Shown here in pieces: positions 1 through 64,000 of a DNA stretch of 64,000 nucleotides. Numbering within the stretch: the stretch's first letter is position 1; each line of letters opens with the position of its first letter. The notes under the pieces were generated by a model, which made no database searches, was not told the DNA's origin, and saw nothing but the letters and a program-made list of their open reading frames with translations. Origin of the DNA: a virus; IMG/VR virus record IMGVR_UViG_3300045988_123906; one strand, 5' to 3'. Made by a program: the position numbers and the translations under genes.

Positions 1-20
1 CTTTTTTTTTCATCGTTCAT
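1..20 (-). CDS. possible 5' end of a CDS continuing beyond the left edge (MNDEKK...)
   Basis: ATG at 18..20 on the minus strand with AAGGAGG at 34..40. Only about 6 codons are visible and the SD spacing is long (13 nt). Confidence 0.2.
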
Positions 21-69
21 CGATATGTGATCGCCTCCTTATAAAATATTTTTATTTGCGATGCGTTAT

Positions 70-628
70 TTATATCAGTCTGCGGAATTTGAATGTGAAT
101 GTGGAAGATGTATCTGCGGCCATAGAACCTTTGATTTGAAGTCTTAAACCAACCCCTTCGGAACGGCCAGAACGAATTGTCCTAAGATAAAAATGTTGTC
201 CGTTTGTAGAATGACCAGAACAATGTAAACCTATATCATCTGCATTACCGCTGTTTGTCTCTTCAGCATACCACTGGACAACTCCACAAAATACGTCTCC
301 CCAAATATTGCAATACGGGGTCGTATCGGCACGAAACTGCATAACATAAGTTCCAGATGGCAAATCAGTTGAATGGATACCAGTATTTTGCCAATCCGTT
401 GTGATCGTAAGTGCTGAAGTCTTAAGTGTCACCACATCTGGAATCACTTCACTTGCCATCTTACTCTTAATCCAGCTCCACAATGCACTTAGTGGCTTAC
501 GGTGATACCCGGCGGCACTCGTGTTCATCACAACTTCATCAGAATCTGTGGGGGGGGGTAAGAACCGTATTTAGGTTGGACGGAATGAACTCACTATCGA
601 CACCAATATTCATATTTCCTAAAGCCAT
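70..628 (-). CDS. fibre-tip / receptor-binding-like protein whose frame is split at a C9 tract
   Basis: SD AAGGAGG plus ATG at 628 opens MALGNMNIGVDSEFIPSNLNTVLTPP and stops at TGA 539..541. Removing one C of the 550..558 run (or a +1 slip) joins it to the 153-aa ORF 70..531. The N-terminus is paralogous to the upstream gene (MALGEMNSG). Confidence 0.5.
550..558. repeat. G9 (C9 on the coding strand) homopolymer inside the fibre-tip gene
   Basis: Nine consecutive g read directly on the plus strand. Confidence 0.95.
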
Positions 629-642
629 AATTCATACCTCCT

Positions 643-1038
643 TTAAGCTGTAGCAATCCGAGCCCAATTACCCCAACTATCATCCCCGCCATAGCGGTAA
701 TAAATATTCCCATTACAAAAAGCTATTTCGTAAGAATATCCTCCAGTATAGTCTTTCTAACCACACAGACCAAGTAAAAAACAATATTCGTTTCCACCAG
801 CAGACAAATTGACAGCTGAAGTTCTTTTTATTCCACGAAAAATCATTTTACCATGATAATCATCGTTATTTTTGTCCCCGTAATAATCAGACGGTGCTGT
901 ATTCGAATCTCTGTTATCTCCATCATCAACAATAAAATTATGAAAATGTTTTGATGGATTAAATTCAGATGGTTTATTCTGTACTTCATTCCATTCAGTG
1001 GTCATTTCGTTCCCGCTATTCATTTCTCCTAGCGCCAT
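643..1038 (-). CDS. small fibre-associated protein, 131 codons, in-frame TAG at 757..759
   Basis: SD AAGGAGG lies 8 nt before ATG 1038. The frame stays open past the TAG for 37 codons (KDYTGGYSYEIAF...WGNWARIATA) to TAA 643..645, which abuts the SD of the next gene. Confidence 0.6.
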
Positions 1039-1086
1039 ATAATCCTCCTTATAAAACGAATATTTTAGCAGCGAAAATTGCCACAA

Positions 1087-2793
1087 TCATGCGGTGCGAT
1101 ACCACATATAAGCGACCAAGTATGGCGGCATAGAAGATGCTGAACTAGTGTTTGAAATTAAATTATATCCGGCAGAATTGCGAGTGTCTGTTGTATAATC
1201 ACTGCCAACACCTGTATTTGAAACCATCGCATTGGAATCACCTGTATTTGCACCTTCGACAGTGCCTGCGATACTAGTTCCAGAATATTTTAATCCACGT
1301 AAAACTTCATTATCTATGCCCATAAATCCACCATAAAACAAGTTATATCGCAAACCCCAATTATGTTCATGTGTCGCTTCGCCACCTGTCGCTCCAGCTG
1401 CATAGCTATCTCCAGCTGCTAAAATAAATCTATCTTTGATTCTTTCCTATGTTCCACCAAACAACTCAGCGGGGCTTGTCGGTTTTACACTTTGATAAAT
1501 ACTTCCAACAGGGTGGTCGAGCAGTTTCTGTTCTTCTTTGGCTACCTTGATTGCCGCTGCTATCTTATTATCAACTTGTGCCTTGGTATATCCCTCAACA
1601 ACAGTACCACTGCCGCTATCTGTTTGTCCGCCACCTTGCACGATATAATACTGAGCTGTAATCGCAGCCGTTGGAACTGATACAGCTCTCAGACGCACAT
1701 ATCCATCAAAGGTCTCTGGGTTTGCAAACTGGGCGTATGAAGCTACCTTTGCACTTGCCGGTGTCACGCTGATAGAAATAACATCCTTTGAGGTGATTCC
1801 ATCGATGTCGAGGTCAATATACTTTGAATATCGGTCCACTGTATCGTCAGTAAGCTAACTTGTAGTTGGAATAGTCAGTGTGTGGATATTGATCGTATTT
1901 GCCTTTACTTTCAGCTTCTCGTCGATCTCATTCTGCTGGTAGTATCGCTCATCATGGGTGTGACCATCATCACTTTTCTTTGAGAGCTTTACATTGATTT
2001 CGTCTTCCGTATAATAGCGGTCATCGTGATTATGTTCTGTATTTGCTTTCTTTGCCAGAGCATCGCCAACAGCTTTGGCATCAGCGGCGAAATTCTCTTT
2101 TGTCAGGGTCTTGTCCACCGCAACAGAATCCAGCTTCAACCTGTCCAGCTCAGTGCGTACATTGGTCAGCCCGGTATCAGCCGATTTTGCAATACTCAGC
2201 GCCTCAGAGATCCTTGTGCCGGTCACCTTTGCATCAGCAGCACGTCCAGATACAGTCAGTGTCGCATCCACCACAACCTGCGGCGTAGGCAGGGGATTGC
2301 CGCTATCATCAACCATGCCGCCAGTGATCGCATCAATCTCTTTATTCGTCAATGCAGCCAGCAGTTCATCCGGGTGCGGGGTATCAATCGTGATATCGCC
2401 CGTCTCTCCAGTTGTCACTGTGGTCACACCACCGCCAGCGATTTTGATTTTATCCTGCGCTGTACCGTTCAGGATTAGATTGATATTAACTTCGCCATTG
2501 ACTGCGTTTTTGTCGGCTTCCAGTGTGAATTTTGATGGGTTCAAAAGAATCCAGTCATCGCCACTATAAACATACAAGCTGTCTGGACGCAGGTAGTAAA
2601 TCTTATTAGACAAAGGAGCCAGCGGAAGCGAGCTTACGATCTCCAAGTCTTTGCTGATTTGAATTCGTCTTGTGCCGATATCTCGATAAGTGCTTCCAGT
2701 ATCAGTACATACGATCAGTTGGCCGTCAATCACAGGAGCTTGATCAAGCTGAGACTGTGCGACCTCGCGTAATGATAAATTTGCCATACTCAA
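1087..2793 (-). CDS. tail fibre protein, 568 codons, two in-frame TAG (1855..1857 and 1447..1449)
   Basis: Three same-frame ORFs are separated only by TAG. It has HxH-D[DE]RYY repeats (HNHDDRYY, HTHDERYY). The C-terminal PVGSIY..FGGT[TAG]ERIKDRF..PPYLVAYMWYRTA pattern is typical of Firmicutes phage fibre/baseplate C-termini. Ends in TGA. Confidence 0.7.
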
Positions 2794-2852
2794 CTCCTTT
2801 GCTTAATAAGATTCACCACACAGCGTCATTGCCATGTGGTGAAACAAATCAA

Positions 2853-3947
2853 TTAGCCATCAAGGGATTTCCATGTAATAGCGCCTTCCAGCACCTGTAC
2901 ACGACCATCCATGGTGGTATTCAGACCATCTGCATAAGTCTTTGCACTAGCCAGAGCGTTATCAGCCTTAGTGGTTGCATCATCGGCGGCAGTAGAAATA
3001 GCCTCAGCCTTCGCAGCAGCCAGCTCGTCCTGAGTGGGCTTTGCATTCCAAGCCTTGCGCTCGTCAGCAGTGATATGCTTTACAGCATCCTTGATATGCT
3101 CGTCCAGCTTGTCATTAACGACCTTAACCTTCGCGTCTGCTTCAGCCTTGGTGTAAGCGTCCGGCACTGCAACATACAAACCATCTTCCTCAACGGTGAT
3201 GCTGTTATTGCCTTTGGTAGACACACGAATATTGACAGAGATCTTATTGTCATCAGAGACAGTGACCTCAGCAGTAGGAGTGACCACACCAACATAGATA
3301 TCGATCAGAGCGCCAACAGGGATCTTTACGACCTCGCCAGTGGTGATAGTCAGCTCGATCTCGTGGGTTTTTGTGTTGTAAGTACCAGTCTTCACAACCA
3401 GATCCTTGCCCAGATTGATCACCAGCTCATCGCCGCCAAACACAGGCAGCTTGATGGTACGGGTCTCAGCATCATAGGTGGGATCATGGGTCAGGCCACT
3501 CATCACGGTGGGAACAGGAGCACCGTTCTTTGCCACACTCAGAGTGCCGGTAGCAGGAGAGTAGGTGACATCCGTAACAAACAGACCTTCCTTGCCCTCG
3601 GTTGCGGCGATTTTTGCATTCACATAGTCAGCCACGGCCTTGGTGGTGGGCAGATTGTCATCGCTTGCATCCGCATTGGGAATCTCAGTCACAACGGGAC
3701 GATTCAGCTGTACAAACTCAGTACCATTCCAAATGTGGAAGGTATAGTCAGTCATACGGATATACAGCAGGCCCTGAATCTGTCCGCTTGCAGGCAGAGC
3801 GCTCACCAGCTTGCAGCTCTTGGTGTACTCATCTGTACCCTTGAAAATCTGGCGTGTGTCTGTAATAAAATACAATGTGTTGGCATCTTTGGTAGTCAGC
3901 TTATCATAATTCGCTTTTGTACCGTAGCCAAAATTTACATTAGCCAT
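2853..3947 (-). CDS. tail fibre / structural protein (364 aa)
   Basis: Uninterrupted ORF with SD GTGAGG. The N-terminus ANTLYFITDT..IFKG resembles fibre N-termini. Ends in TAA. Confidence 0.55.
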   Translation of the reverse strand: MANVNFGYGTKANYDKLTTKDANTLYFITDTRQIFKGTDEYTKSCKLVSALPASGQIQGLLYIRMTDYTFHIWNGTEFVQLNRPVVTEIPNADASDDNLPTTKAVADYVNAKIAATEGKEGLFVTDVTYSPATGTLSVAKNGAPVPTVMSGLTHDPTYDAETRTIKLPVFGGDELVINLGKDLVVKTGTYNTKTHEIELTITTGEVVKIPVGALIDIYVGVVTPTAEVTVSDDNKISVNIRVSTKGNNSITVEEDGLYVAVPDAYTKAEADAKVKVVNDKLDEHIKDAVKHITADERKAWNAKPTQDELAAAKAEAISTAADDATTKADNALASAKTYADGLNTTMDGRVQVLEGAITWKSLDG

Positions 3948-3962
3948 CTTTGCCTCACTTTC

Positions 3963-4328
3963 TTAAAATTCTTGCCAAACAAAATTTGTCGGCTCAACGT
4001 AAAAAGGTTCAATAGAAAAAAGCCCCGTGGCTTCGCTTTGTTGAACGATCCACGGAGCATATTTACCATTTTCGTCTTTCACCATAACGGTTTGACCTGC
4101 ATAAGTGTCTTCCGTCTCATTTAATTGCTCGTTTGCTTCAGTAACGCTTGCAAAACAACGATTGCGGGGGCGAATCTTTTGAACGGATAGGTCATCACGC
4201 ACATACATGAACTCCGAAGAATCCTTTGTGATGATCATATCCCTGCCGTCCAACATTCCCAGCGCAATCGCAGCTTCTACATCTTCGGCGTTACCATATC
4301 CAAGCTTGGAATATTTAGCCTGTGCCAT
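3963..4328 (-). CDS. hypothetical structural-module protein (121 aa)
   Basis: ORF with SD AAGGAGG and TAA stop. Confidence 0.6.
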   Translation of the reverse strand: MAQAKYSKLGYGNAEDVEAAIALGMLDGRDMIITKDSSEFMYVRDDLSVQKIRPRNRCFASVTEANEQLNETEDTYAGQTVMVKDENGKYAPWIVQQSEATGLFSIEPFYVEPTNFVWQEF

Positions 4329-4358
4329 CTTTGCCTCCTTATAAAAGAAGCGGATGGC

Positions 4359-4994
4359 TTAGAACGGAACCACCCGCAAACTACCGTCTTCAGTTTCGAC
4401 GCTCTCCTGAGTAATCTTGACTGCACTACCGATGGGCTTACCGTTGGCCAGCAGCTGCAGGGTATGGTCGTCGTTGTAGCTCAGGTCATCAGCCTTACCA
4501 TCCAGAATAGCGTTGTTACGATCACTCAGTGCCTTGATCTGTGCATTCAGTGCGATAATGCGCTGGTCAAGTGTGCCCAGAGCTTCATCAGGAACAATAT
4601 CGCTCCAATTCTGGATGGGAACAACAGTGATCACGCCAGGACCAACTTTGCGCACGTGCTGAACAGTCGTGCCATCTGGGTCCATTGTCACATCAACAAA
4701 TGTCAGCTGGATCTGGATATCGCCCGGCTCATTGGTCAGGTTGGTGTCGATAGGCAGCTTATACTCCAGCTTGTTCTTATAAAGCTCTTCTGATTTCTGC
4801 AGAATTTCTGTCTTATATCGCTTGCTGATTGGCAGAACGTACTCAAGCATCACTGTGAATTCACTCATGTCAACATCCTTGTATGTAGTGTCAGCCAGAA
4901 AATGGAGAGTATCCACCTGCTTACTGCGTTCCATAATGCGTTCCCGCTTGCTTACGGTCAGTGTATTATCCTCATTGATCAAAAAGGTATACAT
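4359..4994 (-). CDS. hypothetical structural-module protein (211 aa)
   Basis: ATG 4994 is preceded by GGAAGGAGG. The ORF-track start at 5054 (TTG) lacks an SD. Ends in TAA. Confidence 0.6.
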   Translation of the reverse strand: MYTFLINEDNTLTVSKRERIMERSKQVDTLHFLADTTYKDVDMSEFTVMLEYVLPISKRYKTEILQKSEELYKNKLEYKLPIDTNLTNEPGDIQIQLTFVDVTMDPDGTTVQHVRKVGPGVITVVPIQNWSDIVPDEALGTLDQRIIALNAQIKALSDRNNAILDGKADDLSYNDDHTLQLLANGKPIGSAVKITQESVETEDGSLRVVPF

Positions 4995-4995
4995 A

Positions 4996-5148
4996 TCACA
5001 CCTCCTTCCTGATGATATACAGATACTCGTCCTTTGAGATTTTGTGCCCGGCAAACAGATTGTCCAGGAGCTTGTCCTGAATCATTCCGCCATTGTACAA
5101 CCGATGCATACTCTCAACGAACTCGCTATACTTCCTCTCGTCACTCAT
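4996..5148 (-). CDS. small protein (50 aa, MSDERKYSEF...), below the ORF-track cutoff
   Basis: SD AAGGAGG, ATGA overlap with the stop of the upstream gene, and its TGA lies 1 nt before the next ATG. Confidence 0.5.
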   Translation of the reverse strand: MSDERKYSEFVESMHRLYNGGMIQDKLLDNLFAGHKISKDEYLYIIRKEV

Positions 5149-5462
5149 AGCAGCCCTCCTTGAATCAAACTCAAAGTGTAAGCATCAATAATAGCCTCAG
5201 GCGTTTTACCACCCAAGGCTTTCAGCTGCTCATATTCATACAGGTCAATTTCCTGCAGTTCCACGGTGTCATACTCTGGGCAGGGGATGAGATAATACCC
5301 ATCCACATGCCAGATATGACTGCCGTCACTGCTGATAATTCCCTGTGCATCATCCTCCACGCAGTTCACCATAATGTCGTGCTTGGGCTGGTACTTTACA
5401 AAGCGCAGGTGGTCAAGAGCATCGATCACCCGGCCATTTTTCAATACCTTATAGTACACTCT
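5145..5462 (-). CDS. hypothetical protein (about 105 aa)
   Basis: ORF 5145..5468. GTG 5462 has better spacing from AAGGAGG than TTG 5468. Ends in TGA. Confidence 0.55.
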   Translation of the reverse strand, partial: RVYYKVLKNGRVIDALDHLRFVKYQPKHDIMVNCVEDDAQGIISSDGSHIWHVDGYYLIPCPEYDTVELQEIDLYEYEQLKALGGKTPEAIIDAYTLSLIQGGLL

Positions 5463-5472
5463 CAACACCTCC

Positions 5473-8400
5473 TTAAACGCTGAACATCAGGCGGATACCC
5501 TGTTCGTTATTTGCAGGGGTAAATCCGTAATATTCGCCAGTCACAGTCACAGACCAGAAATAGCTGCCATACTGAGCGTTCGGGCTTCGCGTCCAATATG
5601 CAGCTGGATTGCCATTCTCGTCATTGCAGATGCGGCTGGTATTATCAGTCATAAAGCTGATCGCCGTACCTTCGTAAATATAAGGCTCGACATTCTGAGA
5701 TGGGAACAGCTCGGCCACAGAGGGCAGATAGAAATAGCTATCCGCAGTTACAACTTCGCTGCTCTTATCGCCAATGGTACTACCAACTTTGACCTGTTTG
5801 ATGATCTGTTGCCAACCAATCGGAAGAGCATTCAGAATACGACCGTCAAGGAATGTACGGATATTCGCATCTGCCCAGCCGCCAGTGTTGGTGGAACCAG
5901 TATTCAGAGCCATTTTCTGACCAAGCAGTCCAGCCTGAATAAAGGTGATAGAACAACGCTTGTTGGAATTGTCGCTCAGGTAATACCGTTTAAAGCCACA
6001 AGCCTCGAAGGTGAAGTCCTCATGTGTCCATGCGGCCAACTTCCGGCAGGCAGCGTCACCCAGGTCGGTATACCAGAGCTTGCCCCAGTAGATTGTACCC
6101 TTTGCGTAACGCTCGTAAGCGCCGTCGTCTGCCTTAGCACAACCAAATACCAGAGTGGCATTTGTCTGTGTAGTGCGAGTACGGTTCAGCTGAATATAGC
6201 CAATCTCAGCAGCAGTAGTATTTGCCGCATAAACGTGAATACCATTTTCGCCCTTAGTATGGCGCAGAACGATCATATCACGAGAACCAAGATGTGCGCC
6301 TGCGGTGGATTCAGTACCCCAGGCAACCTTAGAGCCATTGTTGACCCAGAAGCGGAAACCATTCATGCCGTTGGTCTGGAAGCACTGAGCAATCACAGAG
6401 TTTGCGGCAGAATCTTCGTCGATTCGATAGTCCAGTGCCATAACCCAGCTGCGATCCTCAGACAACAGAGATACGCCGGTATCGACATAATTCTTGCCAG
6501 TAAAGATCTTCGGTTCGTTGAACAGAACTTTCTCTTCTACGTCGCTAAAGGTGAAGTCATTGCCCATCTTGATGGTGATAGCGTCTTTGTCAGAAACAAC
6601 ACTCTGCTCCAGATTCACTTTGGTCATGGCATAGATCTCAACAGGGCGCAGGTCACTCAGCTGCTTGTCTCTGAAGTAGCCGCTGACGTATTCGCATATG
6701 TCGTAAACAGCATTGATATCCTTATCGCCATTGACATAGCCGCCCTTGTCCCAGCCACTGAACAGATAATACTTATAAGCAGTCTCTTCGCTGGTATAGG
6801 TCGGAGTGTCGCCATCATACAGAACCATAGAGCCATACGGAGCAGTTGTCTGCTGTAGAACAGCGCCGCGATTCATATAGCGAACACGATACTGACGCAC
6901 AGATTCATCGTACACAGCAGTAACAGTCTGGTTATCAAAGACAGGAGTAAACTCAGTGTCCCATCCACTGAATGTAAATACCGTACTGATGGTACTCGGG
7001 AAGGTAGGTGTCGGGATAGGATTGTCAGAGCGGGTCACAGGGTCAACTGCACGCTCGCCTTTGTCGATATACTGGATATCCAGAACAGTGCCATCCTTAT
7101 TCACGAACTTCCAAGCGTACTGATTGATCATGGTGTTGTAAGTGATTTCCAAGTCAGGCCAGCGCTCAGTGTACAGCAGCTTCTCACGCTCACGGATGAT
7201 GGGCACATGCACTTTGCCTTCCACAACGGAATTGTCAGTGTTGTAGCCATTTTCATCCAGACCGCTCATTGCATACAGGCGATTCAGCAGGGAAGTATCA
7301 GCCAGTTCCCAATCAATACCGGTAATACGCACACGGTTCAGGTTGGTGCACTTGTCCAGCATATCTTTCAGATCGATGGTTGCACACTTCTCAACGGTCA
7401 GCGTAGTGATATTGGTGTAATCCTCAACCGTCAGGTCAGTCAGATAGTTCAGGTTCTTTGCGGTCAAGCTGGCGATTGCAGGCAGATGAGCGATTTTAAT
7501 CTTGCCTCCGCTTGCAAAGGAGACACCGGTAATACCAGAGCCGTCAGCATAGAACTCGGTCAGGCTGGTGCATCCGGTCAGACCAATAGACTTCTTCAGG
7601 TTCGGCACGTTCTGCAGGTTCAAATGTTCTAGCAGAGTGTTATTACCAACAGCGAAGTCAGTCATGTTCGTATTCTTATAGCCGCTCACACCAGAACCAA
7701 CTTTCAGTTCAGTCAGCTTAACACCATGGCTGAAGTCAACATAGCCGGGATAGAAGCCAGAAATATCACCAATGCTCTGAATAATAGAAGCGTTATAAAT
7801 ATAAACTTCAGTATCATTCATTGCGGTGATGGGGCATTCAATCGTGTAGGTCTGTCCGCGCTTGCCACGCACCTTCACAGGGTTAGAGCCGTACAGAACA
7901 GAGACATAGGTATCAGCGTAGGGTGTGATATGGAATGTGCCGTCCGGTTTCACGCCAGTCCAGTTGGTAGGAGTATAGCCACGAATGGTCATATCATCAC
8001 TGGTTGCAGCAGAACCGGAATACTTAGATGCCATGTATTTTTCCTGATAACGCTGGAACTGCCGACGCTGATGCCGCTTGTTGCCATGCATCATAGGCAG
8101 ATAGCTGGTGGTGTTGATGGTGGGATCTTCGTAGGTGCGGAAGTATTTGCGCCGCATATCCATGATCCAAAGCTTTTCGGGCTTCACATCCTGATAGTTC
8201 TCAAACTTTTTCAAAATACGGGTCGCACTCCATGCCAGCGCATTCTCACGGTTGCGGAACATCGCTGCCATCTCATCGGGGAACAGGTCACGCAGCTTGC
8301 ACCACAGCTTGGAGTCAGCAGCGTTAAACACATTCTTTGTGCCGATAGTATCAGTGTCCTCGTAGCCATAAGTCAGAGTCAGACCACCCTCGTTATCATT

Positions 8401-11400
8401 GCCCATGGCGGTATCGTTATCGTAGTCAAAGCAGAAGTCCCAGTGAACCAAATCGCTGGTGTGTGGGAACACGTTCTTTGCACGGTTATCAACCATGGTG
8501 TGACGCTCAGTAAACAGATAATGGAAAATAGCAGAATCCAGATCGAAGTGATCCTTGAAATGTGCCTTGAATTCCTCATCATCCGCATTCACCACCCAGT
8601 TCTGAGCTGTGATCCACGCCTGTTTACCAGCCTCAATTTCTTCCTCAGTGCAGGCAGGGTTGCTGTAACGGAACTCAAAGGAGTGGTCGCCATCCCAAGT
8701 TTCCTGTGAGAAATCGCCGCTCAGGAAGCGGGTTTGCTCATCGGCGTTGTTGTCGATCTCAACGATAAATTCCTTGTGGTTCTCAGGGTCCATACCCATC
8801 GTATCTTTGTTCTTTTTGGAGTTGCCAATGTCGCCGCAGGCATAGAAGTGCCACTGACCATCGTTAAATACGGTCGCATTGGTGGTATCGGTCTCCTGAA
8901 TAAACACGACACAGGGATAGAACGCCATGGTATCACGCACTTTTGGATTATCCTTCTTAGCCTGACGCACATAGGGGTTGAACTCATTAAAATCGTCTGC
9001 CAGCAGGGCGTTATTTGCATTCTCAGAGGAAGCAACATTGACTTTGATGTTAAAATACTTCTCAGGAACGCTATTTTCGGTCAGTGCATAGGTGTCGCCG
9101 GTAGTGTCATCACCAAACGTAAAGCCGCCCTTGCAGTTGATATCAATGTTTCTGGCAGATGCGCCATAGTGGTCGGAGCTGGTGCCTTGACCCTTGTGAG
9201 AGCCGGTAGCAGTCCAGTTATCCTCCTTAGCACGGCCATTCTTGTAGATCTGCTGGATCGTAGTGTTGGCAACCTCGTTCTTCTTGCCGGTTGTAAAAGT
9301 AGGTGCGGAGATCTTGATAATACGCAGATCGGGGCACTTCTCTGCCAGCAAGTCAGGGGTTAGTTCGCCGCTCGCATCCGTAATGTCGTTACGCATATAG
9401 CGAGAGACCATCTCTTCGGCGTTCTTCGCATCAGCAATAAAGTTGTCCAGAATCTCATCATCCGTCAGGTTCATACCGTAGCTCTTCATGCGGTACACGA
9501 TAACGTCACAATCGTCAGAGCCAATAGTAATGCCAACGGGAGCAGCCTGAGTAAAGCTGTCGCTGGTATCATACAGTTCAACACGGCAGGGGATACCGTC
9601 ACACCACAGAACCATCTCGCGGAACTGTTTGTCCGGCAGAATATTGAACTCGAACTCCAGGAAATCGTCCTCACAGATGGGCAAATCAATACTGTTCTGG
9701 TGGCTGGTCAGCGTAACTTTCTGAGCCTGAATGTTCAGACCAACACCGCCATTCAAACAGGTTACAGCAGTAGCATCATAGTTGCGGACGTTCGTGGTCT
9801 TAAACACCAGCTTAAAATTCTTGCCGCTCTTCTTTGCATCGTCTGCGAAAAGCTTATAGCTGATAGTAGCAGTCGTACCGGCCTTGACACAGAAGTAGGT
9901 GTCGCCATCTTCGTCGATCTGGTAGCCACCGTTCACCCAGTCAAAGTTGTCGCTGACAGTCATCTTGTTGCTGCCGGAACTCCACAGGCGGTTCACATCT
10001 GCATTGCTGCGGCCAGCGGGGTTAAAGTCCAGCATCAGGCCGGTCTTAACGGGCTCAATGGTAATGCCCAGGTCTTCGATCTTTGCGGTGATGCTCTTGA
10101 TGGTAGCGCCGCAAGTAATGGTCAGAGTGTGGGTGCCAATATCAGAAGATTTAAAGCTCCAAGTCTGAGCAGTACGACCAACAGTCAGTGTAGAAGTCTT
10201 AATGCCATCAACTTCCAGCGTAATGCTTGCAGTAGAAGAGGCCGGGTTATAGACAGTGTAAACAATGCCGGTGGTACTATACTGCTTTGCGGTGAACTCC
10301 TTTGTGGCGCAGCTAATGATCGGTGTGTTATTGCCTTCCTCTGCCCACATGATATCTTTGTAAATGGTATTGCTGGTCACAGCTTTGCCATTGATATTTG
10401 CAGTCATAGTTACTTCCAGCAGGTGAGCGCCGTGTCTCTGTGCCGGGATCGCATAGGTCATCTGTCTGCCGGTAACCGCAGTTGTAACACTACCAAGCTT
10501 TTTGCCATCCAGAGTAAAGGAAACGTCCTTATTGATATTTCCGTATGGAGTAAAGCGGAAAGTGACTTCACCACTATAAACCAGAGAATCATCGAAGATA
10601 CTCTCCAGATAAAACTCGACAATATTGATATTCCAAGTCTTTGAACCCATACTGCCAACAGAGTCAGTGACCTGCAATTTGATCTTGTTGTCACCATTGT
10701 GCAGATACTGAGTGATGTCGAAGCTGTTCTTGCCCTGATAAACAGTCGAAGTTGCAACTTTTGTGTTGCCAACATACCATACGCCGGTAGCATCGCCCGT
10801 GTCTTCGCCAGAGTTATCCACAGAGGTAAAGTTGAACTCGACAGTTGCGGTGTCGCCCTTGACAACAGCGATAGAAGACTCGCCAATACGCTCAATTGTG
10901 ATCGTAGAGGTACTGCCACCGCCACCGCCGCCACCTTCAATAATAACAGTGGTCTTGACCGTACCGTTCTCTAACAGGTTCAGTTTGGAATCTTCGTAAG
11001 TGATATCGTACTCGCGACCAGAATTCTCATCGGGCTTAAAGTCTTTCAAGGTTTCCTGAATCTTGGCGATATCCGCATTGGCAAGGTCAACAGAGGTCTG
11101 AATGCCGCCAACCGTATTCTTCAGGCCGCTCACATCACTGGATAGCACGTCAACGGTCGTCTTGTCTGCTTTCTTATCGAGCAGTGCGTCGGTGGCTTCC
11201 TTATTATAATAGGAGGACTTCAAAGTCTCCGGCAGGTCGCCAACACTGTCCTTCAGTTCCTGCACGGCAGCATCATTTGCGGTCTTGTATTCAGTCAGCT
11301 CAGTCTGGACAGGGGTCACAGCAGTGCTGATCTTATTGTCCACAATACCGTTATACATGCTTACCCACTCAGCAGAAGGGTCAGTGTTCAACTTGATCTT

Positions 11401-12288
11401 TGTGATCTCTTCAGCGCCATTCAGGAACGTCATGGTGCGAGTATCGTTGTCATACTGCACATTGAAATTTGCCAGACCATCAACGGCAGCAATCTCGCCA
11501 CGCAGCATCGTAACAAAGCCATCAACCTCGTCCTTCTTATAGAACTGCGCCAGCTTTTCATCCACACTTGCAACTGCATTCTTTGCGTCCTGTGCGCTCT
11601 TCTCAGCAGCGGATGCGGCAACCTGTGCTTCGCCAACCTTCTGACTCATTGTTGCCAGGAACTGGGTATACCAGTCATTGCCACTCGGATCGACCATCTG
11701 CTTGCCGGTCAGCGATTTCAGCACATTCAATCGGCCATTCGGGCGGGTGCGCCACAGATAGCTCTTGGTGGTGCTTGTATTCGGGACATTCACAGCACCG
11801 GATGCCATGATCTCAAACTGCAGCTCGCCATCTTTTGCAGTAGCATCATTTGCTACCAGCCAGTAGAAGCGGATCTTGGTATTGCTGTAGCTCACGTTGA
11901 TAGGGGAAGCGTAATTCTCTTCTCTGTCTGCGTTCAGGTAGTGGATCTGAATCGTCATCTGAAGCAGGTCAATACCGTCGTAGTAACGCGGCATTTCAAA
12001 CGGAATAACCTGCGAGTTGGATTCCTGTGTGATATTGATCTGATTTGCATCCAGCTGAATATCTTTGTTTTTGTCGATGTAAGACCACTGGTCATCAGAG
12101 TAATCAGCAAACCAGGTGTAATTGCCACTACGCTCAAATGTTTCTTCTCCGTTATCATCATACACGGCAATTTGGTCTTCGTCATTTAATTCCAGAGTTG
12201 CGACATCTATATCATCAACAGAAACATTTGCGGGGCTTGCGGCTTTTTTCGCAGCCAACCGCTTAGATTCTCCAAAAGATAGTGCCAT
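5473..12288 (-). CDS. giant multi-domain tail adhesin (2271 aa)
   Basis: Single ORF with an SD. Read from the translation: a CotH-like segment (DNRAKNVF..HWDFCFDYDNDTAMG), leucine-rich repeats (LTELKVG..LEHLNLQNVPNLK..), FSGWD Listeria-Bacteroides-type repeats, and a C-terminal YWTRSP module. Confidence 0.7.
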   Translation of the reverse strand: MALSFGESKRLAAKKAASPANVSVDDIDVATLELNDEDQIAVYDDNGEETFERSGNYTWFADYSDDQWSYIDKNKDIQLDANQINITQESNSQVIPFEMPRYYDGIDLLQMTIQIHYLNADREENYASPINVSYSNTKIRFYWLVANDATAKDGELQFEIMASGAVNVPNTSTTKSYLWRTRPNGRLNVLKSLTGKQMVDPSGNDWYTQFLATMSQKVGEAQVAASAAEKSAQDAKNAVASVDEKLAQFYKKDEVDGFVTMLRGEIAAVDGLANFNVQYDNDTRTMTFLNGAEEITKIKLNTDPSAEWVSMYNGIVDNKISTAVTPVQTELTEYKTANDAAVQELKDSVGDLPETLKSSYYNKEATDALLDKKADKTTVDVLSSDVSGLKNTVGGIQTSVDLANADIAKIQETLKDFKPDENSGREYDITYEDSKLNLLENGTVKTTVIIEGGGGGGGSTSTITIERIGESSIAVVKGDTATVEFNFTSVDNSGEDTGDATGVWYVGNTKVATSTVYQGKNSFDITQYLHNGDNKIKLQVTDSVGSMGSKTWNINIVEFYLESIFDDSLVYSGEVTFRFTPYGNINKDVSFTLDGKKLGSVTTAVTGRQMTYAIPAQRHGAHLLEVTMTANINGKAVTSNTIYKDIMWAEEGNNTPIISCATKEFTAKQYSTTGIVYTVYNPASSTASITLEVDGIKTSTLTVGRTAQTWSFKSSDIGTHTLTITCGATIKSITAKIEDLGITIEPVKTGLMLDFNPAGRSNADVNRLWSSGSNKMTVSDNFDWVNGGYQIDEDGDTYFCVKAGTTATISYKLFADDAKKSGKNFKLVFKTTNVRNYDATAVTCLNGGVGLNIQAQKVTLTSHQNSIDLPICEDDFLEFEFNILPDKQFREMVLWCDGIPCRVELYDTSDSFTQAAPVGITIGSDDCDVIVYRMKSYGMNLTDDEILDNFIADAKNAEEMVSRYMRNDITDASGELTPDLLAEKCPDLRIIKISAPTFTTGKKNEVANTTIQQIYKNGRAKEDNWTATGSHKGQGTSSDHYGASARNIDINCKGGFTFGDDTTGDTYALTENSVPEKYFNIKVNVASSENANNALLADDFNEFNPYVRQAKKDNPKVRDTMAFYPCVVFIQETDTTNATVFNDGQWHFYACGDIGNSKKNKDTMGMDPENHKEFIVEIDNNADEQTRFLSGDFSQETWDGDHSFEFRYSNPACTEEEIEAGKQAWITAQNWVVNADDEEFKAHFKDHFDLDSAIFHYLFTERHTMVDNRAKNVFPHTSDLVHWDFCFDYDNDTAMGNDNEGGLTLTYGYEDTDTIGTKNVFNAADSKLWCKLRDLFPDEMAAMFRNRENALAWSATRILKKFENYQDVKPEKLWIMDMRRKYFRTYEDPTINTTSYLPMMHGNKRHQRRQFQRYQEKYMASKYSGSAATSDDMTIRGYTPTNWTGVKPDGTFHITPYADTYVSVLYGSNPVKVRGKRGQTYTIECPITAMNDTEVYIYNASIIQSIGDISGFYPGYVDFSHGVKLTELKVGSGVSGYKNTNMTDFAVGNNTLLEHLNLQNVPNLKKSIGLTGCTSLTEFYADGSGITGVSFASGGKIKIAHLPAIASLTAKNLNYLTDLTVEDYTNITTLTVEKCATIDLKDMLDKCTNLNRVRITGIDWELADTSLLNRLYAMSGLDENGYNTDNSVVEGKVHVPIIREREKLLYTERWPDLEITYNTMINQYAWKFVNKDGTVLDIQYIDKGERAVDPVTRSDNPIPTPTFPSTISTVFTFSGWDTEFTPVFDNQTVTAVYDESVRQYRVRYMNRGAVLQQTTAPYGSMVLYDGDTPTYTSEETAYKYYLFSGWDKGGYVNGDKDINAVYDICEYVSGYFRDKQLSDLRPVEIYAMTKVNLEQSVVSDKDAITIKMGNDFTFSDVEEKVLFNEPKIFTGKNYVDTGVSLLSEDRSWVMALDYRIDEDSAANSVIAQCFQTNGMNGFRFWVNNGSKVAWGTESTAGAHLGSRDMIVLRHTKGENGIHVYAANTTAAEIGYIQLNRTRTTQTNATLVFGCAKADDGAYERYAKGTIYWGKLWYTDLGDAACRKLAAWTHEDFTFEACGFKRYYLSDNSNKRCSITFIQAGLLGQKMALNTGSTNTGGWADANIRTFLDGRILNALPIGWQQIIKQVKVGSTIGDKSSEVVTADSYFYLPSVAELFPSQNVEPYIYEGTAISFMTDNTSRICNDENGNPAAYWTRSPNAQYGSYFWSVTVTGEYYGFTPANNEQGIRLMFSV

Positions 12289-12303
12289 TTGCTCACTCCT
12301 CTC

Positions 12304-14784
12304 TTATTGTTCATCTGCCGTAGTGGCAGTTAATTCGGGAAAATATTTATCAAACAAATTGTCCTGATAGAACGTATATTTGTTGTTTACGATATAAGTG
12401 TAATAAGGGTAATAGCGGCTCATAGAAAGCGACATTGTGCCTTCACCCAGATTCATAGAAATGCTCTTGATGATCCAATCCACGGGGGTCTTACCGCCCA
12501 GATATTTGGCAGCATACTGGATCTTTTCATTCACGTCGAGCCACGGAACTAGTCGCGTAGTCACACTCAGGCCGTCAGTTAGGCGGGCACGCTTCCATAG
12601 TTCGTATTGGCAAACTTCCATAGCCGCGTCATCCGTGGTGTAATTCTCGTAGTCTCCACCCGATAGAATCTCGGTTCTACGACCGATCTTTTCAATGGAT
12701 AACCGTGCATTGTACAGGTCATCAATATTGTTCGGGTCATTCACACAGATAAAAGCCATATTGTCGCAGTTATCTTCTGCCTTTTGAGCTTCGATCTCTT
12801 TGGTAGCCGGGATTTCGTCCACCAGTTTTGCCATAGCGTGGCTCTGCTGTTGGCCCAAGAAGTAAATGCGGCCAGTATTCGGATTCCACTGAAGAACATA
12901 ATACTTTGTAGCCTTAATACATCCGGGGTCTTGAATGACATCTGAACCATTGGCATCAGTCAAAGAACGATACAGCGTGCTGGTCTTTGTCTCAGAGCCA
13001 ACTTGTTCATTGCCGTCTTTATCCTTGTACTTCCATGTAAATGTCAGCACTACCGTCATTGCGCCGCTTAATACATTACCGTTCTTATCCGTCTTGGCAG
13101 CTTCAACATTTGCAGGAGCCACAAAAGATACTTTCGTTTCACTTTTCCATGTTGATTCGGTTGCGTTCAATACAAGGTTGATTGTTTTATTTGTTCCAGA
13201 CCATCCTTTTACAGTGGCAGCTCCATCCGCTTCAATCGTTGCACCAAACACTTCAACGCAGTTTCGGACAGCGGCATAATCCACTGTGGCCGACTCGCCA
13301 TCGTTGGTCACAAGCTTCTCGAATACTTCTGGGTCAAGCACAGGCGGGTCATCAAATCCACTGGGAATTTCTTTGCATACAAACACATCATCGTCAAAAC
13401 GCATCTCAAACGGATAATACAGGTCACGCAATTCTGAGAGAATATCCCAAACAGTCGAGCCAGTATCATAATCCAAGTCGTGTGGAACAGTGCGGCTCCA
13501 ATAGTCGATAGAATATTTCTTAAACTCCGTCTCGTCTCTCAGTACCGCCCAGATAGCATCACCGATACGAGTGCCTTTCTCTATGCGATGTGTGCCACCA
13601 ACCAGCTGTCCACCCAAGTCTCCGTTGATACGAGAAACTAAGTCAACACAGCTTGCCTGCACAGTGTTTTCTGTTGCGCTATATGTAAAGCCATTGGATG
13701 TAAATGTATAGCACCCTTCGTTGTACCAATAGATTTTTACACCATCAACATAAGAACTGTCAGCTGAATTGGAATAGCTAAGGAACAGGTCGTTATACAG
13801 CTCATTCAGCGCAGTCTTTGTGTCAATCACTTCTGCCTGAATGTCGTGCATGGAATGTCCTACAAACACACTGGTTTTTCCGTAGGTCTCCCTTAATTCG
13901 TCTTCGCTCTAACCGGCAATGGCAGAAACATCCACCTTACCAAGCGTAACTCCGTTCAGAACCATACCTTCAACAGCAGCAATCATTCCATGGACATGCA
14001 TTTTGTTACCATACACGAAACTATCGATGCCTGATTTGTCTACCTCAAGGATATTGGCAGGGGAGAGACCGCCGCTCATTGACTTCGCTTTTGTTGCCAC
14101 AGCATCCAGATAAGCCCAGATATCATCCTCCACAAGCGGTACAAGTCCGTCTTTGGTCTGCAGCATCGGTGTAAATGCGATATAAGGTCCATCTTGACAA
14201 ATTGGGTCATCACTTCCCAAAACTGTAGAGTAATCACCAAGTTTGGTGTACCATTCTTCTGCTTCAGCTGGGTCATCCGGTGGCGTGCCGTCATTGATCT
14301 GGTCAAAGAACGTATGATACTTTGAGATATTGGCTCGTGTCCACACCAGCACATCTCGATTCAGATTGTCGATATTGCCGTATTTTGCATAGCCTCTATT
14401 TGTGATGTCCTGAATCAAATCATCATAATTCGTCGTAGCGAGCTGATAATCCGCATTTTCCCTGATCATCTCGTCAATACTCTTTGAAGCACTGATTTTC
14501 GACATTCCTCTTCCTGACAGACCAATGAATACACGCACATTTTTACTGATCCAATCCTCTTCCGTCAGGTTAGAAATGCCGCTCTTCTTACCCAGATACA
14601 GGGTCACATTAAAGGTTCGCCGCACGTCAGATTCTGAGTCGATAGAAATAGATCCATCAATCACAAGACCTTCCAAACTATCAATTGTAATAAAATCTTT
14701 GTTCAGCATATCAATGCGGCAGTAAATATTAGACGAATGATTGTTCAATAGCGCCAGGTCTGCGTCAGTCGGAAGATATGTCAT
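12304..14784 (-). CDS. baseplate/tail structural protein, 826 codons, in-frame TAG at 13909..13911
   Basis: ORFs 13909..14784 and 12304..13869 are in the same frame with an open linker. Homology to a TMP segment runs across the TAG. Has an SD at 14784 and ends in TAA. Confidence 0.65.
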
Positions 14785-16553
14785 ACGCTGCCTCCTGGCT
14801 GATAATCACTCAGCCCATTGTTATACATGTCGCTCTCACTCTCTGCGTCACCGAGCTCCACAAAGTCGAACTCCAATACGCCCTTGTCGTAATGATCAGA
14901 GCAGGAGATAGACACATTGCCATTGACACCCATTAGCCATCTGCGGCCATCAAACATCTTCAACAGCTTCGCGCTGCCGTTGGTCAGCCATTCGCTCAGT
15001 TCATCACGGAACGCATTGCCGCCATTGATATCAAAGTCTTTCATTGTGTTATCAAAACGGATGCCAACACCAGAGAAGTGGCCGCTATAATAATTGGCTT
15101 CACTGCCAGCAAACAGATACGGATACTTGCTTCCCATCGTTTCAACAACTGTAGCAGAACGTACCTTCTCAACACTGTCGACTTTTGGCTCAAGGAAAAT
15201 ATGGTAGGTCTTATTCCCATCAGTGATCACAGCACCATCAAAGTCACTCACAACGCTGGCCTTCGCATAGCCAAGCTCAATGCCATTTGCAACTGGAGCT
15301 ACGGCGTACTCATAGTCGGTCTTGCGACCAATGGCGTACAGGTCGGTGTAATCAATCATCACATAACCATCGTCAGCGCTGTACATATAAAAATCATTGA
15401 AGTCTTTTGGCTCCAAATCCTGATTCTTTGTTGCCGATACCTCAACACGATAGTATTTCATGTTGTTCAAGAAGGTCTCAGAGAACCACTCCTTGTATTC
15501 GCTGGAACTTCTGAATTCATCGGTCGATGTAAAATCACTTGATGCCTTGATGAACTTGCGGTCAGCAGTATATGCAATCAGACAAAACGCCTTGTCCTCA
15601 GATTTGAACTGAAAAGAAAGAACTCGATTCTTGTCGATATAATCCGAGGTCACTGCCTTATAGTTGCCCATCGGCTGACCAGTCGTTTTATTGATGTGAA
15701 GGTTTGACCAGCCCATCTTCATAATGACATGATTCAGATCGATCTTTTCCTGGTAAAGCGAAGTCCAGATTGCTGCGCCTTTCTTACGTCGCTTGATTCG
15801 CAGGGCATTTGCACCACTGCTTCTTGTCAGGAAATACTGTGCGTGCATACTGATATTTGCCATACGATAGTTATTCTGCACGGTGAATTCTACGTCATTC
15901 ACATACTCTGGATAGTCAGTTCGGAACGCCTGCAAGCCAGTGTCCAGCTGATAACCGCCAACAGATTCTGCCGTCGCTCTTAGATAGTACAGGGTGTGGT
16001 TATCCAGTCCATCGATCTGAAACCCTTTCAAAGAATCACGGTAATAATAGCTCACTGACTTTTTCAGCAGTTCGCGATTCGCATCATAAAGCCAGAATTC
16101 ATAACGGTTTACAGATTCACCCTCCGATACCTTATACTTGTAAGAGAACTCAAAGGAATAAGAAGGGTAGGGAATAGTAGTCACGCCGGAAGAACTCAGG
16201 TCGTTCAGTTTGATTGTCGGTTCCTCATGGCAATAAAACAGCAGCTTGTCCGAGTATTCTGAAAACAGATTCGTGCCTTTCAGTCGGCAGCGAATGATCA
16301 TATAATACGGATCTTTGCGGTTCTCAAACGTGCCTGCCGGAATTGTAAAATATCGTGCCAGACCAGTGCCACCGGCAGGGAATGTACCAAACTTATACAC
16401 GCCTTTTGAAAGCGTATCACCCTGCAAAATACTGCCCGTCGGAGTATCGAAGACGATAAGAGCAATGATATCAATGTCTGCGTATGCGGCAAACTGAAAT
16501 GTATGATCCTTTGTGGCATCAAATGCGCCGATTTTAGATAGAATTGGTTTCAA
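14781..16553 (-). CDS. tail/baseplate structural protein (590 aa)
   Basis: ORF with SD GGAGGTGA and a TTG start. Overlapping stop/start with both neighbours. Confidence 0.6.
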   Translation of the reverse strand: MKPILSKIGAFDATKDHTFQFAAYADIDIIALIVFDTPTGSILQGDTLSKGVYKFGTFPAGGTGLARYFTIPAGTFENRKDPYYMIIRCRLKGTNLFSEYSDKLLFYCHEEPTIKLNDLSSSGVTTIPYPSYSFEFSYKYKVSEGESVNRYEFWLYDANRELLKKSVSYYYRDSLKGFQIDGLDNHTLYYLRATAESVGGYQLDTGLQAFRTDYPEYVNDVEFTVQNNYRMANISMHAQYFLTRSSGANALRIKRRKKGAAIWTSLYQEKIDLNHVIMKMGWSNLHINKTTGQPMGNYKAVTSDYIDKNRVLSFQFKSEDKAFCLIAYTADRKFIKASSDFTSTDEFRSSSEYKEWFSETFLNNMKYYRVEVSATKNQDLEPKDFNDFYMYSADDGYVMIDYTDLYAIGRKTDYEYAVAPVANGIELGYAKASVVSDFDGAVITDGNKTYHIFLEPKVDSVEKVRSATVVETMGSKYPYLFAGSEANYYSGHFSGVGIRFDNTMKDFDINGGNAFRDELSEWLTNGSAKLLKMFDGRRWLMGVNGNVSISCSDHYDKGVLEFDFVELGDAESESDMYNNGLSDYQPGGSV

Positions 16554-17770
16554 GTTATCACCTCCGAATTATCCTTCGATATATAGCAAAGCTCACCATT
16601 GGTATTCACAGCCAGATTCAATGCGGCCAGAAAATTGTCAACAGTGATTTCTGAAATCGTTTTATTGATATCTGATACGTTCGTTTTCAGGGTCGAGATG
16701 TTGGTATTTGCAGCCGAAATCTTGCGTGTCATATCTTGATAGTGATTGGATTCAGCCGTTTTTGCGTAATCAAGGTCTGTCCTTAACGAAGTAATATCAG
16801 AAGCATTTTTCTCAATGTTGCTTTTATTGTCGTATACTTGTTTCTTTGTGGCGGTATAATCTTTGTTTGTGAAACCACCAATATTATTATTAAAGCCATT
16901 CATCGAGCGCCACAGACTAGCTACATCGTCGGCTTCTTTTGTCTCAAGAGCACTTACACGCTCAACCGCTGCGTTTGCAGTTGTGTCATCCGTATACTTT
17001 GTTGCAACAGCCCAGTCGCTAAATGTCTATTTTTCGGTTTCACCTCTTGCAGTAATACAGATATACAATGCACCACCGACACCGCCATAAATCCATAGAT
17101 CATTCACATCGTATGGAGCAGTCGGTGTGTCAGTAAAAACACGGACTTTTTCTGTCGCAAGATCTCGTGCGGATGTTGACATCGACAGTGCATTGATAAC
17201 ACCGGCATCAACAATTTCCATCCAGAAATACTGCTGTTTATCCTGGTCATATACCCAACGATAGCAAATGCCAGTCCTTTTATCATAGTAGATGTCGTTG
17301 ACGTGCGCTTGTTTCTCTTCATCTGTCTTCCAATCTGAAGCAGGATAGTTGTATGTATGCGGATGACCATTTCTGTACCAAGTATTAATGGTATTTTTCA
17401 GCTGATCCTGAACAGTATCTTCTGTCTGCTGGGATTTGTCTTTCATCGACTCAAACTCGGCGTTCAAGCTATCAACACCGGTCACCAGAGATTTCACTGT
17501 CAAAATCTCAACGCTGGTATTACTCTCCGATACGATCAGGTTACGGAAGTTGCCCTGCAATGCAGTCACAACAACCTTCTGGCCCACAATGTAGTCGTGA
17601 TTTGTTACAATGCCGTACTCGCCACCGAATACAGCGATTTTATAGTGCTGGTCTTCTTTTTCTGTAATCACTCCATAGGCGGACACGTCAAATTTTGCGT
17701 TCTTTACGGCGTGTTCGGCGGCAGAAGTCACCACCTCGGCCAGCACATCAGTTACTGATTTATCTGCCAT
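16550..17770 (-). CDS. tail-associated structural protein, 406 codons, in-frame TAG at 17027..17029
   Basis: ATG 17770 follows TAGGAGGAA. ORFs 17027..17788 and 16550..16903 are in the same frame and the 41-codon linker is open. Contains the motif NDIYYDKRTGICYRW..W. Confidence 0.6.
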
Positions 17771-17786
17771 CCTATTCCTCCTAATC

Positions 17787-17830
17787 AAAAATAAAAGCCG
17801 ACCTGCTAGGCTATCCTAGTGGTATCGGCT
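17787..17830 (-). terminator. rho-independent terminator after the tape-measure gene
   Basis: The minus-strand RNA forms AGCCGA...TCGGCU with an inner CUAGG/CCUAG stem, followed by UUUAUUUUU. Confidence 0.6.
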
Positions 17831-17844
17831 GTAAAAACTATTAC

Positions 17845-20800
17845 TTACCGCTTGCTTTGCATTTGAGCAACCTTAGTCGGTAACTTCTGTTTGATTTCAT
17901 TTGCCAGAGCATCAGAGCTGCCAACGGGATTCGTGATAATAATATCGCCAATCGAAGTTGTAACATCTCCACCGCCGCCCTGAACAATCGGCTGAGAACC
18001 GTACTTTGCCATCTGCTTCTGGAACCATGCATCCGGGTTGCCGCCCATCTCGAACAGGCGAGAGGTGATATCAGCAGGAACAACACCATCGCCAGTCTCA
18101 AGGTAAGTGTACCGACCGGAATCCGGCTTACGAACCAGCATCTCAGGACCCTGCTCGTCAACGTTAGCCATGTGCGGGAACTTAGCAGACTTCAGACCAT
18201 TTGCATGGCCAAACAGACTGCCAAAGAAACCGCCAATTGCAGCACCGCCAATTGCACCCAGAGGCCCAAGGAATGAACCAACGGCAGCACCGATACCAGC
18301 ACCAGCAGCGGCTGTCACGCCCTTGCTTGGACCGGTATTCTGCTGTGTGCTCTGTTGTGCTTTTTGACTTGCTTCACTGATTGCGGCAGAAGTATCAGCA
18401 GCCTTCTTACCAACGGCTTCAAATGCATCGCCTGTGGTCGCCAAATCGTTTTTAATCGATGTAACGGCAGCTTCACATCCGGCCTTGATGGCGTTGTAAG
18501 ACTGGTCCATCATCCATGTCAGATTGGTGTTAATGTCCTTTGCGCCAGGCTCAACATTTGCCCATGCGTTATCCGTCTCAGTGGATAGAGAACCGCCATC
18601 GCCAAACGTATTTGTGGCATCAGAGGTGATCTCGTCATAAGCACCGCCAATGGTTTGCTCGGTCATGTCTGCCAGATGAGTTACGCCAGCCTCGTTCATG
18701 CTCCAACTATTGTCAAAGCACGCACGCATATCGTACATCAGCTTCTGGGTGTCTTGGCTGGTGTCAGCCCATGCTTGCTCCATTGTCTTTTGAACATTGG
18801 TGCTCAGGGTTTTTACACCGCCACCAACCTTACTCCAGCTGTGACCGAATGCCTTGGAGATCTCGTTCATGGCCTTATTTGTGCTATCAACAGAAGACTT
18901 ATAAGACGCATTCAGCTTATCCGCAATCTCTTTAGACATGTCGCCGGAAGTGGAAGCAAGGCTGTTCCATCCGCTGGTATAGATCTTTTGCAGCGAATCG
19001 AACATCGTGTTGGTGACATCTTCAACCTGTTCGGCGCTCAGGCCGGTATTCTCATTCAGTGCATCAAAGGTGTTGTTTACCAGCTCATTCATCTTCTCAG
19101 ACATCTTTTTGCTGGTTTTTTCAATATCCTTTGTGTCCAGACCGAGCTCGCCAGCCACAGATTTCCAGCTAGACTCAAAGTTGCTCGTCATAGACGAAAT
19201 TTGGCTCTGAGCCGCCTTCTTTGTGTTGCTGGTGGATTCTGTCACTGTCTTAGAGGAGTTGATCTTACCGACCGTAGACATACGATATACAGTCTTAGTG
19301 GCCATATAAATCATGCTTTGAACGGCAGCAATGATCGGATTATCACTCTTCTTGAAGATATCAGAGAGTCCAGACATGAACTCGTTTGTATCACCAAGGA
19401 TCTCATCATATTCGCTCTCGAAAATTGAGCCAACGCCAGCGGCTGCGGCAGCTGCGGCACCACTCAATTGAGCATTCGGACCTTGGGCACTCATACCGGC
19501 ACCGGCAGCGGCACTACCAGTCACTTCGGCCAAGCCCTTTGCCAGCCAGCCCTCGGGGTTAGCACCAATCGCCATCAGGTTGTCGGTTTCCTTTGCAGGG
19601 ATAACACCGTCACCTTTTTCAAGATAGGTCATGCGTCCCTGATCGGGGTTACGAACAATTAGCTCTTCGCCCTTTTCATCAACGTTTGCAATCTGACCCT
19701 TCTTAACACCACGAGTACCCTTTGCATATTTCTTTGCTTGGAATGCAGGAGTAGGTTCATCAACCTGTGTACTGGAAACATTACTTGCAATTGAAGCAAT
19801 CGTAGCAATCAGAGCAACTGCACCTGCAACAGCTGCGGCGGCAGCAATCCAACCAGCAATAGGAATGGAAGAAAGAGCGGCAGCAATCGCTTGCATCATA
19901 GCGGCCATGGCACTGCCAACGCTCGTCACCAGAGTACCAAGTCCGGCGAAGATAGAAGGGAAGAAGCTTACAACGCCAGACGAGATGGCACTACCGATAG
20001 ACTGTGCGCCAGCCGCAATTGGGCCAAACATACTTCCGATGGTATCAACAATATTTAACAAACCACCATTAGCGACATTGTTTGCTGTTGAGAATCCGTT
20101 CGTAAAGAACCCAATAATATCAGTAAACAGGTTGCCTGTTTTACCAGAAATGGCATCACTTACACTATTGAAAATCCCGCTTATATCCCATAGATTTCCA
20201 TTAGTTGCACTTAAAAGACGATCAAAGAAGTTACTAGATGTTCCTTCAATACTACGTGTACCAACAGATACATCACGACCGATGATTTTTAATTTCGCAC
20301 TATTCCAAGAAATAAGATCATTGAAACTTTTTCTGTTCTTACCAGTGATCAAATTCCAGCCGTCAGAAACCACTTTGGCTGCTCCGTCAAACATCTTCTT
20401 AAAGCCGCCACCAAGATCAAAATCACCGTTTTCGCCAGTGAATATGTTCTTGATTTGGTTGATAAAGCCAAAGACTCCGCCGCCATTACCAGCTCCGCCA
20501 TTAAGGGTGTTCAAGATATTCGCCAGCGTCTCCAAAGTAGAGATCAGATTGGAAATATCAGTGATAACATTCTTGACATTCGTCGCGCCCTGAATGGCCT
20601 GCATATTGTTAAGGACACTACCCTTGAAACCGTCATAGTGACCTTCCATCTGCTCAAAGGTCATGGCCTCGAACTCGGCTGTGTATTTTAGCTTCTTCTG
20701 ATAATCATCCCAGCTGGTGCCAATAAGATTATTGGTTTCCTGAACTTTATCTTTGAGCTTTTCCAGCTTGTCAATTTCATCTTTCTTTTTGTACTCACGC

Positions 20801-23800
20801 TGCTTGTCAGACAGGTTCTGTCCGGCTTCACGAACTGCATTTTCATCTGCTTTCTATACGAAACCTTGACCTCTGCCGCCATATACATGAACAGTCTTAT
20901 TGGCCTTTGCTCGCTCGTACTCGTCCTGAAGTTTTGCCAGTTCGATTGCTCGCTCCTGTGCATCATTTTCTTCATTGAGCGCGTCAATCCGCTTGTCAAT
21001 AACATCGATCCAGGCTTCACCTTGAATCTTGAGGTCATTAGATTTCTTATCATTGGCGTCATCTACAAGACCGAGCAGGGAAGAGAAAAGATCTTTGATG
21101 CTGGAAATCGTCGATTTGAGCTCGTCCAGGACATCTTTAACACCACCAAAATGAAGCTTCATTCGTGTCGCAGAATTCCCTGACGCTTTTTCCATGTCTT
21201 TAGTGGAGTTTGTAACGTCATCATAAGCGGCATTCATTTCGTTTGCAGCGTCAGTTACAGCTCCTTGAACATCGTGCATGCTCTTCCCAGCATACTTACT
21301 TGTCTCCCCAAGATCTTTTTTAATGTTTTCGGCTGATTCACCACCTATAGCTCGAACGTCAGCAGCGACAAGTTCTGCACCGTTTACGACTTGCCCTTGC
21401 ACTGCTGCAATCATGCCATGGACGTTAATTTCATCACCAGCAACATTTTCAAATAGGCCATTTGCGTCAACCTTTAAAATGTTTTCAGCTGTAGCGCCAC
21501 CCTCAAGTTGGGCAGCTTTTTCTACAACATCATTTACATAATTATAGATTTCATCAGCCGTGAGAGGAACAACACCATCTTCTGTCTGAAGCATAGGAGT
21601 GTAGGCAATTTCCTTTTCGCCTTGTCCCTCACCATCGCCAGTCCAGAATGAACTACTTTCTCCAAGAACAGTAGAGTATTCGCCAAGATGTACGTCTTCT
21701 TGTTCAGCAAATTCATGATACTTAGCGAGATTTTCTTCGTTCCATTCGATAACACCACGATGGAAGTTGTCAACATTACCATATTTCTGAACGTCGCTAT
21801 ATTGATTTACAACATCGTTATAATGTTCTTTTGCTTTGGCGTATTTATCGGCGGCCTCAGTAATTTTATCAATATTGTCCAGTCCAGTCACGTCTTTCAA
21901 CATCTGGCTAAACATATCACCCTGGGCTGTACCTTTGTACTGAACAGATGCCGCAGCAAGCTCTGCTGTATACAAATCCTGATATGCATCGGTGTTGAAT
22001 TTTAGCTGATTACCTACTTGTTCAATACATTTCAAATATTGAGGATCAAGATAGAGCAGTTTTTCATACGAATCATAGCTTAGTTGCCCATACGTATTGT
22101 ACTCATCGATGATCTCATTGATTGTCTCAAACCCAGATTTGAATTTATCTGTTTTATTTTTAATATCATCAAGCTGAGTGTTAAGCCCCTTGAGATAATC
22201 AGTGATTTTAATAACACCAGAACTTAATGCGTCAATCGATTTCTGAAGCAAATTCTGAATGGCGACATTCTTGGTTGCAGCTTTCTCATTTTCAAGAAGT
22301 GCAATTGTAGCTTCCTTCAGAGATTCTTCGTTTATCTGGAGATTACCGGATTCATCATAGAGGATGTCTTTAAGCTCACTATGTTCCTGAATCAGATCAA
22401 TAACAGATTCTACGTTATCGCTAGTCAATGCACCAGCAGGGTTATCAGTATTCAGAATGTCGTGAATGGTTCCGAATGCAGATTTCAAGCCAGAAGTTTT
22501 CTCCTGTGCCTTATCAAGAGAGGCACCAACTCCTTCGATTGCGTCACGCAATTCATTCAGAGAGATAGTACCATCTTTAGCATTTTCATCAAGATATTTT
22601 AGAATCTGGGTATACTGAGAGACTTTAGCCTTTGTCTTATCCGAAGAATCGGCGGTTGCAGCAGCTGCTTCTAATTCTTTTTGGATCAGATTGCGATATT
22701 CTGTTGCATTGATCGTTAGCTGATTGCCTTCTTTTTTCAGGAATGCAGTATATTTTGATTCGAGTCCCATCAGAGACTTCATTGTATTCAGGCTGACAGA
22801 ACCCTTCTTGTTATACTCATCCATAGCAGAGGATAGAGTAGACCATGCATCAATAGCAGAAGTTGCCTGTTTGGTGGACTTGGAAGTATCGTTTTTGCCC
22901 CAAATTTTACTTGGGTCCTGTTTGCCTAAGTTGTCTAACAACCCTGATAGTGTATGATAATTCTTCCTGTAAATCTCACCGGCTCGTTTTACTTTGTCGT
23001 AACCAGCCCAACCGTCACTATCTTTCGCTTGTTGTGCAGATTTTTCAGTTGCAGCATCAATAGCAGTATCGGCATCAGAAATAACAGCAGTAACGTCGCC
23101 TAACAAAGCTTCTGCTTTGGCAAGAGTGTTAGTATCTTTGATATTATTTAACGTATCTGCAAGTATGGATGCTTTCGCCAATTGGATATTTGCTTGAGTT
23201 AAAGATTGAGCGGTTTTTGTATTGATTTTCAGTTTGCCATTCTTCAAATCAAGCATATTCAGATACTGCGGCTCAAGTTGACACAGAGACTGTAGTGTAT
23301 CCATCGTGACGTAACCTGTCTTATTGTACTCCTTAACGGCCTGAGCACAAGATTGATAGGCAGACTGCATGTTATCAAGCGCTGTCATAGCATCAGACAA
23401 AGATTTTACCTTGCTTGAATCACGAACGGCAACAAGTCCTACTGTCTCAAGCGCAGAAACAAACTGATCAAAGGTTACGCCTGCTGCTTTTGCTGCATCC
23501 TCGAGAACTTTAATTGCAGCGGCTTGTTCTTTTGTTTGATTAGCCGGAACAAAAGAAAGCTCTCGAATGTCATCTCCGGTTTCAAGACCAGAAGTTTTGA
23601 GAGCGTTAACAGCGCCAACATATGCATTGCCCTTAGAATCAGAATTGCCACGGCGATCCATAGATGTTTTGACACGCTGCATCTTTTCAAGTAAGACATC
23701 GTATGCTGTTGTGCTTATTTTAACATCATCATTTGCATCTGCAAGAGCATTAGTAGCATCTGTGATTGTGTTCGTGCCAGCAATATATTCATCTTTGTAC

Positions 23801-25176
23801 TGATCAAAATTATCAGCGTCGGTGCTATAGTTGCTCATCTGCTCGGAAACAGCAGTGGATAATTCTTCGACCTTGGTTTTCTGGGATTCAAAAGTTTCAT
23901 TCAGAGCATCGAGTTCTTTCTTTTTATTTGCATACTCTTTAGAATCTTTTCCGCTAGAGGCTTCAATTTGGTCAAGTTCAACCTGAAGATCACGACGCTT
24001 TTGAATGGTGTCTTCGAGTGCTGCTGTATACTCCTGGAGAGATTCGGTCTTGGTAACTTTATCAGCTTCTGAGTATGTAAACATTTTTCCAGATGTTGGA
24101 TCAATGTCTTCGGATTGATGGAAATTAACAATGCTATCTTCTGTTTGATCGTTAACAACGGCACTTGTTGTTGCGTTATTAGCGTTATATTGACCTTTTT
24201 GGAGCTTTTCTTTCAACTCGAGTTGTGCCTGAAGCATATCGTTAATTACCTGTAGATGCTCACGTTCTGCAGGATCTACAATATCTTCGATTTTTTCAGC
24301 CCCAGCGTCTTTAATAGAGTTGTTAAGGTCATCAATTTTCGATTTAATGTTATCAATATCAGAGGCAGTTGTATTTGCAGCTTCATGTGCTTCTTCCATC
24401 TCTGCCACTAATTCTTCAGAATGGCTCTTCAGATTTGCAATATATTTTACAATTTCAGTGGCAACAAAAGCTAACGCAGCCGCACCTAAACTCAATAAGA
24501 GTTGCTTGCCAATTTGCATAACAGCATTCCAAGCAATCTGAATATCAGTCAGCGTCATGGTTGCAACGGAATCTGCTTCTACGTTTGCAATAACCCCTTT
24601 AAATGATTCTCCAAACTGATAATTTCCAGAAGTACCAGTTATAATTCCTTGTTTCCGAAGCTGTTCAATATCAATCAACGATTCGTTTTCGTTAATCCAC
24701 TTCTCTATTGCAGGGATTGCATCTGACGTTATCGCAAGGCCATACTGTTTTTCGGCATCCTGTAACCCGCTGACTTTAAGCATACCCTCTACAGCAGCTT
24801 TACTAAATCCGTTTTGTAAGAGCGTTTGTTCAGTCAGAACTCCGCTAAGTTTTTCACCTTCTGCAATCTGCTGAACGAGGTTCTGTATAATTTCTTTTTG
24901 ACCGTCTATAAATTTGGTCATTCCAAATACAGCTTCTTGTTGTTTATCATTTAGAACAGAGATTTGAGCTGCATATTTTTGAAGAGCAGGATCATCTTCT
25001 GTAGCACCAGCTGACTCTAAATCTACCTTTTTGGCATTTCCGATAGTAAAATCACCAAGGGTCATAAATGTTCTGCGCAAAAATCCAGCGTTACCCATAT
25101 TCTGAGAAGCCTTAACTGCTTTTTCAACAGATCCATCAAGATTATTTCCAATATCAATCATTGACTTATTGATTGT
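17845..25176 (-). CDS. tape measure protein, predicted exon 3 (2443 codons), in-frame TAG at 20854..20856
   Basis: ORFs 20854..25161 and 17845..20664 are in the same frame with an open linker. Two C-terminal repeats ANVDE[KQ]G.E[LM][IL]VR.PD.GR.TYLE.GDGV[IV]PA are typical of TMP C-termini. There is no SD before ATG 25161. The frame is open from 25176, which matches the intron guide sequence. Confidence 0.7.
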
Positions 25177-25189
25177 CTTATCTTATAAT
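25161..25189 (+). promoter_or_regulatory. sigma70-type promoter for the plus-strand cargo genes
   Basis: TTGACT (25161..25166), 17 nt spacer, TATAAT (25184..25189), about 45 nt upstream of GTG 25235. Confidence 0.55.
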
Positions 25190-25234
25190 AATTTTAATGG
25201 TCAAATAAAATTATTTGTCAATGAGGTGATATAA

Positions 25235-25849
25235 GTGAAATTTGGTGATATGAAAATAGATGTACCATTTGAAGGAATTGTTGAAAGAAGTGAAGACTTC
25301 GGATTTATAACAAAATACCGTATAGCAATGGAAGGGAAAAGGTTACTTGAAAAACATCCAGAATACAAATATTTAAAAGAAGATCCAACATTAAAAGCCA
25401 AAAACGACTTTTATTGTTCTGTGACCTATGCATACATGGTTGATCAAATTTTAAAAGAAAATCCAGAATTTAACCCATGTTACAAAGAAATGATTTCGAA
25501 AGGCTATGAAATTAACACTGTAGATGGGGTGAAGAAACGTTACCTATATTCAAATTATGATTTTCTTTGGAAATGCGTTGATCTCTTTACAGAGAAGCAG
25601 CATCCTGGAACACTAGCATGGAGAGCAAAAAGAAAAGCTCAAGAGAAACAAGCCAGGGATAGACAGATGTTGGAAATGGAAATTGCCTATGAAGCGAAAC
25701 ATCCTCATGTCATTTGTCCCTACTGCAAGTCCACGAACACTGAAAAGATCAGCACCGTGAGCCGTGCCGTATCTGTGTCTCTCGTGGGCGCTGCCAGTGG
25801 GAAGATAGGAAAACAGTGGCATTGTAATAACTGTAAGAGTGATTTTTAA
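25235..25849 (+). CDS. hypothetical protein with a C-terminal zinc-ribbon (CPYC...CNNC), 204 aa
   Basis: SD GAGGTG lies 6 nt before GTG. Ends in TAA. It is on the opposite strand to all neighbours. Confidence 0.6.
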   Translation: MKFGDMKIDVPFEGIVERSEDFGFITKYRIAMEGKRLLEKHPEYKYLKEDPTLKAKNDFYCSVTYAYMVDQILKENPEFNPCYKEMISKGYEINTVDGVKKRYLYSNYDFLWKCVDLFTEKQHPGTLAWRAKRKAQEKQARDRQMLEMEIAYEAKHPHVICPYCKSTNTEKISTVSRAVSVSLVGAASGKIGKQWHCNNCKSDF

Positions 25850-25923
25850 GCTTGCGGTGCTCTTTACTTTTTGTCTTTTTATGGTAGACTTAAATAGAGA
25901 CTAGGAGAAAGGAGGAGGTTACA

Positions 25924-26121
25924 ATGACTAGAGAAGAGTTTAATAAGATTCTTTCTGAGGAAACAGATAAAGAAATAAAGCATGTTATTGAATCTATTGA
26001 TTTTAGCAATAAGGATCAAGATGAAATTCTGACAGAATCTGTGGCTATCGCAATTGCTGCATCCAATAACATCATCTTATCTGTCTTGGAAAAGGCTGGA
26101 GTGTTAACCTACGAAAATTAA
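25924..26121 (+). CDS. hypothetical small protein (65 aa)
   Basis: SD AAAGGAGGAGG before the ATG. Ends in TAA. Confidence 0.55.
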   Translation: MTREEFNKILSEETDKEIKHVIESIDFSNKDQDEILTESVAIAIAASNNIILSVLEKAGVLTYEN

Positions 26122-26324
26122 CACTTCCAGTTGATTGAATTGCCTGAATTGATCGAAGAAGTTTTTACAAATCGTTCACTTGATTCCATTAGCTTCTTTG
26201 TCTTTTCAGGTAATTTTTCTCTGATTACTTTCGCCAAATCATCAGCGTTTCCAATAGGTTTTCTCTGTTCTTTAATGTAATCAAGAAGGGCAGTGAGTTC
26301 TTTTGCTTCAATTTCAATCTTCAT
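26118..26324 (-). CDS. hypothetical small protein (68 aa)
   Basis: SD AAAGGAG before ATG 26324. Its TAA is convergent with 25924..26121. Confidence 0.5.
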   Translation of the reverse strand: MKIEIEAKELTALLDYIKEQRKPIGNADDLAKVIREKLPEKTKKLMESSERFVKTSSINSGNSINWKC

Positions 26325-26340
26325 AATAATTCTCCTTTAT

Positions 26341-26383
26341 AAATAGCAAAAGCCCGGCCTCCCAGCAGTAGGGAAGTCGGGCT
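26341..26383 (-). terminator. rho-independent terminator (13-bp GC-rich stem)
   Basis: The minus-strand RNA forms AGCCCGACUUCCC-UACUGCU-GGGAGGCCGGGCU followed by UUUGCUAUUU. Confidence 0.6.
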
Positions 26384-26409
26384 TGTTCATTATAATGATT
26401 GCACAGCAG

Positions 26410-26742
26410 TTATTTCAGAAGTTCGGTGATCTCTTCAGCAGTCATACCGCTGGCCAGTGCATTGGCAACAATATCTTCTGCCTTTTTACGATTCAATTCT
26501 GCCGCAATCTTTTCATCGGCATCAGCCTTTTTCTTTTCGAGCTTTGCAATCTCTTTATTGATTTTCTTCAGTTCTACTTCCTTAGCCTTGCGGTCAGCAT
26601 TCAGCGCGGCAATATTCGTGCCGAGTGCTGCGATTTCTTCAGCGAGAGATTCTGCAGCAGTATTTTTCTCGGCGATCTGTGCTGCGTAATCAACGCCATC
26701 GAGAACCTTTGTTTTATTCTTGCTTCCTTTGGGTCTTGCCAT
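26410..26742 (-). CDS. coiled-coil protein (110 aa)
   Basis: ORF with an SD. Lys/Glu/Ala-rich heptad-like sequence. Ends in TAA. Confidence 0.6.
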   Translation of the reverse strand: MARPKGSKNKTKVLDGVDYAAQIAEKNTAAESLAEEIAALGTNIAALNADRKAKEVELKKINKEIAKLEKKKADADEKIAAELNRKKAEDIVANALASGMTAEEITELLK

Positions 26743-26794
26743 AGTAAAAATACCTCCGTATATTTTGGATACGCGATTGTACCTTTATTATAGC

Positions 26795-27319
26795 TTACGT
26801 CGTAAGTAGTGTCAATATAAACTATGTCGAAAGAAGCTGATCTTCTATGTTGTCCATAATATTTTTAACATCAGTCTCATGGTCAAAAGCATCGCCGTAT
26901 TTGATTTCTTCTTGTGATGGAAGCTGAAAACTGAATACAGTATGTCCATTGTAATTACTTATTGAAAAATCTGTACGAGAAAGAATGTTCATCCCAATAA
27001 TAGCATCATAATCACGGTTACTATCTTTTAAAACCGTAAATTCTTCATTAGTAAAAGAAACATCAGAAGACAAAATTAAATTCGCAACAACAGAACTTCT
27101 TATTGCTTCATCTTCACCGAATTTGACCTGATAAATGTTTCCTGTTTCAGGAAAATCTAATCCATCAACAACCCACTGCATAACATAGCTCGCAACAGCT
27201 CCAGTATCAACAAGGGCTCGTACCTTTGCTGCACGATTATTGTGTTCGAGTACAGCAGGTATTATTATTGATTTTTGTACTTCATCATATGTGATAGTAT
27301 ATGTTTTTACTTCCGCCAT
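26795..27319 (-). CDS. retropepsin-like aspartic protease (165 aa to TAG 26822, 174 codons if the TAG is read through to TAA 26795)
   Basis: ALVDTGAVAS (DTG active-site motif) plus IIGMNILS, as in clan AA retropepsin-like proteases. Confidence 0.6.
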
Positions 27320-27326
27320 ATTCTTA

Positions 27327-27560
27327 TCATTCTTTCTTTATTAGATATGATTCAAACGGACCAACATAATCAATTTGCGGAAAGAGCTTTTCGTTTTCTT
27401 TCATACGTTTGTCAAAATATGAATCCATAATAACTTTTTCATCATCAGATAAATTATGCCGTTTCTGGAAATACCGGTGCTGCCACTTTAATCTATGAGG
27501 ATGATCAAAATACTATGCCCAAGCATATCCTTCGCAAATCTTCTTTGTTTCTTTGTCCAT
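27327..27560 (-). CDS. hypothetical protein, 77 codons, in-frame TAG at 27513..27515 (not in the ORF track)
   Basis: AGGAGGAAAGT precedes ATG 27560. MDKETKKICEGYAWA[TAG]YFDHPHRLKW... runs to TGA 27327. Confidence 0.5.
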
Positions 27561-27599
27561 ACTTTCCTCCTGATACTATCACATAATAACTCTTCTGTC

Positions 27600-27997
27600 A
27601 AATTTTATTCTCCACTTTTGACGGCAGGGGAGAGGCCACCTGTAATTTTGCCTATGGCGTTATAGCAATTCCATACGCAGTAGTGATTTGGAGCACCCCA
27701 TAGTGAACCTGCGGCGCTGTTATGCACGTAGTTCCACTCCGACATTATGCTCTCTGAAGCGTCTCTGGCAGTACCTATTATAATAATGTAGGCACACATA
27801 GAGCTTGCCTGCGGATTCCTTTCGGTTCCCGGACGAGAATTACCCAAACTCGCCACAGCTTACGCTGCCATGTTCGTCGGTTTTACTAAATACTCCCTCG
27901 CACTGCAGCACTTAATATAATAAGCGCAGCAGGCTTGTTCCGTGTCACCACCCGGAGTATTGCTGGGCACAATCGTGAAACCCGTCATTTTGGGTTT
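27600..27997 (-). ncRNA. group I intron ribozyme core (5' part of intron 2)
   Basis: The guide GAUUGUGCCCAGC lies at 27962..27974. A Q-like element AAUCCGCAGGCAAGC lies at 27804..27818, able to pair with CUGUGG upstream. An R-like element GCCAGAGACGC lies at 27759..27769. There are several GNRA-capped hairpins. The ORF-track translations here look non-protein-like. Confidence 0.65.
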
Positions 27998-28561
27998 ACC
28001 CAGCTGAGTTATAAAGGTTGCGATACCAGCACCCATTGGAATAGCGCCAGTAAATTTAATCATTGCATCTGCGGCTTTTGTAAGTCCAGTTGCGAGAGAT
28101 ACGACAGCCTTGACAAGACCGGAGTCAAGTACATCGGTAGAAAGTGCTTGGAAAGATGCGTCATACTGAGCAAGACGACCCTGAATAGAATCAAGGTATT
28201 TCTCATTCTCAGCCCATGCGACGTTTGCACTGTTTGCAGCAGATTCCATGGAAGATTCAGCAACGTCAAAATTATTTAGAATAGCACTAACTGCATTTGC
28301 GTTTCTCTTTCCACCAATCATCTCAGTGACATTCGCCTGCGTTACATCGGACAGGCCACTCCATACTTGAGACAGCTCTTTCATGATTTGATATGTGCTC
28401 TTGAAATTTTTGCTATCCAGCATGATGTCAACGCCAGTCAAAGATTTCAGTTCACTACGAAGTTCAGACACAGAATTGGCCATGCCATCAACTTCAATGC
28501 CTGCATTCTCTGCGTCACTTTTAGCAGCACGGAGATACATAGAAAGACTTTTTAAAGTTGT
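27998..28561 (-). CDS. tape measure protein, exon 2 (188 codons)
   Basis: TTLKSLSMYLRAAK...FKSTYQIMKELSQVWSGLS..IGGKRNANAVSAILNNF continues the TP901-type TMP core that starts at the end of exon 1. Confidence 0.7.
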
Positions 28562-29876
28562 CAAGCTGTTACTTTTATGACCATATCGCTATGGCGGGTA
28601 GTCATTTCTGGCTACCTCTCACGTTTCATTTTGTTATATCGTGAGTTCGGACTGGATCTTCACCCTGGAAAGAATAACAGGGGATAGCTGAACCCTATAT
28701 GTTACCATATAAGGTATTACAGTCTCTACGCATTTTTAATCAGTAAAGTCATGCCCAAGCAGTTAGGATGCTAAGCATAATTTTGGTTGTAATTCGTCTT
28801 TCGATAATTCACTGTAAGATAAAACAATATTATCATTTAGAGTTATTTTATCGTTGTCAAGATGATAGTTGAATGAATTGTAATTTTGAAGCCGTCCGTT
28901 TTCATTTATAAATTTCTGTATTAAAGCTTCACACAATTTCGGATTTTTGTTTATGTCGGATTCCCATAGATATAAAATAGGAATATTATATGTTTCCGTT
29001 ATATATGTATGCTTCGCTTTGTCTCTTCGAATAGCTTCTCGTTGCTGCTGATATTTTATGATTGGGTATCGTATTGGACTACAATGCCAATAATCGCCCA
29101 TGACTTCAATAAATAAATTGCAGTCTACCAAATAATTATCAACGGCATAATATTCTACATTGTATTCATTTGTATATTTAATGCCCATGTTATCAAGCAT
29201 TTTATTTAATATAAGTTGAGGTTTGCTTTGAGTTTGAGATATTATACCACTTTCAATTATTCTTGCGGCGCGTTTTCGGGATTCTTCTTTCCATTCAGGT
29301 TGCTGGCTCCAAACTTTTGCATACCATTCTCTTCTACATTTTGATGAACAGAAATGATTGTTTTGGTTTTTTATTTTATATCCATTTTCAAAATATTTCT
29401 CGCCACACCAATCACAAGAAATCAAATCTCCTTCAAATTTTGGATTATTGAAACCGACTCTTGTCTTTTGCTATTCGTTTTGACACTTATCAGAACAAAA
29501 TCGTTGAGTTGATTTTTTTGATAAATACATATCTTTTCCACAAATTTCGCATGGGCGATGCTCGTAAGCAGTCTCATGATGCCATGCAATAGAACATTCA
29601 TTTGAACAGAAATGATGCTTTGTATTATTATAATGATATGCATTCATATATTTCAATTGTCCGCACCATTCACAGTTATACCATACACCGGTTTTACTTC
29701 CTTTTGCTGGAATAACAATCACCTCCATAAAAATAAAAACCACACAACTCCTAACTGTGCGGTTCGATATAACTTTACTGATTAAATCTTTGCTCGGTCT
29801 TGTCCACTTCTGGATTTTGACCGATATAGCTAATTTTTCTAGCTACCTATTACTAGGCAGCGTCGGCATATACTTT
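28562..29876 (-). mobile_element. group I intron 1 (1315 nt) with an endonuclease ORF looped out
   Basis: P1 pairs exon GUCGGU (29877..29882) with GCCGAC (29862..29867), with a G-U wobble at the splice site. P2 is GCUGCCUA-GUAA-UAGGUAGC. A 14-bp helix (29773..29786 with 28735..28748) brackets the ORF. An R-like element GCGUAGAGACUG lies at 28720..28731. The intron ends in G at 28562. Confidence 0.75.
28763..29743 (-). CDS. intron-encoded homing-endonuclease-like protein, 326 codons, in-frame TAG at 29471..29473
   Basis: Three CxxCG...FCSxxC zinc-finger repeats followed by a Vsr/DUF559-like nuclease motif (FIEVMGDYWHC). ORFs 29471..29743 and 28763..29425 are in the same frame across the TAG. 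Confidence 0.65.
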
Positions 29877-32800
29877 ACCGACCGTGTCTGCATCTTGGAT
29901 AACTGCGTTTGCAGCGGTACCAAGCGCAATAGTTTCTTCCAGTGTATTATTAGCAGCCGACATAGCAGCAGAACTACGAGTCAAGATTTCACCAAGGTCT
30001 TTTGCGGTAACAGGTTGCGTATTTGCTACAGCGTCAATTTTATTAACAACGTCCTCTGCCTGATCAGCAAGCAAACCAAAGCTTTGCATTGTCGAAATCA
30101 GATACGAAGACGAAGTGTTAACATCATCAATTCCGTCTCCCACGTTTTTGAGCAGGGTAGAGTAGGTAGCCATATTCTCAGCGTCTTCATCAGAATAACC
30201 GAGGCGCTTCCAATCAGCAGTCGAATTGACGTAATCACTAATCGAAACACCAAGCTTTTGTGCTTGCTCAGACGCGCGGCCCATATACTCTTCAAGAGAT
30301 TTGCCGGCGTATTCACTGACTTTGCGTAGTTCTGTAACAGCTGTATCGATTTCAACTACATTCTGATATACGATCCGCAGAGCGTCTTGCATCTTGTGCA
30401 AAGCGGCCATAGTGATCATGGTGCTCAAATGCTGGCCAAAAAGCTTTTCAAACTTATCAACTAAGGTTTCTGTTTCAAGTCCAAGTTGTTTTGACTCAGC
30501 ACGAAGTTCAGCATGCCTCTTTTTTAGCTCGCCAATTCGTGCAGGTGCATCACTGCTATTTAAAGCATTTAATAACTCATAAAATCCTTTTCCTGTGTCT
30601 GTACCTTGAAGTTTTTTATTTGCATCAAGGTAATCATGGATCGTTGATTTCAAATTTGCAACTTCAGTAGACGCTTTATTAAACGAACGCTCCTGCGAAG
30701 TGGCTGCATTAAAATTTTTGGCTTCTTGTGTTGCTTCACTATATTCGTTATTAAGCGCGTTTAGTGCATCAGTGATAGAATTGATGTTACTAGCTGCTGT
30801 TTTTGTTAAATTACTTGTGGCCCATGTTTTTGCAGCTTGTACAGGATCGGTTCCTTCCTCGACACTGGTAAGTAAGTTGCTTAACTTGTCTTGTTTTTCT
30901 TTTAATTGAGAATAAAAGTTTTTATCTGTTCCGTTATTGCTTTTTACTTTTCCAATCAAAGACTGATTGGAGTTCATAGCTTTGTTCACTGCGGATGCTC
31001 CTGCAATTCGAGCACTAGCTTGTTTTATAGCTTTATTTTCAGCGTCGTTTACAGCATCAACCTTTATCTTTATTTCCTCCCAAAGGGGAATGATTTCTTC
31101 CAGAGTCTTAGCGTATTCATTGGTTTGAGCAGGAAGTTTATTGAGTTTTGCAATCAGTTCATCAATGTTTTTAAAATCAACATCCTTAAGACTGCCATCT
31201 TGTTGCATCTGTCGTGCAATTTCAACACCTTGAGCAATTTTATTACCCTTCTTCTCAAGCCCCTTATAGCCTTTGCGCCACAGGGTATGTTTTGCTTGAA
31301 CAGAATAAGTGTTTTGCTTCAAAGCCAAAAGATCACTTGCATAATTATCATATTCGGCTGGGTTCTTAGATGCAAGTTCTGCAGCTTGTTTTTCGATTTT
31401 TGCGATCTCGTCTTTTAACTCGTTATTGGAACTCTGGGAGACCTCTTCTTTAAGTAAAGCAAATCTCTTACGAATAACATCAACTGCCGAAACAAGATCG
31501 TTTTCTGCTTTTTTAGAAGAATTTATAGCAATCATAACATTCTTCCAATTATCTTCTGCTGCTTTAACTGCATTATTATATTCTTCTGTGCCAGCAGTGG
31601 CTTTTGCAATTTCATCAACGAGTCGCTGTTGTACATGAAGAGCTTCTTGAATAGCTGTAGGGGTTTTATTGGCTGCATTAGCTTCTTCAACAGTACCGTA
31701 AGTCTTTTGTGCTTCTGTCAACTGATCAGTGATCTTTTTGCCACGAGTAGTTTGTGCAACTTTATTTTTATTACTTTCATGGGCCTTTATAATGGAGATC
31801 TGGCGATCGACTTTTTCTTCGACTTCAGCATCTTCTTTTCCCATTTGATCCATTAAATCAGTATATTCTTGGATCGTTAATTTCATCGAATTTAAAGTTG
31901 CATTTTTTTTCTCATCTAATTTATCAATCGCATTTTTTACAGCTATTGCTTCATCAGAATTTTCATCTTCTCCAAGACGTGCTTTCTTTAACTTATATGT
32001 ATTTTGTTCGTTTCTGTATGCACGATAGGCAGAAAGTTTTCCATTATTATATTTATTTCTTTCATCTTGAGCTGTTTGAATACTTTCTTGACTCTCTTTT
32101 ACACTCTTAGAATCTGCATGACGTAACCGAGTATAATCGACTTCTTTATTTGCATAGCGGAATTTTCTGTCAATATACCATTTATCGCTATCTGTATTTG
32201 TGTCGTTTAACAGCTTTACGATTTCATCACGATTTGCTCTTAAATTTTCAAGACACTTTTGAATAGTGCTAACTTCAGCTTCAGAGACATCATCAAGCAA
32301 GTTCTTTGTCTCAGCGATTTTTTTATTGACTGTTATTAAGTCACTAATCAAACCACGGCGAGATGTAGAAGTTTTTCTATTAGTAGAAGCTGTTTTAGTA
32401 GTATCTTTTGGGTTAGAAGATTTTTCGGATGCATCTCGAATAGCATTAGCAATTTCAGCGTTTTTTAGAATCAGATTACCCTTAACATCAATACCGCCTT
32501 CTGGTAACTTGATGTTGTCTTTTGTGACAGTTACTTTGCCATTCATCACTATTGGATCAGGTCGCTCAACATCTTTGTCTTCAAGTTTGATGTGACCTTT
32601 CAACTCAATAAGCTCTTGCTTTTCAATATCGTTTTGCGATTTCTTCCTTTTGCCTTTCGTCTCGGTATCAGTAGTTGTTGTGACAATTTTACCTTTAACT
32701 TCAACCGGGGTCTTTGGAGGAGTTATATCTGCGGCTTCAAGAGTAACATGGCCTTTGATATCTACTGGTGTTTCGGGTGCGACAACATCATCAGCACTCA

Positions 32801-34523
32801 AAATAACCTTACCATCAATTGCAGCCGGTTCACCAGTGACCGCGATATTGGAGGTATCGATTTTAATAGAATTAGATTTATCGATATAATTGTTTGTCAG
32901 TTCAGAAATGCGAGTAAAATCAGCAATTTGATTCTCTAGTGAATGACTTAAATTATCGACTTCCTGCACTACATACTGGAATGCTGGACCGAGTTCAGCT
33001 ATTTCTGATGCATAGCTATCAGTTTTATTAACGATACTTTGCAATGCTTTTTTTGCAGATGTAATTGAATCGACATTTTTTTGCAATTCTTCTGTATTGC
33101 CAAATTGAACAGCATCAGAATTAACTACAACAATACCAGGAATTTGAACCGGATCTTTGACATCAACAGACACATCTGCATCGGTTATAACGACTTTACC
33201 TTGAATAGAAACAGAAGACAACCCTTCTTCGACTCCTGCTGCGCCATCCTTAGAATCTTCTTGCCCTTTGGAATCAGCAGGAATATTTTTTTGACCATTC
33301 GGTAAGACATCAATTAGAGTCTTTAGCTGTTTTACCTTCTCTTCAATATTGTCAACATGTTTATCAACTTCAACAGTAAGGTTGTTTGAAAAATTTTTAG
33401 ACTTACTCTCTAAACCATCCATTGCGGCACTAACTTCACCAATAGATTGAATGATTTTCTTTGTATTCTCATCGAGAACAGATGAATCAATAGGGATGCC
33501 AGCACCAATAGACTCTTGCTCGGATTTTTTTAGCCCATCTATTTCCTTTTTAGAACGATCGATTGATTGTCCGATTAAATCATTAAGATGAGTGAATGTC
33601 GAAGCATAATCTAATAAGTCTTGATAATCTTCCACTGACTTGGAAAAAACAGAATAATCTCCACCTTGACCTCTGAGATTAGAGATATCTTCAAGGCCAC
33701 CTTTTGCATTATCAATAAAATTTTTCAAGATAGAACCTTTGATGTTAAGATTTTTTAATGCACCAGGAGCATTATACAACTCTTCCAATTGAACAATTGC
33801 ATTTTTTATAGAATCATATGTCTTTTCAAAATCTTTGAATGTGTTATTATAAACAGATTCATCCGCTTCGTCCCATGCTTTGGACATCAAAGAAAGAGAG
33901 TTGCTAAGATTGATCAGCGCCTTACTCATTTGATCAATTGAAGTTATATCACTATCTGCTGAAATCTTGCCCGCTTCTTTTAATTTCGGCATTTCGGAAT
34001 AAATATCATTCAACTGTCGATTTAGTGTTTGCGCTTTTTTAATATCCTTTTTTGAGATTTCATTGAAAATACTATCAACCGTTACATCTCGATTTCCACC
34101 ACCAAAAAGTCCATACGTGGCTTTATTAGCAAGTGCAAGATTAGTTTGCATCTCCTTTAGATAATTAGAAAGAGTGCGATTTACACCACGAAGCTGCTCT
34201 TTTAGTTGCTTTGAAAGGTCATTGCCGAATTCTTTAACGTCTAGTTTGACCTTAATTTGTTGAGCGCCATTTTGTGCGGCAGTAATCTCGTCGTTAATCT
34301 GTTGCGTTAAGTTTTTCTTAAGATTTGGTTCGATATCAACACTATAAGGTCCACCTAATCCTTTTTCAATTTCGTCCTGTAAGTTAGATATATCAGGCGT
34401 AATAGGGACAGCAGGTAATTTTTTTATATTGCTGACTTGCGCCCGTACATCTTCTTCAAGTTTCGCCTTATTGATTTGCGGGTCAACCTTAACTTTGATG
34501 CTCAATTCTGGTTCTCTCGCCAT
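29877..34523 (-). CDS. tape measure protein, exon 1 (1549 codons)
   Basis: SD GAAGGAGGAA before ATG 34523. Long coiled-coil sequence ending in the TMP core motif ALGTAANAVIQDADTVG, which continues in exon 2. Confidence 0.75.
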
Positions 34524-34562
34524 GTTTTATTCCTCCTTCTGGAGCAACCAATCTCCGAATCT

Positions 34563-34589
34563 AAAAAAAGCAGGCTTTAATAAGTCTGC
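34563..34589 (-). terminator. rho-independent terminator upstream of the tape-measure start
   Basis: The minus-strand RNA forms GCAGACUU-AUUA-AAGCCUGC followed by UUUUUUU. Confidence 0.55.
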
Positions 34590-34601
34590 TCATCTTTTTG
34601 A

Positions 34602-35075
34602 TTATTTTGTATTGTCGTGATTGATCCGCTGCTCGACCATATTTACGATATCTTTATTGTGTTTATTGATATCTTTCTGAGTATTCGTCATAAACGGACG
34701 CGGTTTCATCCACCTATAGCGCTTGTGTGTCCATGGATTTCGTATGTTGTCACTTTCAAGCAAGCGGGGGAGTCCATCTGGATTATGATATTCTTTATGG
34801 TTTGCAAGGCGAGGACCTTCAACTTGAGTTTCATTATACACGGTCAAAACGCGACCATGTACAACATCTCTGATATTTGAATCATCCAATAATCCGCCAT
34901 TGGTTTCACGACGTTCATATTCAACAGGGGAATAGGTTGCATAAACATCTTGCTCTACATGAGATTTCATCTTATCTTCCACATAATCTTTAACCTCATT
35001 TTTCAGAGCTTTATTTGCCCGTTTCATAATTTCTCGCTGAAGCCCCTCAACGGTATTGAATGATTTCTTCCCCAT
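34602..35075 (-). CDS. hypothetical tail-module protein (157 aa, basic)
   Basis: ORF with SD AAGGAG and TAA stop. Confidence 0.55.
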   Translation of the reverse strand: MGKKSFNTVEGLQREIMKRANKALKNEVKDYVEDKMKSHVEQDVYATYSPVEYERRETNGGLLDDSNIRDVVHGRVLTVYNETQVEGPRLANHKEYHNPDGLPRLLESDNIRNPWTHKRYRWMKPRPFMTNTQKDINKHNKDIVNMVEQRINHDNTK

Positions 35076-35078
35076 AGT

Positions 35079-35627
35079 TTACTCCTTGCTTTCAGCGACT
35101 GCAGAAATAAGCTCTGCCGTATCAATTGAATGGGCACCATCGAGCATTCCTTCAGGAGTTTTAACACTATAGTTATCTTTCTCTACCGGTTTCTTCAGAT
35201 TTTCTTCAGCGATTTTTTCAATCATTTTGTTCATGTCGAACTGATCACCAATGCCGCTCAGTACCTCGGCGGCCAACTGCATCAACTGCTCAAATGGCTG
35301 ATTCTTTGCAGCAGCTTCAAATGCGGCCATATACTGCTGGCGGGCAATCTCGATTTTTTCGCGGCAAGCCTTGTTCAGTGTAGTCAGAATATACTTGCGC
35401 GGAGCCTCGTTCATCAACTTGGTCGTTTCATCAGAGAAAGCCAGTTCACTCATCTGGTCCTGGTCCATCTCACTGGTTTCCAGACCAGTAAACATGATCA
35501 GTGTTGTAATTCGGAAAGCGTAGTCATACAGCGCCGGCTCGTAACGGCCATCGCGCTCAGATAGGCTTACCACGCTGTCAACAAACAAAATTCGTTCAGC
35601 TAAAGTCAGATTATTCTTTGCATCCAT
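35079..35627 (-). CDS. tail assembly chaperone-like acidic protein (182 aa)
   Basis: The call rests on its position just upstream of the TMP gene and its acidic composition only. Confidence 0.4.
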   Translation of the reverse strand: MDAKNNLTLAERILFVDSVVSLSERDGRYEPALYDYAFRITTLIMFTGLETSEMDQDQMSELAFSDETTKLMNEAPRKYILTTLNKACREKIEIARQQYMAAFEAAAKNQPFEQLMQLAAEVLSGIGDQFDMNKMIEKIAEENLKKPVEKDNYSVKTPEGMLDGAHSIDTAELISAVAESKE

Positions 35628-35632
35628 AAGTA

Positions 35633-36160
35633 TTAGTCCTCCTGATTTAATTTATTGTTTTCAAGCTCCATCTTTACAGCAGTCGCAATGCACATCGCGT
35701 CAGCTTCATCAGACGAAACATCTTCTCCATAATAGGTTTTCACATAGTCGATGGCCTGCTGTTTTAATTCTGCGCGCTTTACTCGACCCTGTTTAAATCC
35801 TAATATCTTTCGCCACTCGGATGGCTTAATGATCTCATAGGGAATATTGTTTAGCTCACATACCCCCATAATCGCTCCTTGCAGTTGCGCCAGCTGGATC
35901 AATGTTTTTGGCGAGCTTTGCAGTGCAACATCTTCGATCACTACAAGGTCTGGACGATTGTTCTTGATACGGCTCTGGATCATCTGGCGCATCATTGTTG
36001 AGCGTTCCAAGACATCCTTGGTTTTACTCAGGTCGATCAGCGAGTGGTAAACAGTGTCGCCATCAATGGTACAGACACCCGTCTTGCCGAGAGCCTGGTC
36101 AAAAGCAATGATTTTTATAATAAACACTTCCTTTTTCTTTCTGGATGTGGTAAAATTCAA
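35633..36160 (-). CDS. RuvC-like Holliday junction resolvase
   Basis: KIIAFDQALGKTGVCTIDG...VVIEDVALQ...DEADAMCIA matches the RuvC catalytic-acid layout. The start is uncertain (TTG 36160 or ATT/GTG near 36121..36127). Confidence 0.65.
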   Translation of the reverse strand: MNFTTSRKKKEVFIIKIIAFDQALGKTGVCTIDGDTVYHSLIDLSKTKDVLERSTMMRQMIQSRIKNNRPDLVVIEDVALQSSPKTLIQLAQLQGAIMGVCELNNIPYEIIKPSEWRKILGFKQGRVKRAELKQQAIDYVKTYYGEDVSSDEADAMCIATAVKMELENNKLNQED

Positions 36161-36267
36161 ATTTGAAGAACACCTGCGTATCCCTTTTGGGAATTATTAA
36201 AACGGCGAGAATTAGTAGGGGCTTCCCGAAGTCCAGTAGAGAGACTGCTGGCAGAAAGGAGGCCCAT

Positions 36268-36369
36268 ATGATGATTGACTTCGACACCATGTCTAAGTTC
36301 GTTCAATTCGTAGCTGCTTTGGTGACTATCGCCAAGTTTGCTATGGAAGTAAGCCAGCCCCGGGCATAA
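36268..36369 (+). CDS. 33-aa hydrophobic peptide (MMIDFDTMSKFVQFVAALVTIAKFAMEVSQPRA), toxin/holin-like
   Basis: AAAGGAGG lies 5 nt before the ATG. It has one hydrophobic helix, a TAA stop and then a GCCCCG/CGGGGC hairpin. It is on the opposite strand in the tail tube-RuvC gap. Confidence 0.4.
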   Translation: MMIDFDTMSKFVQFVAALVTIAKFAMEVSQPRA

Positions 36370-36496
36370 GCGGGGCCAATTGTCCGATTATTCACTGAAG
36401 CTCCTATGCAAATTAGAGAGCGGAAAGTCGCAACGTGGGTGTTCTTCTTATTTGTGAGTTTCCTCATATCAACGCGCAATTGCAATAATTGTGCGC

Positions 36497-36529
36497 TCAT
36501 AAAAGGGGCAGAGCCCCGAAAGACTCTGC
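36497..36529 (-). terminator. rho-independent terminator after the tail tube gene
   Basis: The minus-strand RNA forms GGCAGAG-UCUUUCGGGG-CUCUGCC followed by CCUUUUAU. Confidence 0.6.
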
Positions 36530-36548
36530 CTCGTGTAAATGCTATGTA

Positions 36549-37286
36549 TCAGCCCTCGTTAGGGAAGATCAAAGAGAACATGTCGCCATTCTCGTCGGCC
36601 AGAACATCGAAGGTCATGGTCAGAGAAACGGGATCGCCGGTGTTCTGCCAGGACAGCTCGAAGCCGGCCTGAGGAGCAGCCTTGTACCAGATGGGATGTG
36701 CCTCGATGATGTCGTCGCTCTCAGTCTTGTAGGGAATGGAACCCTCGACACGATAAGCCTTGGGGAAGTGACGGCTATCCAGGTGCACAACCTGAGCGGC
36801 TGCCTGCTTTGCGTAGTAATAAACAATGTAAGCAGTATTCTCAGTTGCTTCAGCAACGGTAACCTCAGTGCCGCCCTCAGTAACAGTAGCGGTGACCTCG
36901 GTGCCCAGATCGTCATCAGCCTTAAAGACCTGAATGGCGGTGGTGCCAGCAGCAGTAGAAATGGTCAGCTTACCAGCCTCGGTGCAGGTGACCTTCTCGC
37001 GCTTCAAGAAGTTTGCGGTGGTGCCCAGGTCGTTGCCAGACAGCATCTGGAAGACCTTGACGGGGTAAACCTGTGCCTCGATGGTCAGAGTGCCGGTACG
37101 AGAGCCGTCAAACTGCACGCGGTTAGGTGCGCCCTGGCCGCCGGTTGCGAACACGCGGTCACCCTCAAAAGAGGTAGAAGTGACGTTAGCCCAGTCAACA
37201 TTCAGGAACAGCTTCTTGGTGGAGTAGTCGACCAGCATCAGATCGGCGACCTCGCGGTTGGCGAAATTTGCATTCTTGTTAGCCAT
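36549..37286 (-). CDS. major tail (tube) protein (245 aa)
   Basis: Strong SD, high-GC3 codon usage like the capsid gene, followed by a terminator, and positioned between the neck genes and the TMP. Confidence 0.6.
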   Translation of the reverse strand: MANKNANFANREVADLMLVDYSTKKLFLNVDWANVTSTSFEGDRVFATGGQGAPNRVQFDGSRTGTLTIEAQVYPVKVFQMLSGNDLGTTANFLKREKVTCTEAGKLTISTAAGTTAIQVFKADDDLGTEVTATVTEGGTEVTVAEATENTAYIVYYYAKQAAAQVVHLDSRHFPKAYRVEGSIPYKTESDDIIEAHPIWYKAAPQAGFELSWQNTGDPVSLTMTFDVLADENGDMFSLIFPNEG

Positions 37287-37291
37287 AATTG

Positions 37292-38092
37292 TTATCCTCC
37301 TATAGTTTCGTTTTCTTTGTCAATTCGCTCTATCCATTTTGACGGATCGTATTTTCCGCCCCAAACGGAATAGTTCATTTCGGCGATGTTTAGTTGTTTT
37401 GCGCGTAATAGCTGGGAGAACGTATCTCGTATCTGCCCAACTGTCAGCTCAAAGATGTTTGAATAATTCAAACTTGGATGAAAAGTGCATAAAAGAGAAA
37501 TCATGTTCGGCAGCTCGAAATTCGGGTCTGCCTTTTTTGTTTGTTTGAACTTTTTCTTCTTCTTTTGGAACTTCTCATAAAACAAGCGATCTTTTTCGGT
37601 CTTGAATTTTGGAGCTTCTTCAGGGATGTCGCTTTCGTCGATATCAACCATCTGCAAGCAAATCTTTGTTACGGTTGAATAGTTGTTTCTGTCGATATAG
37701 CCACCGATAGAAAATCCTTTTTTGCCGTTATTTTCTTTGTCGATAAAAATTGCTCGATGCTGCTCGTCCCACTCCAATTCCCCAGAAACAAAAAGACCCA
37801 GGGCCGAAATTAGTTCAGCCCTGGATTCATCTGTCGATGTAAGAATATCAAACATCGCAATATTTGCTTTTTGCTCACTTGTCATTTGCTCCCAGATATC
37901 TGGCATTTTCATCATAGTTGCCGCATCGTGGTAGTATTTTTCTGGGGTATATAAAAATAATGTCAGTGCGTATTGATACTGGGTGTATCCTATCTTCAAA
38001 ATGTCTTTCAGAAAAGGGGAGTGGATTCGCCCAACATCTTTTAGCTGCACGCCATATGGGCTCAGATGATCAAGGTACGATATTTTTCTCAT
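37292..38092 (-). CDS. hypothetical neck/tail protein (266 aa)
   Basis: ORF with SD AGGAGGG. ATGA overlap with the extended upstream gene. Confidence 0.5.
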   Translation of the reverse strand: MRKISYLDHLSPYGVQLKDVGRIHSPFLKDILKIGYTQYQYALTLFLYTPEKYYHDAATMMKMPDIWEQMTSEQKANIAMFDILTSTDESRAELISALGLFVSGELEWDEQHRAIFIDKENNGKKGFSIGGYIDRNNYSTVTKICLQMVDIDESDIPEEAPKFKTEKDRLFYEKFQKKKKKFKQTKKADPNFELPNMISLLCTFHPSLNYSNIFELTVGQIRDTFSQLLRAKQLNIAEMNYSVWGGKYDPSKWIERIDKENETIGG

Positions 38093-38589
38093 CAGCGAGC
38101 CCTCCTAAAAGAGCCAACCTGATAAACAAGTATTCGTCCGTAATAGCATTGCGCTGGCTTATAGATGCTGCTTCCAGCCTATTCAAGCGGTCCAATTCCA
38201 AATTCTTTGTTTCCATTCAGAAGCTTATCAATATCACTGGCCAAAATATCAATGCGTGTCCCAGCCTGTCCTTTCCGATGATATGTCTGCATAAGGTTTT
38301 TACTGCAATATGCAAATACGTAAATGGTCATCATCGTAATAGAATCACCGCTGGTTTGTTCTGGCACGACCTCAACACACAAAAACGTTTTTGAGTTTTC
38401 CTGCGTATCTGGAACATACTCATACTTAAACACGCATCCACCTTCACCCGACCCATTCTTACCAAGCAGAAGAGTTTCGGGATCGTCGATATTATCTGTA
38501 TTGCCCAATAGGACATCAAGGACATTTTCGTCATTGATCAACTTGGAAACGACCCGATTTTTGAATACCCCGATCTCATCGAGATTCAT
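38092..38589 (-). CDS. neck/tail-completion-like protein, 165 codons, in-frame TAG at 38179..38181
   Basis: Read-through adds AGSSIYKPAQCYYGRILVYQVGSFRRAR and ends in an ATGA overlap with the next start. The YYGR.L.Y.V pattern resembles the C-termini of neck proteins. Confidence 0.55.
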
Positions 38590-38590
38590 A

Positions 38591-39607
38591 TCAGATCACC
38601 TCCAATTCGATTTTTTCGGTAAGGCCGGCTGCTTTAACCGTCAGTACCACGACTTGTCCAATCAACTTAGAATCATCCACACAAGTGATCTTGCACTTTG
38701 CACCGGTCGTAGTCGTATTACCGCCTTTGAAACATACTCCCGCAGGAGTACAATCACCGGTAAGCGTCCATTCTGCGCCGTCGTACACTTCGCCATCGAT
38801 TTTTGCAGTAAACAGCTTGCCAAATCCGCCCGTTGGGATGGATGGTTCGCCCGTATACTCTATCGAAAGCACTCTGTCGTCTACGGTGTTATCGTCAGGA
38901 TAGGTGATTTCCACGTTATCGGAAGCATCTTCAGGCACATAATTGCAGATCATTTTCTCTACATTGTCTGTTTCTGCGTTGTAAAGATCCTGTTCAACGT
39001 TAAACGAGAGGAACCCGATCTGGTCATTATCATAGTCAATTCGGCCAGTCATCTGGTCAATCGACGTGATTCGATAGGTCTTTGGTTCTCCATTGACGAT
39101 CTCCAACATCAGCCGTTTTCCAATGTTCAGACGGGCAGAATACTCGTCGAACGGGGTTTGAATGCGGAATTCACGGGTTGAATAACTCATTACCTTATTC
39201 TCACTCAGGTTGGAGTAATACGGCTTTTCCACAGTTGCCCATAGAGATACGATCTTTTTTGTCTGGTCATCCTGCCACACGATTTGTTTCTGGCAGATCT
39301 GAATGCGGCCGCGCACGGTAATCTCATCGTCTGCATCACGTTCTGTAATCAGCCAGTGGCTCTTACCCCAGTACATAATGCTGCCGATCTCAAAATCCTC
39401 ACCAGGTCTTGTGCGGAATATTTTCTGGTTTGTAACAGTAGATGATATAATATTTACCCAGCGGGGTACGTCATCTATCGTTACTTCTTTATAAGAAGGA
39501 TTGACTGGCGCTAAAAAGCGCGTATCATGGAGTGCCTTATTGATCACCCTGTCGCGCTGTGTCTCTCCATCCTGTTTCAGCATGGCTCTATATTGAGATC
39601 TTGTCAT
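38591..39607 (-). CDS. neck/head-tail joining protein with an Ig-like C-terminus (about 338 aa)
   Basis: ATG 39607 has SD AAGGCGGTGGG, whereas ATG 39631 has none. The C-terminal beta-rich TLTGDCTPAG..KITCVDD segment looks Ig-like. Confidence 0.5.
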   Translation of the reverse strand: MTRSQYRAMLKQDGETQRDRVINKALHDTRFLAPVNPSYKEVTIDDVPRWVNIISSTVTNQKIFRTRPGEDFEIGSIMYWGKSHWLITERDADDEITVRGRIQICQKQIVWQDDQTKKIVSLWATVEKPYYSNLSENKVMSYSTREFRIQTPFDEYSARLNIGKRLMLEIVNGEPKTYRITSIDQMTGRIDYDNDQIGFLSFNVEQDLYNAETDNVEKMICNYVPEDASDNVEITYPDDNTVDDRVLSIEYTGEPSIPTGGFGKLFTAKIDGEVYDGAEWTLTGDCTPAGVCFKGGNTTTTGAKCKITCVDDSKLIGQVVVLTVKAAGLTEKIELEVI

Positions 39608-39618
39608 ATCCCACCGCC

Positions 39619-40053
39619 TTACTGTGTCCATTCAGAAACACTGTTTGACTTAAAGGAATACAAGTTCATCTCAGCAGTCAATTTACGCTGCGACTGCGCC
39701 AAAAGGTCTTTCATCTGCTCCAGTAGCTTAGCAGGGGAGAAGAAAGAAAAGTCCTTGGTGCTCATAGCGTTCTTCAAAGCGTCAGAGTTGTAAACATACG
39801 GCTCCAGCCAATGCACAATCATGCTCAACGCCAGAATACTCTGTTCCTTGCGGGTCAGAGTAACATTGAACTGCTGCAGCTCATCATCATAGTCAGTCAG
39901 GTCTTGCACGCAAATGTCAGCAAAATCATCAATGGCGGCCTGAAGCAAGTCGCTCTCTGCATCTGCAAACATCTCGTCAGTATATCCTTCCTTGTCATAA
40001 TCTCGAATGCGCCCACGACAGCGGGCATAGATACTTTCAAAAGTGGTTGCCAT
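39619..40053 (-). CDS. head-tail connector (gp6-like) protein (144 aa)
   Basis: LTRKEQSILALSMIVHWLEPYVYN...KDFSFFSPAKLL resembles the gp6-like adaptor family. Confidence 0.5.
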   Translation of the reverse strand: MATTFESIYARCRGRIRDYDKEGYTDEMFADAESDLLQAAIDDFADICVQDLTDYDDELQQFNVTLTRKEQSILALSMIVHWLEPYVYNSDALKNAMSTKDFSFFSPAKLLEQMKDLLAQSQRKLTAEMNLYSFKSNSVSEWTQ

Positions 40054-40070
40054 GACCCGCCTCCTTTACA

Positions 40071-40586
40071 TCAAATTGTGTCTTCCAACTCAACAGACAG
40101 GGAGTCCTCCAGCGCCTTAATCGCACTGCGGCTGTCCAGCTCACCGGTTTCGATCTTTTTCTTAGCCTCAGATGCAATCGCATCCTTGGTGCCGCCCGGC
40201 AGTGTCGGGACGATCTTCTTAATCTCATCGGCGGGCATTGTAAACACGTCATTGAAGTTGTCGGTGGTCAGACTATTTTTGTAATAGCGCTCAACGCCAA
40301 GCTTCTTGATAATGGCGGGATCATCGATCAAAATCCAATTTTCCTCAAAGAACCGGCGCTGATTACCGCGCATAGAAACCAGCTCGCGATACTCCATTTC
40401 CTGAACATCGCCAAAAGCCTCCCACTCAACGGTATAGCCTGGATTCAAGGTGGACTTATAGATTAGATTACCAGCTGTGCCATTGCGGCACTCCACCATG
40501 GTCTCGTTTGTAATTTCGACTACGGGCTCGGTCGCTACTGGAGCAGCAGCTTTCGCGGCTGTAGTCTTAGTTGTACGTCTTGCCAT
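40071..40586 (-). CDS. hypothetical head-module protein (171 aa)
   Basis: ORF with SD TAGGAGGAA and TGA stop. Confidence 0.55.
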   Translation of the reverse strand: MARRTTKTTAAKAAAPVATEPVVEITNETMVECRNGTAGNLIYKSTLNPGYTVEWEAFGDVQEMEYRELVSMRGNQRRFFEENWILIDDPAIIKKLGVERYYKNSLTTDNFNDVFTMPADEIKKIVPTLPGGTKDAIASEAKKKIETGELDSRSAIKALEDSLSVELEDTI

Positions 40587-40655
40587 TCGTTCCTCCTATT
40601 TAATAAAAGAAGCGGCAGGGTTGTTGCCCCACCGCTATTCAACTCAAATTATCGA

Positions 40656-41651
40656 TCAGGCCATCTTATATGCGCCGAAGTCACGATCAAACACAATGGC
40701 AATGCCGGTGCGCTTCATCATCAGGAACTCCTGGCTCATATCGGCGTTGTTCATCGAGGTGCCCATCAGCATAGTGACATCACCCTCGGTAACGCGCTTA
40801 ATGGGCTTGGTGTCGCCAGCAAACACGTACAGGGTCTTGTCATCCAGGATGAAATCGGTGGTGCCGGTGGCGTGACGCTGCTTCACAGCAATCAGCTCAG
40901 TACCATTGAAGCGGCCAAAGTGACCCATTGCGTACATATCTTCCTTGGCGGAATCAGACACAACGGCAGTCTTGATCTGACGCAGAGCCTTACGGGTGCC
41001 AACAATCACAGCGGTCTCGCCAGTAGAAGCCTCAACGTGCTCGATCAGGTCCAGCAGCTTGTCCTCGTCAAAAGAGCCGGTCTCAATGTAGGGAGCATTC
41101 AGCTTGCTGAACATGCCAACGAATGCAGCATATGCAGAATCCAGCTCATCCTTGGTGAAGGACTTGGAAACGATATCAACAAACTTGTTAAAGTCGATAC
41201 GGCCAGCCAGAACACGGTTCAGCTCCTCGTAGATCTTAATAGCGTGCAGCTGAGTATTGACGGTGATGTCAGTACCAGCTTCCAGACGCTGACGGCGCAC
41301 GCCCTGAGTACCCTCGGCGATATCGGCAACAGCAAACAGGCACTCGCGCTCGATGTGGAACTTGGGAGTGTCGCCCAGAGCCAGGTTGCGATCCTCGACC
41401 ATGTTCATAAAGAACTCGTCGCCCTTCAGACCTTCCTCAGAAATAACATTGACCAGCTCCTCAACAATAGCGAACACCTTGGAGCAGCTGCCATCACGCA
41501 GAGCCTTAATGTCCAGCTTGGTGGAACCGCCATTTGCCTCAACCAGAGCCTTGCGCAGAGCCTCCTGGGTGTCGTTCACAGAATAATCACCAGCAACGTG
41601 GCCCTTGTAGCCATCGAGAGCCAGCTTGACCAGATTAGAATCAATAGCCAT
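40656..41651 (-). CDS. major capsid protein (331 aa)
   Basis: Positioned after the scaffold and decoration genes. Strong SD, high-GC3 codon usage and capsid-like sequence. Confidence 0.7.
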   Translation of the reverse strand: MAIDSNLVKLALDGYKGHVAGDYSVNDTQEALRKALVEANGGSTKLDIKALRDGSCSKVFAIVEELVNVISEEGLKGDEFFMNMVEDRNLALGDTPKFHIERECLFAVADIAEGTQGVRRQRLEAGTDITVNTQLHAIKIYEELNRVLAGRIDFNKFVDIVSKSFTKDELDSAYAAFVGMFSKLNAPYIETGSFDEDKLLDLIEHVEASTGETAVIVGTRKALRQIKTAVVSDSAKEDMYAMGHFGRFNGTELIAVKQRHATGTTDFILDDKTLYVFAGDTKPIKRVTEGDVTMLMGTSMNNADMSQEFLMMKRTGIAIVFDRDFGAYKMA

Positions 41652-41728
41652 GGTATAAACCTCCTATAATAAAAATGGCCGCCCGCTTTAAACGGACGGC
41701 TTTATGTTGATTTCTTAAAACTTCGGAA

Positions 41729-42241
41729 TCACTTCAGGGTGATCATGTAGTAGGTATAGCGACCATCGCCAAAACCAACAGTCTCAACGAAGTCAATGCA
41801 GCCAAAGGTCTTGTCATCAGCAGCTTCCTGAATCTTGATCTTGGTGTCATCGGCAGCAAAACCGACATACTTGCCCTTTGCGGGGGTGCCGTTAAATGCC
41901 TCGGCAGTAGCAGAGAAGCCACCCTTAGAAACATTCAGAGCATAAACACGCACGGGCTTGCCAGCCTCGTTGACCCACTCGGGCAGATAGTGTGCCACGG
42001 TCTGATCATAGAACAGCTCAACGCCAGCGGTCAGATACAGGTCAGCAACGGTGGAAGTTGCGGTGGGAGCGGTAGCCTTATAGACCTCGCGACCCAGCTT
42101 CTCGCCCAGAACAACCAGCTGAGCGTTATCGATCTCAGCAGCATCGGACTTCTTGTAGAAAATAGCACTCTCCAGCTGAGCACCATCCAGGGTGCCACCC
42201 AGCTTGTCAATGCGCACAACAGCATGCTTATTATTAGCCAT
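41729..42241 (-). CDS. head decoration-like protein (170 aa)
   Basis: Lies between the scaffold and major capsid genes, as in SPP1-like head modules. Confidence 0.4.
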   Translation of the reverse strand: MANNKHAVVRIDKLGGTLDGAQLESAIFYKKSDAAEIDNAQLVVLGEKLGREVYKATAPTATSTVADLYLTAGVELFYDQTVAHYLPEWVNEAGKPVRVYALNVSKGGFSATAEAFNGTPAKGKYVGFAADDTKIKIQEAADDKTFGCIDFVETVGFGDGRYTYYMITLK

Positions 42242-42269
42242 AATTATGTACCTCCTAATTTTTGGTAAA

Positions 42270-43898
42270 TTACTTATTGCCGAGATAGTGTTCGATCAGA
42301 CCACCATACGCGACATCTGAACCGTTCTGGGTGCCACCCACGCCAAAGCGGACAGTTCCTTTGTTGTTTTTATTGGGAACATAAGAAAACTCAGCACTCT
42401 TACGGCCAACCAGCGCATAGCACTTAGTCTCCAGATCGGAGTAGCTGATCTCCTTGTTCTCTTTCAGTGCGATATACTCAGCATCTGCGCCAAGCTTCTC
42501 GTCAAAGGTGGCAAACAGAGCGTTGCGCTTTGCTTCCATCTCAGCGGCTTTTGCGTCAGCTTCAGCCTGCTGATATGCTTCTAGCTTTGGTTTGATCTCG
42601 CTAACTTCATTGGCCGCTTTAGTAAAGCTGTCAGACAGTTCAACAAGTTTGTCAGTCAAAGTAGAAAACATAGTGATTAGGCCAGGCATTACGTCGCCAT
42701 TATCCCAGTCCTCATAAATAACTTTTTTGCGTTTAATATTCTCGTACTCCAGAACAACATTGTCACCGTTCATAGAGTAGGGAATACCCATCAGTTGATA
42801 TGTGCCAGAATCGGTTACAATAACTTCGCTGCCCTGAATATCAGTAAGCCAATACTTAGGAATCATGCATTCATTGTCCCAACGAGAAGGAACCTGAACC
42901 TTAAGCAGCGCATTATAAACTTCATCACGAAGCTGATTAGCGGTCAAAGTAAATTCGCTGGACGTAGCGGGTTCGTCTTCTTCGGCTGGCGCAGTATTCT
43001 CAGCGGGAACCTCAGTTGTTGCATTTTCTGCACCTTCTTCAGGTGCGGCGTTTTCGGCAGGAGCAGCCTCAGATTCGGTCTTTGTCGCAGTATTCTCTGC
43101 GGCGGGAGTCTCAATCTCAGGATTCTCCACAGCGCCTTCTGCCACGGCATTTTCAGTCATAGCAGGATTCTTTTCATTTTCATTCATTGGCGTTGTATCT
43201 CCTTTCTCCTCATCGGATGGATTATCATTTTGCGCAGTATAGTTCTGCTGAATTGCTTGATACTCATAGAGCCGATCGCGGATCTGAGCAGTAATATCTT
43301 CAACAGAAAAATTGGCAGTAACGCAGCTGCCTGTCATAGCGGGCTTGATACTCGGATCAGTCGTAGACAGAATGCAGCAACCGTCAAATTTAAAAGACCC
43401 CACAGGAACGTTGCCGTTCTTATCTGCGGGGCCACAAGCCATATCGGTCAGCTCAACACTGTGATTCTTCGTACCATCACGGGTGAAAATATCTACAGGA
43501 TCGCTAAATTTTGTCCAAATCAAACCATCAACACGCAAATACTCCCGTTCAATACCGGTGCCGTCATCCTTAACGATCCAGCGAGGATTACAAGATTCAG
43601 GGATAACACCATAAGCTTGACCAGCATAGACGTACTTCACGTCTTTGTCGGTGATCCGCAGTTCATGTTCATGTCCTTTAAAGTCCTTGTCTTCCTCGTC
43701 AAGTTCATCTACAACGTAGCCCAGGATCGGCGTATTACGGATTGTCGGTACTGCTTTGTTGATCGCGTCTTTTGTGAAACTTGTCTTATTGAGGTTTGCT
43801 CCAGTGTGCATTACATCAATGCTGACATCAATGAAGCGAAAATCAGAAGATTCGTATTCGCCCTTCTTAATAAAAGAAACCGGATATTGTTGATTCAT
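42270..43898 (-). CDS. scaffolding protein, possible protease-scaffold fusion (542 aa)
   Basis: Acidic, low-complexity middle region and a coiled-coil C-terminus. Located directly downstream of the portal region. Confidence 0.5.
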   Translation of the reverse strand: MNQQYPVSFIKKGEYESSDFRFIDVSIDVMHTGANLNKTSFTKDAINKAVPTIRNTPILGYVVDELDEEDKDFKGHEHELRITDKDVKYVYAGQAYGVIPESCNPRWIVKDDGTGIEREYLRVDGLIWTKFSDPVDIFTRDGTKNHSVELTDMACGPADKNGNVPVGSFKFDGCCILSTTDPSIKPAMTGSCVTANFSVEDITAQIRDRLYEYQAIQQNYTAQNDNPSDEEKGDTTPMNENEKNPAMTENAVAEGAVENPEIETPAAENTATKTESEAAPAENAAPEEGAENATTEVPAENTAPAEEDEPATSSEFTLTANQLRDEVYNALLKVQVPSRWDNECMIPKYWLTDIQGSEVIVTDSGTYQLMGIPYSMNGDNVVLEYENIKRKKVIYEDWDNGDVMPGLITMFSTLTDKLVELSDSFTKAANEVSEIKPKLEAYQQAEADAKAAEMEAKRNALFATFDEKLGADAEYIALKENKEISYSDLETKCYALVGRKSAEFSYVPNKNNKGTVRFGVGGTQNGSDVAYGGLIEHYLGNK

Positions 43899-44110
43899 TC
43901 TGTTTTCACCTCCTCGTCAGCAAAATAAAAGCCCTGGCGAATCGCAACCTGCAACTCAGCCAGAGCATTTTCAAACACAGAATCGTATACAAAAACATAC
44001 TTGTTTGTTGGGTCTATTCGTAGCATCAGAGCGCCACGGTCGGTCAGGAACTTTGCCATCCCGGCGGAGTGTGCTCCGTGTACGATAACTTCATAAATCT
44101 CCTGACTCAT
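43895..44110 (-). CDS. hypothetical small protein (71 aa)
   Basis: SD AGGAGG. ATGA overlap with the scaffold gene. Confidence 0.5.
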   Translation of the reverse strand: MSQEIYEVIVHGAHSAGMAKFLTDRGALMLRIDPTNKYVFVYDSVFENALAELQVAIRQGFYFADEEVKTE

Positions 44111-44111
44111 C

Positions 44112-45635
44112 TTATGCCTCCTGTCTATCGGCGCTTACATTGCCAGCATCAGACAGGCCCTCGCCCTTACTTGCATTTGTTGGGCGGCCACCTTCATCCC
44201 CGGCGGAACCGGACTGAGTATTGGAGCTCTTGAGCGGTGTTTCACCAGCACTAAGTCCCAGGATTTCATTTTCAAGATAAGTCATGTTCTCATAATCGCT
44301 ACCCGCATAACCAGTAGTTGCAAGAGCGGCGGTTCGAGTCGGCATACCATAGGTGGCATCCTTGAGATATCTTTCATGCATCTCAGTCACGTTATAATGA
44401 GTGACTGGTAGGAAGTTTAGGCGGAACTTATAAGAACTGGAAACGCTCTTCAGCTTGCGATTGATCCAGCGCTCCAACTGTCGCATCACCGCAAACACGA
44501 TCTCCTGGTCATTCACGGTACACAGCTGCAGGGTAGTAGCAGAAGGATCTTCGCCACCGCCGAACAGATTCTTATTCACGCCAGCGCCTGTAAAGAATGT
44601 GGCCTCAGCATTTGCGACCTCTTTAGAGTCACTGTTCACGCCGCTCTTTTCAAAGTTCCAGCTACTGATCTTCATGGGAGTAAGAATTGCGCCAATATTC
44701 GGCGGAAGTACATTACTCATCATGTCATAGAACTCTTTTGCTGTATCATAGTCGATCAGGAAAGAGCCGTCAGCATCATTCACTGGAATCTCCATTGCCA
44801 GCGCCTTATAGTTATTGGTCTCACTTGCGTTTTTACTGATGGCACGGTAGTCTTCAATATCGGCAAGCGCACTAAACAAACTCACAAATGGGGGAATGGG
44901 GATATAATCGTGCTCGTTTACTTTGATGCAGATGGATTTGGAACTGTCCAGCTCTTGCCACTTGTAGTTCTGCGAGTCAGCCTTATATTGGTTATACATC
45001 GTCTCAAACTCTGGCGGATAGTTGGGCAGCTTGTCTTTGTTGGAATCAAAATAAGAAAAATCAAAAGCAAAATTATAAACGCCGTCTTCAATGCTGCTTA
45101 TTTTACAATAGTCGGCATCAAGATTTTGGAAAGCAAAACTGTCATTTGTCTCCCACGCATAGCCATAGTAAACATCATCGCGGAATGCAATTGTCAGTAT
45201 CTTCGTAGCTTCGTGCGGGATATTCATCAGCTCAACTGCTGTTACAGCGGAATAATATGCTTTCTTAAATTTATTGGCGTTAATTGTCTTAGAGCGATCA
45301 AGTCCATACGGAGAGATCGTGTAAGAGTATGTAGACATATTCGCAAAATACTGAATCAGTCGGCGATAGTAATTTGAAATATTGAATAGATATTTACTCA
45401 TATTTCGTAGCTGCTTCTCATAGTTGGCTGGGTTGCCAAGATAGGTTACGATCTGATTTTTCGTATATTTTGTATATGTTGGATTTGTGTCGGTACTCGA
45501 TGCTAGATTACGGATACCGATATGTGACAGGTTCGCATAAACGCCATTGACAAGATCCTGATATGTTACATAAGAGGTCTTACCATCTTTGGCATTTGTT
45601 ACGCGGACCTTTTTCTGCATTTTATCTTCAGCCAT
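44112..45635 (-). CDS. portal protein (507 aa)
   Basis: Called from its size and its position immediately after terL. SD GGGAGG. Confidence 0.65.
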   Translation of the reverse strand: MAEDKMQKKVRVTNAKDGKTSYVTYQDLVNGVYANLSHIGIRNLASSTDTNPTYTKYTKNQIVTYLGNPANYEKQLRNMSKYLFNISNYYRRLIQYFANMSTYSYTISPYGLDRSKTINANKFKKAYYSAVTAVELMNIPHEATKILTIAFRDDVYYGYAWETNDSFAFQNLDADYCKISSIEDGVYNFAFDFSYFDSNKDKLPNYPPEFETMYNQYKADSQNYKWQELDSSKSICIKVNEHDYIPIPPFVSLFSALADIEDYRAISKNASETNNYKALAMEIPVNDADGSFLIDYDTAKEFYDMMSNVLPPNIGAILTPMKISSWNFEKSGVNSDSKEVANAEATFFTGAGVNKNLFGGGEDPSATTLQLCTVNDQEIVFAVMRQLERWINRKLKSVSSSYKFRLNFLPVTHYNVTEMHERYLKDATYGMPTRTAALATTGYAGSDYENMTYLENEILGLSAGETPLKSSNTQSGSAGDEGGRPTNASKGEGLSDAGNVSADRQEA

Positions 45636-47392
45636 TACAGTCCTCCCTTCTTTAATACAGGCGCTCTAAAGTTAAACGTGAGCGAAGTTGGCTTTTTATT
45701 CTTCTTCTCCATGCTTCGTTCAACTTGCTGCGCAATGTAATAGTTGTAAGACAGGGAAGAGTAGCGGTCTTTACGGCAGCCGGATTTCTCCTTGACTTTG
45801 ATAACGTTATTCACGGTTTCGTAGCCCAGATTTACAAGCTCGTTTACAGCAAGTCCGGTATTGATATATGGCATCTGTAGTGCGGCTCGTTCAGTAGGCG
45901 ACATTTTATCATAGCCTTTATAGATTTTGCGCAACTGGTCTTCACATCCGTACTCACTCTGAAGCAGATGGATACGTCCTTGCTGGAAACCGCTGCGTAA
46001 TCCAATGGCTACATCGCTATTAAACTGGGAGCTGCCCATAATAGCCTAGATGACCTTGCGAGCATTTTTGTCAGCACAGCGAGATGCGATTTCTTGATTG
46101 TTACAGCAGCTAATCGCAGGATACGTTTCGCCTGTTTCTGGGTCATACATATCGCGCATTAACAGGTCGACCAGAGGTAATCCAACGCCTCTACAGTCAA
46201 CCCCGATATAATCACAGTTGAAGTAATCGAAATACCGTCGCAGTTTTAGTGCCTGGTCTTGCGCACTCATACCCTCAACGTTCTCTGAATAGACAAAGTT
46301 GCTGGTATAGCGCCCTGATTTATTCGGCAGCATACAGTTCAAGAATATACTGGTTGCGTCGTTGTCGTTTTTGCGACTGCTCATCAATGCAATATCGGCA
46401 GTAAGAATTCGCACTTCACCATTTTTCTTTTTCGGCACATCCATAGCAGCTTGATTAAGTAAAAGATTCGGTGCGTAGAACGCCTTTTCAATGACGCGCG
46501 TTTTGTTGATGTCATCAAATTGAAATAAGCCGCCTTCGGTAGCACCAAGCCACTTACATTCGTTCTCCATTGCAAATGTCAAATCAGAAAAACTGGATTC
46601 ACTCATTTCATCTTCTACAGCCTCCTTCAACAGCAAGCCGCTCTTGATTGACATTTGATACGGGAAGGATACGCAGAAATATTTTTTATTAAAGTCGATC
46701 ATATTTACGAAGTAGTCCTGACATTTTTCATAGCTCCAATGGTTTTGGAACCAAGCAGAACTTAGATAGAATTCTTTATTTCGCTCTGCAAGATGTGCAT
46801 ATTGTGGCTTGTCCAAATATCCAGGATGACGAACAATATTCAGGAACTTCTTCAAAATCAAATCAATAACATCTTTAGATAGTAATCTATATTCATCACA
46901 GATAAGAAGTGTAGCTCGACTACCACGACTGCTATCTGTTGCAGTGACAACTTTGATATAGCTACCGTTCCTAAATATAATTTCTGCCTTTTGATTATTG
47001 ATATCGACCTTTTTGATTTCAGATCGTAGAAGGGGACTATTGGGGTAGATCTCCTTCATTATCTTTTCATCCAAAATACTGATAGATTGGCTTCTTACCT
47101 TACAGGCAATACAAACCTTGGAACCAGGCCATAGAATACATGTAATCACACAGAAAACTGCGGTTAGAAATGACTTACCAAGGCCACGAGCAGCAATGAA
47201 GCAGAAGCCGGTACATCTTACCATCAAAAACAATAGTAGCTCTTGGAATGGCTTCAATGTCAGGTTTAAATAGTCTTTTGCAAACCGCTGAGGATTCGCC
47301 CTATAAAATGACGCCCTCAGGGCAACTGCGTTCATTATTTTTTCTGATTTTGTATTCGCTACTTCCTTATCTGTTAATTTCTCTTTACTCAT
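45635..47392 (-). CDS. terL: terminase large subunit, 585 codons, in-frame TAG at 46046..46048
   Basis: Walker A ARGLGKS and Walker B LLICDEY. ORFs 46046..47392 and 45635..46039 are in the same frame, separated by TAG plus 2 codons. The downstream piece supplies the nuclease-side C-terminus (KDRYSSLSYNYY). Confidence 0.85.
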
Positions 47393-48387
47393 GCGGAACC
47401 ACCGCCTTCGCCAATACCGAAAATAGTTTCGCGGAGGCTAGTATCTGTGGCATCGTCCTCATTTGTCTCTGGTTTATGAGCAGTATATCGTTCAAACTCT
47501 TCGTCAAATTCGTCTTGATATGGATTCTTTAAGTTGAACATCTTAAGCAACGTGCCCAACACCCATACTCTGAAATACTTACCGATACCATCAACGTCCT
47601 GCCACTCTGGCGACGGCTCTGGAATCGGTTCTTCCTCTTCCTATTTCTGAATCAGCGTGCCAAAAGTATTCGTCTCAGCCAGTGCGTTATCGTTCGTCTG
47701 GTTCGGCTTGATTTGGGCAGAACCCATTAGGTTTTGTAGGTTATCGTTTGCCTCTTTGATCTTTTTGGTATCACCAGTGGCATCAGCCTTATCGCAATTA
47801 AGTTCTGCCTTTGCAATGCGTTTGAACAGAATTTCTTGTGCGGCCGTCTTACATTCATGTCTAGTGATAAGATTTTGATAGTGCTCATCAAGGAATAAAT
47901 AATCTTTTTCATCCAGACCAGTACCCCAGAATTTTCTCATCTTCAGAGTGACCTTTGTCCCCTTTGTATCACCGGCAGCCAAAGCGTCTTTTTTCTTCTG
48001 GTCGATCACATCGTCATAAGATTTATCTGCATACTGACGTATATTAAGCCGTCCCATATAGGTGTTAATTTTTAAAGCAGATGCCACAGAATGTTCTGAA
48101 GCGTCAAGCAATTTATCATTTACATAGGTATCGAACATCATAGCCAGACGGTCAATCGCTTCATCTTCATCGTTATACTTCTTAACATAAAACTCAAACA
48201 TCTTCTCACGGCACTCATTGCACCACGGGAGGTATCCGTCGTTACCAATAAACCATTGACTCTTCGTTTTTGAGAAATTACCTTTGCGCACGTCATAGAT
48301 TTTTCCGCAACACATACATTTACCACCACTCCAAGAGGGCGGAACCTTGATACGAGGCGGTTTCTTATCTGCGGCAACTCTGGCCAT
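47389..48387 (-). CDS. terminase small subunit-like protein, 332 codons, in-frame TAG at 47641..47643
   Basis: SD GGTGGTGA before ATG 48387. Read-through adds 83 acidic codons and ends in an ATGA overlap with terL, which has no SD of its own. Confidence 0.55.
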
Positions 48388-48628
48388 AGCCAATCACCAC
48401 CGTTCCATCGTCCATCATATCATCGAAGCGATATTTGATCTGATCCTATAGTTTTAAAACTTCATTCAGTTTTTTCGTCTTGCGGAATTTTGTATATACA
48501 GAGCCGGTTACCGGGTGCTCTCCAATCTCTTCGTAAAAAATTCCCATAGCGCGAACAAACAGCGCTGTCCGTCTGGAATAGCAGTAGAAGTAATCGCCTC
48601 CTAAATCTTTGTGATATTTTTCTTCCAT
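48365..48628 (-). CDS. hypothetical small protein (60 aa to TAG 48446, 87 codons if read through to TAA 48365)
   Basis: ORF 48446..48628. The extension would overlap the TerS-like start, so it is ambiguous. Confidence 0.4.
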
Positions 48629-48664
48629 CTCTAATTTGGAACCCTCCTTTTTAACTTATTTTTG

Positions 48665-48741
48665 TGGGTACAGGTATGCGAGTTGAACGCATCCAAACAC
48701 AGCTTATGAGGCTGGTCAGCACACCGGCGCTGTCACCTGCG
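48665..48741 (-). tRNA. tRNA-like element, anticodon CAU (Met/Ile2 type)
   Basis: Hand-folded cloverleaf. Acceptor CGCAGGU/ACCUGUA with a C1-A72 mismatch. D stem CAGC/GCUG with GG in the loop. Anticodon loop CUCAUAA. T arm AUGCG-UUCAACU-CGCAU. 3' CCCA. G8 and G14 are non-canonical. Confidence 0.4.
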
Positions 48742-48745
48742 ACAT

Positions 48746-48778
48746 ATAAAAATGCCCCAGGCCGTAGCCCAGGGCATC
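48746..48778 (-). terminator. rho-independent terminator after the phosphoesterase gene
   Basis: The minus-strand RNA forms GAUGCCCUGGG-CUACGG-CCUGGGGCAU followed by UUUUAUAU. Confidence 0.6.
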
Positions 48779-48788
48779 AAAATCTCTA

Positions 48789-49973
48789 TTAAATTACTAT
48801 CTTTGCTGGCTTCTCCAGCTTGACATCGTACAGACATTCTAGGCCGCTGTCATCGATTACAGCCACTGCCTGTTGCGGCACATCATTCTTGCGCAGTCCA
48901 ATTGCGTAGGAATCGCTGCCACAAACGCAGCCGCTCTCAATAACCTTCGCACCATGCACCGTTGTCATGCCGTTTGTGTGGCGGTGACCAAGGAACGCCA
49001 TGTCAATTGGCTGCTTCACCATCAGTGTCAGGTGCTCAACGACGTTAGCAGGGGAGTCTTTATCTCCATGTGCGTACATCACAAGACTATTCCTAGCTTT
49101 AAAGCCACCAAAGGTCGGATCGAGCTTCTCTGTTTTAATATCAATGCCAGCCAGATTTTGCAGCCGTGCCTTCATATAGAACGGGATCAGTGCCTCAAGT
49201 TCATCGCCTGCTACCTGATCCTCTTTGCTGGGGAATACTCGTGAATGATTGCCACTCACAGAATACACGTCAATATGCTGGCATACCTCGTACAGTGTAG
49301 CAACAAAATTACTTACCAGCTCTGCAGCCGTCATAACCTGCTCAATGCTGTTTTCATTGTTCTGCACGCGGGTATTAACATGGATATGCCCATTGATCAG
49401 GTCGCCCAACAGCAGCACATGAATCTTTTCGGCTGTATGTCGCGCTACGATATTGAACACCTGTGCAGCATAACTCTCAAGCCTAGCTTTCAAGATATCT
49501 TTGTTGAACTTATTCCACGCCGAATCAATACCCGCGCCAGCATGTAAATCAGACAAACACACAATCACATCGTGACCGCTGTCTTCGTATTGCACAACAT
49601 TCAGAAAGTTGTCAGGGTTATACGGAGCAACGTTCTTCAGAATCAATTCCTTAACGGATTCGGCACGGGCAACATCGCGATACACTTTGTTTGCTGCATT
49701 GCGTTCATCTTGTAATTTGATCTTTTCAATCTTCAGTCGCTGTAGTTCATCCTGGATTGTTTCTTCGTTGGCGTGATCAATAGCGTAGTCATAACCATCT
49801 TTCCACGACTTATAGGTCTTGCGGTATCTGCATTCGCCATAGTCTGAGCCGGTTGCTTCATTCAGCAGTTCTGCTGCCTGATTCTAAGTCAGCTTACGTT
49901 CGCTGCATGCCTCACCAATCCGCATCATATATTCATCAAAGGTCTCGCCGTCCGCTTTCTTAAATTCGTCCAT
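48789..49973 (-). CDS. metallophosphoesterase, 394 codons, in-frame TAG at 49884..49886
   Basis: Calcineurin-type motifs LSDLHAG, GDLINGH, GNHS and GHRH. SD GAGGTGG before ATG 49973. The N-terminal 96 codons are open across the TAG. Confidence 0.7.
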
Positions 49974-49981
49974 GCGCCACC

Positions 49982-50179
49982 TCAGATCTCAAAATTGGTG
50001 TTGGTACGCTGGGTGCGGTTCAGTTCGCGTAGCGCCTCTTCTGCCTCGGGATTGCCAGGCAGCTGAGTCAGCACAGACTTGATTTCCTCCGCATACCAGT
50101 GATGAACGGTACGAGTGATATGGACACCGGGAATAACCTTACGCAGATACTCTGCCTCACGCTTAGTAATTTCAACCAT
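49982..50179 (-). CDS. hypothetical small protein (65 aa)
   Basis: ORF with an SD-like AAGGAG and TGA stop. Confidence 0.5.
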   Translation of the reverse strand: MVEITKREAEYLRKVIPGVHITRTVHHWYAEEIKSVLTQLPGNPEAEEALRELNRTQRTNTNFEI

Positions 50180-50255
50180 TATAATAAATCTCCTTTGTAA
50201 TTTATAATCGAAAGGGAAATATACAACACCCTTTCATATATTAAGAACTTAAAGT

Positions 50256-51068
50256 TCATTTCGGTCGTTTGTTTCGATTCGCATTCTTTTTCGCTAGACG
50301 TGCCTGTTCTTTCTTTGCCGCACATCCTTTGCAATATCTGCTGGCATTTGGCTTTTCTGAGTGATACTGTTCGCCACACACGATGCAATAACATTCCTTC
50401 GGGTCAAACAACTCTCGCACTATGGCGCTTAGATTCAGCCGATTGTTTTCAAGCATCACATTGAACGTGTACGCAATCGTGTCATTCTTATCAAGGGCAA
50501 AATTTGGGTACTGGTATAAGCATCCAATGTCGTCAGTGCCGGTTCTGTTCAGCAGGTGATAGTCGTCAGAGATCTCTTTCATGCCCCGCACTGTATTATA
50601 GCCGTCGTCCTAGTTCTTCCCAGCGCAATACATGATCTCTGTCTGCTCTTCAAAGCAGCCACCAAAACGTTTCATCTTAAACTCAGTATCCAAGGCAAAG
50701 GTATCACTTCCATACAGTCGGCAGAAGAATATTACCCCAAACAGAACACGTAATTGTGCGTAGTTGATATGATACTTTTGGCGCGCCTCTGTGATATAGT
50801 CCAGATCTTTCTGATAAAGCACAACTTGATGTACGTCAAGTATGGGCGCGTTATTTTTACGGCCTCTGCTGAACGTCTGGATCAAGTGGCTACGGTCATA
50901 GCTGACAGACTCAGGATTTTTCATCCGCTCATAATAAATGGTGGCGCATTCAATAGGGGAGAGGGAGGTTCGCTTCAGCAGATTTCGCAGCATCAGATTT
51001 GACTCGTGATAGTCCTGCCAATGATCGAGCAGCATATTCTCATTACAGTAGAAAGTTGTATATGCCAT
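50256..51068 (-). CDS. hypothetical protein, 270 codons, in-frame TAG at 50610..50612, C-terminal CxxC..CxxC and basic tail
   Basis: ORFs 50610..51068 and 50256..50591 are in the same frame with an open 6-codon linker. Confidence 0.55.
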
Positions 51069-51077
51069 TTAACCTCC

Positions 51078-51362
51078 TTACTCGATTGGTATAATTTCGC
51101 CATCAATATAGCGGCAAAGTTGTCCATGTGCATTATAGTATGGAGACATATATCCACTATGTAGCCAATAATATATAACTCTTGTATTCTCATCATAGAT
51201 AAGTTTCGTATTAGAAATACTATACAAAGAACTTCCATTATAAACAGCTTTATCGCCTACATTGTTTTTACGCGGAATAGATGCCCAAATTCCAATACCT
51301 AAACATAAACATATTATAGCTATCAAAGTAATTATTGTTATTTTAAAACACCGATAACTCAT
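51078..51362 (-). CDS. small membrane protein (94 aa)
   Basis: N-terminal transmembrane helix ITIITLIAIICLCLGIGIW. ATGA overlap with the upstream gene. Confidence 0.55.
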   Translation of the reverse strand: MSYRCFKITIITLIAIICLCLGIGIWASIPRKNNVGDKAVYNGSSLYSISNTKLIYDENTRVIYYWLHSGYMSPYYNAHGQLCRYIDGEIIPIE

Positions 51363-51607
51363 TCTGTTTCATCCTTCTCATCAACTGCTTCGTGAACATA
51401 ATTTGAAATACGCTCGAATTCGGTATAATCAAAATACATCTCGCCACAATCACCGCATACCATCGCCGTGATATCCGGCACATGAACCATCTGATTTTTA
51501 TAAGTAAATTCGTGCTCCAGTCCAGTCTGCTTTGTCAACAAGCCGCCACATGTAGGACACTTGGTTATTTTCTGCAGTTTCTTTATTTTCTTCTCAAACC
51601 AACCCAT
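51359..51607 (-). CDS. YgiT/MqsA-type zinc-finger protein (82 aa)
   Basis: CPTCGG...CGDCGEMYFD spacing matches YgiT-type zinc-finger domains. Confidence 0.5.
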   Translation of the reverse strand: MGWFEKKIKKLQKITKCPTCGGLLTKQTGLEHEFTYKNQMVHVPDITAMVCGDCGEMYFDYTEFERISNYVHEAVDEKDETE

Positions 51608-51608
51608 A

Positions 51609-54152
51609 TTATTTCACCATCGCTTCATATATTTTCGGTTCAGCCAGACTATATCGCTGGCCAAGATATTCGTACTCGCCGTTCGGATCGTGAACTGGCA
51701 GCTGAACAGGAACCGGCTTGATATTTTCGACCACACCAGCGCCGGCCATGTGCCACAAGAACTTCTTGAATTTATTGGGATACTTCTCATAGCAAAGCAC
51801 TACAAGAATATTCGCCAGCTCTCTCACATCAGGACACACCAGCTTGCACTTGTTACGGTAGACATTGTAGATCGCCTGCCAGTTCGTTTCATATGTCTTG
51901 GCCTCTTCTTTGGTAATACGCGACTCAATGTCCTTATGATATAATTGCCAGTTGCGGCATTTCTTTTCGAACTCAAGTTGTTCCTTACGGCATTTGTTGA
52001 AGTCCAAGAAAATGGCCTCGATCTCGTCAAAGACTGCCTGGTCATAGGAGACCTCTGGGTCGTACATGATATGCCAATCAAAGCTGCCTGCGGGCTCTTT
52101 GCGCCACCGTACACCGCGCTCCCAACGCTCCAGACTCATGCAAAGCAGGTTCATATTGCTATGTGCCTTGCTGAGATTATGTAAACGTGCGTAGTAAGGA
52201 CCTGCATACTTCATAAAGTAGGGTAGGGGACGACCATAAGCTGCTACATTACGCGGGATCGGATACAGAACACCGGTTTTAGCATAATCGATAGCTTTTC
52301 CGTTGCAGATGCTCAAAAGCGAAATATTATCGTGATAAAGCTTCTTGGTCTTTTCCATGGTCGGAACCTTATTATGGTATGCAGTTGCGTAATTTGAAAT
52401 CTCGCCAATAGAACTCTTCAATCCGCGAATGGTGCAGGCGACTTTGTTCTTCACAATATCACATTCTGCTAACGCAGTGATCTTATCTTCAACATCGAGT
52501 GTAATAGGGATATTATCAGGAACACCACTCATCATCAGTGGATTATCGATGATTAGAACCAGGTCGCCGTCAAAATCAGAACCATTGAGTCTGGAAGCCA
52601 CGATGGATTTGATATTTACCATAGCAACATTCTGAAGATGGCTGCAGTATTTGCGGGTGTATTCGTTGTCTACAGCCTTGGCCTTTACATGCTCGGCAAC
52701 AGAAATATGGGGATTGCGCTCAATTAAGCGGTTTCCCTCCATCACACCACGACGATCAAAGCTGTAGAATTCACCGTCTTCAAGGCAGCCAGTCACAGGA
52801 AGGCCACCAATATGCTGTAACAGTGCAATAAGGTCAGGGGCCCAGAACTTAAAAGTAGCATTCATCCAAAGCCGACCGCACTTCATCTCATTGCGATATT
52901 TATCAAGCAGCGAGTGAATATAATCTTTGATTGCCGGCTCTTTTACCATCACTGGGTTGCGCAGGGCAGCAGCCATGTAATGATTCATTGGGTCGTTGTT
53001 CTCAGCAAGTAAACCAAGGAAGCAGTATGTATAAATCGGGTCGCCTTTGACAATATTCTGATACCAGGTAATGCTGTCATCAGCTAGATGCTTAAAAGAC
53101 TCATTGTCGAGCTGTAGATCTTGAATAACCTGATAGTTACTACGGGTGGAAAGCGGTTCTTGTTCAAGCGTAAAGTTCCATTTAGCCACACCAAGGCAGT
53201 TATCGTACTTCTTGAAAAGTTCCCAGTATCTCTCCCAGTCAGAATAGGTACCAGTTTTCTTGAAATATTTGAGACCCTTGTACATTGAAGCAGTAATAAT
53301 AATCATTGGTTCGCTGCCAGGTGTTACATCATATTCCATGCCCCAGATGTCCTTGATTTTTGTAACGCCGTTCTCTTCAAAAAAACGCTCGTAATCAATC
53401 TCGTGTAAACAACCCTTGATATATGGAGCACGCAGAATCAAACTGTTCATCCGTTCAGAAGTGCCGATACGCTTTTCAAATTCGCGCATGATACTTGGGT
53501 GGCAGATTCCAGCACCATCAAATGCGTTGATATCAATGTCGACTGTTTTTGTGGCGATATCTTTCTGAGTCCAAGTACGTTCTTTACCTGTTTTGCGGTC
53601 ATTAAACGTCACAGTCTTGTCTACCAGATACTCGATCCACTGATTTTTGATCGTTGTCATATAGTCTGGAACAACAATCATTTTGGGGTACCAGTTCTCC
53701 AGGCAGTGGCAGCTGCTCAGCATCAAACCACGATAAGCATAATACTTACTCAGGACGGTTGGTGTTTCAGAAAAATCTAGTTCCATGCTTACACGGCGGT
53801 CGAGTTCAGGGTAGATATGTCGCTCAACAAAACTTAACATGCTCTGACGGACCATACTTGCACTACGTTCACAGAACAGATATTTTTGGCCATTAAATTT
53901 GAATCCATGCTCTACTAAATGATCGATAGCATCAGGGTGGTTCTGGCCGCCTGTTGCATCAACAAAGATAATAAAGCGCTGGAATTTATTCTAATCATCG
54001 GAAATGAGCCGAATCTGTCTAAACAGCATATCGTCACCCTGCAAGACCTTATACTGCTCCATCTCTTCTGGTGTCAGTTTGAAATTATAGTTATGAGAAA
54101 CGATATAATTCAAGTTAAATTTTAGTACGCTATATAATGGTGGACTAAACAA
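51609..54152 (-). CDS. YonO-like single-subunit RNA polymerase (two-barrel family), 847 codons, in-frame TAG at 53991..53993
   Basis: ERNPHISVAEH...RLNGSDFDGDLV matches the RNAP beta-prime NADFDGD metal-binding loop context. GAGGAG SD and a TTG start at 54152. The N-terminal 99 codons are open across the TAG. Confidence 0.65.
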
Positions 54153-54165
54153 ATAATATCACTCC

Positions 54166-54528
54166 TCAATGAATCAAATTATTCCAGTGGTCGTTAAAGT
54201 GGTCATCGCCGTCATCTTCACCATCGCCGCCACCCATATCATCGTCGCCATACATGATCTCATCGTAGGCCGCCAGACACTTACTGATAAACACAACTAA
54301 AATGGGCGTAACCACCAGGGCAGTAAAGAGCACACGTCCTAGAATCTGATATGTAAGCACAAATACAACAAGCATTTCTGCGATAGTAAACATCCAATCA
54401 ACAAAGTCAACGGAACTTAAAACACCAGCGATAAGTACCATCAGCGGAATAGAGTTAACGCGGATCTCCTGAATATCGTCTCGCTCTGTATCGTTCTCTC
54501 TGCCCGGCTTCTTAGGCTCTTTGTCCAT
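54166..54528 (-). CDS. membrane protein with an acidic C-terminus (120 aa)
   Basis: TAAGGAGGT before ATG 54528. Hydrophobic segments followed by a DDDMGGGDGEDDGDD tail. Confidence 0.55.
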   Translation of the reverse strand: MDKEPKKPGRENDTERDDIQEIRVNSIPLMVLIAGVLSSVDFVDWMFTIAEMLVVFVLTYQILGRVLFTALVVTPILVVFISKCLAAYDEIMYGDDDMGGGDGEDDGDDHFNDHWNNLIH

Positions 54529-54544
54529 ACTATTGTGTACCTCC

Positions 54545-54727
54545 TTAGTCCTCGTCGTCGTCGTCCCACATTGTGCGCCGCTTCCGCCGCTCTGATTGCC
54601 GCTGGCGTTCGCCGCTTTCCTGAGCCTTCTCAACTTCCTGCAAAAACTGATTCTCGATCATACGCTGTTTGCGGGCGTTACGCATATAGCTGCTCTTAGA
54701 TACCTTATCACGCTTGCGATCACTCAT
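54545..54727 (-). CDS. small highly basic protein with a DDDDED tail (60 aa)
   Basis: GAGGAGGA before ATG 54727. Ends in TAA. Confidence 0.5.
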   Translation of the reverse strand: MSDRKRDKVSKSSYMRNARKQRMIENQFLQEVEKAQESGERQRQSERRKRRTMWDDDDED

Positions 54728-54995
54728 CGTCGCCGTCCTCCTCATCATAACCATAATCATCTGGGCAGTACATCTCATGGAACAAATATCGTGTCAAAGA
54801 AGGGGACATAGGTGTACCATCTTCCATCCACAACGTATCATAAAGCGATGCATTGCCGATCAGTTCCTGCTATTCTGCATATACCTGAATCGCGTCAAGG
54901 ATATCCTCGTAAGTTACATCATAATCGCGCACAGCATCAGCTACGGCAAATCCAATATTATAAATATCCTGTTTTGAAAAGTCGTTTTCTTTCAT
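54720..54995 (-). CDS. hypothetical protein, 91 codons, in-frame TAG at 54870..54872 (not in the ORF track)
   Basis: TAAGGAGGAA before ATG 54995. MKENDFSKQD...QVYAE[TAG]QELIGNAS... runs to TGA 54720. Confidence 0.5.
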
Positions 54996-55006
54996 ATAGT
55001 TCCTCC

Positions 55007-55276
55007 TTATATCAGCGGCTCACAAATACATGGTCCTGTCAGTAAATCTATTTTATGTTCAAGTTCTGCGATCCGAGCTTGTAATTGATCAATCGCAGTT
55101 TGATACGAGGTTGTTGTTGCTCTTATAGTATCTATACGTTCTACTGCAAAATGCGACAGAGTATTTGCTTCATCGACTTTGATAATCGCATGGTTTACTG
55201 TATCGTGCATAGAAAATAAATGATTATCTATTTCTTCAACTCTTACAGTTAGCTCTTGTTCATCCAATATTTTCAT
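55007..55276 (-). CDS. CxC-tail family member a (89 aa, coiled coil, ends PCICEPLI)
   Basis: ORF with SD AGGAG and the conserved C-terminal tail. Confidence 0.6.
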   Translation of the reverse strand: MKILDEQELTVRVEEIDNHLFSMHDTVNHAIIKVDEANTLSHFAVERIDTIRATTTSYQTAIDQLQARIAELEHKIDLLTGPCICEPLI

Positions 55277-55281
55277 CTCCT

Positions 55282-55596
55282 TTACAATAGACTTTCACAA
55301 TAATATTCACTATTTGTATTGATATCTCCATTTATCAGTTTAAGATATCGTCTGTACATCTGTTCAGCATAAGGCCCAGCAATTTCGAATTCAAATCCGT
55401 TATTTAATAAGAAAAGTCTTACTTTCCTTTTAACTACAAACGTTTCATCTGGTTCTCCATAGCGGCAAACCGTCATATCGTCTTCGTCTATTTGAAATCT
55501 GAAATTATCAAATTCTATTTTACAATCATTTTCAATTTCGATATGTAATTGTAGGGCTGCTTGTTGTTGTACTTCTTCACTGATATATTTTTTCAT
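55282..55596 (-). CDS. CxC-tail family member b (104 aa, ends YYCESLL)
   Basis: ORF whose start ATG lies inside the tail codons of the upstream member. Confidence 0.6.
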   Translation of the reverse strand: MKKYISEEVQQQAALQLHIEIENDCKIEFDNFRFQIDEDDMTVCRYGEPDETFVVKRKVRLFLLNNGFEFEIAGPYAEQMYRRYLKLINGDINTNSEYYCESLL

Positions 55597-55886
55597 AATA
55601 GACTCTCACAGTAACACTCATTGTGAATAGATACATTGTATTCTTCTTTTGGAAAATTTTTCGATATATAGTCTTTGATAAGCTTTTGTAAAGTTTCATC
55701 AGTAACTATGGTGTTATAATCAACCCATTTGTCGAATTGAATAGTGTGATGTGAATTGCCATGATTTACAGTGTCTATGGTCGATCCATTTTCAAATTGA
55801 ATTCGTACAGGCTGCTTCCAATCTGATGGATATATGTATATCTTATCATCGGGTATCAATAATTGATTGTTCATATCGTGCCTCAT
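55593..55886 (-). CDS. CxC-tail family member c (97 aa, ends ECYCESLL)
   Basis: ATG 55886 forms an ATGA overlap with the upstream stop. Confidence 0.6.
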   Translation of the reverse strand: MRHDMNNQLLIPDDKIYIYPSDWKQPVRIQFENGSTIDTVNHGNSHHTIQFDKWVDYNTIVTDETLQKLIKDYISKNFPKEEYNVSIHNECYCESLL

Positions 55887-56209
55887 AATAGTGATTCGCA
55901 GACACACTCGTTTTCTGCCTCGACAACATTAGGAATTGCAATCGTCCACAGTGTGTCGTGTCCCATTCCATAGTATTTTACTTCCGCTTGAACTTCACGC
56001 TGGTTACCATTTGCGTCAATGTAAGATACGATTTCGTTTGTGGTTCGCAGTGGTTTATCGCTTGGCAGAGCCCATGTGAATCCATCTTTCGCCCAGTCAA
56101 AAGTAAACTCGCCACTGTTGATATCATCGGGATATCTGTACTTACACCATCGCAACGTGCGATCATCATGCAGCGTATCAAATCTATTCATTGTTGGCAC
56201 CTCTGTCAT
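55883..56209 (-). CDS. CxC-tail family member d (108 aa, ends ECVCESLL)
   Basis: ORF with an ATGA overlap. Confidence 0.6.
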   Translation of the reverse strand: MTEVPTMNRFDTLHDDRTLRWCKYRYPDDINSGEFTFDWAKDGFTWALPSDKPLRTTNEIVSYIDANGNQREVQAEVKYYGMGHDTLWTIAIPNVVEAENECVCESLL

Positions 56210-56670
56210 ACCAAGCTGTCACACACGCATTCATCCCGCTGCACTTCTTTAGGCGCAGTTGGCGGTGTAAACTCAACCTCGCTCGGATCGTATGTCATCA
56301 AAGAACAGGCATCGATTCGCACATTCGGGAAGCACATGAACTTAAAGCATCGGTCAATATCATCAACAACAAGTGGCTTATCCTCTAAGTGCAATCCACG
56401 ATAATTATCGGGAGGACAAGTAGTTGTTATCACGTGAATACTGTATTCTCCGCGAGCTCTGCTTTGTAAATCCACTATAAGGCATTGATGATCAACCCTA
56501 TACCCCTAATATTGAATATCAAGGTTCCTTGCGATTTCCTTGATATAGTCCTGTGCACATAATATAGCCGTCCCGCCCATCGGCACCAAGATGTTACAGT
56601 TGTTCTTAACAGCGTATTCGCAGATCGCATATGTACGTCCACCGCCTCGTGGCGCTAATATTCTTTCCAT
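56206..56670 (-). CDS. CxC-tail family member e, 154 codons, in-frame TAG at 56506..56508 (ends ECVCDSLV)
   Basis: AAGGAGGG before ATG 56670. The frame is open across the TAG into ORF 56206..56475. Confidence 0.55.
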
Positions 56671-56682
56671 ATTTCACCCTCC

Positions 56683-57255
56683 TTACAATAGCGGTCTGCA
56701 CACACATTCGCACTGTTGATCAGCCAGAGCATCACGGATTACATCGTCCAGACATTCTGGTGTGATGGAGAACTGCTGGAACAAGTCAAACTGATTGTTG
56801 TTCATCAAATAGTTCATGGTGATCCGCCGCATTTTGTTCTCTGAAATATACTTCGCATCCTCTTCACCATACAGCCGCACGATCTCCTTGAAAAATTCAA
56901 AAGTATCGGTCAGCGCCAGCCTATCGTCAAAATAGAATGTCGTATATTGTGCGCCGAATTTATCTTTATTGAATATATTCCAAAAATCTTCGGGTGATTT
57001 ACAGATTGCGGTCTCCTTGCGATGCTTTTGCACAGTATCCATGCGTTCATACCAGTCACACACTGTGTCATAGATCGATGGCCTTACGAATAAAACGCGC
57101 ATTATTTCTTCTCCTTCAAAAACTGTTTTTGAGTTATGATATTGCGCTCCATATTTCAACGTCCTGAGTTGGTTCCTTTTCTTATGGAGTCTAGCACCAG
57201 ATGCATTTGCTAAGGCTCTATATGTGTTAATCAAATTATTTATTCTGTCTGTCAT
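56683..57255 (-). CDS. CxC-tail family member f (190 aa, ends CECVCRPLL)
   Basis: ATG 57255 forms an ATGA overlap with the upstream stop. Confidence 0.6.
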   Translation of the reverse strand: MTDRINNLINTYRALANASGARLHKKRNQLRTLKYGAQYHNSKTVFEGEEIMRVLFVRPSIYDTVCDWYERMDTVQKHRKETAICKSPEDFWNIFNKDKFGAQYTTFYFDDRLALTDTFEFFKEIVRLYGEEDAKYISENKMRRITMNYLMNNNQFDLFQQFSITPECLDDVIRDALADQQCECVCRPLL

Positions 57256-57488
57256 AATAAGCTCTCGCATATACATTCGTTTTCTGATTCTGGATAGTAG
57301 GGGATTGGATAACTGTATTGAGCCGCACGTCGATCTTCAGAGCAATTTCCTGGACGAAGTATATGTCGCGGATGAAAAGATAAGTCATGACCAAGCTCCC
57401 AGCGAAATCCTTGATAATCGAACCAGGTAGTATCTTGATTTTTGCTTAGAGTATCATAGAGATTGTTCATCACTTTATCGATTGTCAT
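57252..57488 (-). CDS. CxC-tail family member g (78 aa, ends ECICESLL)
   Basis: ORF with an ATGA overlap with the upstream small gene. Confidence 0.6.
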   Translation of the reverse strand: MTIDKVMNNLYDTLSKNQDTTWFDYQGFRWELGHDLSFHPRHILRPGNCSEDRRAAQYSYPIPYYPESENECICESLL

Positions 57489-57589
57489 ATACTGTACCCT
57501 TTGTTACTCATACGACCTTCGGTATCATCAGGTTTGCGCCGCGCTCTTTTACGAACTTGTCGATGAAATACTGCTGACCCTTCTGTCAT
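57485..57589 (-). CDS. 34-aa basic peptide (MTEGSAVFHRQVRKRARRK...)
   Basis: SD TAGGAGAA. ATGA overlaps at both ends. Below the ORF-track cutoff. Confidence 0.35.
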   Translation of the reverse strand: MTEGSAVFHRQVRKRARRKPDDTEGRMSNKGYSI

Positions 57590-57759
57590 GTTTGTTCTCC
57601 TATGTATTTCTTGAATAACTCTACTATTTGTTCGAATTCCGCTTCTTTGTAACGGTCATACAAAGCTTTCGCCAAACCGTCAATCGCTTCATAGTTCCAG
57701 TCGCCAGTAGGAGAGATGTAATCCATTAGTCGTAAGCCGTCTATTCTTACTTTTATCAT
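57586..57759 (-). CDS. hypothetical small protein (57 aa)
   Basis: AAGGGGTG before ATG 57759. Ends in TGA. Below the ORF-track cutoff. Confidence 0.45.
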   Translation of the reverse strand: MIKVRIDGLRLMDYISPTGDWNYEAIDGLAKALYDRYKEAEFEQIVELFKKYIGEQT

Positions 57760-57772
57760 TCTGCTGCACCCC

Positions 57773-59164
57773 TTAGTCTAACAGGTCAGCCAGTTGTGCT
57801 GTCTCGCTGCGTTCCGTCTTGTTCAGGTAGACATATCCAAAGTGCGGGTTACCAGCCAGACACTGAATTGCTTTACGCATTCCGCTGTTATTTTCAAACA
57901 CGGCCTCGTCAGTCTGCTTCAGGTCACCATCAAGCCACAGCATAGATCCCTCACCAACACGGCCGAGTAACAGCTGTACATGCTCTTTGGTCAGATTCTC
58001 AGCCTCTGAAACCATAATAATTGCATTCTTGTAGTCGCGGCCACGAATAAATCCAAGGTGAGCTACTTCTACCTGCCCATTATTGATCCAGTATTCCAAA
58101 CCAGCCTTGCCGCCCAAGTGATCAGCCAGAGGGCCAGCAAAAGAAGCAGCGCCGAGCTTCTCTAGTAGGGTACCGGGTAGTGCGCCCAGCTCCTTGGTAT
58201 TCTTGACTTCGATGTTATTGCGAATCCAGATCAGCTTCTCAACTTTGTGCTTCTCGATCATATCAATAGCAGAGGACACCATAAGCATTGTCTTGCCGCT
58301 GCCGAATGTTCCAGCCAGCATTTTAACGGTAATATCGTCGTTCTGCAGCATATCAAATGCGAGCTTCTGTTGATCATTGAGTGGTTTTACGTCGCCAGTG
58401 AAGCGATTACTGATCTTTTTGTATTTGAGTGGTACATATTTCTTGCCATTCCATCGTAGCCAGCCTACCGCATTACCTGCCGGCATATCATCGTCTACTG
58501 TGTCTGGATCACGAACAATCAGATAGCCATTCACTGGAGTGTCAAACAGATTCTGATATGTATAGCCTTCATCGTGGGTCTGATATGCCATCGCCATGGC
58601 TTCCTCGCCGCCTTCATCAAGAGTGACTTCGGTCTAGCCAGTGTAGTTATTGTTGGCGCTTACTGCTGCATCGGGATAGGTGAATTCGATCGGCAGGTAA
58701 AGAATGCCGCTGGCAATATTGGCGCAACTTAGGTCGCTGGTAACGAACTTGAAAGAATCAATGTTGGCCTGGATCTGTCGCTGTGCTTCCGGGAGCCCGG
58801 CTTCAATCGCGTCATCCAGGTTGCGCTGCATCTCGTCCAGATACCAGCGGGCGGTTGCCATGATTGTCGCGTCGTTGTTGTCACTAATCGGTTTGCCATC
58901 CAGAATATAGAACAGGGAAGACATTGGGACTGCCACTACCATAAAGGTGTTGTCGTCGTGATGCTCGGCCAGCAGGCGGGTTACAGTACGGGCCTTATAG
59001 CGGATCTCTTCGCTCTTCTTGCCGCTTGTTTTGATCTCTTCCAGCTCATGCAGTGTCATATCGGCAATCAGAAACGGCTCTGTTGCACCAGAGGCTGTTG
59101 CACTGGCAGGTTCGAAAGCGGCGGCTCCCAAATCAAGAAGCGCGGAGGTGTCATAAAACTTCAT
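57773..59164 (-). CDS. phoH: PhoH2-like PIN-PhoH ATPase, 463 codons, in-frame TAG at 58634..58636
   Basis: The N-terminus is PIN-like (FYDTSALLDL). The C-terminus is PhoH-like (Walker A GTFGSGKT, GALPG, FIRGRD, Walker B IIMVSEAEN). The two ORFs are in the same frame with an open 12-codon linker. Confidence 0.75.
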
Positions 59165-59225
59165 TAACGGGTTATCCTCCTTTAATAATGATATTGTAAA
59201 GTGTGATTGACTACTGAAAAGATAA

Positions 59226-59258
59226 GCTCGCAGCTGTGGAGAGAACTGCGGGCTTTTT
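59226..59258. other. GC-rich hairpin with flanking T/A runs in the phoH leader
   Basis: GCTCGCAG...CTGCGGGC followed by TTTTT on the plus strand. On the minus strand it lies between the promoter and the SD. Confidence 0.4.
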
Positions 59259-59269
59259 CTTTATACCTT

Positions 59270-59298
59270 ATTATACACCAATGACGTGGTAAAAGCAA
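59270..59298 (-). promoter_or_regulatory. sigma70-type promoter for the minus-strand early operon
   Basis: On the minus strand: TTGCTT (59293..59298), 17 nt spacer, TATAAT (59270..59275). Confidence 0.5.
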
Positions 59299-59337
59299 TA
59301 GTTTTGTGCAAAATACCGGAATAAAATAATCTGTTGT

Positions 59338-59403
59338 AAAAATAAATAAAATATAGTAAAAATGGCAGAAAAATTATTAAAATTAAGCAAAAATGAGCAA
59401 AAA
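59338..59403. repeat. seven phased A4-5 tracts with a period of about 10 bp
   Basis: A-runs start at 59338, 59348, 59358, 59369, 59379, 59389 and 59399. Confidence 0.8.
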
Positions 59404-59469
59404 TAATGCATTTTAAGCGTTTCTGCGGCGCTTTTGGGGCGCTGTTACGCGGCGATCAAGATACAACTG

Positions 59470-59760
59470 CGTGAAGATTGGGGTGAAAAACATTATTGAC
59501 GCGGAGCGTTTTATAACGATAATACGTTGTTTACCGGAGACAAAATCGGGGGTTAAATATGGGCGTTTTACGGGTGCGCAGATAGGGGAGATGACGGAAG
59601 ATTATGGGGTGATCAACAGGTGATTTTGGGTGCTGGTGACTGCGAATGAGGGGCGAATGTGGATGGATGATTGTTGCGTGGAGGAGGTGAGTGAGAGGCG
59701 GGTGAGGTGCGAAAACCGGGTGATTTGGTACGGGCTGGGGAGATGGAATAACTGGTACGC
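59470..59760. repeat. C-depleted, G-rich noncoding block with repeated GGGTGA motifs
   Basis: GGGGTGAAAAAC, GGGGTGATCAAC, AGGTGATTTTGG, GGGTGAGGTGCG and GGGTGATTTGG. There are very few C on the plus strand from about 59570 to 59758. Confidence 0.6.
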
Positions 59761-60435
59761 ACGACCCAAACTCGACCCCTTTTCCAATTTTTAACATCCC
59801 CCCGGTATGGCCCGAAAAGTCTAGGACTCATGCGGGTTTTCGGTGAATGCTACCTTCCGTTATTAGGTAGTATTCGAGTGCTGGAAATCTGGAATTTTCT
59901 TTTATACCTTATCTATATATAGGGGAAATCCTTGCATGGATGTTTCGTGCAAAAAATTTAATATGCTATTATGTAGTCACTCCAAGGGGCTACGGAAACA
60001 AGGCCCCGGGGAGTAGTCGCACCTTGAAAATTGCAAAGTTTGGATTTTCCCATGTGGGCGGTTTATACCGTGCCGGGTTTTCCGGTCAAGTGGTTATCCC
60101 TTGCCATTCCAAAACATGGGTCTCCTATCTGAGCAATTAGTGCGCCCAAACCCCCGATGGCCAAACATTACTGGCATAATTCCCAAGAACGTGGGAGAAG
60201 TTGCGGGGATGGTGTACCTTGACAACAGAATACAGGCAGTTCCGAGAACAACACAATAGGAATTGTTGCAACAAGGTCAGAGCTACTGTTGTAGAGCATG
60301 GAAAACGCCAAGGTCAGAGCTGGCGACAATTAACAAGCTCCAGAGAAATAAGTGTTTGATGGGTTTGGAACCCTAGAGGAGAAAGAAACCTTACTTGGTT
60401 ACAATTGTAGCCATTTTACATAAAGCCGGGCGCTT

Positions 60436-60465
60436 GGTAGTACCGGGGGAGACGTAACTACCACC
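60436..60465 (+). promoter_or_regulatory. conserved leader motif copy A (GGTAGTACCGGGGGAGACGTAACTACCACC)
   Basis: Shares CC-GGG-N-A-GACGT-AAC-TA-CC-AC with the copies at 62082 and 63168. The stem GGTAGT/ACTACC shows compensatory changes relative to copy C. Confidence 0.4.
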
Positions 60466-60521
60466 AACGGCAAAACGCCGTGTCCGATATACACCAACTG
60501 AGAAAACAAGAGGTAATAACT

Positions 60522-61373
60522 ATGCTGAAAGTTTATGCTGACTACGATGCAATCGCCAAGGCTGGCAAGCTGAACGAGCTGACCATCCCCGAGCTGGTGA
60601 AGTTCCTGAACGAGCAGAAAACTGTTCTGACCGCTGAGCAGTCTCAGAACGTCACCACCACGCTCAACAAGGCTGTTGAGAACAACAACAAGGCCGCTTG
60701 CGACAACAAGTGCGCTGAGTTCTGCGCCATGGAACGTTCTGAAATGTGGCGTTCCTACGCTCCGAACCCCTACTACATGGGTATCAAGATTACCACTGAC
60801 CCCAAGAGCGGTACTCTGTCCACCCAAGATGCCAAGATGCTCATCAAGTTCAAGGCACTGGAGAAGTATTACCAGACCCTGAACGCTGTCGAGACCAACG
60901 ACAAAGGGGAGCCTATGCCCAACAAGAGCGTAACTCTCTGCCGTGATGGTCACTATGAGAAACTGGTTATGCTGTTCAACGGTATGCTTTCTGAAGAGAC
61001 CGCAAGCGAGCTTGGTGCTGACAAACTGACCCGTAGCGCCAAGGTGGAAGAAACCCTCAAAGATATGGGGCTGGATTGCTTTGTCGGTCATGTCAACAAG
61101 GGCAAGCGCCTTGCTCAGCTCCAGGCTATCTGGAACGCCATGCTTCCTGAAGAGCTGGCAGCGGCCTGCACTGCGCTGTCCTGCGATATTAAGTATCTCA
61201 AGATTGCGGCCAATCGGGCAAAACAGGGCTCTGTCAAGGGTCTCGGTGATAAGGCCATGATTGACGAGATTGTTGTCACTATCTCCAAGGGCCTCTCTTT
61301 CGATGGCAAGACACGTTCTTCCAAGTACGACTTTGCAAGCAAGAGCAAGTTCTTTGCCAAAGCCGAGCAGTAA
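60522..61373 (+). CDS. hypothetical protein (283 aa), high-GC3 codon usage
   Basis: AAGAGGT before ATG 60522. Ends in TAA. The antisense ORF 60399..61478 has no SD. Confidence 0.6.
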   Translation: MLKVYADYDAIAKAGKLNELTIPELVKFLNEQKTVLTAEQSQNVTTTLNKAVENNNKAACDNKCAEFCAMERSEMWRSYAPNPYYMGIKITTDPKSGTLSTQDAKMLIKFKALEKYYQTLNAVETNDKGEPMPNKSVTLCRDGHYEKLVMLFNGMLSEETASELGADKLTRSAKVEETLKDMGLDCFVGHVNKGKRLAQLQAIWNAMLPEELAAACTALSCDIKYLKIAANRAKQGSVKGLGDKAMIDEIVVTISKGLSFDGKTRSSKYDFASKSKFFAKAEQ

Positions 61374-61496
61374 CACGCAATAGTCGGATACCCTTTCGGG
61401 GTCGCACCGTTCAAAGCGGCCCCTTTCCAGCTCCGCAATAGGGGCGTAGCGCCTTAGAGTGTGGCGCATTGTAGACACTCAGAAAAGAGGTTCACT

Positions 61497-62069
61497 ATGG
61501 ATTGTCCTTACATCATTCGTGAGAACATTGGCTTCGGCCGTGTTCGTGAGCATGGTTACTATCAGCTCGATGAGATGGCCTATGACCTGACCCACGACTT
61601 TGCAAACGCAGATGTCGAGGTCATCACTCGCACTCTGTACAACGTCACCATGGAGAGCGGCGAAGAGCTTTCCCAACTGGATGACGACACGGTGTTCAAG
61701 ATGTTGAGTGCCGGTCTGCCTGTCAAGTACATTGAGAACGCAAGGGATGGGTACATCATGTACTCTCGTCCTGAGAGCAAGCCAGCTGTCGAGGTTAAGA
61801 GAGTCGGCGGTATCACTCGTGCAAGCGCAAGTCGTGAACAGTACGATGATGCAATCATTATCCCCATGGCAAAAGAGTGGGCGGTTCTTGACCGTGCAGA
61901 CATTGGCGACCATTACCGCGTTATGGAATTCAAAGACAACGCCATCAATATGTTTGAACAGAAGACCGAACGTAAATGGTGCAATCGTCCGTTCTATGAT
62001 GAAGTCCGCCTGTATCACAATGGGATGCTTGTGCGGCTTTCTGTAAACGGACACGAGTTCATTTTTTAA
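61497..62069 (+). CDS. hypothetical protein (190 aa)
   Basis: AAAGAGG before ATG 61497. Ends in TAA. Confidence 0.6.
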   Translation: MDCPYIIRENIGFGRVREHGYYQLDEMAYDLTHDFANADVEVITRTLYNVTMESGEELSQLDDDTVFKMLSAGLPVKYIENARDGYIMYSRPESKPAVEVKRVGGITRASASREQYDDAIIIPMAKEWAVLDRADIGDHYRVMEFKDNAINMFEQKTERKWCNRPFYDEVRLYHNGMLVRLSVNGHEFIF

Positions 62070-62081
62070 CATCGTCGTTTT

Positions 62082-62112
62082 CGTCCCGGGCATGACGTTA
62101 AACTACCTACCC
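62082..62112 (+). promoter_or_regulatory. conserved leader motif copy B (CGTCCCGGGCATGACGTTAAACTACCTACCC)
   Basis: See copy A. It lies about 80 nt before ATG 62190. Confidence 0.35.
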
Positions 62113-62189
62113 CTACAATCGGAACGCCTTGACGTGGCGCAGGGGCTTTAAACTAAGAGTCCGAAAGAAAGAGAAAGGAGCTATCTTTG

Positions 62190-62783
62190 ATGTACAAGGA
62201 CAAAAACGGAATAGTCATTCAGTGTGTCAACCGCAAGGGTATGACGTACAACGGATGCAAAGTGCCGTACATGGGATTGTATGGCACTTTTGGCCACTAT
62301 GAATTTGTCGCAGAGCCGCGTTTTAACCCTCAGACGAAAGAAATGCGACTCAAGCATCGTGATATGAAAACGAAAACCAGATGGGACGATATGCCCAGCA
62401 AGGAAATCGTTTCGCATATCATCGATGCAGCACGAGTCAAGTGTGTCAAACTTTACAAGTGGGAAACCAAAATGGTAAACCCAGACCGGGATGAAATGAA
62501 AAAAGATTTCGAGATTTGGCGCAAAGAAGCATCCAATCCCGACTGCATTCGTCGTAAAAAATTCAAAATGAAATACCGTCAATCGTCCATGAGTGGTCAT
62601 GGATATTCTGAACTTAGCTGTACTCTTTATGGTGAATCCATTGAGATGAACGGAAAGCAGAAAAAATTGAATCGCTCTATGCAGACATATATGGACGGTA
62701 CCGGAATGGGTTCACGTTTCGATAATAGTGACCGTAGACCACTTGAACCGCAATTTCCAGTTAAATCTGGTAAACGCAAGTAA
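62190..62783 (+). CDS. hypothetical protein (197 aa)
   Basis: GAAAGGAG before ATG 62190. Ends in TAA. Confidence 0.6.
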   Translation: MYKDKNGIVIQCVNRKGMTYNGCKVPYMGLYGTFGHYEFVAEPRFNPQTKEMRLKHRDMKTKTRWDDMPSKEIVSHIIDAARVKCVKLYKWETKMVNPDRDEMKKDFEIWRKEASNPDCIRRKKFKMKYRQSSMSGHGYSELSCTLYGESIEMNGKQKKLNRSMQTYMDGTGMGSRFDNSDRRPLEPQFPVKSGKRK

Positions 62784-63035
62784 TTATTTATTGTTCCTAT
62801 GATTCCATTGTCCATCTGGGCCAATTTTGGAATCAGAATTTAAGCCAAGATTTGAATTCAAACAAGCTATTTTGTCTGAATTTTTAAGTTCTTTCTTTGA
62901 AAATTTTGTTTTGATAAAGATACCCTCACGCTTGTTTAGGGCACGTCTTTTTCGGCACAAATGTTTATAACAAAGTCCATCCTGAAAAACAGGTTCATTA
63001 CATTTTGGCTTAGAACAAGTTAATTTTGGCTTCAA
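62784..63035 (-). CDS. small AT-rich zinc-finger protein, homing-endonuclease-remnant-like (83 aa)
   Basis: AGGAGG lies 8 nt before TTG 63035. CSKPKCNEPVFQDGLCYKH resembles the zinc loop of phage HNH/His-Me endonucleases. No nuclease domain is present. Confidence 0.45.
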   Translation of the reverse strand: MKPKLTCSKPKCNEPVFQDGLCYKHLCRKRRALNKREGIFIKTKFSKKELKNSDKIACLNSNLGLNSDSKIGPDGQWNHRNNK

Positions 63036-63167
63036 AGTTATCGCCTCCTATTGGTATTATAAACGAAAACAATTCTATAATCAATTAGCGTACTCGTCAC
63101 ACCAAAAATGTGGCGTTTTCTTTTTACCTCTTTTCTCTGCTCCGCAAGGAGCGATACTGGGCGATTT

Positions 63168-63202
63168 ACGGTACCAGGGCAGACGTAACCGTAACCACAA
63201 CC
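63168..63202 (+). promoter_or_regulatory. conserved leader motif copy C (ACGGTACCAGGGCAGACGTAACCGTAACCACAACC)
   Basis: See copy A. It lies about 30 nt before the SD of 63231. Confidence 0.4.
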
Positions 63203-63230
63203 AAACAAAAATTGAAAGGAGCTTAGCAAA

Positions 63231-63419
63231 ATGAAATTCGTCAGAATCAACGGCGAAAACCACGCCGGTTACGCTCTGCTTGATATCGTCGAGCACAAAA
63301 CCACGAGCATGACTGTTGCAGAGCTGATGGAAGCTCTGTCCAAGTGCAGCCCGGACGCATACGTTACGTTCGGCAATAATTACGATGATTATGTCATCGA
63401 AACCGTAAACCAGATTTGA
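63231..63419 (+). CDS. hypothetical small protein (62 aa)
   Basis: GAAAGGAG before the ATG. Ends in TGA. Confidence 0.6.
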   Translation: MKFVRINGENHAGYALLDIVEHKTTSMTVAELMEALSKCSPDAYVTFGNNYDDYVIETVNQI

Positions 63420-63444
63420 GTATCAAACGAAAAGGAGAATCATC

Positions 63445-63561
63445 ATGGATTACTTTAGCACTGAATTCATTTTCGCTTGCGGCATCATCGTTGGCATTGC
63501 TTTGGCAATCGTAGCGCAGTCTATCTGGCATGATTTCCGCCGGGCAGCACGGCACCACTAA
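63445..63561 (+). CDS. 38-aa single-pass membrane peptide (MDYFSTEFIFACGIIVGIALAIVAQSIW...)
   Basis: AAAGGAGAA before ATG 63445. Ends in TAA. Below the ORF-track cutoff. Confidence 0.45.
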   Translation: MDYFSTEFIFACGIIVGIALAIVAQSIWHDFRRAARHH

Positions 63562-63643
63562 GCGCCGCTGTCACTAAGCGATGCAGTCGTAGTAAGCGTC
63601 GCTGTTCGAATCTAAACCACAAAAAAGAAAGAGGTATATCGTT

Positions 63644-64000
63644 ATGAAATCCATTTTGAAATCGCTGAAGTCCATGGCAGTGACAATCGCCGCTGTCTTT
63701 CTGATGGCCGCAATCTTTGCTCTGCCTGTTCCCACTACAAGCGCCGCAACTCCGCGTGATGTGGGTCTCCGTGGGCGCTACGTCCTCAGCGCAACCGTCT
63801 CTCAGCAGAATCTCCTTCATACGATGGATTCGAAAGGGATTTATCGGGATGTTCTGTACTGTTTCTTTGACGACGAAAACGGTGATGCCTGGTGTTATGC
63901 CTACGAATGCGCCGACGAAACTGTTGTTGTTCCTCCCATGAATCAGAGTGTTACGCTCATCATGAATTCGAATGGCACTCCTGATGATATCTTCGATGAT
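63644..64000 (+). CDS. secreted protein with a signal peptide, truncated by the window edge
   Basis: AAAGAGG before ATG 63644. MKSILKSLKSMAVTIAAVFLMAAIFALPVPTTSA looks like a signal peptide. The frame is open to the window end. Confidence 0.5.
   Translation, partial: MKSILKSLKSMAVTIAAVFLMAAIFALPVPTTSAATPRDVGLRGRYVLSATVSQQNLLHTMDSKGIYRDVLYCFFDDENGDAWCYAYECADETVVVPPMNQSVTLIMNSNGTPDDIFDD

Follow-up and report, generated by a model that had tools for sequence, protein, structure and literature searches.

In-frame TAG codons, probably decoded as tryptophan, in an SPbeta-like temperate phage of Faecalibacterium prausnitzii

When one and the same stop codon recurs inside the genes of a virus, it has to be asked whether that codon is a stop at all and, if it is not, which amino acid is inserted in its place. 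The stretch of DNA analyzed here (64,000 nt of the IMG/VR record IMGVR_UViG_3300045988_123906; hereafter, the window) contains seventeen plus-strand cta triplets that the initial annotation had proposed to be minus-strand TAG sense codons, and all 17 are minus-strand TAGs situated in frame within long frames delimited by TAA or TGA. Judging by comparison with its relatives, the window very probably represents a part of a ~135–150 kb SPbeta-like temperate phage of Faecalibacterium prausnitzii in which UAG is decoded as tryptophan.

That TAG is a sense codon in this phage follows from the coding signal, the Pfam/PHROG domains and the homologues, all of which continue across the sites. At 14 of the 17 sites, both flanks give a positive codon-usage log-likelihood in one common frame, alternative frames being negative; the value is close to zero or negative around 29471 and 56506 and downstream of 38179; these three sites lie in genes of atypical composition or in a short tail. 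The lineage has a GC content of ~44%. All genes named below are on the minus strand. In the tail fibre (1087..2787; TAGs at 1447–1449 and 1855–1857), Gp10_C covers residues 425–565 and thereby the TAG at residue 447, just as PHROG 16381 spans residue 248 of a 406-aa tail protein (16550..17770; TAG 17027–17029; match over residues 107–381) and PHROG 3314 spans residue 249 of the 332-aa YonG_N-type protein (47389..48387; TAG 47641–47643; match over residues 23–298). The large terminase TerL, a YonF homologue (45635..47392; TAG 46046–46048), regains its C-terminal part as had been claimed, SPbeta YonF aligning over residues 16–566 at 39% identity, with the TAG at residue 449, and PIN is joined to PhoH in a single frame (57773..59164; PIN_4 at residues 5–113, PhoH at 259–450; TAG 58634–58636 in the linker). 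The metallophosphoesterase (48789..49973; Pfam Metallophos_2; TAG 49884–49886) and the YonO-like single-subunit RNA polymerase (51609..54062; PF05183, Pfam RdRP E = 1e-16; TAG 53991–53993) are likewise affected. The two ATGA overlaps that read-through was said to create come down to one, at 47389, where the YonG_N-type gene meets the TerL start; the stop of the 165-aa gene at 38092..38589 (TAG 38179–38181) does overlap the SD-preceded ATG of the next gene, but as TGATG. Genes are indeed miscalled as fragments where translation of TAG is ignored, although the estimate of about a third of them is at the upper end, 16 genes holding the 17 TAGs and making up between about one fifth and one third of the genes in the window, according to the number of small ORFs included.

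Could the TAGs simply have arisen as nonsense mutations while a prophage decayed, through G-to-A hypermutation, or as sequencing or assembly errors? The element is a prophage, found within 200–660 kb bacterial contigs, and TGG to TAG is a G-to-A change; so, however, is TGG to TGA, and at 34 of the 199 TGG positions in the window genes at least one relative has TAG, while TGA is seen at none of them. No in-frame TAA or TGA and no frameshifts were found in the TAG-bearing genes of the 64 kb window, the coding signal persists past the TAGs, and a matching suppressor tRNA exists. Dozens of assemblies, independent of one another (Logan, ENA, JGI and IMG/VR, including ~140-kb IMG/VR viral contigs), show the same TAGs, which are thus not assembly errors. 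This explanation is already contradicted and has a vanishingly small probability.

As to termination, a rough call of 54 minus-strand genes gave 30 TAA, 24 TGA and no TAG stops, and each of the six plus-strand ORFs accepted as genes likewise has a TAA or TGA stop. To say that unambiguous gene ends are without exception TAA or TGA is therefore nearly right, but at least one TAG occupies an ancestral stop position: the first stop of a 165-aa gene at 26822..27319 is a TAG (26822–26824), with a backup TAA 8 codons downstream. Relatives have TAG (13), TAA (3) or TGA (1) at this codon and sister lineages TAA or TGA, and a conserved promoter-like TTGACA-N17-TATA lies downstream; on this comparative pattern the codon looks like a residual genuine terminator. 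Throughout the phage family, nearly all terminators had already lost TAG, and the few TAG terminators that persist have a nearby backup TAA. A TAG-TAA pair at 29853/29850 was also considered as a gene end and rejected, being located inside a 1315-nt intron-like insertion (28562..29876, minus strand) in the tape-measure gene TMP1. At the insertion point, 52 of the 56 relatives are uninterrupted (...DADTVG-TTLKSL...); the length of the insert is not divisible by 3, and the last base is T in the 5' exon and G in the insert.

The terminator at 26822, together with the TAG ending TMP1 in sister lineages, speaks for TAG being mainly a stop that acts as an attenuator and not as a reassigned codon, small amounts of full-length protein arising when the suppressor or near-cognate tRNAs read it weakly or ambiguously. 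RF1 is presumably present in the host, and TAG makes up only ~8% of the Trp codons in the minus-strand genes of the window. Still, this reading is unlikely: TAGs occur in proteins needed stoichiometrically or in every virion (TerL, tape measure, fibres, tail proteins), strains sharing 99% identity form mosaics of TAG and TGG, a polymorphism that looks neutral and not regulatory, and a dedicated tRNA(CUA) is conserved. Moreover, near-cognate reading of UAG would not be expected to favour Trp positions.

With TAG taken as sense, the identity of the residue can be approached from the codons that relatives carry at each site; where these differ from TAG, they are mainly or exclusively TGG at 11 of the 17. 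The TGG-to-TAG counts are 3 to 3 at 757 (a small tail-fibre-region gene at 643..1038; TAG 757–759; AAGGAGG and an ATG start at 1038), 57 to 15 at 17027, 67 to 2 at 20854 (a 2438-aa tape-measure-like protein at 17845..25161; TAG 20854–20856), 9 to 2, plus one TAC, at 27513 (a 77-aa gene at 27327..27560; TAG 27513–27515), 49 to 20 at 38179, 37 to 48 at 46046, 29 to 55 at 47641, 26 to 53 both at 49884 and at 50610 (a 270-aa gene at 50256..51068; TAG 50610–50612), and 32 to 45 at 54870 (a 91-aa gene at 54720..54995; TAG 54870–54872). At 29471, the three relatives sharing the TMP1 insert have TGG; the TAG (29471–29473) belongs to a Zn-ribbon/HNH-type endonuclease ORF within that insert (28763..29743; PHROG HNH endonuclease match) and occupies the W position of its three FCSxxCxxxW repeats. 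Two sites vary among Tyr, Asp, Ser and Cys codons, namely 53991 (TAG 27, TAC 16, TAT 9, GAC 16, GAT 9) and 56506 in a 154-aa gene (56206..56670; TAG 56506–56508; TAG 28, TAT 12, AGC 2, TGC 2). Three have no alternative codon: 1855 (TAG in 7/7 loci covering it) and 58634 (TAG in all 11–12 relatives), both uninformative, and, within the family, 13909 (TAG 13909–13911) in an 826-aa tail protein at 12304..14784, which is TAG in all 77–78 relatives. The paralogue alignment reported to run across the latter is genuine, and the paralogue residue there is Glu; tape-measure paralogues show A, E, C or S, and all 7 orthologue-type homologues (about 40–62% identity) have Trp (AIAGW, AIANW or AISGW).

The obvious competitor is the standard translation table 15, under which TAG is glutamine, possibly through a suppressor charged by GlnRS as in the case of the E. 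coli su7 tRNA-Trp(CUA). It has precedent on its side: no TAG reassignment other than to Gln is reported for phages (Borges preprint; Peters et al., abstract), Gln is also the residue given for TAG in the phAss-1 paper on other gut phages of ~136 kb (PMC10607447), and in E. coli it is largely Gln, attached by GlnRS, that the tRNA-Trp amber suppressor carries (PMC9976931). Database proteins also have Q at two of the sites (fibre and TerL), yet the one such Q checked at the DNA level (fibre entry P0002) proved to be a TAG translated under code 15, and public gene calls already render TAG codons as Q. At the fibre site 1447 (...AELFGGT-X-ER, X being TAG), W is found in 107 homologues, that is, in 107 of the 107 true residues, the 11 "Q" entries being suspect, and at the TerL site (...VI-X-AIMGSSQFNSDVAIGLR) 120 homologues have W (115), Y (4) or Q (1, from a 98%-identical cluster). 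Across deep homologues, Trp hardly varies at these two sites, and a Gln reading of TAG would mean that W-to-Q replacements had been tolerated at many positions where Trp is conserved. Neither CAG nor CAA was found at the 17 sites among hundreds of relatives. Family-wide, there are 50 in-frame TAG sites; the alternating codon is TGG at 37 of them and CAG at 5, a split that, given a TGG share of 32% among TGG+CAG codons, has a binomial p = 5e-14; at those 5 sites, TAG is present in just 1–3 loci each, and a few are TAG-for-CAG in single genomes. TAG is also seen at only 8 of 644 Gln positions, as against the 34 of 199 Trp positions. The table 15 assignment to which the initial annotation pointed is thus contradicted by the alternation with TGG, Trp in deep homologues and a Trp-like tRNA, and glutamine is quite improbable; the comparative genomics evidence points to tryptophan as the inserted residue.

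The tRNA with a CUA anticodon that had been suggested as a check was found in the tRNA arrays of relatives, in an array placed outside the window, ~50 kb beyond its right end. It is present in 20 of the 20 recoded-lineage loci in which the second tRNA array was scanned; one carrier (L287) comes from the same contig as L050, a locus that matches the TAG pattern of the window at all the sites within its coverage. G73, G1·U72 and the anticodon loop CUCUAAA (the Trp loop with C35U) are common to its three sequence types, which are closest to the phage tRNA-Trp(CCA), not to the phage tRNA-Gln genes; they are presumably also close to the tRNA-Trp of E. coli and B. subtilis. G73 is the major Trp identity determinant in bacteria (PMC9976931). 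C35, itself a Trp identity element, is altered in tRNA(CUA), which counts against Trp charging. In a non-recoded lineage, represented by a single locus (L368), the order is Phe-Trp(CCA)-Lys and the CUA tRNA is absent exactly between Lys and the shared flank. An exact equivalence of TAG and TGG would equally result from A-to-I editing of UAG to UIG in the mRNA, read as Trp (cf. the amber/W site of hepatitis delta virus), but the sites have no common sequence or structure context, no such bacterial enzyme is known beyond TadA, which targets a specific motif, and the tRNA(CUA) is present and sufficient; editing is accordingly exceedingly improbable.

Under tryptophan decoding, the host TrpRS would charge the array-encoded tRNA(CUA), with its tRNA-Trp features, and the charged tRNA would outcompete RF1 at UAG. 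With such a suppressor present, TGG-to-TAG transitions would become near-synonymous and hence could drift in, as the substitution pattern indicates; the polymorphism speaks more for drift than for TAGs placed by selection. Sister lineages with 82–89% TerL identity have 0–5 in-frame TAGs per 21 kb (mostly 0), compared with 5–11 in the window lineage, and the recoding would seem to be of recent origin. A lysogen that did not express the suppressor would make truncated forms of TerL, the tape measure, the fibres and the YonO-like polymerase, which may add a translational lock on the lytic genes.

No report of a TAG-to-Trp reassignment was found in the literature, and only TAG-to-Gln and TGA-to-Trp have been observed in phages (Borges et al.). 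The TAG recoding is real and is a new variant of phage stop-codon recoding, its residue being deduced as above; if it is tryptophan, current software mistranslates the TAG-bearing proteins of this phage. The code-15 gut phages (crAss-like, Lak and Garnet/Topaz prophages; Borges et al., Peters et al.) likewise have in-frame TAGs in structural and lytic genes, a phage-encoded tRNA(CUA), TAG depleted as a terminator and close standard-code lineages, and include recoded prophages whose host is taken to have the standard code; theirs, however, is Gln (confirmed by proteomics for the crAss-like phages), whereas here TGG alternation, the Trp alignments and the suppressor all favour Trp. With the TGA-to-Trp phages (code 4, e.g., the Jade clade), the window phage would share the capture of a stop one transition from TGG through a mutated tRNA-Trp-type suppressor, but there the codon is UGA and the anticodon UCA (position 34), while here these are UAG and CUA (position 35), and TGA remains a stop that ends 24 of the 54 called genes. 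The same single C35U change on a tRNA-Trp body is found in the E. coli su7 (trpT amber suppressor), which is, in contrast, a laboratory mutant charged mostly with Gln (PMC9976931) and not a natural phage gene whose codon pattern indicates Trp. phAss-1 of the proposed "Phassvirus" (PMC10607447) similarly has ~136 kb gut genomes with about 40 TAG-containing ORFs as well as tRNA-Sup-CTA genes, but is distant (TerL 22% identical, no nucleotide match), and its authors assign Gln; by eye, both of its suppressors have the loop CUCUAAA, and the anticodon arm of Sup1 is Trp-like. Finally, the SPbeta-like temperate phages of Firmicutes (Bacillus SPbeta/phi3T and Clostridioides phiCD211) resemble the window phage in their YonF-homologue TerL (36–39% identity), YonO-type RNA polymerase, YonG_N protein, ~130–150 kb genome and lysogenic lifestyle, yet they are annotated with the standard code, whereas the phage described here has a Faecalibacterium host, about 44% GC and a recoded TAG.

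All 17 of the plus-strand cta triplets that the initial annotation had put forward as read-through codons proved to be minus-strand TAGs (named below by the plus-strand position at which the cta begins), and all lie within long frames that are closed only by TAA or TGA. A codon-usage model, trained on the TAG-free genes of the window, gave a positive same-frame coding score on both sides of 14 of the 17 sites, with the other two frames negative, and a score near zero or below it around 29471 and 56506 and downstream of 38179. Profile matches run across the codon in several of the restored proteins: Gp10_C matches residues 425-565 of the fibre (site 1447), whose TAG is at 447; PHROG 16381 spans residues 107-381 of a 406-aa tail protein with TAG at 248; in the YonG-like protein (site 47641; TAG at 249), residues 23-298 match PHROG 3314; and PIN and PhoH, as had been claimed, are two domains of one frame (site 58634). 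The large terminase subunit TerL (site 46046) does regain its C-terminal part, residues 16-566 aligning to SPbeta YonF and to approximately 130 other phage terminases, and because this alignment continues through the TAG at residue 449, the possibility that homologues simply stop at the TAG fails. Assembly error as the origin of the TAGs is excluded as well, as two HMP-derived contigs match the window at 100% identity, and Logan assemblies 99.7-99.9% identical to it carry the same TAGs. What is seen, then, is amber reassignment, with in-frame TAGs in conserved genes and both coding continuity and homology extending across the codon, and TAG is almost certainly translated in this phage.

The gene ends show the avoidance of TAG as a terminator that is characteristic of amber-recoded phages, the stops of the 54 called genes being TAA (30) or TGA (24) and never TAG. 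The statement that every unambiguous gene end is TAA or TGA therefore holds for 54 of 54 called genes, but not for the minus-strand gene at 26822-27319, where the TAG at 26822 appears to be a residual genuine terminator (sister lineages have TAA or TGA there). In the same gene, a conserved promoter-like TTGACA-N17-TATA follows the TAG, and a back-up TAA is found eight codons further on. In 19 loci of sister lineages, the stop of the tape-measure gene is TAG; in the window it is TAA. Family-wide, nearly all gene ends are TAA or TGA, unrecoded lineages included, and this near-absence of TAG ends even where no recoding is seen fits the idea published by Borges et al. that TAG depletion comes before recoding.

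The identity of the inserted residue was approached by scoring the codon aligned to each window TAG in approximately 290 relatives' loci that together span most of the window; of these, 80 lie around TerL, 73 around the 590-aa tail protein and 56 around the end of the tape measure, and the others are flanking loci. TGG was found at 17027 (57 loci), 20854 (67), 29471 (3), 38179 (49), 46046 (37), 47641 (29), 49884 (26), 50610 (26) and 54870 (32), as well as at 27513 (TGG 9, TAC 1) and 757 (TGG 3, TAG 3). Relatives had TAC, TAT, GAC or GAT at 53991 in the RNA polymerase, TAT, AGC or TGC at 56506, and TAG without exception at 1855, 13909 and 58634; neither CAG nor CAA was seen at any of the 17 sites among the approximately 290 loci fetched. 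When all 50 in-frame TAG sites with a good coding signal in the fetched loci are taken together, TGG alternates with TAG at 37 and CAG at five, TAG being present in only one to three genomes at the latter, and for this 37-to-5 split the binomial p is 5e-14, given that TGG makes up 32% of TGG and CAG codons. Looked at from the other side, at least one relative has TAG at 34 of the 199 TGG positions of the window, compared with 8 of 644 Gln, 2 of 789 Tyr, 2 of 1227 Glu and 0 of 1297 Lys codons, so that TAG is tolerated specifically at Trp-encoding positions; in the minus-strand genes of the window, it accounts for approximately 8.3% of the Trp codons. TGG-to-TAG and TGG-to-TGA changes are both G-to-A transitions, yet TGA was found at none of the same 199 positions, and gene decay or hypermutation is thereby ruled out. 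Deamination of the Dcm type at CCWGG was also considered as a source, and the sequence contexts of the sites do not fit it.

Deeper homologues give the same picture. At the fibre site, W is found in 107 homologues and "Q" in 11 close clusters, which could be taken as support for Gln; this support was dropped once the DNA behind one such public protein (P0002; L392 1501-1974) was found to read TAG where the protein shows Q at an otherwise invariant Trp, the source gene caller having used code 15. A further public protein, P0227, is suspected of carrying a Q from TAG in the same way. At the TerL site, W is present in 115 of 120 homologues, Y in four and Q in one, and this lone Q, in a 98%-identical cluster, is probably the same code-15 artefact. 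In the paralogue alignment previously adduced for 13909, in the 826-aa tail protein, the tape-measure paralogue has E, and W is found there in seven of seven orthologue-type homologues. The TAG of the endonuclease (29471) occupies the W position of the FCSxxCxxxW repeat, which is present three times in that protein. TAG and TGG are thereby shown to be evolutionarily interchangeable in this lineage, and the codon pattern argues that the residue inserted at TAG works at invariant Trp positions. The initial annotation was right in reading TAG as a sense codon, but translation table 15, to which it pointed, does not stand, since relatives carry TGG/W and not Gln at the TAG positions; judged from sequence comparison, the inserted residue is very likely Trp, which would make this a phage amber recoding to tryptophan instead of Gln.

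A decoder was sought among the tRNA genes. The 64-kb window holds none by ARAGORN or by Rfam (at gathering and at E <= 1), and the first tRNA array of IMG/VR relatives, approximately 9-12 kb to the right of the window (Pro, a long-arm "Met/Ile", three Leu, Gly), has no CUA anticodon. The search for a CUA tRNA that had been suggested succeeded in a second array, approximately 50 kb to the right of the window in 44%-GC phage DNA of relatives, where such a gene is present between tRNA-Lys and tRNA-Ser in 20 of the 20 recoded-lineage loci with this array scanned; among them is a contig that matches the TAG pattern of the window at all sites its TerL locus covers. The lineage, as seen from the arrays of relatives, thus encodes a CUA suppressor tRNA. 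It comes in three sequence types, all with G1·U72, G73 and an anticodon loop, CUCUAAA, that corresponds to CUCCAAA of tRNA-Trp after a C35U change, and all ending ...GGCGT-G-CCA, i.e., with the discriminator G73 of Trp tRNAs. In alignments, each type is nearest to Trp tRNAs, namely the phage's own tRNA-Trp(CCA) genes and those of E. coli and B. subtilis, and not to Gln-type tRNAs, which again speaks against table 15; the phage tRNA-Gln genes are unlike the suppressor, with U1-A72, the D arm GCCAAGCGG and the loop CUUUGAC. The identity set of bacterial tRNA-Trp comprises the anticodon nucleotides C34, C35 and A36, from which the suppressor anticodon CUA departs at U35, and it is this U35 change that redirects a Trp-like tRNA to UAG. 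In the tRNA-Trp of E. coli and of B. subtilis the first pair is a weak A1-U72, and the G1·U72 of the suppressor is that of the phage's own tRNA-Trp(CCA) genes. For Trp identity, the major determinant in both of these bacteria is G73, and G1-U72 with G73 has been reported as an identity set for rice mitochondrial tRNA-Trp (PMC9976931). The same source notes that E. coli tRNA-Trp(CUA) is glutaminylated (PMC9976931), a precedent that is the main caveat to Trp charging. One unrecoded relative has the array Phe-Trp(CCA)-Lys, in which precisely the CUA tRNA is missing between Lys and the downstream flank common to the loci, this being the only unrecoded locus returned by searches with the tRNA-Phe and tRNA-Trp(CCA) sequences. 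It is quite likely that the phage tRNA(CUA) is the decoder of TAG.

Several other RNA genes deserve a mention. A tRNA-like gene with a 3-bp anticodon stem (L040 9247-9315; L036 7560-7628; L029 11899-11967; 40-51 bits to Rfam tRNA, missed by ARAGORN) has a 7-nt loop that is GGCUGAA in the window lineage; an unrecoded lineage has AGCUAAC instead, with CUA in it. As the loop reads CUA only in the latter and CUG in the window lineage, this gene was rejected as the suppressor. The second gene of the suppressor array (L277 16469-16541; same slot in L279-L318) has a U/A-rich acceptor stem and a strain-variable anticodon loop (AUA, AUG, GCC, GUA, UAA or a 6-nt loop). Long-variable-arm tRNAs of 91-92 nt with A73 and anticodon CAU or UAU are found at L017 19497-19588, L016 20029-20119 and L029 9153-9243, a type-II (Leu/Ser/Tyr-like) body with a Met/Ile anticodon being unusual, and in one relative the first array also has a full-length tmRNA between tRNA-Pro and the long-arm tRNA (L018 6650-7034; Rfam 91 bits; tag peptide ANNNSYRCAA).

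The tape-measure gene is split on the minus strand by an intron-like insert of 1315 nt (28562-29876), at a point where 52 of 56 relatives have an uninterrupted ...DADTVG-TTLKSL... The length of the insert is no multiple of three; T is the last base of the 5' exon and G that of the insert, which is group-I-like. No Rfam match to group I or another known intron family was found in it. The insert carries the Zn-ribbon/HNH endonuclease ORF, and the corresponding position of one relative is occupied by 277 nt of inserted sequence. An extra 254-259 nt or so in the TerL coding region of the relatives L086, L088, L090, L097, L103-L105, L107, L116 and L121 (match 10001-~11600), with the TerL protein match complete nonetheless, may be a second small intron. 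A RAGATH-5 RNA lies on the plus strand of the window at 61384-61436 (52 bits, above the gathering score), and the early region of relatives contains a pistol and a type-P5 twister ribozyme (L017 8540-8606; L029 1675-1765). Small self-cleaving RNA motifs seem to be abundant in this family. The early region further holds a multi-copy tandem family of proteins of approximately 95-130 aa that end in C(C)ESLL or CDSL(L/V) (L036 536-1708, 3793-4188); the 154-aa TAG-containing protein of the window (56206-56670) ends in ECVCDSLV.

The change of code is recent and graded. Within 21 kb around TerL, in-frame TAGs number 0-5 (mostly 0) in lineages of 82-89% TerL identity versus 5-11 in the window lineage, the TGG count drops as the TAG count climbs, and strains with 99% TerL identity are TAG/TGG mosaics site by site. 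Mechanistically, host TrpRS would charge the tRNA(CUA) with Trp, the charged tRNA would compete successfully with RF1, and TAG-bearing lytic genes would remain silent in lysogens until the tRNA is made. The GC content of the phage is 44% (window), that of F. prausnitzii approximately 56-57%; this gap is large for so widespread a prophage (one protein is indexed in 12,587 data blocks), and AT-biased mutation pressure would favour TGG-to-TAG changes. UAG as Trp is, to our knowledge, missing from the NCBI translation tables, and we consider it probable that this is the first natural UAG-to-tryptophan code, with the transition apparently still under way in a prophage that is highly prevalent and whose gut host can be cultivated. 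If so, it would provide both a natural, tractable system for stop-codon capture following suppressor-tRNA acquisition and a natural tRNA-Trp(CUA) suppressor, which, apparently escaping Gln mischarging, could be useful in synthetic biology. Codon-capture and ambiguous-intermediate models would become testable on population data from this family, in which the intermediates are graded, gain of the tRNA(CUA) is a likely cause and the mutational route, TGG to TAG, is clear. With a suppressor tRNA needed for its terminase, fibres, tape measure and late RNA polymerase, the prophage may also have a safeguard on the switch between lysis and lysogeny in F. prausnitzii, a species that matters for gut health. 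There is also a consequence for annotation: TAG-aware gene callers (prodigal-gv and similar) render TAG as Gln, and code-15 translations of these genes are already present in public collections, showing Q where every standard-code homologue has W, as confirmed at the DNA level for P0002.

As for the phage itself, window proteins are found on bacterial contigs of 200-660 kb beside an integrase and host genes, the nr records name Faecalibacterium prausnitzii as the organism (PDX67889.1 and PDX79263.1 are from sequenced strains), and many relatives' contigs in IMG/VR are approximately 135-150 kb long, with complete genomes such as IMGVR_UViG_3300045988_134837 and _125383. Scans of genome contigs with TerL peptides and with a pattern from the host flank gave no match. 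Because of its YonF-type TerL, YonO-type RNA polymerase (PF05183) and YonG_N protein, together with strong AGGAGG ribosome-binding sites, the element is placed among SPbeta-like temperate Firmicute phages, and with YonF terminase, YonO RNA polymerase, YonG and a temperate genome of approximately 130 kb it is SPbeta-like. Phages whose code differs from that of the host show only TAG-to-Gln and TGA-to-Trp in Borges et al., and TAG recoding is given as table 15, or the residue is left unassigned, in Cook et al., Nayfach et al. and the phAss-1 paper (PMC10607447); literature searches found no published report of TAG/UAG-to-tryptophan. phAss-1 (OQ749652) was considered as a close relative and proved only a distant one, its TerL being 22% identical. 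Both of its annotated tRNA-Sup-CTA genes (L391 12445-12610) have the loop CUCUAAA in GGUCUCUAAAACC, and one of them has A1-U72, G73 and a Trp-like body; the published Gln assignment of the phAss-1 group may merit a codon-substitution check.

Follow-up and report, generated by a model that had tools for sequence, protein, structure and literature searches.

Comparative evidence for a group I intron with a distant 3′ splice site and a gene island in an SPbeta-like gut phage's tape-measure gene

Phage T4 sunY (nrdD) reportedly has a group I intron with a 'remote 3′ splice junction', said to have been described by Michel and colleagues in Genes Dev in 1992. Its layout is shared by the intron considered here, which lies in the window (the whole 64,000-nucleotide stretch analysed, IMG/VR record IMGVR_UViG_3300045988_123906): a 5′ catalytic core is followed by coding sequence and then by a distant 3′ splice site, which in the window, too, would be set by P10, a terminal G and a small 3′-terminal structure. 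The distance from core to 3′ site is ∼2.4 kb in the window and reaches 4.8 kb among relatives, compared with <1 kb in T4 sunY, and the cargo consists of several independently promoted genes on both strands, where sunY has one homing endonuclease. Unlike sunY, the window intron has two extra hairpins between P3 and P4. It lacks P7.1/P7.2 hairpins, J7/3 consisting of AAU alone, and is therefore not of subgroup IA2.

Self-splicing group I introns in the tape-measure gene of Firmicutes phages are also found in Bacillus cereus-group prophages, for which the part of the published account used here gives three TMP-gene insertion sites (Tourasse and Kolsto 2008, PMC2504315); there are several sites per gene there, and the window likewise has two introns in one tape-measure gene. 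Multi-gene cargo and antisense genes are features of the window that the same part of that account does not mention, a comparison made by description (PMC2504315).

A sister intron, in locus L098 (protein P0141), is the only member of the wider family detected by the Rfam group I model RF00028 (33.4 bits, E = 1.6e-6). It interrupts a related but diverged tape-measure gene at almost the same place, where the matching protein region ends and ∼11 residues downstream of the window's insertion point by protein alignment. The order of core, antisense zinc-ribbon ORF and distant 3′ site is as in the window, its P10 pairs at 7/7 positions, and the C-terminal domains of the two antisense proteins are homologous. 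Unlike the window intron, the L098 intron is 944 nt long, has a canonical R/S core (CGACUA/UAGUC) with a large P5 extension, and has no sense-strand cargo.

Comparative evidence leads us to infer splicing at 27997..25177 on the minus strand, most probably as a single cis-splicing group I intron in a giant tape-measure gene; the phage is SPbeta-like and from the gut. Its limits and guide are as follows.

27998..28561, minus: tape-measure exon 2, 188 codons, ending ...FITQLG
28004..27998, minus: P1 5′ strand GCUGGGU, the last 7 nt of exon 2
directly 3′ of U27998, minus: proposed 5′ splice site, at the exon 2 end
27997..25177, minus: whole predicted intron, 2821 nt (27997-25177+1), first base A27997, terminal base G25177
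27978..27997, minus: hairpin within the P1 loop (AAACCC...GGGUUU), 98.8% paired, 3 pairs changed on both sides
27974..27962, minus: internal guide sequence GAUUGUGCCCAGC, both halves covarying with their exons in other lineages
17845..25176, minus: tape-measure exon 3, starting ACAAUC (25176..25171, the P10 exon strand)

The initial annotation had proposed this 2821-nt intron joining 27998 to 25176, with a contiguous guide matching the ligated junction at 13/13 positions, and core covariation, P1/P10 covariation, in-frame ligation and colinear homologues bear it out. The guide 3′ half GCCCAGC (27968..27962) pairs 7/7 with the exon 2 end (P1), U27998-G27968 being a wobble pair, and the 5′ half GAUUGU (27974..27969) pairs 6/6 with the exon 3 start (P10), which is preceded, as had been noted, by a G at 25177, the last intron base. 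One further exact ACAAUC occurs inside the intron, at 26780, preceded by T rather than G. When G-U pairs are allowed, about four other sites in the window's intron offer a G followed by six guide-compatible bases, so P10 in this sequence alone is not decisive. What we consider decisive for the distant 3′ site is the joint change of guide and distant exon in other lineages: in seven of them, changes in P1 and P10 are matched by changes in the exons. The P10 guide:exon pairs are GAUUGU:ACAAUC in the window, GAAUGU:GCAUUC in L099, UUAAUAU:GUAUUAA in L100, UUAUUGU:GCAAUAA in L102, GGAAUAU:AUAUUCC in L105 and UUAAUAU:AUAUUAA in L098; P10 of L103 is weaker (four pairs, one mismatch, two pairs). The last intron base is G in all seven lineages, over intron lengths of 836 to 5196 nt. 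Taken as comparative sequence evidence, this supports a group I intron with a distant 3′ splice site.

The conserved segment downstream of exon 2 reads as structured RNA, not protein; blocks of perfect identity between relatives alternate with hairpins varying in sequence and length, and conservation extends beyond the read-through stop. Covariation gives the following core.

27997..27608, minus: conserved ribozyme, ∼390 nt, at the intron front
27939..27956, minus: P2 hairpin with nearly invariant loop GGUGGUGACA, a motif retained even in diverged lineages
27900..27934, minus: variable P2.1-like hairpin, sequence and length varying, pairing retained
27876..27880, minus: P3 5′ strand CCGAC, 100% paired, 2 pairs changed on both sides
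27832..27868, minus: two extra hairpins, H1 and H2, from P3 to P4 (covariation analysis)
27868..27855, minus: H1, GNRA loop containing the read-through stop codon, 4 pairs changed on both sides
27854..27832, minus: H2 (covariation analysis)
27812..27831, minus: P4 (CGGG:UCCG) and minimal P5 (CC-GAAA-GG) flanked by AA (covariation)
27817..27803, minus: Q-like AAUCCGCAGGCAAGC, beginning within the P4/P5 stretch
27757..27806, minus: P6 with variable P6a (covariation)
27769..27759, minus: P6 3′ strand containing GCCAGAGACGC (covariation)
27756..27747, minus: P7 5′ strand, the true R element, CAGAGAGCAU, 100% paired, 2 pairs changed on both sides
directly 3′ of the P7 5′ strand, minus: J7/3, AAU
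27743..27739, minus: P3 3′ strand GUCGG
27704..27736, minus: P8 (covariation)
27690..27696, minus: P7 3′ strand GUGCUCC (covariation)
27608..27689, minus: P9-type hairpins (variable 27678..27650; 27642..27625) and conserved core end GUCAAAAGUGGAGAA

Across 14 sequences of relatives, 95.6% of cells in the core pairing are paired, against 31-44% with slid partners, and 20 pairs are changed on both sides compared with 9.7 in shuffles, none of 500 shuffles reaching 20. Compensatory changes are seen in P1, P3, P5, P6, P7 and P8, including the P3/P7 pseudoknot; P5 varies as CC:GG, AG:CU and UG:CA, and P7 as GAGCAU:GUGCUC, GACUAU:AUAGUC and GAGUAU:GUAUUC. The P7 pattern is canonical (G27754, bulged A27753, then G27752 onward with a G-C pair), and G27752-C27691 is the candidate guanosine-binding pair. 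The minimum-free-energy fold is modestly better than that of shuffles (z = -1.9), and the covariance-model check suggested at the outset gave no match of RF00028 to the 421 nt searched, even at E ≤ 10. The Q-like element proposed earlier is present, one base away from where it had been placed, while the element then called R-like, correctly located, belongs by covariation to the P6 3′ strand. The two P3-P4 hairpins occupy the place of J3/4, which in group I introns is normally 3 nt and free of hairpins. They had not figured in the initial annotation, and neither had the 3′-terminal hairpin or the exon 3 amber codon described below.

Protein homology stops at the exon 2 end in all relatives, and read-through tails start there. 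The ACA at 25176 is in frame, five codons upstream of ATG 25161, and no Shine-Dalgarno sequence is visible for that ATG, as the initial annotation had it; three codons before the ACA there is a TAA. In 32 loci every tblastn alignment of exon 3 starts with the residue immediately following the proposed junction, which lies 5′ of the ATG; that ATG is replaced by ATA in one lineage (L016, L024, L029, L031). Joining the exons gives a frame without a stop over at least 520 codons in each of the seven lineages, while the frame read on from exon 2 without splicing runs for 11-45 codons before a stop. Uninterrupted tape-measure proteins, which it had been suggested to look for in relatives, are colinear with the joined exons 2 and 3: P0133 (4283 aa) spans the junction in a single alignment (query 1-329 to residues 1748-2074), and P0135, P0180, P0241, P0247 and P0249 also align across it in one stretch. 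No junction-spanning protein at high identity was found in a collection of 5.8 billion proteins. The downstream frame, once counted as an open 2443 codons, is broken by an in-frame TAG at 20856..20854 where 32/32 relatives covering the site have TGG, a nonsense change private to the window genome that would cut the tape-measure protein short there.

Between the core and the 3′ hairpin lies a swappable accessory-gene island with its own promoters, exchanged freely among relatives.

27573..27601, minus: promoter-like TTGACA-17-TAGTAT with TG, directly 3′ of the core, opening the cargo and conserved in most relatives
27327..27560, minus: cargo ORF with in-frame TAG at 27515..27513
26822..27319, minus: cargo gene, 165 aa, retropepsin-like aspartyl protease by a weak Pfam match below the family cut-off, present in 27/32 relatives
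26346..26815, minus: self-contained cassette of promoter, coiled-coil ORF and terminator-like hairpin
26815..26787, minus: cassette promoter, perfect TTGACA-17-TATAAT
26742..26410, minus: cassette ORF, 110 aa, coiled-coil, in 32/32 relatives
26383..26346, minus: terminator-like G+C-rich hairpin followed by a U run
26118..26324, minus: cargo ORF, 68 aa
25924..26121, plus: antisense cargo ORF, 65 aa
25235..25849, plus: antisense gene, 204 aa, helical domain and C-terminal zinc ribbon
25161..25189, plus: near-consensus promoter TTGACT-17-TATAAT of the antisense gene, overlapping the 3′ splice site and first exon 3 codons
25187..25215, minus: 3′-terminal hairpin, set 10 nt 5′ of the 3′ splice site, stem covarying, loop conserved (YYGACCAYY)

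The ORF at 27327..27560 is probably a pseudogene in the window genome, since relative L023 has Trp at the TAG position. Some relatives' cargo includes a PemK/MazF-like toxin. The antisense 204-aa gene adjoins the 3′ splice site in each of the 32 close relatives and 4/6 diverged introns, and its product matched no known fold or family. For ATTATA and AAGTCAA, part of what is conserved in the nucleotides around the 3′ splice site, the antisense promoter is an equally good explanation; the 3′-terminal hairpin has G-U pairs on the gene strand only. The cargo promoters and the antisense promoter overlapping the splice site were absent from the initial annotation.

It is unlikely that the exons are never ligated and that two or three separate polypeptides make up the tape measure, one with a 45-residue read-through tail (...QLGKPKMTGF...) and another from ATG 25161 (MIDIGNN...), the conserved RNA being a relic or having another role, such as message cleavage only. 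In hundreds of contigs gene callers treat the pieces as separate genes, that ATG is present, the cargo has its own promoters and terminator-like hairpin, Rfam does not match the ribozyme and databases hold no spliced product. Guide/exon 3 covariation in several lineages would, however, be purposeless without ligation, and the terminal intron G is invariant. Conservation of the protein begins before an ATG that has no Shine-Dalgarno sequence and that one lineage lacks, whereas the read-through tails stop at different points by lineage and are not conserved as peptides; the homologues are single proteins across the junction point.

That the ribozyme mainly uses a nearby 3′ site, G27599|ACAGAA, and the distant one rarely or never, so that the tape measure is truncated and carries a 36-residue tail, we regard as very unlikely. 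The UUUG|ACAG lies 9 nt 3′ of the conserved core and resembles the GAUUUG| ends of diverged introns, and the guide can pair with its first four bases, one pair being G-U, but only 4/6 guide positions pair, and G|ACA comes for free because it falls in TTGACA, which is the -35 box of the cargo promoter. The site is missing or altered in L005, L013 and L035, the resulting tail is not conserved, and P10 covariation with the distant exon is left unexplained. Very little credence goes, likewise, to trans-splicing, by which the tail-operon transcript ends in the cargo, exon 3 and the intron end come from an internal promoter, and the two RNAs meet via P10 and the 3′ hairpin. Against the gene-strand terminator-like hairpin at 26383..26346, the weak promoter-like sites on the same strand at 25849..25821 and 25239..25210, and a conserved 3′ hairpin whose invariant loop could act as a docking element, it must be set that these internal promoter candidates match at 9/12 positions only and are not conserved, that short family members (836-944 nt; L098, L100, L105) are too small to hold separate units, and that no extended complementarity was found between the two intron halves. 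We know of no natural trans-spliced group I intron in phages.

Under the cis-splicing reading, the first ∼390 nt would fold into the ribozyme, GCUGGGU would pair with GCCCAGC and an external guanosine would cleave 3′ of U27998. RNA polymerase would go on through ∼2.4 kb of cargo, reading through the internal terminator-like hairpin, although that hairpin or the convergent promoter at 25161..25189 could hinder synthesis of full-length precursor. With the small conserved hairpin 25215..25187 lying just 5′ of the 3′ splice site, GAUUGU would pair with the first six exon 3 bases and terminal G25177 would occupy the guanosine site in P7. Ligation would give ...TQLG|TINKSM... (predicted junction peptide FTGAIPMGAGIATFITQLGTINK), and splicing of 27997..25177 together with the upstream intron (29876..28562) a tape-measure protein of ∼4180 residues.

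The cargo resembles phage morons and hypervariable islands in consisting of small cassettes, each with a promoter and terminator of its own, that vary among close relatives. Unlike those between genes, it sits inside what we predict to be a self-splicing intron of an essential late structural gene, and RNA splicing would remove the island from the tail-gene message.

The tape-measure gene of this virus lies on the minus strand in three exons, and the element between exons 2 and 3 carries, judged by comparative sequence, a group I ribozyme core followed by a long gene-bearing body. The parts needed here are as follows.

34523..29877, minus strand, tape-measure exon 1
29876..28562, minus strand, upstream interruption, beginning after GGU and with G as its last base
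28561..27998, minus strand, tape-measure exon 2
27997..25177, minus strand, intron under study, with the core in 27997..27608
27601..25216, cargo, in order: a promoter immediately behind the core; a small ORF containing TAG in frame; an aspartyl-protease-like gene; a cassette of perfect-consensus promoter, coiled-coil ORF and terminator-like hairpin; another small ORF; two ORFs on the antisense strand
25161..25189, plus strand, near-consensus promoter TTGACT-17-TATAAT, predicted for the antisense gene and overlapping the 3′ splice site
25176..17845, minus strand, tape-measure exon 3

The Pfam family PhageMin_Tail is found in homologues of the split gene. The related phage fragment MT837120 (locus L001; L numbers denote loci of relatives) joins 29878 directly to 28561, which shows the first insertion, 29876..28562, to be an additional element with exact boundaries. 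Two ORFs within it gave matches like those of homing or HNH endonucleases, and Rfam does not detect it. A P1-like pairing, GUCGGU:GCCGAC, can be drawn for it.

The core was compared with that of L001 and then with 33 further distinct copies from IMG/VR; diverged copies (L099, L100, L102, L103 and L104) were fetched via tape-measure proteins sharing this end point. Across 27997..27608, long invariant blocks alternate with hairpins whose two arms change together and whose lengths vary. Nucleotide conservation extends beyond the read-through stop codon. The homologous proteins all terminate in translated core RNA, as in ...QLG[KE]PKMTGF..., and more distant relatives have the same RNA motifs in another reading frame with a different stop position, so that the conservation is not protein-coding. 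The stop codon that ends read-through from exon 2 (27860..27862 in the window) lies in the H1 loop, which reads CUAG in L035 and L038 and GUAA otherwise. A ribosome translating the unspliced RNA would thus unwind P1, P2 and the 5′ strand of P3 before stopping.

An explicit structure was tested on a 14-sequence alignment, with slid partners and 500 shuffles as controls. Paired cells amounted to 95.6%, against 31-44% with slid partners, and 20 pairs were changed on both sides, against 9.7 in the shuffles, none of which (0/500) reached the observed number. P3 and P7, which cross as in the group I pseudoknot, are each 100% paired with two pairs changed on both sides: for P3, CCGAC:GUCGG becomes CCGAU:AUCGG or CCAAC:GUUGG, and for P7, GAGCAU:GUGCUC becomes GACUAU:AUAGUC or GAGUAU:GUAUUC. 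P5, P6 and P8 also covary, P5 is GNRA-capped, and P4 and P5 are flanked by AA. An invariant pattern in P7 (G27754, bulged A27753 and the G27752-C27691 pair) fits, by its sequence, the guanosine-binding site. Only AAU (27746..27744) separates P7 from the 3′ strand of P3 as J7/3.

The initial annotation had placed an R-like element at 27769..27759, which is actually the 3′ strand of P6, the true R being 27756..27747. Its Q-like element is present at 27817..27803, one base from the position proposed; all other strings that it cited were located where it had put them. Two alternative foldings were discarded. A nested helix from RNAalifold, GGAGUAUUU:GGGGUGCUCC, was rejected because L100 cannot form it, yet keeps P7 by compensatory change, and a long-range pairing of the P2 region with the 3′ end of the core was dropped on three uncompensated disruptions.

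Two hairpins, H1 (27868..27855, with four covarying pairs) and H2 (27854..27832), stand between P3 and P4 in every member; the short single-stranded J3/4 expected of group I introns is not found in the window's core. These non-canonical hairpins probably explain why the core goes unmatched by Rfam RF00028, both with the gathering threshold applied and with E <= 10 allowed over 6 kb or 421 nt. With this model the related L098 intron reaches 33.4 bits (E = 1.6e-6), short of the gathering score, which is 50. In the whole window a single Rfam match passes its gathering score, a RAGATH-5 RNA at 61384..61436 on the plus strand (52.1 bits against 50).

The proposed guide pairings were recovered in full. 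GCUGGGU (28004..27998) pairs with GCCCAGC (27968..27962) at 7/7 positions as P1, with the U-G wobble at the junction, and GAUUGU (27974..27969) pairs with ACAAUC (25176..25171) at 6/6 as P10; G stands at 25177, ACA is in frame five codons upstream of ATG 25161, and these sites give an intron of 2821 nt as claimed. Four other sites of G plus hexamer within the intron fit the guide when G-U pairs are allowed, and the match in the window's sequence by itself is suggestive, not decisive. Among relatives, the U-G pair of P1 is invariant (14/14 sequences), three other P1 pairs are changed on both sides, and P1 covaries across lineages, for example as GGUGGGU:GCCCACC. Compensatory P10 pairing is seen in five diverged introns and, partially, in L103.

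P10 pairs (guide:exon) in diverged introns
L099, GAAUGU:GCAUUC
L100, UUAAUAU:GUAUUAA
L102, UUAUUGU:GCAAUAA
L105, GGAAUAU:AUAUUCC
L098, UUAAUAU:AUAUUAA

The terminal base (omega-G, G25177 in the window) is G in 32/32 close loci, where the five preceding bases vary, and in 6/6 diverged introns. In the 32 IMG/VR loci with both ends, the 5′ splice site lies 2821-5196 nt from exon 3, and every tblastn alignment of exon 3 begins with the residue that immediately follows the proposed junction. When joined, the exons give a reading frame open for 520 codons or more in 7/7 lineages. On these comparisons the 3′ splice site is placed at the distant position, and a tryptic peptide, FTGAIPMGAGIATFITQLGTINK, is predicted across the ligated exon 2/exon 3 junction.

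The spliced sequence was scanned against 1.8 billion representative proteins. The expectation of an uninterrupted tape measure in related phages was borne out among distant homologues only: protein P0133 (4283 aa) and five more proteins align through the junction as a single stretch, with no gap there, and all close homologues carry the intron. The ligated-exon DNA pattern had no matches in viral contigs; its four matches in metagenome contigs fall outside any tape-measure ORF and are due to chance. A junction-centred protein search returned only an unspliced read-through fragment, and apparent junction-spanning tblastn matches (L016, L023, L025-L028) proved to come from read-through into the ribozyme and not from alleles lacking the intron.

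The downstream ORF, described initially as 2443 codons long, is not intact, having an in-frame TAG at 20856..20854 (minus strand) where 32/32 relatives have TGG (Trp). A second TGG>TAG change lies in the first cargo ORF (27560..27327) at 27513..27515 (minus strand), the codon being Trp in relative L023; the substitution spectrum is without bias. Recoding of TAG was rejected because of the TGG in all relatives at 20855, the lack of mutational bias in the window's private substitutions, and the absence of any tRNA in the window. From this comparison the exon 3 TAG is a private G>A nonsense change, and this copy of the genome may be defective or the changed base miscalled.

Across introns the cargo forms an exchangeable island of 0.4-4.8 kb with promoter-driven genes on both strands. 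Some 15 gene families recur in it as a mosaic among 32 relatives, and just two, the coiled-coil ORF and the antisense zinc-ribbon gene, occur in every one. No cargo ORF matched an endonuclease family in Pfam, PHROGs or PADLOC, and the PADLOC results were coiled-coil noise only. Five relatives (L016, L018, L019, L029 and L033) carry a 227-aa protein with a clear PemK/MazF toxin domain (Pfam E = 9e-20), and in them a toxin gene is housed within a probable self-splicing intron. Several hundred uncharacterised proteins of the collection are homologous to the antisense protein, whose C-terminal domain recurs in 4/6 diverged introns and whose confidently predicted structure model (pLDDT 80.7) found no match in PDB (best E = 0.85).

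Ten nucleotides before the 3′ splice site is a hairpin (25215..25187) with a stem highly diverse in sequence among relatives and a loop that keeps GACC. Its gene-strand form contains G-U pairs in 8/22 lineages, where the antisense fold is much weaker, which points to a function of the hairpin in the intron RNA. The stem covaries and the loop is conserved, and no pairing partner within the core was established; a loop-loop contact with P2 (GACCAYY with GGUGGU) is possible on paper, without covariation. Conservation of the ATTATA motif and of AAGTCAA in exon 3 is no evidence for splicing, being explained by the predicted antisense promoter.

The sequence is best read as undergoing group I splicing in the usual two steps, with the 3′ site very far off; the intron body, an island of accessory genes, would be taken out of the tail-gene message as RNA. 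Three other accounts are, even jointly, improbable. Separate polypeptides could be made without ligation; the ATG that gene callers would need is missing in one lineage. The ribozyme could use the nearby site after G27599 (followed by ACAG), which however coincides with the -35 box of the cargo promoter. Trans-splicing of a split intron after termination at 26383..26346 draws support from the terminator-like hairpin and from weak promoter-like sites inside the intron.

In a further reading, which strikes us as rather unlikely, the intron is a regulated gate besides being a cargo bay: the precursor has to pass an internal terminator-like hairpin and oppose a near-consensus antisense promoter at the 3′ splice site, so that full-length tape measure would be obtained only if late antitermination, or silencing of the antisense gene, allowed polymerase through to exon 3. 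In its extreme version two intron halves would be joined in trans. The invariably present antisense zinc-ribbon gene would have a part in this switch or in how the intron spreads.

Phage tape-measure genes interrupted by group I introns have been described before (PMC2504315). The sister intron in L098 has the same architecture as that of the window. Subgroup IA2 introns, of the T4 sunY/td type, have P7.1/P7.2 hairpins between P7 and P3′, unlike the window's AAU. A further trait of that subgroup is a 3′-terminal domain by the distant splice site which touches the core, and the hairpin at 25215..25187 is at most a candidate for one. T4 td and sunY are precedents for internal promoters and a remote 3′ junction. 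Mobile introns of the homing-endonuclease type contain such a gene and have intron-less alleles among close relatives, whereas this intron has no recognisable one and no such alleles were found there. To our knowledge, the cargo of group I introns in bacteria and phages does not exceed one endonuclease gene. The present introns differ from known phage introns in their scale, up to 5.2 kb, in their multi-gene, two-strand and rapidly exchanged cargo without a recognisable endonuclease, in the antisense promoter across the splice site, and in a core that has two additional hairpins and goes undetected by the standard model.

The flanks of L098-L105 carry SPbeta-type structural genes, YomU (tube), YomW, YomV and YonB, by which these gut phages of 75-150 kb are placed close to the SPbeta-like viruses. 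The sole genome-collection match in a host search was a metagenome-assembled genome labelled Peptococcaceae (L106).

The annotation of hundreds of gut-phage contigs treats the split tape-measure gene as several genes with odd ends. Once the intron is recognised, these become a single protein of about 4200 residues, from which a very long tail is predicted. Since the Rfam model overlooks this ribozyme, further introns of the kind may have gone unnoticed. The intron offers a test case for how a ribozyme locates a splice site kilobases off, and it suggests that accessory genes can be stowed within an essential phage gene without any cost to its protein product.

Follow-up and report, generated by a model that had tools for sequence, protein, structure and literature searches.

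UAG as a probable second tryptophan codon in the late genes of a lineage of SPbeta-like gut prophages

INTRODUCTION

Which amino acid is inserted where the late genes of a gut phage carry in-frame TAG codons? This question is raised by the 64,000-nucleotide stretch of viral DNA analyzed here in full (IMG/VR record IMGVR_UViG_3300045988_123906), hereafter called the window. Only TAG-to-Gln and TGA-to-Trp changes were seen in phages by the main survey (Borges et al., bioRxiv 10.1101/2021.08.26.457843). A first-pass annotation, made from the letters of the window, proposed Trp instead. It pointed to several TAGs at Trp positions, including one in a set of zinc-finger repeats, and supposed that such a code had not been described for phages. 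Within the searchable literature the latter holds, since we found no published stop-to-Trp TAG code in phages. A literature search for “UAG to Trp” returned only a paper on the organelles of holoparasitic plants.

RESULTS

The window covers the late genes of an SPbeta-like prophage

The window corresponds to the late-gene half, on the minus strand, of an SPbeta-like temperate phage of about 145 kb from gut Bacillota. Its large terminase (TerL) is 39% identical to SPbeta TerL over 94% of the length, and relatives carry the Pfam families YonG_N, YonD_N, YonB, YomW, YomV_2nd, and YomU_Tube plus RdRP in SPbeta order. The YonO-like gene in relatives matches PF05183. Judged by TerL, the YonO RNA polymerase, and Yon/Yom synteny, the lineage can be classed as SPbeta-like, an assignment with a scope above the genus level. 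The phage sits inside contigs of 200 to 400 kb and 2.5 Mb and is therefore a prophage, and it is very common and widespread in the human gut. A host scan of genome contigs gave only three distant matches, all of them metagenome-assembled genomes (Peptococcaceae, Lachnospiraceae, and Clostridium).

TAG use is split between the two strands, being confined to the late minus-strand genes and absent from the early plus-strand genes. These early genes are divergent (Table 1) and point toward two tRNA clusters outside the window. In relatives, gene calls around both clusters are intact and free of in-frame TAG.

Table 1. Features of the window, with the residues or codons found in related sequences at each TAG column
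Feature	Position	Strand	Relatives or remarks
Small distal tail protein, LCG-TAG-KDYTGG	757..759	-	W 26, TAG 4; codons TGG 6, TAG 4
Tail fiber, Gp10_C domain, LFGGT-TAG-ERI	1447..1449	-	W 22, TAG 17 related sequences
Tail fiber, second TAG, PTTS-TAG-LTDD	1855..1857	-	TAG 29 relatives, W 6 diverged relatives
834-aa tail protein, AIAG-TAG-SEDEL	13909..13911	-	TAG 71 relatives; diverged homologues/paralogues S 9, A 6, D 2, W 1
441-aa tail protein, ETEK-TAG-TFSDW	17027..17029	-	W 57, F 2, TAG 15
2446-aa tape-measure-like protein, GFV-TAG-KADENAV	20854..20856	-	TGG 97/100 codons; residues W 113, TAG 3
TAG at stop position of relatives	26822..26824	-	TAG 13, TGA 3, TAA 3
Mobile insertion, ~1.3 kb, intron-like, endonuclease-bearing	28562..29876	-	Splits tape-measure-like gene
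Endonuclease gene	28763..29743	-	Three zf-FCS/treble-clef fingers, then Vsr-like (PD-(D/E)XK) nuclease domain
Endonuclease, second FCS zinc finger, FCSDKCQNE-TAG-QK	29471..29473	-	TGG 3/3 relatives; W 43/43 homologues
Non-coding TAGs of insertion	28589, 29843, 29853	-	Outside endonuclease ORF
YomW-like head-tail protein, GPLE-TAG-AGSS	38179..38181	-	W 95, TAG 37
Large terminase (TerL), KVI-TAG-AIMGSS	46046..46048	-	TAG 42, TGG 37
YonG-like protein, LIQK-TAG-EEEEP	47641..47643	-	W 30, TAG 49
Metallophosphatase (Pfam Metallophos_2), RKLT-TAG-NQAAELLN	49884..49886	-	W 26, TAG 47, N 1
271-aa protein, AGKN-TAG-DDGY	50610..50612	-	W 26, TAG 47
YonO-like single-subunit RNA polymerase, near N-terminus, ISDD-TAG-NKFQ	53991..53993	-	Y 35, D 38, N 1, TAG 26
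154-aa protein, DIQY-TAG-GYRV	56506..56508	-	Y 20 (codon TAT), TAG 27
463-aa protein, between PIN-like and PhoH-like parts, NNYTG-TAG-TEV	58634..58636	-	W 16, TAG 15
Early genes, divergent	60400..64000	+	0 in-frame TAG, 9 TGG in 807 codons

TAG occupies tryptophan columns in late genes

In all, 15 in-frame sense TAGs were counted in 14 late genes, all on the minus strand. These genes serve packaging, head, and tail, and they also encode a YonO-like RNA polymerase, a PhoH-like protein, and an endonuclease borne on an intron-like insertion. The initial count of 17 recoded genes was slightly too high because one TAG (26822) is a stop position, three are non-coding, and several further TAGs lie upstream of start codons and are not in-frame sense codons. 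Past each of the 15 sense TAGs, which fall among others in TerL, the fiber, and the tape-measure-like protein, the frame stays open and conserved.

Residues and codons of relatives were read at the TAG columns across about 500 related loci, a comparison that had been set beforehand as the refuting test for Trp. The columns hold TAG or Trp (TGG) at 12 of the 15 sites, TAG or Tyr at two, and variable residues at one. No column is dominated by Gln, and Gln does not appear in any of the 15. The four contexts first quoted as aromatic-looking or Trp-like (1447, 49884, 757, and 20854) are all present, and each has W in relatives. For the site at 13909, the sequence and its paralogue AIGGESAEN are as originally reported, but the column there is variable (S/A/D/W), and the pair, first raised as a point for Gln, decides nothing. 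The YonO-like column at 53991 is also variable, and TAC is one step from TAG.

Several of these sites leave a mark on public gene calls. TerL is broken into products of 448 and 134 aa at its TAG, and 740 blocks of the collection contain the 448-aa fragment. Likewise, the YomW-like protein is called as 136 or 165 aa depending on the codon at its column, 136 aa being the length if the TAG of the window is a stop and 165 aa the full length. At the TerL and YonG columns where the window has TAG, standard-code SPbeta-like phages carry Y and Y (SPbeta), H and W (a Staphylococcus phage), and F and I (a C. difficile phage), respectively. The peptide contexts, with x for the TAG, read VI-x-AIMGSSQFNSDVAIGLR in TerL, GTLIQK[x]EEEEPIPEPSPEWQDVDGIGK in the YonG-like protein, and ...PAELFGGT-x-ER in the fiber. 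The Gp10_C domain spans fiber residues 425 to 565, and the 463-aa protein matches Pfam PhoH and PIN_4.

TAG is nearly lost as a terminator in the late genes, which end with TAA (32 genes) or TGA (30 genes) and have TAG at a single stop position (26822). Reading through this codon would add 9 residues, up to a TAA at 26795. Because one TAG occupies a stop position, decoding is possibly leaky or dual.

A reverse comparison supports the assignment to Trp

The comparison was also made in the reverse direction, by aligning in-frame TAGs of relatives with the residues of the window. This analysis was restricted to real genes, and antisense frames on the plus strand were dropped. Frequent switching between TAG and CAG on the plus strand was rejected on these grounds, as it arises in antisense frames through synonymous Leu changes (CTA/CTG). 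Of 64 informative sites, 44 have W in the window opposite the relatives' TAG, compared with 7.1% Trp predicted from codon counts (binomial P of about 1e-35). When only the transition neighbors of TAG are considered, W is found at 44 of 51 sites versus 34% expected (P of about 3e-14). Seven sites (10 instances) align with Gln.

About 7% of late-gene Trp positions have gone from TGG to TAG, each through one G-to-A transition, and the number varies by genome. It is zero in a clade with 80 to 88% TerL identity, whereas the closest clade has TAG at 5 to 12 of the window's sites. Ten further contigs from ENA/Logan have TAG at four to seven of seven scored sites, and the same TAGs are shared by hundreds of assemblies made independently.

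A recoded zinc finger within a mobile insertion

One of the 15 TAGs lies in the endonuclease. In the minus-strand translation of its gene, three finger repeats align as FCSNECSIAW, FCSDKCQNE*, and FCSSKCRREW, so that TAG falls in the aromatic column exactly as first described. All 43 homologues, at 49 to 95% identity, have W in this column (FCSxxCQxxWQ), and all three close relatives that carry the insertion have TGG. The N-terminal part of the protein matches Pfam DUF2116 and zf-FCS, and 841 homologues were found at E <= 1e-10, on which precomputed matches to PF03852 (Vsr) and PF06467 are listed. An HNH identity was rejected on the basis of the zf-FCS/treble-clef fingers and the Vsr-like C-terminal domain.

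The endonuclease had been called an intron endonuclease, and the insertion that bears it is cleanly bounded. Most relatives fuse the sequence at about 29876/29878 directly to 28561, and only three loci (L094, L116, and L123) have the insertion. Furthermore, the insertion splits the Pfam domain PhageMin_Tail, of which positions 2 to 136 lie upstream and 126 to 201 downstream. However, no Rfam group I or group II intron model was found in 28450-29950 at gathering or permissive thresholds. The boundary is therefore defined by presence or absence in relatives and by the domain split, and the intron status is putative.

A tRNA(CUA) occupies the slot of tRNA-Trp in relatives

No tRNA gene was found in the window by ARAGORN or Rfam, and no CUA tRNA was found in the first 328 loci by ARAGORN and a custom anticodon-loop/T-loop pattern. 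In relatives, one tRNA cluster lies about 8 to 12 kb past the window end and a second about 40 kb past it. The first holds Pro, a 92-nt CAU tRNA, three Leu, and Gly, with no suppressor tRNA among them. In the second cluster of 13 loci (L485-7, L495, L500, L516-21, L528, and L531) there is a tRNA(CUA), always immediately after tRNA-Lys(UUU). The same slot is taken by tRNA-Trp(CCA) in L490, L496, and L497, and the two tRNAs are mutually exclusive among the loci retrieved. Examples are the tRNA(CUA) at L516:12042-12118 and the tRNA-Trp(CCA) at L496:5418-5493. Two other candidates were set aside. A 69-nt tRNA predicted by Rfam only (L321:9247-9315; 3-bp anticodon stem) has the loop GGCUGAA and no CUA, and a tRNA-like element about 4 kb past an integrase (L393:5739-5810) has a 6-nt anticodon loop.

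The identity of the suppressor tRNA had been proposed as a second check, and here too the features are those of tRNA-Trp and unlike those of tRNA-Gln. The tRNA(CUA) has G73, a weak 1-72 pair, the D arm UAGYUUAA, and a Trp-type anticodon arm, GUCUC-N-AAAAC (GUCUC-U-AAAAC). Its five variants fold as cloverleafs with eight compensated pairs, and they do not have the long variable arm of bacterial tRNA-Tyr. Identity is 73 to 74% to the phage tRNA-Trp(CCA) versus 65% to the phage tRNA-Gln, and in the 5' half 81% versus 53%. The L531 variant has the anticodon stem of tRNA-Trp(CCA), and its arm differs only at position 35. For one variant, global identity does not discriminate, since it is 70% both to tRNA-Trp and to a short tRNA-Leu(CAA). 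A tRNA-Trp origin over one from tRNA-Leu(CAA) is settled by the discriminator (G73 versus A73), the D arm, and the anticodon arm. By these signatures, the tRNA(CUA) appears to be derived from tRNA-Trp. The CUA and CCA tRNAs differ at about one-quarter of their positions, and thus a simple recent point mutation does not relate them.

No single retrieved stretch holds both the CUA tRNA and TAG-bearing late genes, and records of the TerL fragment and of proteins on the tRNA side share no overlap. Of two more proteins looked up for this purpose, P0241 has no record and P0063 lies on a contig that stops short of the tRNA. The two were therefore associated through chains of overlaps at 85 to 100% identity. 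Over 10 kb, four CUA loci (L516-519) match L407 at about 96.5% identity. This locus is in turn 98% identical to IMG/VR contig 141099, the closest relative of the window, which has TAG at seven of seven scored sites. A similar chain leads from the CCA locus L490 to contig 104138, in which every scored site is TGG. Furthermore, the gene adjoining the CUA tRNA is of a type shared with loci that are 99.5 to 100% identical to TAG-rich contigs. No TrpRS or release-factor gene was found in the regions retrieved.

DISCUSSION

We conclude, with a probability of roughly 0.8, that this lineage has captured UAG as a second Trp codon. In the mechanism we propose, the host TrpRS would charge the phage tRNA(CUA) with Trp, and the late mRNAs would be read through. 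Sister genomes would then be of two kinds, some having tRNA-Trp(CCA) and no TAG, others having tRNA(CUA) and TAG in place of TGG at up to a dozen or more late-gene sites, and the recoding is apparently at an early stage. Since the early genes are without TAG, synthesis of late proteins would depend on expression of the phage suppressor. This tRNA might thus act as a translational lock on the lytic program of the prophage, as has been proposed for other recoded phages, and because the phage's own late RNA polymerase is recoded, it would be the key to that program. On balance we favor the broader proposal that this is the first natural UAG-to-Trp reassignment in a virus and in any bacterial system, caught at an early polymorphic stage, with the tRNA as the lytic key.

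Genetic code 15, in which TAG specifies Gln as in the crAss-like, Lak, and phAss-1 phages, is the sole TAG reassignment published for phages and has been claimed for phAss-1, a large gut phage analyzed beside SPbeta-type phages. CAG and TAG are also one transition apart, Glu occurs at the 13909 site in the paralogue, and seven sites of the reverse comparison (10 instances) align with Q. We nevertheless regard this code as very unlikely here, given that Gln is found in 0 of 15 TAG columns of the window, that W dominates 12 of them and is invariant in some (43/43), and that W accounts for 44 of 51 transition neighbors. The CUA tRNA, moreover, resembles neither the phage tRNA-Gln nor the Sup-CTA tRNA of phAss-1 (U1-A72 type acceptor). 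Still less probable is an origin of the TAGs by nonsense mutation in prophages undergoing decay, or by errors of sequencing or assembly, in genes that are not fully expressed. The location of the phage in large contigs and the split genes in public calls would fit decay or error. Such processes do not account for identical TAGs in hundreds of independent assemblies, for frames that remain open and conserved after each TAG, or for a matching suppressor tRNA conserved with compensatory changes; in addition, TAG almost never replaces a codon other than TGG and is depleted at stops. Pyrrolysine, which some Bacillota encode (PMC12626013), would explain why ARAGORN labels the tRNA “tRNA-Pyl.” That label reflects the CUA anticodon only, the tRNA is an ordinary tRNA-Trp-type cloverleaf whose T loop is normal, no pyl genes are listed in gene tables covering about 100 kb, and the recoded columns are Trp. 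We give this explanation next to no weight.

A different possibility, which we judge unlikely, is that the CUA tRNA reads TAG but carries another or a mixed amino acid (Gln, Lys, or Tyr), or that decoding is ambiguous or partial, in which case the Trp positions would merely tolerate substitution. C35 is an identity element for TrpRS, and tRNA-Trp anticodon mutants are mischarged in E. coli. In addition, two TAG sites align with Tyr, one TAG remains at a stop position, and recoding has reached only about 7% of Trp sites, as expected if the codon is still costly. However, invariant Trp columns such as those of the zinc finger and the fiber GGTW are recoded, with TAG at high frequency there, and TAG is rare outside Trp columns. 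The tRNA also keeps G73 and is without the long variable arm of bacterial tRNA-Tyr. We therefore retain Trp as the preferred assignment.

If it is correct, TAG-to-Trp would be a third phage code beside TAG-to-Gln and TGA-to-Trp, and the amino acid could not be predicted from the recoded codon alone. Current pipelines pick table 15 for any recoded TAG and would place Gln at invariant Trp positions, whereas standard-code gene calls split the genes of this common phage, as the TerL product in 740 blocks illustrates. Because the number of recoded sites is graded across the lineage, from 0 to >12, with CCA or CUA in one slot, early steps of codon capture become testable.

Comparison with known systems

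SPbeta resembles this phage in its large temperate genome, its late operon on one strand, and its YonO-type RNA polymerase, but it uses the standard code and is without tRNA clusters. The crAss-like phages, Lak, and phAss-1 (“Phassvirus,” OQ749652; Babkin et al. 2023, PMC10607447) are also gut phages with TAG concentrated in late or structural genes. Like the CUA-bearing loci retrieved here, the code 15 phages encode a CUA tRNA and have no dedicated aminoacyl-tRNA synthetase, but they assign Gln rather than Trp. The siphovirus phAss-1 is likewise large; its host is predicted to belong to the Clostridia, and it has NAD-salvage genes and many tRNAs (PMC10607447). The CUA tRNA described here is not related to the Sup-CTA tRNA of phAss-1, which is a heavily recoded phage (41 ORFs), compared with about 7% of Trp codons here.

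The Jade and Agate phages (TGA-to-Trp, code 4; Borges et al.) turn a stop codon into Trp through a tRNA-Trp-like suppressor, as we propose for this lineage. Phages of this type have standard-code Bacillota or Bacteroidota hosts and recoded late and lysis genes, for which a regulatory role has been proposed. They differ in that the codon is TGA and the anticodon change falls at position 34 (UCA), which TrpRS tolerates, whereas here the codon is TAG and the change is at position 35. Some code 4 phages also add their own TrpRS and RF1, neither of which was seen here in the regions retrieved.

To our knowledge, the plastids of Balanophoraceae are the only natural case of UAG-to-Trp. Their code (NCBI table 32) gives UAG the same new meaning as here, but the plastid genome is extremely AT-rich, reduced, and recoded as a whole, whereas in this lineage a virus would switch the code inside a standard-code host. 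A laboratory counterpart is the E. coli amber suppressor su7 (supU), which comes from tRNA-Trp and receives mainly Gln from E. coli GlnRS. It has the same CCA-to-CUA anticodon change on a tRNA-Trp body as the phage tRNA. Because C35 is an identity element and su7 takes Gln, we infer the amino acid on the tRNA(CUA) from conservation, and this raises the question of how a tRNA-Trp with U35 would still receive Trp and what would keep Gln off it. Unlike su7, the phage tRNA has diverged in its acceptor and T arm and would work in a Bacillota host, which may have no GlnRS.

Tryptophan columns at in-frame TAG codons

The late genes of the window hold 15 in-frame sense TAG codons in 14 genes, and three further TAGs lie outside coding sequence in the insertion bearing the zinc-finger endonuclease. 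The first-pass annotation had correctly recognized sense TAGs, although it counted 17 genes, and the other TAG contexts it quoted are all present. The codon and residue aligned with each TAG were tabulated from approximately 390 related IMG/VR loci, with more from ENA/Logan. Trp predominates in 12 of the 15 columns, where the alternative codon is always TGG, and Gln occurs in none of the 15 among these loci. CAG was seen solely at 47438 and 38105, where the TAG is out of frame or precedes a start codon. At the TerL column, standard-code phages (SPbeta and phages of Staphylococcus and C. difficile) carry Y, H, or F, and at the YonG-like column they carry Y, W, or I.

The TAG at 13909 is located within a duplication, where ~150 aa of a tail protein are paralogous to part of a tape-measure-like protein (shared …VHGMIAAV.G.V.NG…GKSMHD.Q…).

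Coordinates of TAG sites and other features in the window and in retrieved related loci (L numbers)
Feature	Coordinates (strand)	Residues in relatives or remark
In-frame TAG	757	W 26
In-frame TAG	1447	W 22
In-frame TAG	1855	W 6
In-frame TAG	13909	S 9, A 6, D 2, W 1
In-frame TAG	17027	W 57, F 2
In-frame TAG	20854	W 113
In-frame TAG, endonuclease	29471-29473	W 3
In-frame TAG	38179	W 95
In-frame TAG	46046	W 37, Y 2
In-frame TAG	47641	W 30, Y 1, I 1
In-frame TAG	49884	W 26, N 1
In-frame TAG	50610	W 26
In-frame TAG	53991	Y 35, D 38, N 1
In-frame TAG	56506	Y 20
In-frame TAG	58634	W 16
TAG at stop position	26822-26824 (-)	TGA or TAA in relatives
Endonuclease gene	28763-29743 (-)	
Insertion with endonuclease	28562 to ~29876	
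Tail protein gene	12304-14805 (-)	834 aa
Tape-measure-like gene	17845-25182 (-)	2446 aa
RAGATH-5 match	61384-61436 (+); L265:9142-9194	52.1 bits (gathering 50)
TerL with insertion	L043, L045, L047, L054, L060-L062, L064, L073, L078	TerL match 10001 to ~11600
Tandem array	L333:9206-15492	
NAD-salvage module	L333:17029-20757; L500:1-2227; L402:10001-12229	
Long-arm tRNA	L085:487-578; L293:8000-8091; L313:920-1010	91-92 nt
69-nt tRNA	L321:9247-9315; L305:10930-10998; L299:842-910; L323:10034-10102	Rfam 49-51 bits
AU-rich tRNA-like genes	L393:5739-5810; L389:6755-6826; L490:10823-10895; L500:10831-10905	
Junction at tRNA-Lys	L530:11078-11148; compare L528/L531:11076-11152	L530, NCBI metagenome contig
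Split RNA polymerase gene	L508:2451-5654	ENA contig

The comparison was also made in reverse, by matching every in-frame TAG in the long open reading frames of relatives with the window residue there, using real genes only. At 44 distinct sites (161 instances) the window residue was W; at the others it was Q (7 sites, 10 instances), Y (4 sites), L, E, or I (2 sites each), or H, F, or A (1 site each). Among the one-step neighbors of TAG in the window late genes, TGG accounts for 7.1%, and among the two transition neighbors for 34%; against these expectations the W excess has P values of ~1e-35 and ~3e-14, respectively. An initial excess of Q was traced to antisense frames, where it reflected synonymous Leu changes (CTA/CTG), and it vanished once the test was confined to real genes.

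These late genes contain 210 TGG codons versus approximately 15 sense TAGs, and their terminal stops are TAA (32) and TGA (30). At the single TAG found at a stop position, read-through would add nine residues; either this extension is tolerated or UAG still terminates part of the time. The early plus-strand genes of the window have no TAG. As judged by these alignments, TAG is shown to behave as a sense codon at Trp positions of late genes and to have been purged from stop positions.

TAG counts at the window's sites grade from 0, in a clade with 80-88% TerL identity and TGG throughout, to 5-12 in the closest clade. Therefore, TAG is the derived state, and Trp codons have repeatedly undergone G-to-A transitions to produce it. 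In ten more ENA/Logan contigs that share an identical TerL fragment, TAG occupies 4-7 of seven scored sites. The reassignment seems to be early and still polymorphic.

A CUA tRNA resembling tRNA-Trp

ARAGORN and Rfam revealed no tRNA genes within the window, and no CUA tRNA was found in tRNA cluster 1 of relatives, 8-12 kb past the window end. In relatives, cluster 2, reached stepwise by metagenome scan, protein searches, and exact-protein look-ups, is found ~40 kb past the window end, beyond NAD-salvage genes and following a conserved 213-aa gene. Thirteen loci share the order Thr ... Lys(UUU), tRNA(CUA), Ser(UGA), Glu(UUC) ... Gln(UUG). In three other relatives tRNA-Trp(CCA) fills the slot after Lys(UUU), and the two tRNAs are mutually exclusive in the stretches retrieved.

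Both the CUA tRNA and the phage tRNA-Trp have G73 as discriminator. The 1-72 pair is G1-U72 in the CUA tRNA and A1-U72 in tRNA-Trp, the D arms read UAGCUUAA..AAAGC and UAGCUUAA..AAAGU, respectively, and the anticodon arms GCAGU-CUCUAAA-ACUGC and GCGGU-CUCCAAA-ACCGU. Identity of the CUA tRNA to tRNA-Trp is 73-74% (81% in the 5' half), versus 65% to phage tRNA-Gln (53% in the 5' half). Furthermore, the variant in a 2.54-Mb contig has the anticodon stem of tRNA-Trp(CCA), its arm differing only at position 35. The five CUA variants share one cloverleaf fold with eight compensated pairs.

Other origins were weighed. tRNA-Leu(CAA) is another possible one-step source, but the phage tRNA-Leu(CAA) has A73 and a different D arm. 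Bacterial tRNA-Tyr has a long variable arm, which the CUA tRNA lacks, and the "tRNA-Pyl" call by ARAGORN mirrors the anticodon alone. These comparisons show that the lineage carries a predicted CUA tRNA derived from tRNA-Trp.

The CUA tRNA and the TAG-bearing late genes are ~58 kb apart and were linked via overlap chains across contigs. CUA loci L516-519 are 96.3-96.9% identical over ~10 kb to L407, which is 98% identical to the window's closest relative (IMGVR_UViG_3300045988_141099), where TAG occupies 7/7 scored sites. From the CCA locus L490, a chain (85%, then 95%) leads to contig 104138, where the seven sites comprise five TGG, one Tyr, and one left unscored, and none is TAG. The 213-aa gene adjoining the CUA tRNA belongs to protein type P0001 or P0063, and such a gene also ends loci that are 99.5-100% identical (10-11 kb) to TAG-rich contigs 029533_55, 129118, 145811, and 123751. 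CUA loci of the L485 type chain to contigs with two TAGs. This indirect evidence suggests that the CUA tRNA goes with TAG use.

Cluster 1 includes, ~9 kb past position 64000, a conserved type II tRNA with a long variable arm and anticodon CAU, or UAU in some relatives. Bacterial long-arm tRNAs are Leu, Ser, and Tyr, so this combination is odd and might point to another decoding anomaly in the lineage, at AUA or AUG. A 69-nt tRNA, conserved between Leu(UAA) and Gly(UCC), was seen by Rfam only and missed by ARAGORN; its anticodon stem has 3 bp and its loop reads GGCUGAA. Other tRNA-like genes have AU-rich acceptor stems and a 6-nt anticodon loop or anticodon AUA (ARAGORN "SeC|Met," "Stop|Ile," "Ile|Tyr"), one lying ~4 kb past the integrase and another first in cluster 2. 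At one junction, phage sequence stops at the tRNA-Lys gene directly upstream of the CUA slot, and tRNA-Lys(CUU) is followed by the bacterial housekeeping genes MnmA, RecD2, and AlaRS. This may mark integration into tRNA-Lys or be a product of chimeric assembly; if the junction is real, lysogeny would cut the suppressor tRNA off from the other tRNAs of the cluster.

An SPbeta-like prophage

Nearly all genes lie on the minus strand, from 70 to ~59,800, with a few divergent plus-strand genes from ~60,400. The large terminase shares 39% identity with SPbeta YonF and 84% with a human faecal phage fragment that has no annotation. According to their gene tables, near-identical public contigs carry, in conserved order, SPbeta-type YonG, YonD, YonB, YomW, YomV, and YomU together with an RNA polymerase of the YonO type. 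IMG/VR relatives are 135-150 kb, and relatives have an integrase gene ~8 kb beyond the window start. The phage is also embedded in contigs of 200-400 kb, and one relative in the 2.54-Mb contig; hence it exists as a prophage. Because the best identity to the window is 97.6%, its exact genome is absent from the collections. The phage is very widespread, with the TerL fragment recorded in 740 blocks of the collection and the gene adjoining the tRNA in 431.

A match to RAGATH-5, a ribozyme-class RNA, falls at the boundary of two early plus-strand ORFs. Some relatives have a ~255-nt insertion in TerL (N-terminal 448 aa over ~1600 nt versus 1344 nt), which may be either a small intron or extra in-frame sequence. 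The early region of one relative has a tandem array of about ten paralogous ~90-aa proteins with the motif Y.PGD.V.VR.DL....Y.MRSG. Between the two tRNA clusters, an NAD-salvage module encodes NAMPT, PRPP synthetase, NAD synthase, nicotinamidase/isochorismatase, and a macro domain, and is probably a counter-defence against NAD-depleting host systems.

The endonuclease and its insertion

Minus-strand translation of the endonuclease gene gives three FCS-type fingers, FCSNECSIAW, FCSDKCQNE-TAG, and FCSSKCRREW, with TAG in the Trp column as originally described. Pfam detects zf-FCS and DUF2116 treble-clef fingers, and homologues match Vsr (PF03852) in the C-terminal domain; the protein does not belong to the HNH enzymes. 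A search of 5.8 billion proteins yielded 841 homologues, and all 43 that were aligned (49-95% identity) have W in this column, within the motif FCSxxCQxxWQ.

The 1.3-kb insertion is missing from most relatives. It splits a PhageMin_Tail domain, and its flanks rejoin as a single reading frame. No Rfam intron model matches the insertion, whose arrangement fits a putative mobile intron. Elsewhere, a YonO-like RNA polymerase gene is split (531 aa, a 201-aa GIY-YIG ORF, 201 aa) at what looks like a second mobile-intron site of the lineage.

Reading of TAG and comparison with known codes

The Trp columns, the reverse comparison, and the Trp-type CUA tRNA all support the proposal of the first-pass annotation that TAG is read as Trp and not Gln, and we consider this likely for the lineage (probability of roughly 0.8). 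The doubt left concerns two points that we infer: the amino acid inserted and the presence of tRNA and TAG on one genome. Host TrpRS would charge the CUA tRNA; the gene tables retrieved for relatives list neither a TrpRS nor a release factor. This poses a difficulty, because TrpRS uses C35 as an identity element and, in E. coli, the tRNA-Trp(CUA) suppressor receives Gln. GlnRS is missing from many Bacillota, and, speculatively, a host without it would remove the Gln-charging route. For the host, a scan of genome contigs returned three distant matches, all in metagenome-assembled genomes (Peptococcaceae, Lachnospiraceae, and Clostridium).

If TAG is read as Trp, full translation of the late genes would have to await suppressor expression. 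YonO-type RNA polymerase transcribes late genes in SPbeta, and here its gene is among those bearing TAG. Suppressor dependence might then keep the lytic programme under a translational lock, a role that Borges et al. (bioRxiv 10.1101/2021.08.26.457843) have suggested in other phages with recoded stops.

Phrase searches for TAG- or UAG-to-Trp returned just one paper, on holoparasitic-plant organelles, and none for phages, in keeping with the earlier impression that such a phage code is undescribed. That paper matches the Balanophoraceae plastid code (NCBI table 32), to our knowledge the sole natural code in which UAG is Trp. Borges et al. found only TAG-to-Gln and TGA-to-Trp in phages differing in code from their hosts, and Cook et al. 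and annotation tools handle recoded TAG as table 15. Babkin et al. (PMC10607447) compared phAss-1 and its relatives, large siphoviruses of the gut for which Clostridia hosts are predicted, with Spbetavirus and described TAG in 41 ORFs and Sup-CTA tRNAs called Gln by tRNAscan-SE. The Sup-CTA of phAss-1, with an acceptor of U1-A72 type, is unlike the CUA tRNA of this lineage, whereas the phAss-1 tRNA-Trp shares the GGUCUCCAAAACC arm. The NAD-salvage module is present in phAss-1 as well. The system would be a form of phage stop-codon recoding with a suppressor tRNA, in a variant that these searches found in no other phage.

Follow-up and report, generated by a model that had tools for sequence, protein, structure and literature searches.

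A likely YonO-type single-polypeptide two-barrel RNA polymerase encoded ahead of SPbeta-like packaging genes in a TAG-recoded phage

YonO was first described in Bacillus phage SPbeta (Forrest et al. 2017, PMC5467207) and is a processive DNA-dependent RNA polymerase. Expression of 37 late SPbeta genes requires YonO; the enzyme starts upstream of yonK and responds less to pausing (PMC5467207). The SPbeta late cluster has been described as a single polycistronic mRNA (PMC8270828). Here we analyzed a stretch of 64,000 nt from a viral metagenomic record (IMG/VR IMGVR_UViG_3300045988_123906; hereafter the window) and report a gene that very probably encodes a YonO-type single-polypeptide two-barrel RNA polymerase (hereafter RNAP), most likely the phage's own DNA-dependent enzyme. 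Based on a Pfam match, an alignment with YonO, the predicted fold and an SPbeta-like gene order, its most likely role is that of a DNA-dependent polymerase of late genes. The features of the gene are as follows.

51609..54152, minus strand: gene of the very probable YonO-like single-subunit two-barrel RNA polymerase, 847 codons, TTG start, TAA stop
53991..53993, minus strand: in-frame TAG at codon 54, the sole in-frame stop codon
53412..53432, minus strand: RAPYIKG, candidate beta-like second-barrel motif, from conservation and the YonO alignment
52689..52721, minus strand: ERNPHISVAEH motif, residues 478-488
52557..52592, minus strand: RLNGSDFDGDLV, beta-prime-like barrel metal-binding motif, residues 521-532
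52563-52577, minus strand: aspartate triad D526/D528/D530 inside RLNGSDFDGDLV

As given in the preliminary description, positions 51609-54152 form one 847-codon frame that contains both ERNPHISVAEH and RLNGSDFDGDLV as quoted, to which we add that the strand is minus. A plus-strand reading of the same interval was ruled out by stop codons throughout. The TTG start (54152-54150) is positioned 9 nt after a GGAG, and 847 sense positions are followed by the TAA stop (51611-51609). Under the standard code the open reading frame is shortened to 748 aa (51609-53855). The 847-codon reading is correct because homologues, whose N terminus MFSPPLY... agrees with the TTG start, begin at this site and align straight across the TAG. 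The size of YonO had been given as similar, and at 839 aa it is indeed close to the 847 aa found here.

Amino acids D526, D528, G529 and D530, as well as R479-N480-P481-H482, are invariant in 68 RNAP homologues. In the BLASTP alignment, DFDGD (residues 526-530) corresponds to the aspartate triad of YonO (FDNDGD), the 3D>3N mutant of which is inactive (PMC5467207), and ERNPH corresponds to LRSPH of YonO (LRSPHLFREH). The catalytic loop of RNAP also aligns with GGDYDGD of QDE-1. ERNPHISVAEH had been placed about 40 residues before RLNGSDFDGDLV; this arrangement is present, with a measured spacing of 43 residues. In RAPYIKG, which BLASTP aligns with RLPWVKG of YonO, R241, P243, K246 and G247 are invariant in RNAP homologues. 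By comparison to the published description of two-barrel enzymes, RAPYIKG is a candidate motif of the second barrel.

RNAP matches the Pfam RdRP profile PF05183 with 60.8 bits (E 1.3e-16, profile positions 56-558 of 582; curated gathering threshold 23.8 bits) and SPbeta YonO with a BLASTP E of 9e-26 (24% identity across 665 aligned columns). A tblastn search of SPbeta-group phages also returned yonO (E 4e-13). In addition, RNAP matches phrog_8308 (E 5e-92) and 573 database proteins; the best 120 of the 573 have E <=1.7e-251, and PF05183 is found in all of these 120. A single-sequence search of the PDB gave no matches, and a profile search gave QDE-1 at a non-significant E of 1.5 and otherwise a spurious ribosomal L31 match, so that a structure comparison was needed. 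We used an AlphaFold (AF2) model (pLDDT 91.8, pTM 0.86) built from P0001, a 99%-identical database protein of 817 aa that does not include the first 30 residues. In Foldseek, the top PDB matches of this model were RDR2 and QDE-1, with E values from 5.8e-22 to ~1e-16 and a TM of ~0.5 (RDR2 7w82, E 5.8e-22; QDE-1 5fsw, E 2.6e-20), and the model superposes on these single-chain two-barrel proteins across ~860 columns. The virion RNAP of a crAss-like phage, 6vr4, came next (TM 0.24), and matches to beta-prime chains were weak (E 2e-3 to 0.1, TM <=0.24). Phage "RdRP" models in BFVD matched at E 4e-36; a YonO structure was absent from the PDB copy searched. Judged by the superposition on QDE-1 and RDR2, both barrels would be contained in one chain of ~100 kDa (847 aa). 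The comparison with YonO, QDE-1 and beta-prime that had been proposed as a check thus reveals a similarity that goes well beyond the short DFDGD string. The earlier reading as a YonO-like two-barrel RNAP is upheld in that PF05183, the YonO BLASTP alignment, the RDR2/QDE-1 fold and the synteny with SPbeta all agree.

The gene neighborhood contains the following features.

51359..51607, minus strand: gene of an 82-aa zinc-ribbon protein, starting 1 nt past the RNAP stop codon
44112..50179, minus strand: downstream late-operon-like gene block, from PHROGs and YonF, YonJ and YonG matches, with the entries below
49982-50179, minus strand: YonK-sized ORF, from size and position
48789-49973, minus strand: YonJ-like exonuclease, YonJ match E 1e-22
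48751..48778, minus strand: intrinsic-terminator-like hairpin, 12-bp stem and T run, after the YonJ-like gene and inside the same-strand array
between the YonJ-like and YonG-like genes, minus strand: small ORF
47389-48393, minus strand: YonG-like gene, YonG match E 1e-47
45635-47392, minus strand: terminase large subunit (TerL), 39% identical to YonF, E 2e-151
44112-45635, minus strand: portal, from PHROGs

SPbeta-like packaging and structural genes thus follow a short distance downstream of the RNAP gene on the same strand. The order of RNAP, small genes, YonK-sized ORF, YonJ, YonG, TerL and portal mirrors the yonO-to-portal region of SPbeta, and it recurs in Thomasclavelia phage TR-TP1 and in at least 10 metagenomic relatives. 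In relatives, Pfam YonJ_N, YonG_N/C, YonD_N and YonB match the corresponding genes. Among the genes of the RNAP neighborhood, no counterpart of the HU-like yonN of SPbeta was detected. The 82-aa protein matches the MqsA_antitoxin zinc ribbon of Pfam (31.7 bits, cut-off 30) and Zn_ribbon_TFIIB (24.2 bits, cut-off 22), and its gene is kept downstream of RNAP in the related loci L005, L009, L011 and L012. This protein is a candidate accessory factor of RNAP.

The RNAP gene would be transcribed together with the PhoH-to-RNAP block from a divergent control region at ~59.2-60.5 kb. As YonO does in SPbeta, RNAP would then transcribe the same-strand genes further downstream, for packaging, head, tail and lysis, in long units, and it would probably ignore the many intrinsic-terminator hairpins of the late array. 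Relatives retain the strong hairpin at 48751..48778 with substitutions in both arms of its stem, and the coding strand has further strong hairpins at 41700-41678, 40636-40611, 37826-37796, 36530-36507 and 29765-29737. That RNAP reads through internal terminators of this array, as suggested in the preliminary description, is plausible from these positions. A recurring RNAP-specific promoter motif was not found in the window, and sigma-70-like matches near the RNAP gene were not enriched (37 versus 30.8 +/- 5.3 expected). Two conserved intergenic elements, one upstream of the YonK-sized ORF and one after the YonJ terminator, each occur in a single copy in the window; because they have just TATATG in common, we propose no polymerase promoter. 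The element after the YonJ terminator had no Rfam match as a riboswitch or other family. It was also rejected as the missing suppressor, since its loop CUCAUAA reads CAU rather than CUA and relatives without recoding have the element, too.

RNAP is not simply "a YonO", because its predicted fold is nearest to RNA-dependent enzymes and it matches PF05183, which YonO misses. It could instead be a true RNA-dependent RNA polymerase that copies or amplifies RNAs of the phage or the host, such as small RNAs, as would fit a PF05183 score above the cut-off, RDR2 and QDE-1 as the best PDB matches, and the label "RNA dependent RNA polymerase" that public records give to RNAP homologues. We consider this unlikely. 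These names derive from the profile and not from assays, and YonO, the sole characterized phage relative, is DNA-dependent (PMC5467207). Similarity of RNAP to YonO (24%, E 9e-26) is far above the 13-15% identity to RDR2 or QDE-1 in the structural alignments, and for QDE-1 itself the PDB holds complexes with DNA templates (7y7r, 7y7s, 7y7t). Moreover, the position of the gene within a dsDNA phage mirrors that of yonO. The name "RNA-dependent RNA polymerase" is therefore probably wrong for these phage proteins, and a DNA template remains the most likely one for RNAP.

Because the gene contains a TAG, expression of RNAP depends on a system that decodes TAG, and the full-length protein would require decoding at codon 54. 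At this site relatives have TAG in 25 loci, TAY in 24, GAY in 26 and AAY in 2. One or two in-frame TAG codons are present in 49 of the 78 homologous RNAP genes, and TAA or TGA in none. TAG also occurs at conserved positions in the TerL, YonG-like, YonJ-like and PhoH genes, as in RNAP, with homology continuing across it, and the portal gene of relatives equally has an in-frame TAG. The phage had been described as TAG-recoded, and in-frame TAG codons within conserved essential genes, with profile alignments running across them, bear this out. Alternatively, codon 54 could be a true nonsense mutation that inactivates the gene and leaves the product truncated or absent, given that the standard code breaks the frame there and that no suppressor tRNA was detected in the window or the flanks examined. 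This is highly improbable considering that 25 independent contigs retain the TAG, that so many homologous genes have TAG and none has TAA or TGA, that essential genes (terminase, portal of relatives, YonJ, YonG and PhoH) hold TAG at conserved positions, and that the 97 N-terminal residues before the first standard-code Met include the invariant R45, G83 and S97.

Genetic code 15 reads TAG as Gln. Reading as Gln would predict CAG or CAA in relatives at TAG sites, and this is not the pattern observed: 29 polymorphic TAG sites alternate with TGG (17), TAY (~6), CAR (3), CAT (2) and AAA (1), with a binomial P of 5e-6 when the share of CAG among codons serves as reference. Three of the TAG sites correspond to W, Y and Y in SPbeta, and in relatives TAG falls on the invariant Trp306 or Trp325 of RNAP. 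Judging from these alternations, the most likely reading of TAG in this phage clade is Trp, and not the usual Gln. In a survey of phage recoding, a preprint, Borges et al. described just TAG-to-Gln and TGA-to-Trp. Since TAG stands at codon 54 of this gene and at Trp306 or Trp325 of related genes, full-length polymerase would need the code switch, and late transcription would then need it, too. We see an even chance that in this clade of SPbeta-like gut phages UAG encodes tryptophan and that full-length RNAP, hence late transcription, depends on the code switch. If true, recoding at the level of translation would act upstream of the phage's private transcription system in its developmental program. 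Reading of TAG as Trp would also mean that code-15 catalogues misplace Gln at conserved Trp positions, for example in P0001, and would add a new entry to the natural genetic codes of phages. The clade, with its essential genes and cultured relatives, would be a tractable test case.

No suppressor tRNA with a CUA anticodon was found in the 64,000-nt window, or within +/-10 kb of RNAP across 60 related loci. Related contigs have a tRNA cluster ~9-12 kb to the right (Pro-TGG, Met-CAT, Leu-CAA, Leu-TAA, Gly-TCC, Leu-TAG), in which a CUA anticodon was not detected even with relaxed ARAGORN thresholds; together, these searches covered all but ~60 kb of the ~145 kb genome.

It is very doubtful that RNAP enters the cell with the DNA as an early polymerase packaged in the virion, like crAss-like gp66 or the N4 vRNAP, instead of being made after infection as a middle or late polymerase, because the Foldseek match to 6vr4 (E 1e-3) is weak in terms of TM (0.24), such enzymes have ~2,000 aa or more (gp66 ~2,170 residues) and are encoded among structural genes, the 847-aa RNAP is encoded upstream of the packaging module amid small non-structural genes exactly like yonO, and YonO works on late genes.

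YonO-like polymerases had been called rare in the preliminary description, which does not agree with at least 573 protein clusters, 68 IMG/VR loci and homologues in cultured phages, namely of Thomasclavelia, Enterocloster, Clostridium and Bacillus. The YonO-type enzyme is thus a known type that is common in phages of gut Firmicutes, and the host of the phage is probably a gut member of the Clostridia, unlike the Bacillus host of SPbeta. The closest deposited phage homologues of RNAP are gp3 of Thomasclavelia phages TR-TP1 and TR-TP2 and a protein of MT836002 ("Bacteriophage sp.", uncultured). Identity to RNAP is 39-40% for the TR-TP1 homologue, across 99% of the length, and 62-65% for that of MT836002. 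In both TR-TP1 and MT836002, exonuclease, terminase and portal genes follow downstream in the same order as here. TR-TP1 differs in having a holin and an endolysin between exonuclease and terminase, and in lacking TAG at RNAP codon 54 and at TerL 449. The TR-TP1 and MT836002 homologues carry the RNA-dependent RNA polymerase name or no annotation, without functional work. With RNAP, the YonO type, of which one enzyme has been studied experimentally, extends to an abundant and large clade of phages of the human gut with genomes of ~140-150 kb. Sequences of the family are intermediate between the eukaryotic-type RdRP profile and YonO and can help to reconstruct how two-barrel enzymes evolved, and the clade offers a choice of well-behaved orthologues for structural work.

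In comparison to known systems, RNAP resembles YonO of SPbeta as a single chain of ~840 aa in which the R-x-P-H and D-x-DGD motifs align, and in its position ahead of yonK, yonJ, yonG, terminase and portal in the module of a large SPbeta-like siphovirus. It differs from YonO by an identity of 24%, by the metal-binding motif DFDGD instead of DNDGD, and by its match to PF05183, which YonO misses at E <=0.01. By contrast to SPbeta yonO, the RNAP gene has an in-frame TAG and no terminator directly 3' of it, with a zinc-ribbon gene there instead and without the HU-like yonN. RNAP shares with the cellular RNA-silencing RdRPs QDE-1 and RDR2 the PF05183 match, the best fold matches and an aligned DYDGD loop, but identity is 12-15%, and RNAP is encoded by a bacteriophage and likely uses a DNA template. 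The crAss-like phi14:2 gp66 (6vr4) and multisubunit beta-prime are members of the two-barrel superfamily, too, and were detected weakly, behind the RdRPs. The solved chain of phi14:2 gp66 has 2,166 residues and is packaged in the virion, unlike the RNAP of 847 aa described here, and beta-prime is part of a core of five subunits, whereas RNAP is a single chain.

Over 51609-54152, an ORF scan found a single frame of 847 sense positions on the minus strand, while the plus strand has none that is open. The polymerase gene starts with TTG at 54152, with GGAG 9 nt ahead, and stops with TAA (51611-51609, minus strand). The frame has one interruption only, a TAG at codon 54 (53993-53991, minus strand), and a standard-code ORF finder called just 748 aa. 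Because homologues (MFSPPLY...) start at the TTG position and their alignment runs unbroken across the TAG, the 847-codon reading of the preliminary description is right. Both motifs quoted there are present, ERNPHISVAEH at residues 478-488 and RLNGSDFDGDLV at residues 521-532, separated by 43 residues against about 40 claimed.

The polymerase has one Pfam match, RdRP PF05183, which spans profile positions 56-558 of 582 and, at 60.8 bits (E 1.3e-16), clears the curated cut-off of 23.8. In PHROGs it matches phrog_8308 (E 5e-92), a family of 847 positions with function unknown, and is linked faintly to a family annotated as RNA-dependent RNA polymerase. A search of a large protein database returned 573 relatives. 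PF05183 is present in every one of the best 120, nearly all of which measure 800-880 aa; a few of these 120 come from Clostridia genomes under the NCBI name 'RNA dependent RNA polymerase'. Among deposited phages, tblastn gave 44 records, including Thomasclavelia phages TR-TP1/TP2 (39%, full length), phages of Enterocloster, Clostridium and Psychrobacillus, and the SPbeta group, where the match position is yonO. These numbers contradict the earlier view that such polymerases are rare: the YonO-like family is abundant.

With P0001 as the query, a database copy 99% identical to the window polymerase, BLASTP aligned SPbeta YonO at E 9e-26 (24% identity, 665 columns), pairing ERNPH with LRSPH, DFDGD with DNDGD and RAPYIKG with RLPWVKG. 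Across 68 aligned homologues, no variation occurs at the triad D526/D528/D530, G529, R479-N480-P481-H482 or R241/P243/K246/G247. YonO itself does not match PF05183 at E <=0.01, whereas the window polymerase and its TR-TP1 homologue gp3 do. Because the profile reaches this gut-phage clade and misses YonO, we place the clade, in sequence space, between YonO and eukaryotic-type RdRPs.

Sequence searches of the PDB with the polymerase gave nothing significant. An AlphaFold2 model built from the 68-homologue alignment was confident (mean pLDDT 91.8, pTM 0.86), and Foldseek matched it to 21 PDB chains, all from plant RDR2 or fungal QDE-1 (E 5.8e-22 to 7e-16, TM about 0.5, about 860 aligned columns). 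The crAss-like virion RNAP 6vr4 ranked next (E 1e-3), followed by beta-prime and Rpb1 chains with weak scores; a YonO structure was absent from the PDB copy searched. Among viral models, the top matches were phage proteins labelled RdRP (E 4e-36). The profile and structure-prediction comparisons thus extend the similarity beyond the DFDGD string and support the proposed two-barrel identity. All testable defining features of the YonO-like/PF05183 family are present, the activity itself being predicted, and by sequence and model the polymerase belongs to this family.

Between about 59 kb and position 1, nearly all real genes lie on the minus strand, in the following upstream-to-downstream order.

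57773-59164, minus strand: PIN-PhoH-like gene
then, minus strand: about 10 small genes
51609-54152, minus strand: polymerase gene
51359-51607, minus strand: gene for an 82-aa zinc-ribbon protein, beginning 1 nt past the polymerase stop codon
then, minus strand: two further ORFs, a 65-aa YonK-sized ORF, YonJ-like exonuclease gene
48778-48751, minus strand: strong terminator hairpin after the YonJ-like gene
then, minus strand: small ORF, YonG-like gene, terminase large subunit (TerL), portal, head and tail genes
41700-41678, 40636-40611, 37826-37796, 36530-36507 and 29765-29737, minus strand: strong intrinsic-terminator-like hairpins between genes within the head and tail array, with stems of 10-13 bp and a T run after each

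The zinc-ribbon protein matches MqsA-type and TFIIB-type ribbons, both barely over the Pfam cut-offs. Its gene adjoins that of the polymerase in relatives too, and the protein could be a polymerase cofactor. In L005 (Logan ERR6212251_37130), a near-identical strain (99%), the TerL region (10687-13495) is interrupted: an insert of about 1.3 kb with a DUF723/DUF4379 ORF splits the gene. This insertion, which may be a homing endonuclease or intron, is missing from the window.

About 1.3 kb without a convincing ORF (59165-60479) separates the minus-strand PhoH-polymerase-late array from plus-strand genes starting near 60480. GC skew flips sign within it, relatives have an equivalent gap of about 1.7 kb, and it is probably a divergent control region. 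The ORFs called on the minus strand at 60399-62093 are apparently antisense artefacts. In the divergent early region, a stretch flanked by two plus-strand ORFs, 61384-61436 (plus strand), matches Rfam RAGATH-5, of type ribozyme, with 52.1 bits where the gathering score is 50.

A conserved non-coding element (48640-48748, minus strand) directly follows the hairpin at 48778-48751, between the YonJ-like and packaging genes, in recoded and non-recoded relatives alike. It contains 32 invariant bases (TATATGTCGCAGGTGACAGCGCCGGTGTGCTG), after which come two hairpins that show compensatory changes, plus a closing helix; it folds as a cloverleaf with an anticodon-like loop CUCAUAA. ARAGORN called it tRNA-Met(CAT) at the 80% threshold only, and an Rfam search gave no match. 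Related IMG/VR contigs carry a tRNA cluster about 9-12 kb past the right end of the window (e.g. L156 3211-6277, L128 19424-20144), with Pro-TGG, Met-CAT, Leu-CAA, Leu-TAA, Gly-TCC and Leu-TAG. Its Met-CAT (92 nt, long extra arm) has the same CUCAUAA loop, and a mini tRNA-like acceptor/T-arm sequence lies between the Pro and Met tRNAs.

TAG is read through in this phage, as the preliminary description held. Profile and pairwise alignments cross in-frame TAGs in TerL, YonG-like, YonJ-like, PhoH and polymerase genes, and 49 of 78 homologous polymerase genes have one or two in-frame TAGs, with in-frame TAA or TGA in none of the 78.

46046-46048, minus strand: TAG, TerL 449
47641-47643, minus strand: TAG, YonG-like 251
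48446-48448, minus strand: TAG
49884-49886, minus strand: TAG, YonJ-like 30
50610-50612, minus strand: TAG
53991-53993, minus strand: TAG, polymerase 54
56506-56508, minus strand: TAG
58634-58636, minus strand: TAG, PhoH 177
tail genes, minus strand: further TAGs, e.g. 1447-1449 (FGGT-TAG-E)

The comparative evidence speaks against Gln (code 15), as assumed by the database, since the TAGs fall where relatives conserve Trp. Comparing the window with 80 related loci, we found TGG as the sole alternative in close relatives at six of eight informative window sites (TerL 449, YonG-like 251, small ORF 61, YonJ-like 30, 270-aa ORF 153 and PhoH 177); three sites can be aligned with SPbeta, whose residues there are W, Y and Y. 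In the reverse direction, 21 TAG sites of relatives correspond in the window to TGG (11), TAY (4), CAR (3), CAT (2) and AAA (1). Two of them are polymerase W306 and W325, columns that hold Trp in all 68 aligned sequences. Polymerase codon 54 is variable, relatives having TAY, GAY or AAY there. In these loci TAG is hardly ever replaced by a Gln codon, and given 204 TGG and 383 CAG codons in window genes, 17 TGG against 3 CAR partners has P ~5e-6. The simplest reading would make TAG a synonym of TGG, decoded as Trp. A phage recoding survey (Borges et al. preprint) saw only TAG-to-Gln and TGA-to-Trp, a related gut-phage paper likewise assigned Gln, and P0001 has Q where its underlying contig has TAG. 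A formal alternative would be a mechanism at the mRNA level, for example A-to-I editing that turns UAG into UIG. No CUA-anticodon tRNA was found in the window, the polymerase surroundings in 60 contigs or the tRNA cluster, with about 60 kb of the genome outside this search. At 29853-29855 (minus strand), TAG immediately precedes the TAA of a 1557-aa ORF (29850-34523) and may still be a stop in tandem TAG-TAA or add one C-terminal residue, so that the reassignment of TAG may be incomplete. The evidence for recoding raises the interest of the polymerase locus and merits its own follow-up.

YonO is a processive DNA-dependent RNA polymerase with an essential aspartate triad, is required for 37 late SPbeta genes, initiates upstream of yonK and responds poorly to pause signals (PMC5467207). 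By homology and synteny with this system, the window enzyme is very likely the phage's own late-gene DNA-dependent RNA polymerase, and the public-record name RNA-dependent is probably wrong. Conserved intergenic elements were each single-copy, and no promoter for the enzyme was defined. In the late array, at least six strong terminator-like hairpins lie between genes on the coding strand, and it is reasonable to suppose that the phage enzyme would read through them.

The window replicates the order of the SPbeta yonO region, yonP-yonO-yonN-(gap)-yonK-yonJ-yonH-yonG-yonF-yonE-yonD-yonC-yonB, and TR-TP1 has the same order. Pairwise scores of TerL with YonF (39% identity, E 2e-151), YonG-like with YonG (E 1e-47) and YonJ-like with YonJ (E 1e-22) confirm the link, and public Pfam annotations of the same genes in relatives are YonJ_N, YonG_N/C, YonD_N and YonB. 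Related IMG/VR contigs reach 140-150 kb, near the 134 kb of SPbeta. The SPbeta late cluster has been described in a review as one polycistronic mRNA (PMC8270828), and its annotated late operon contains stem-loops similar to those of the window.
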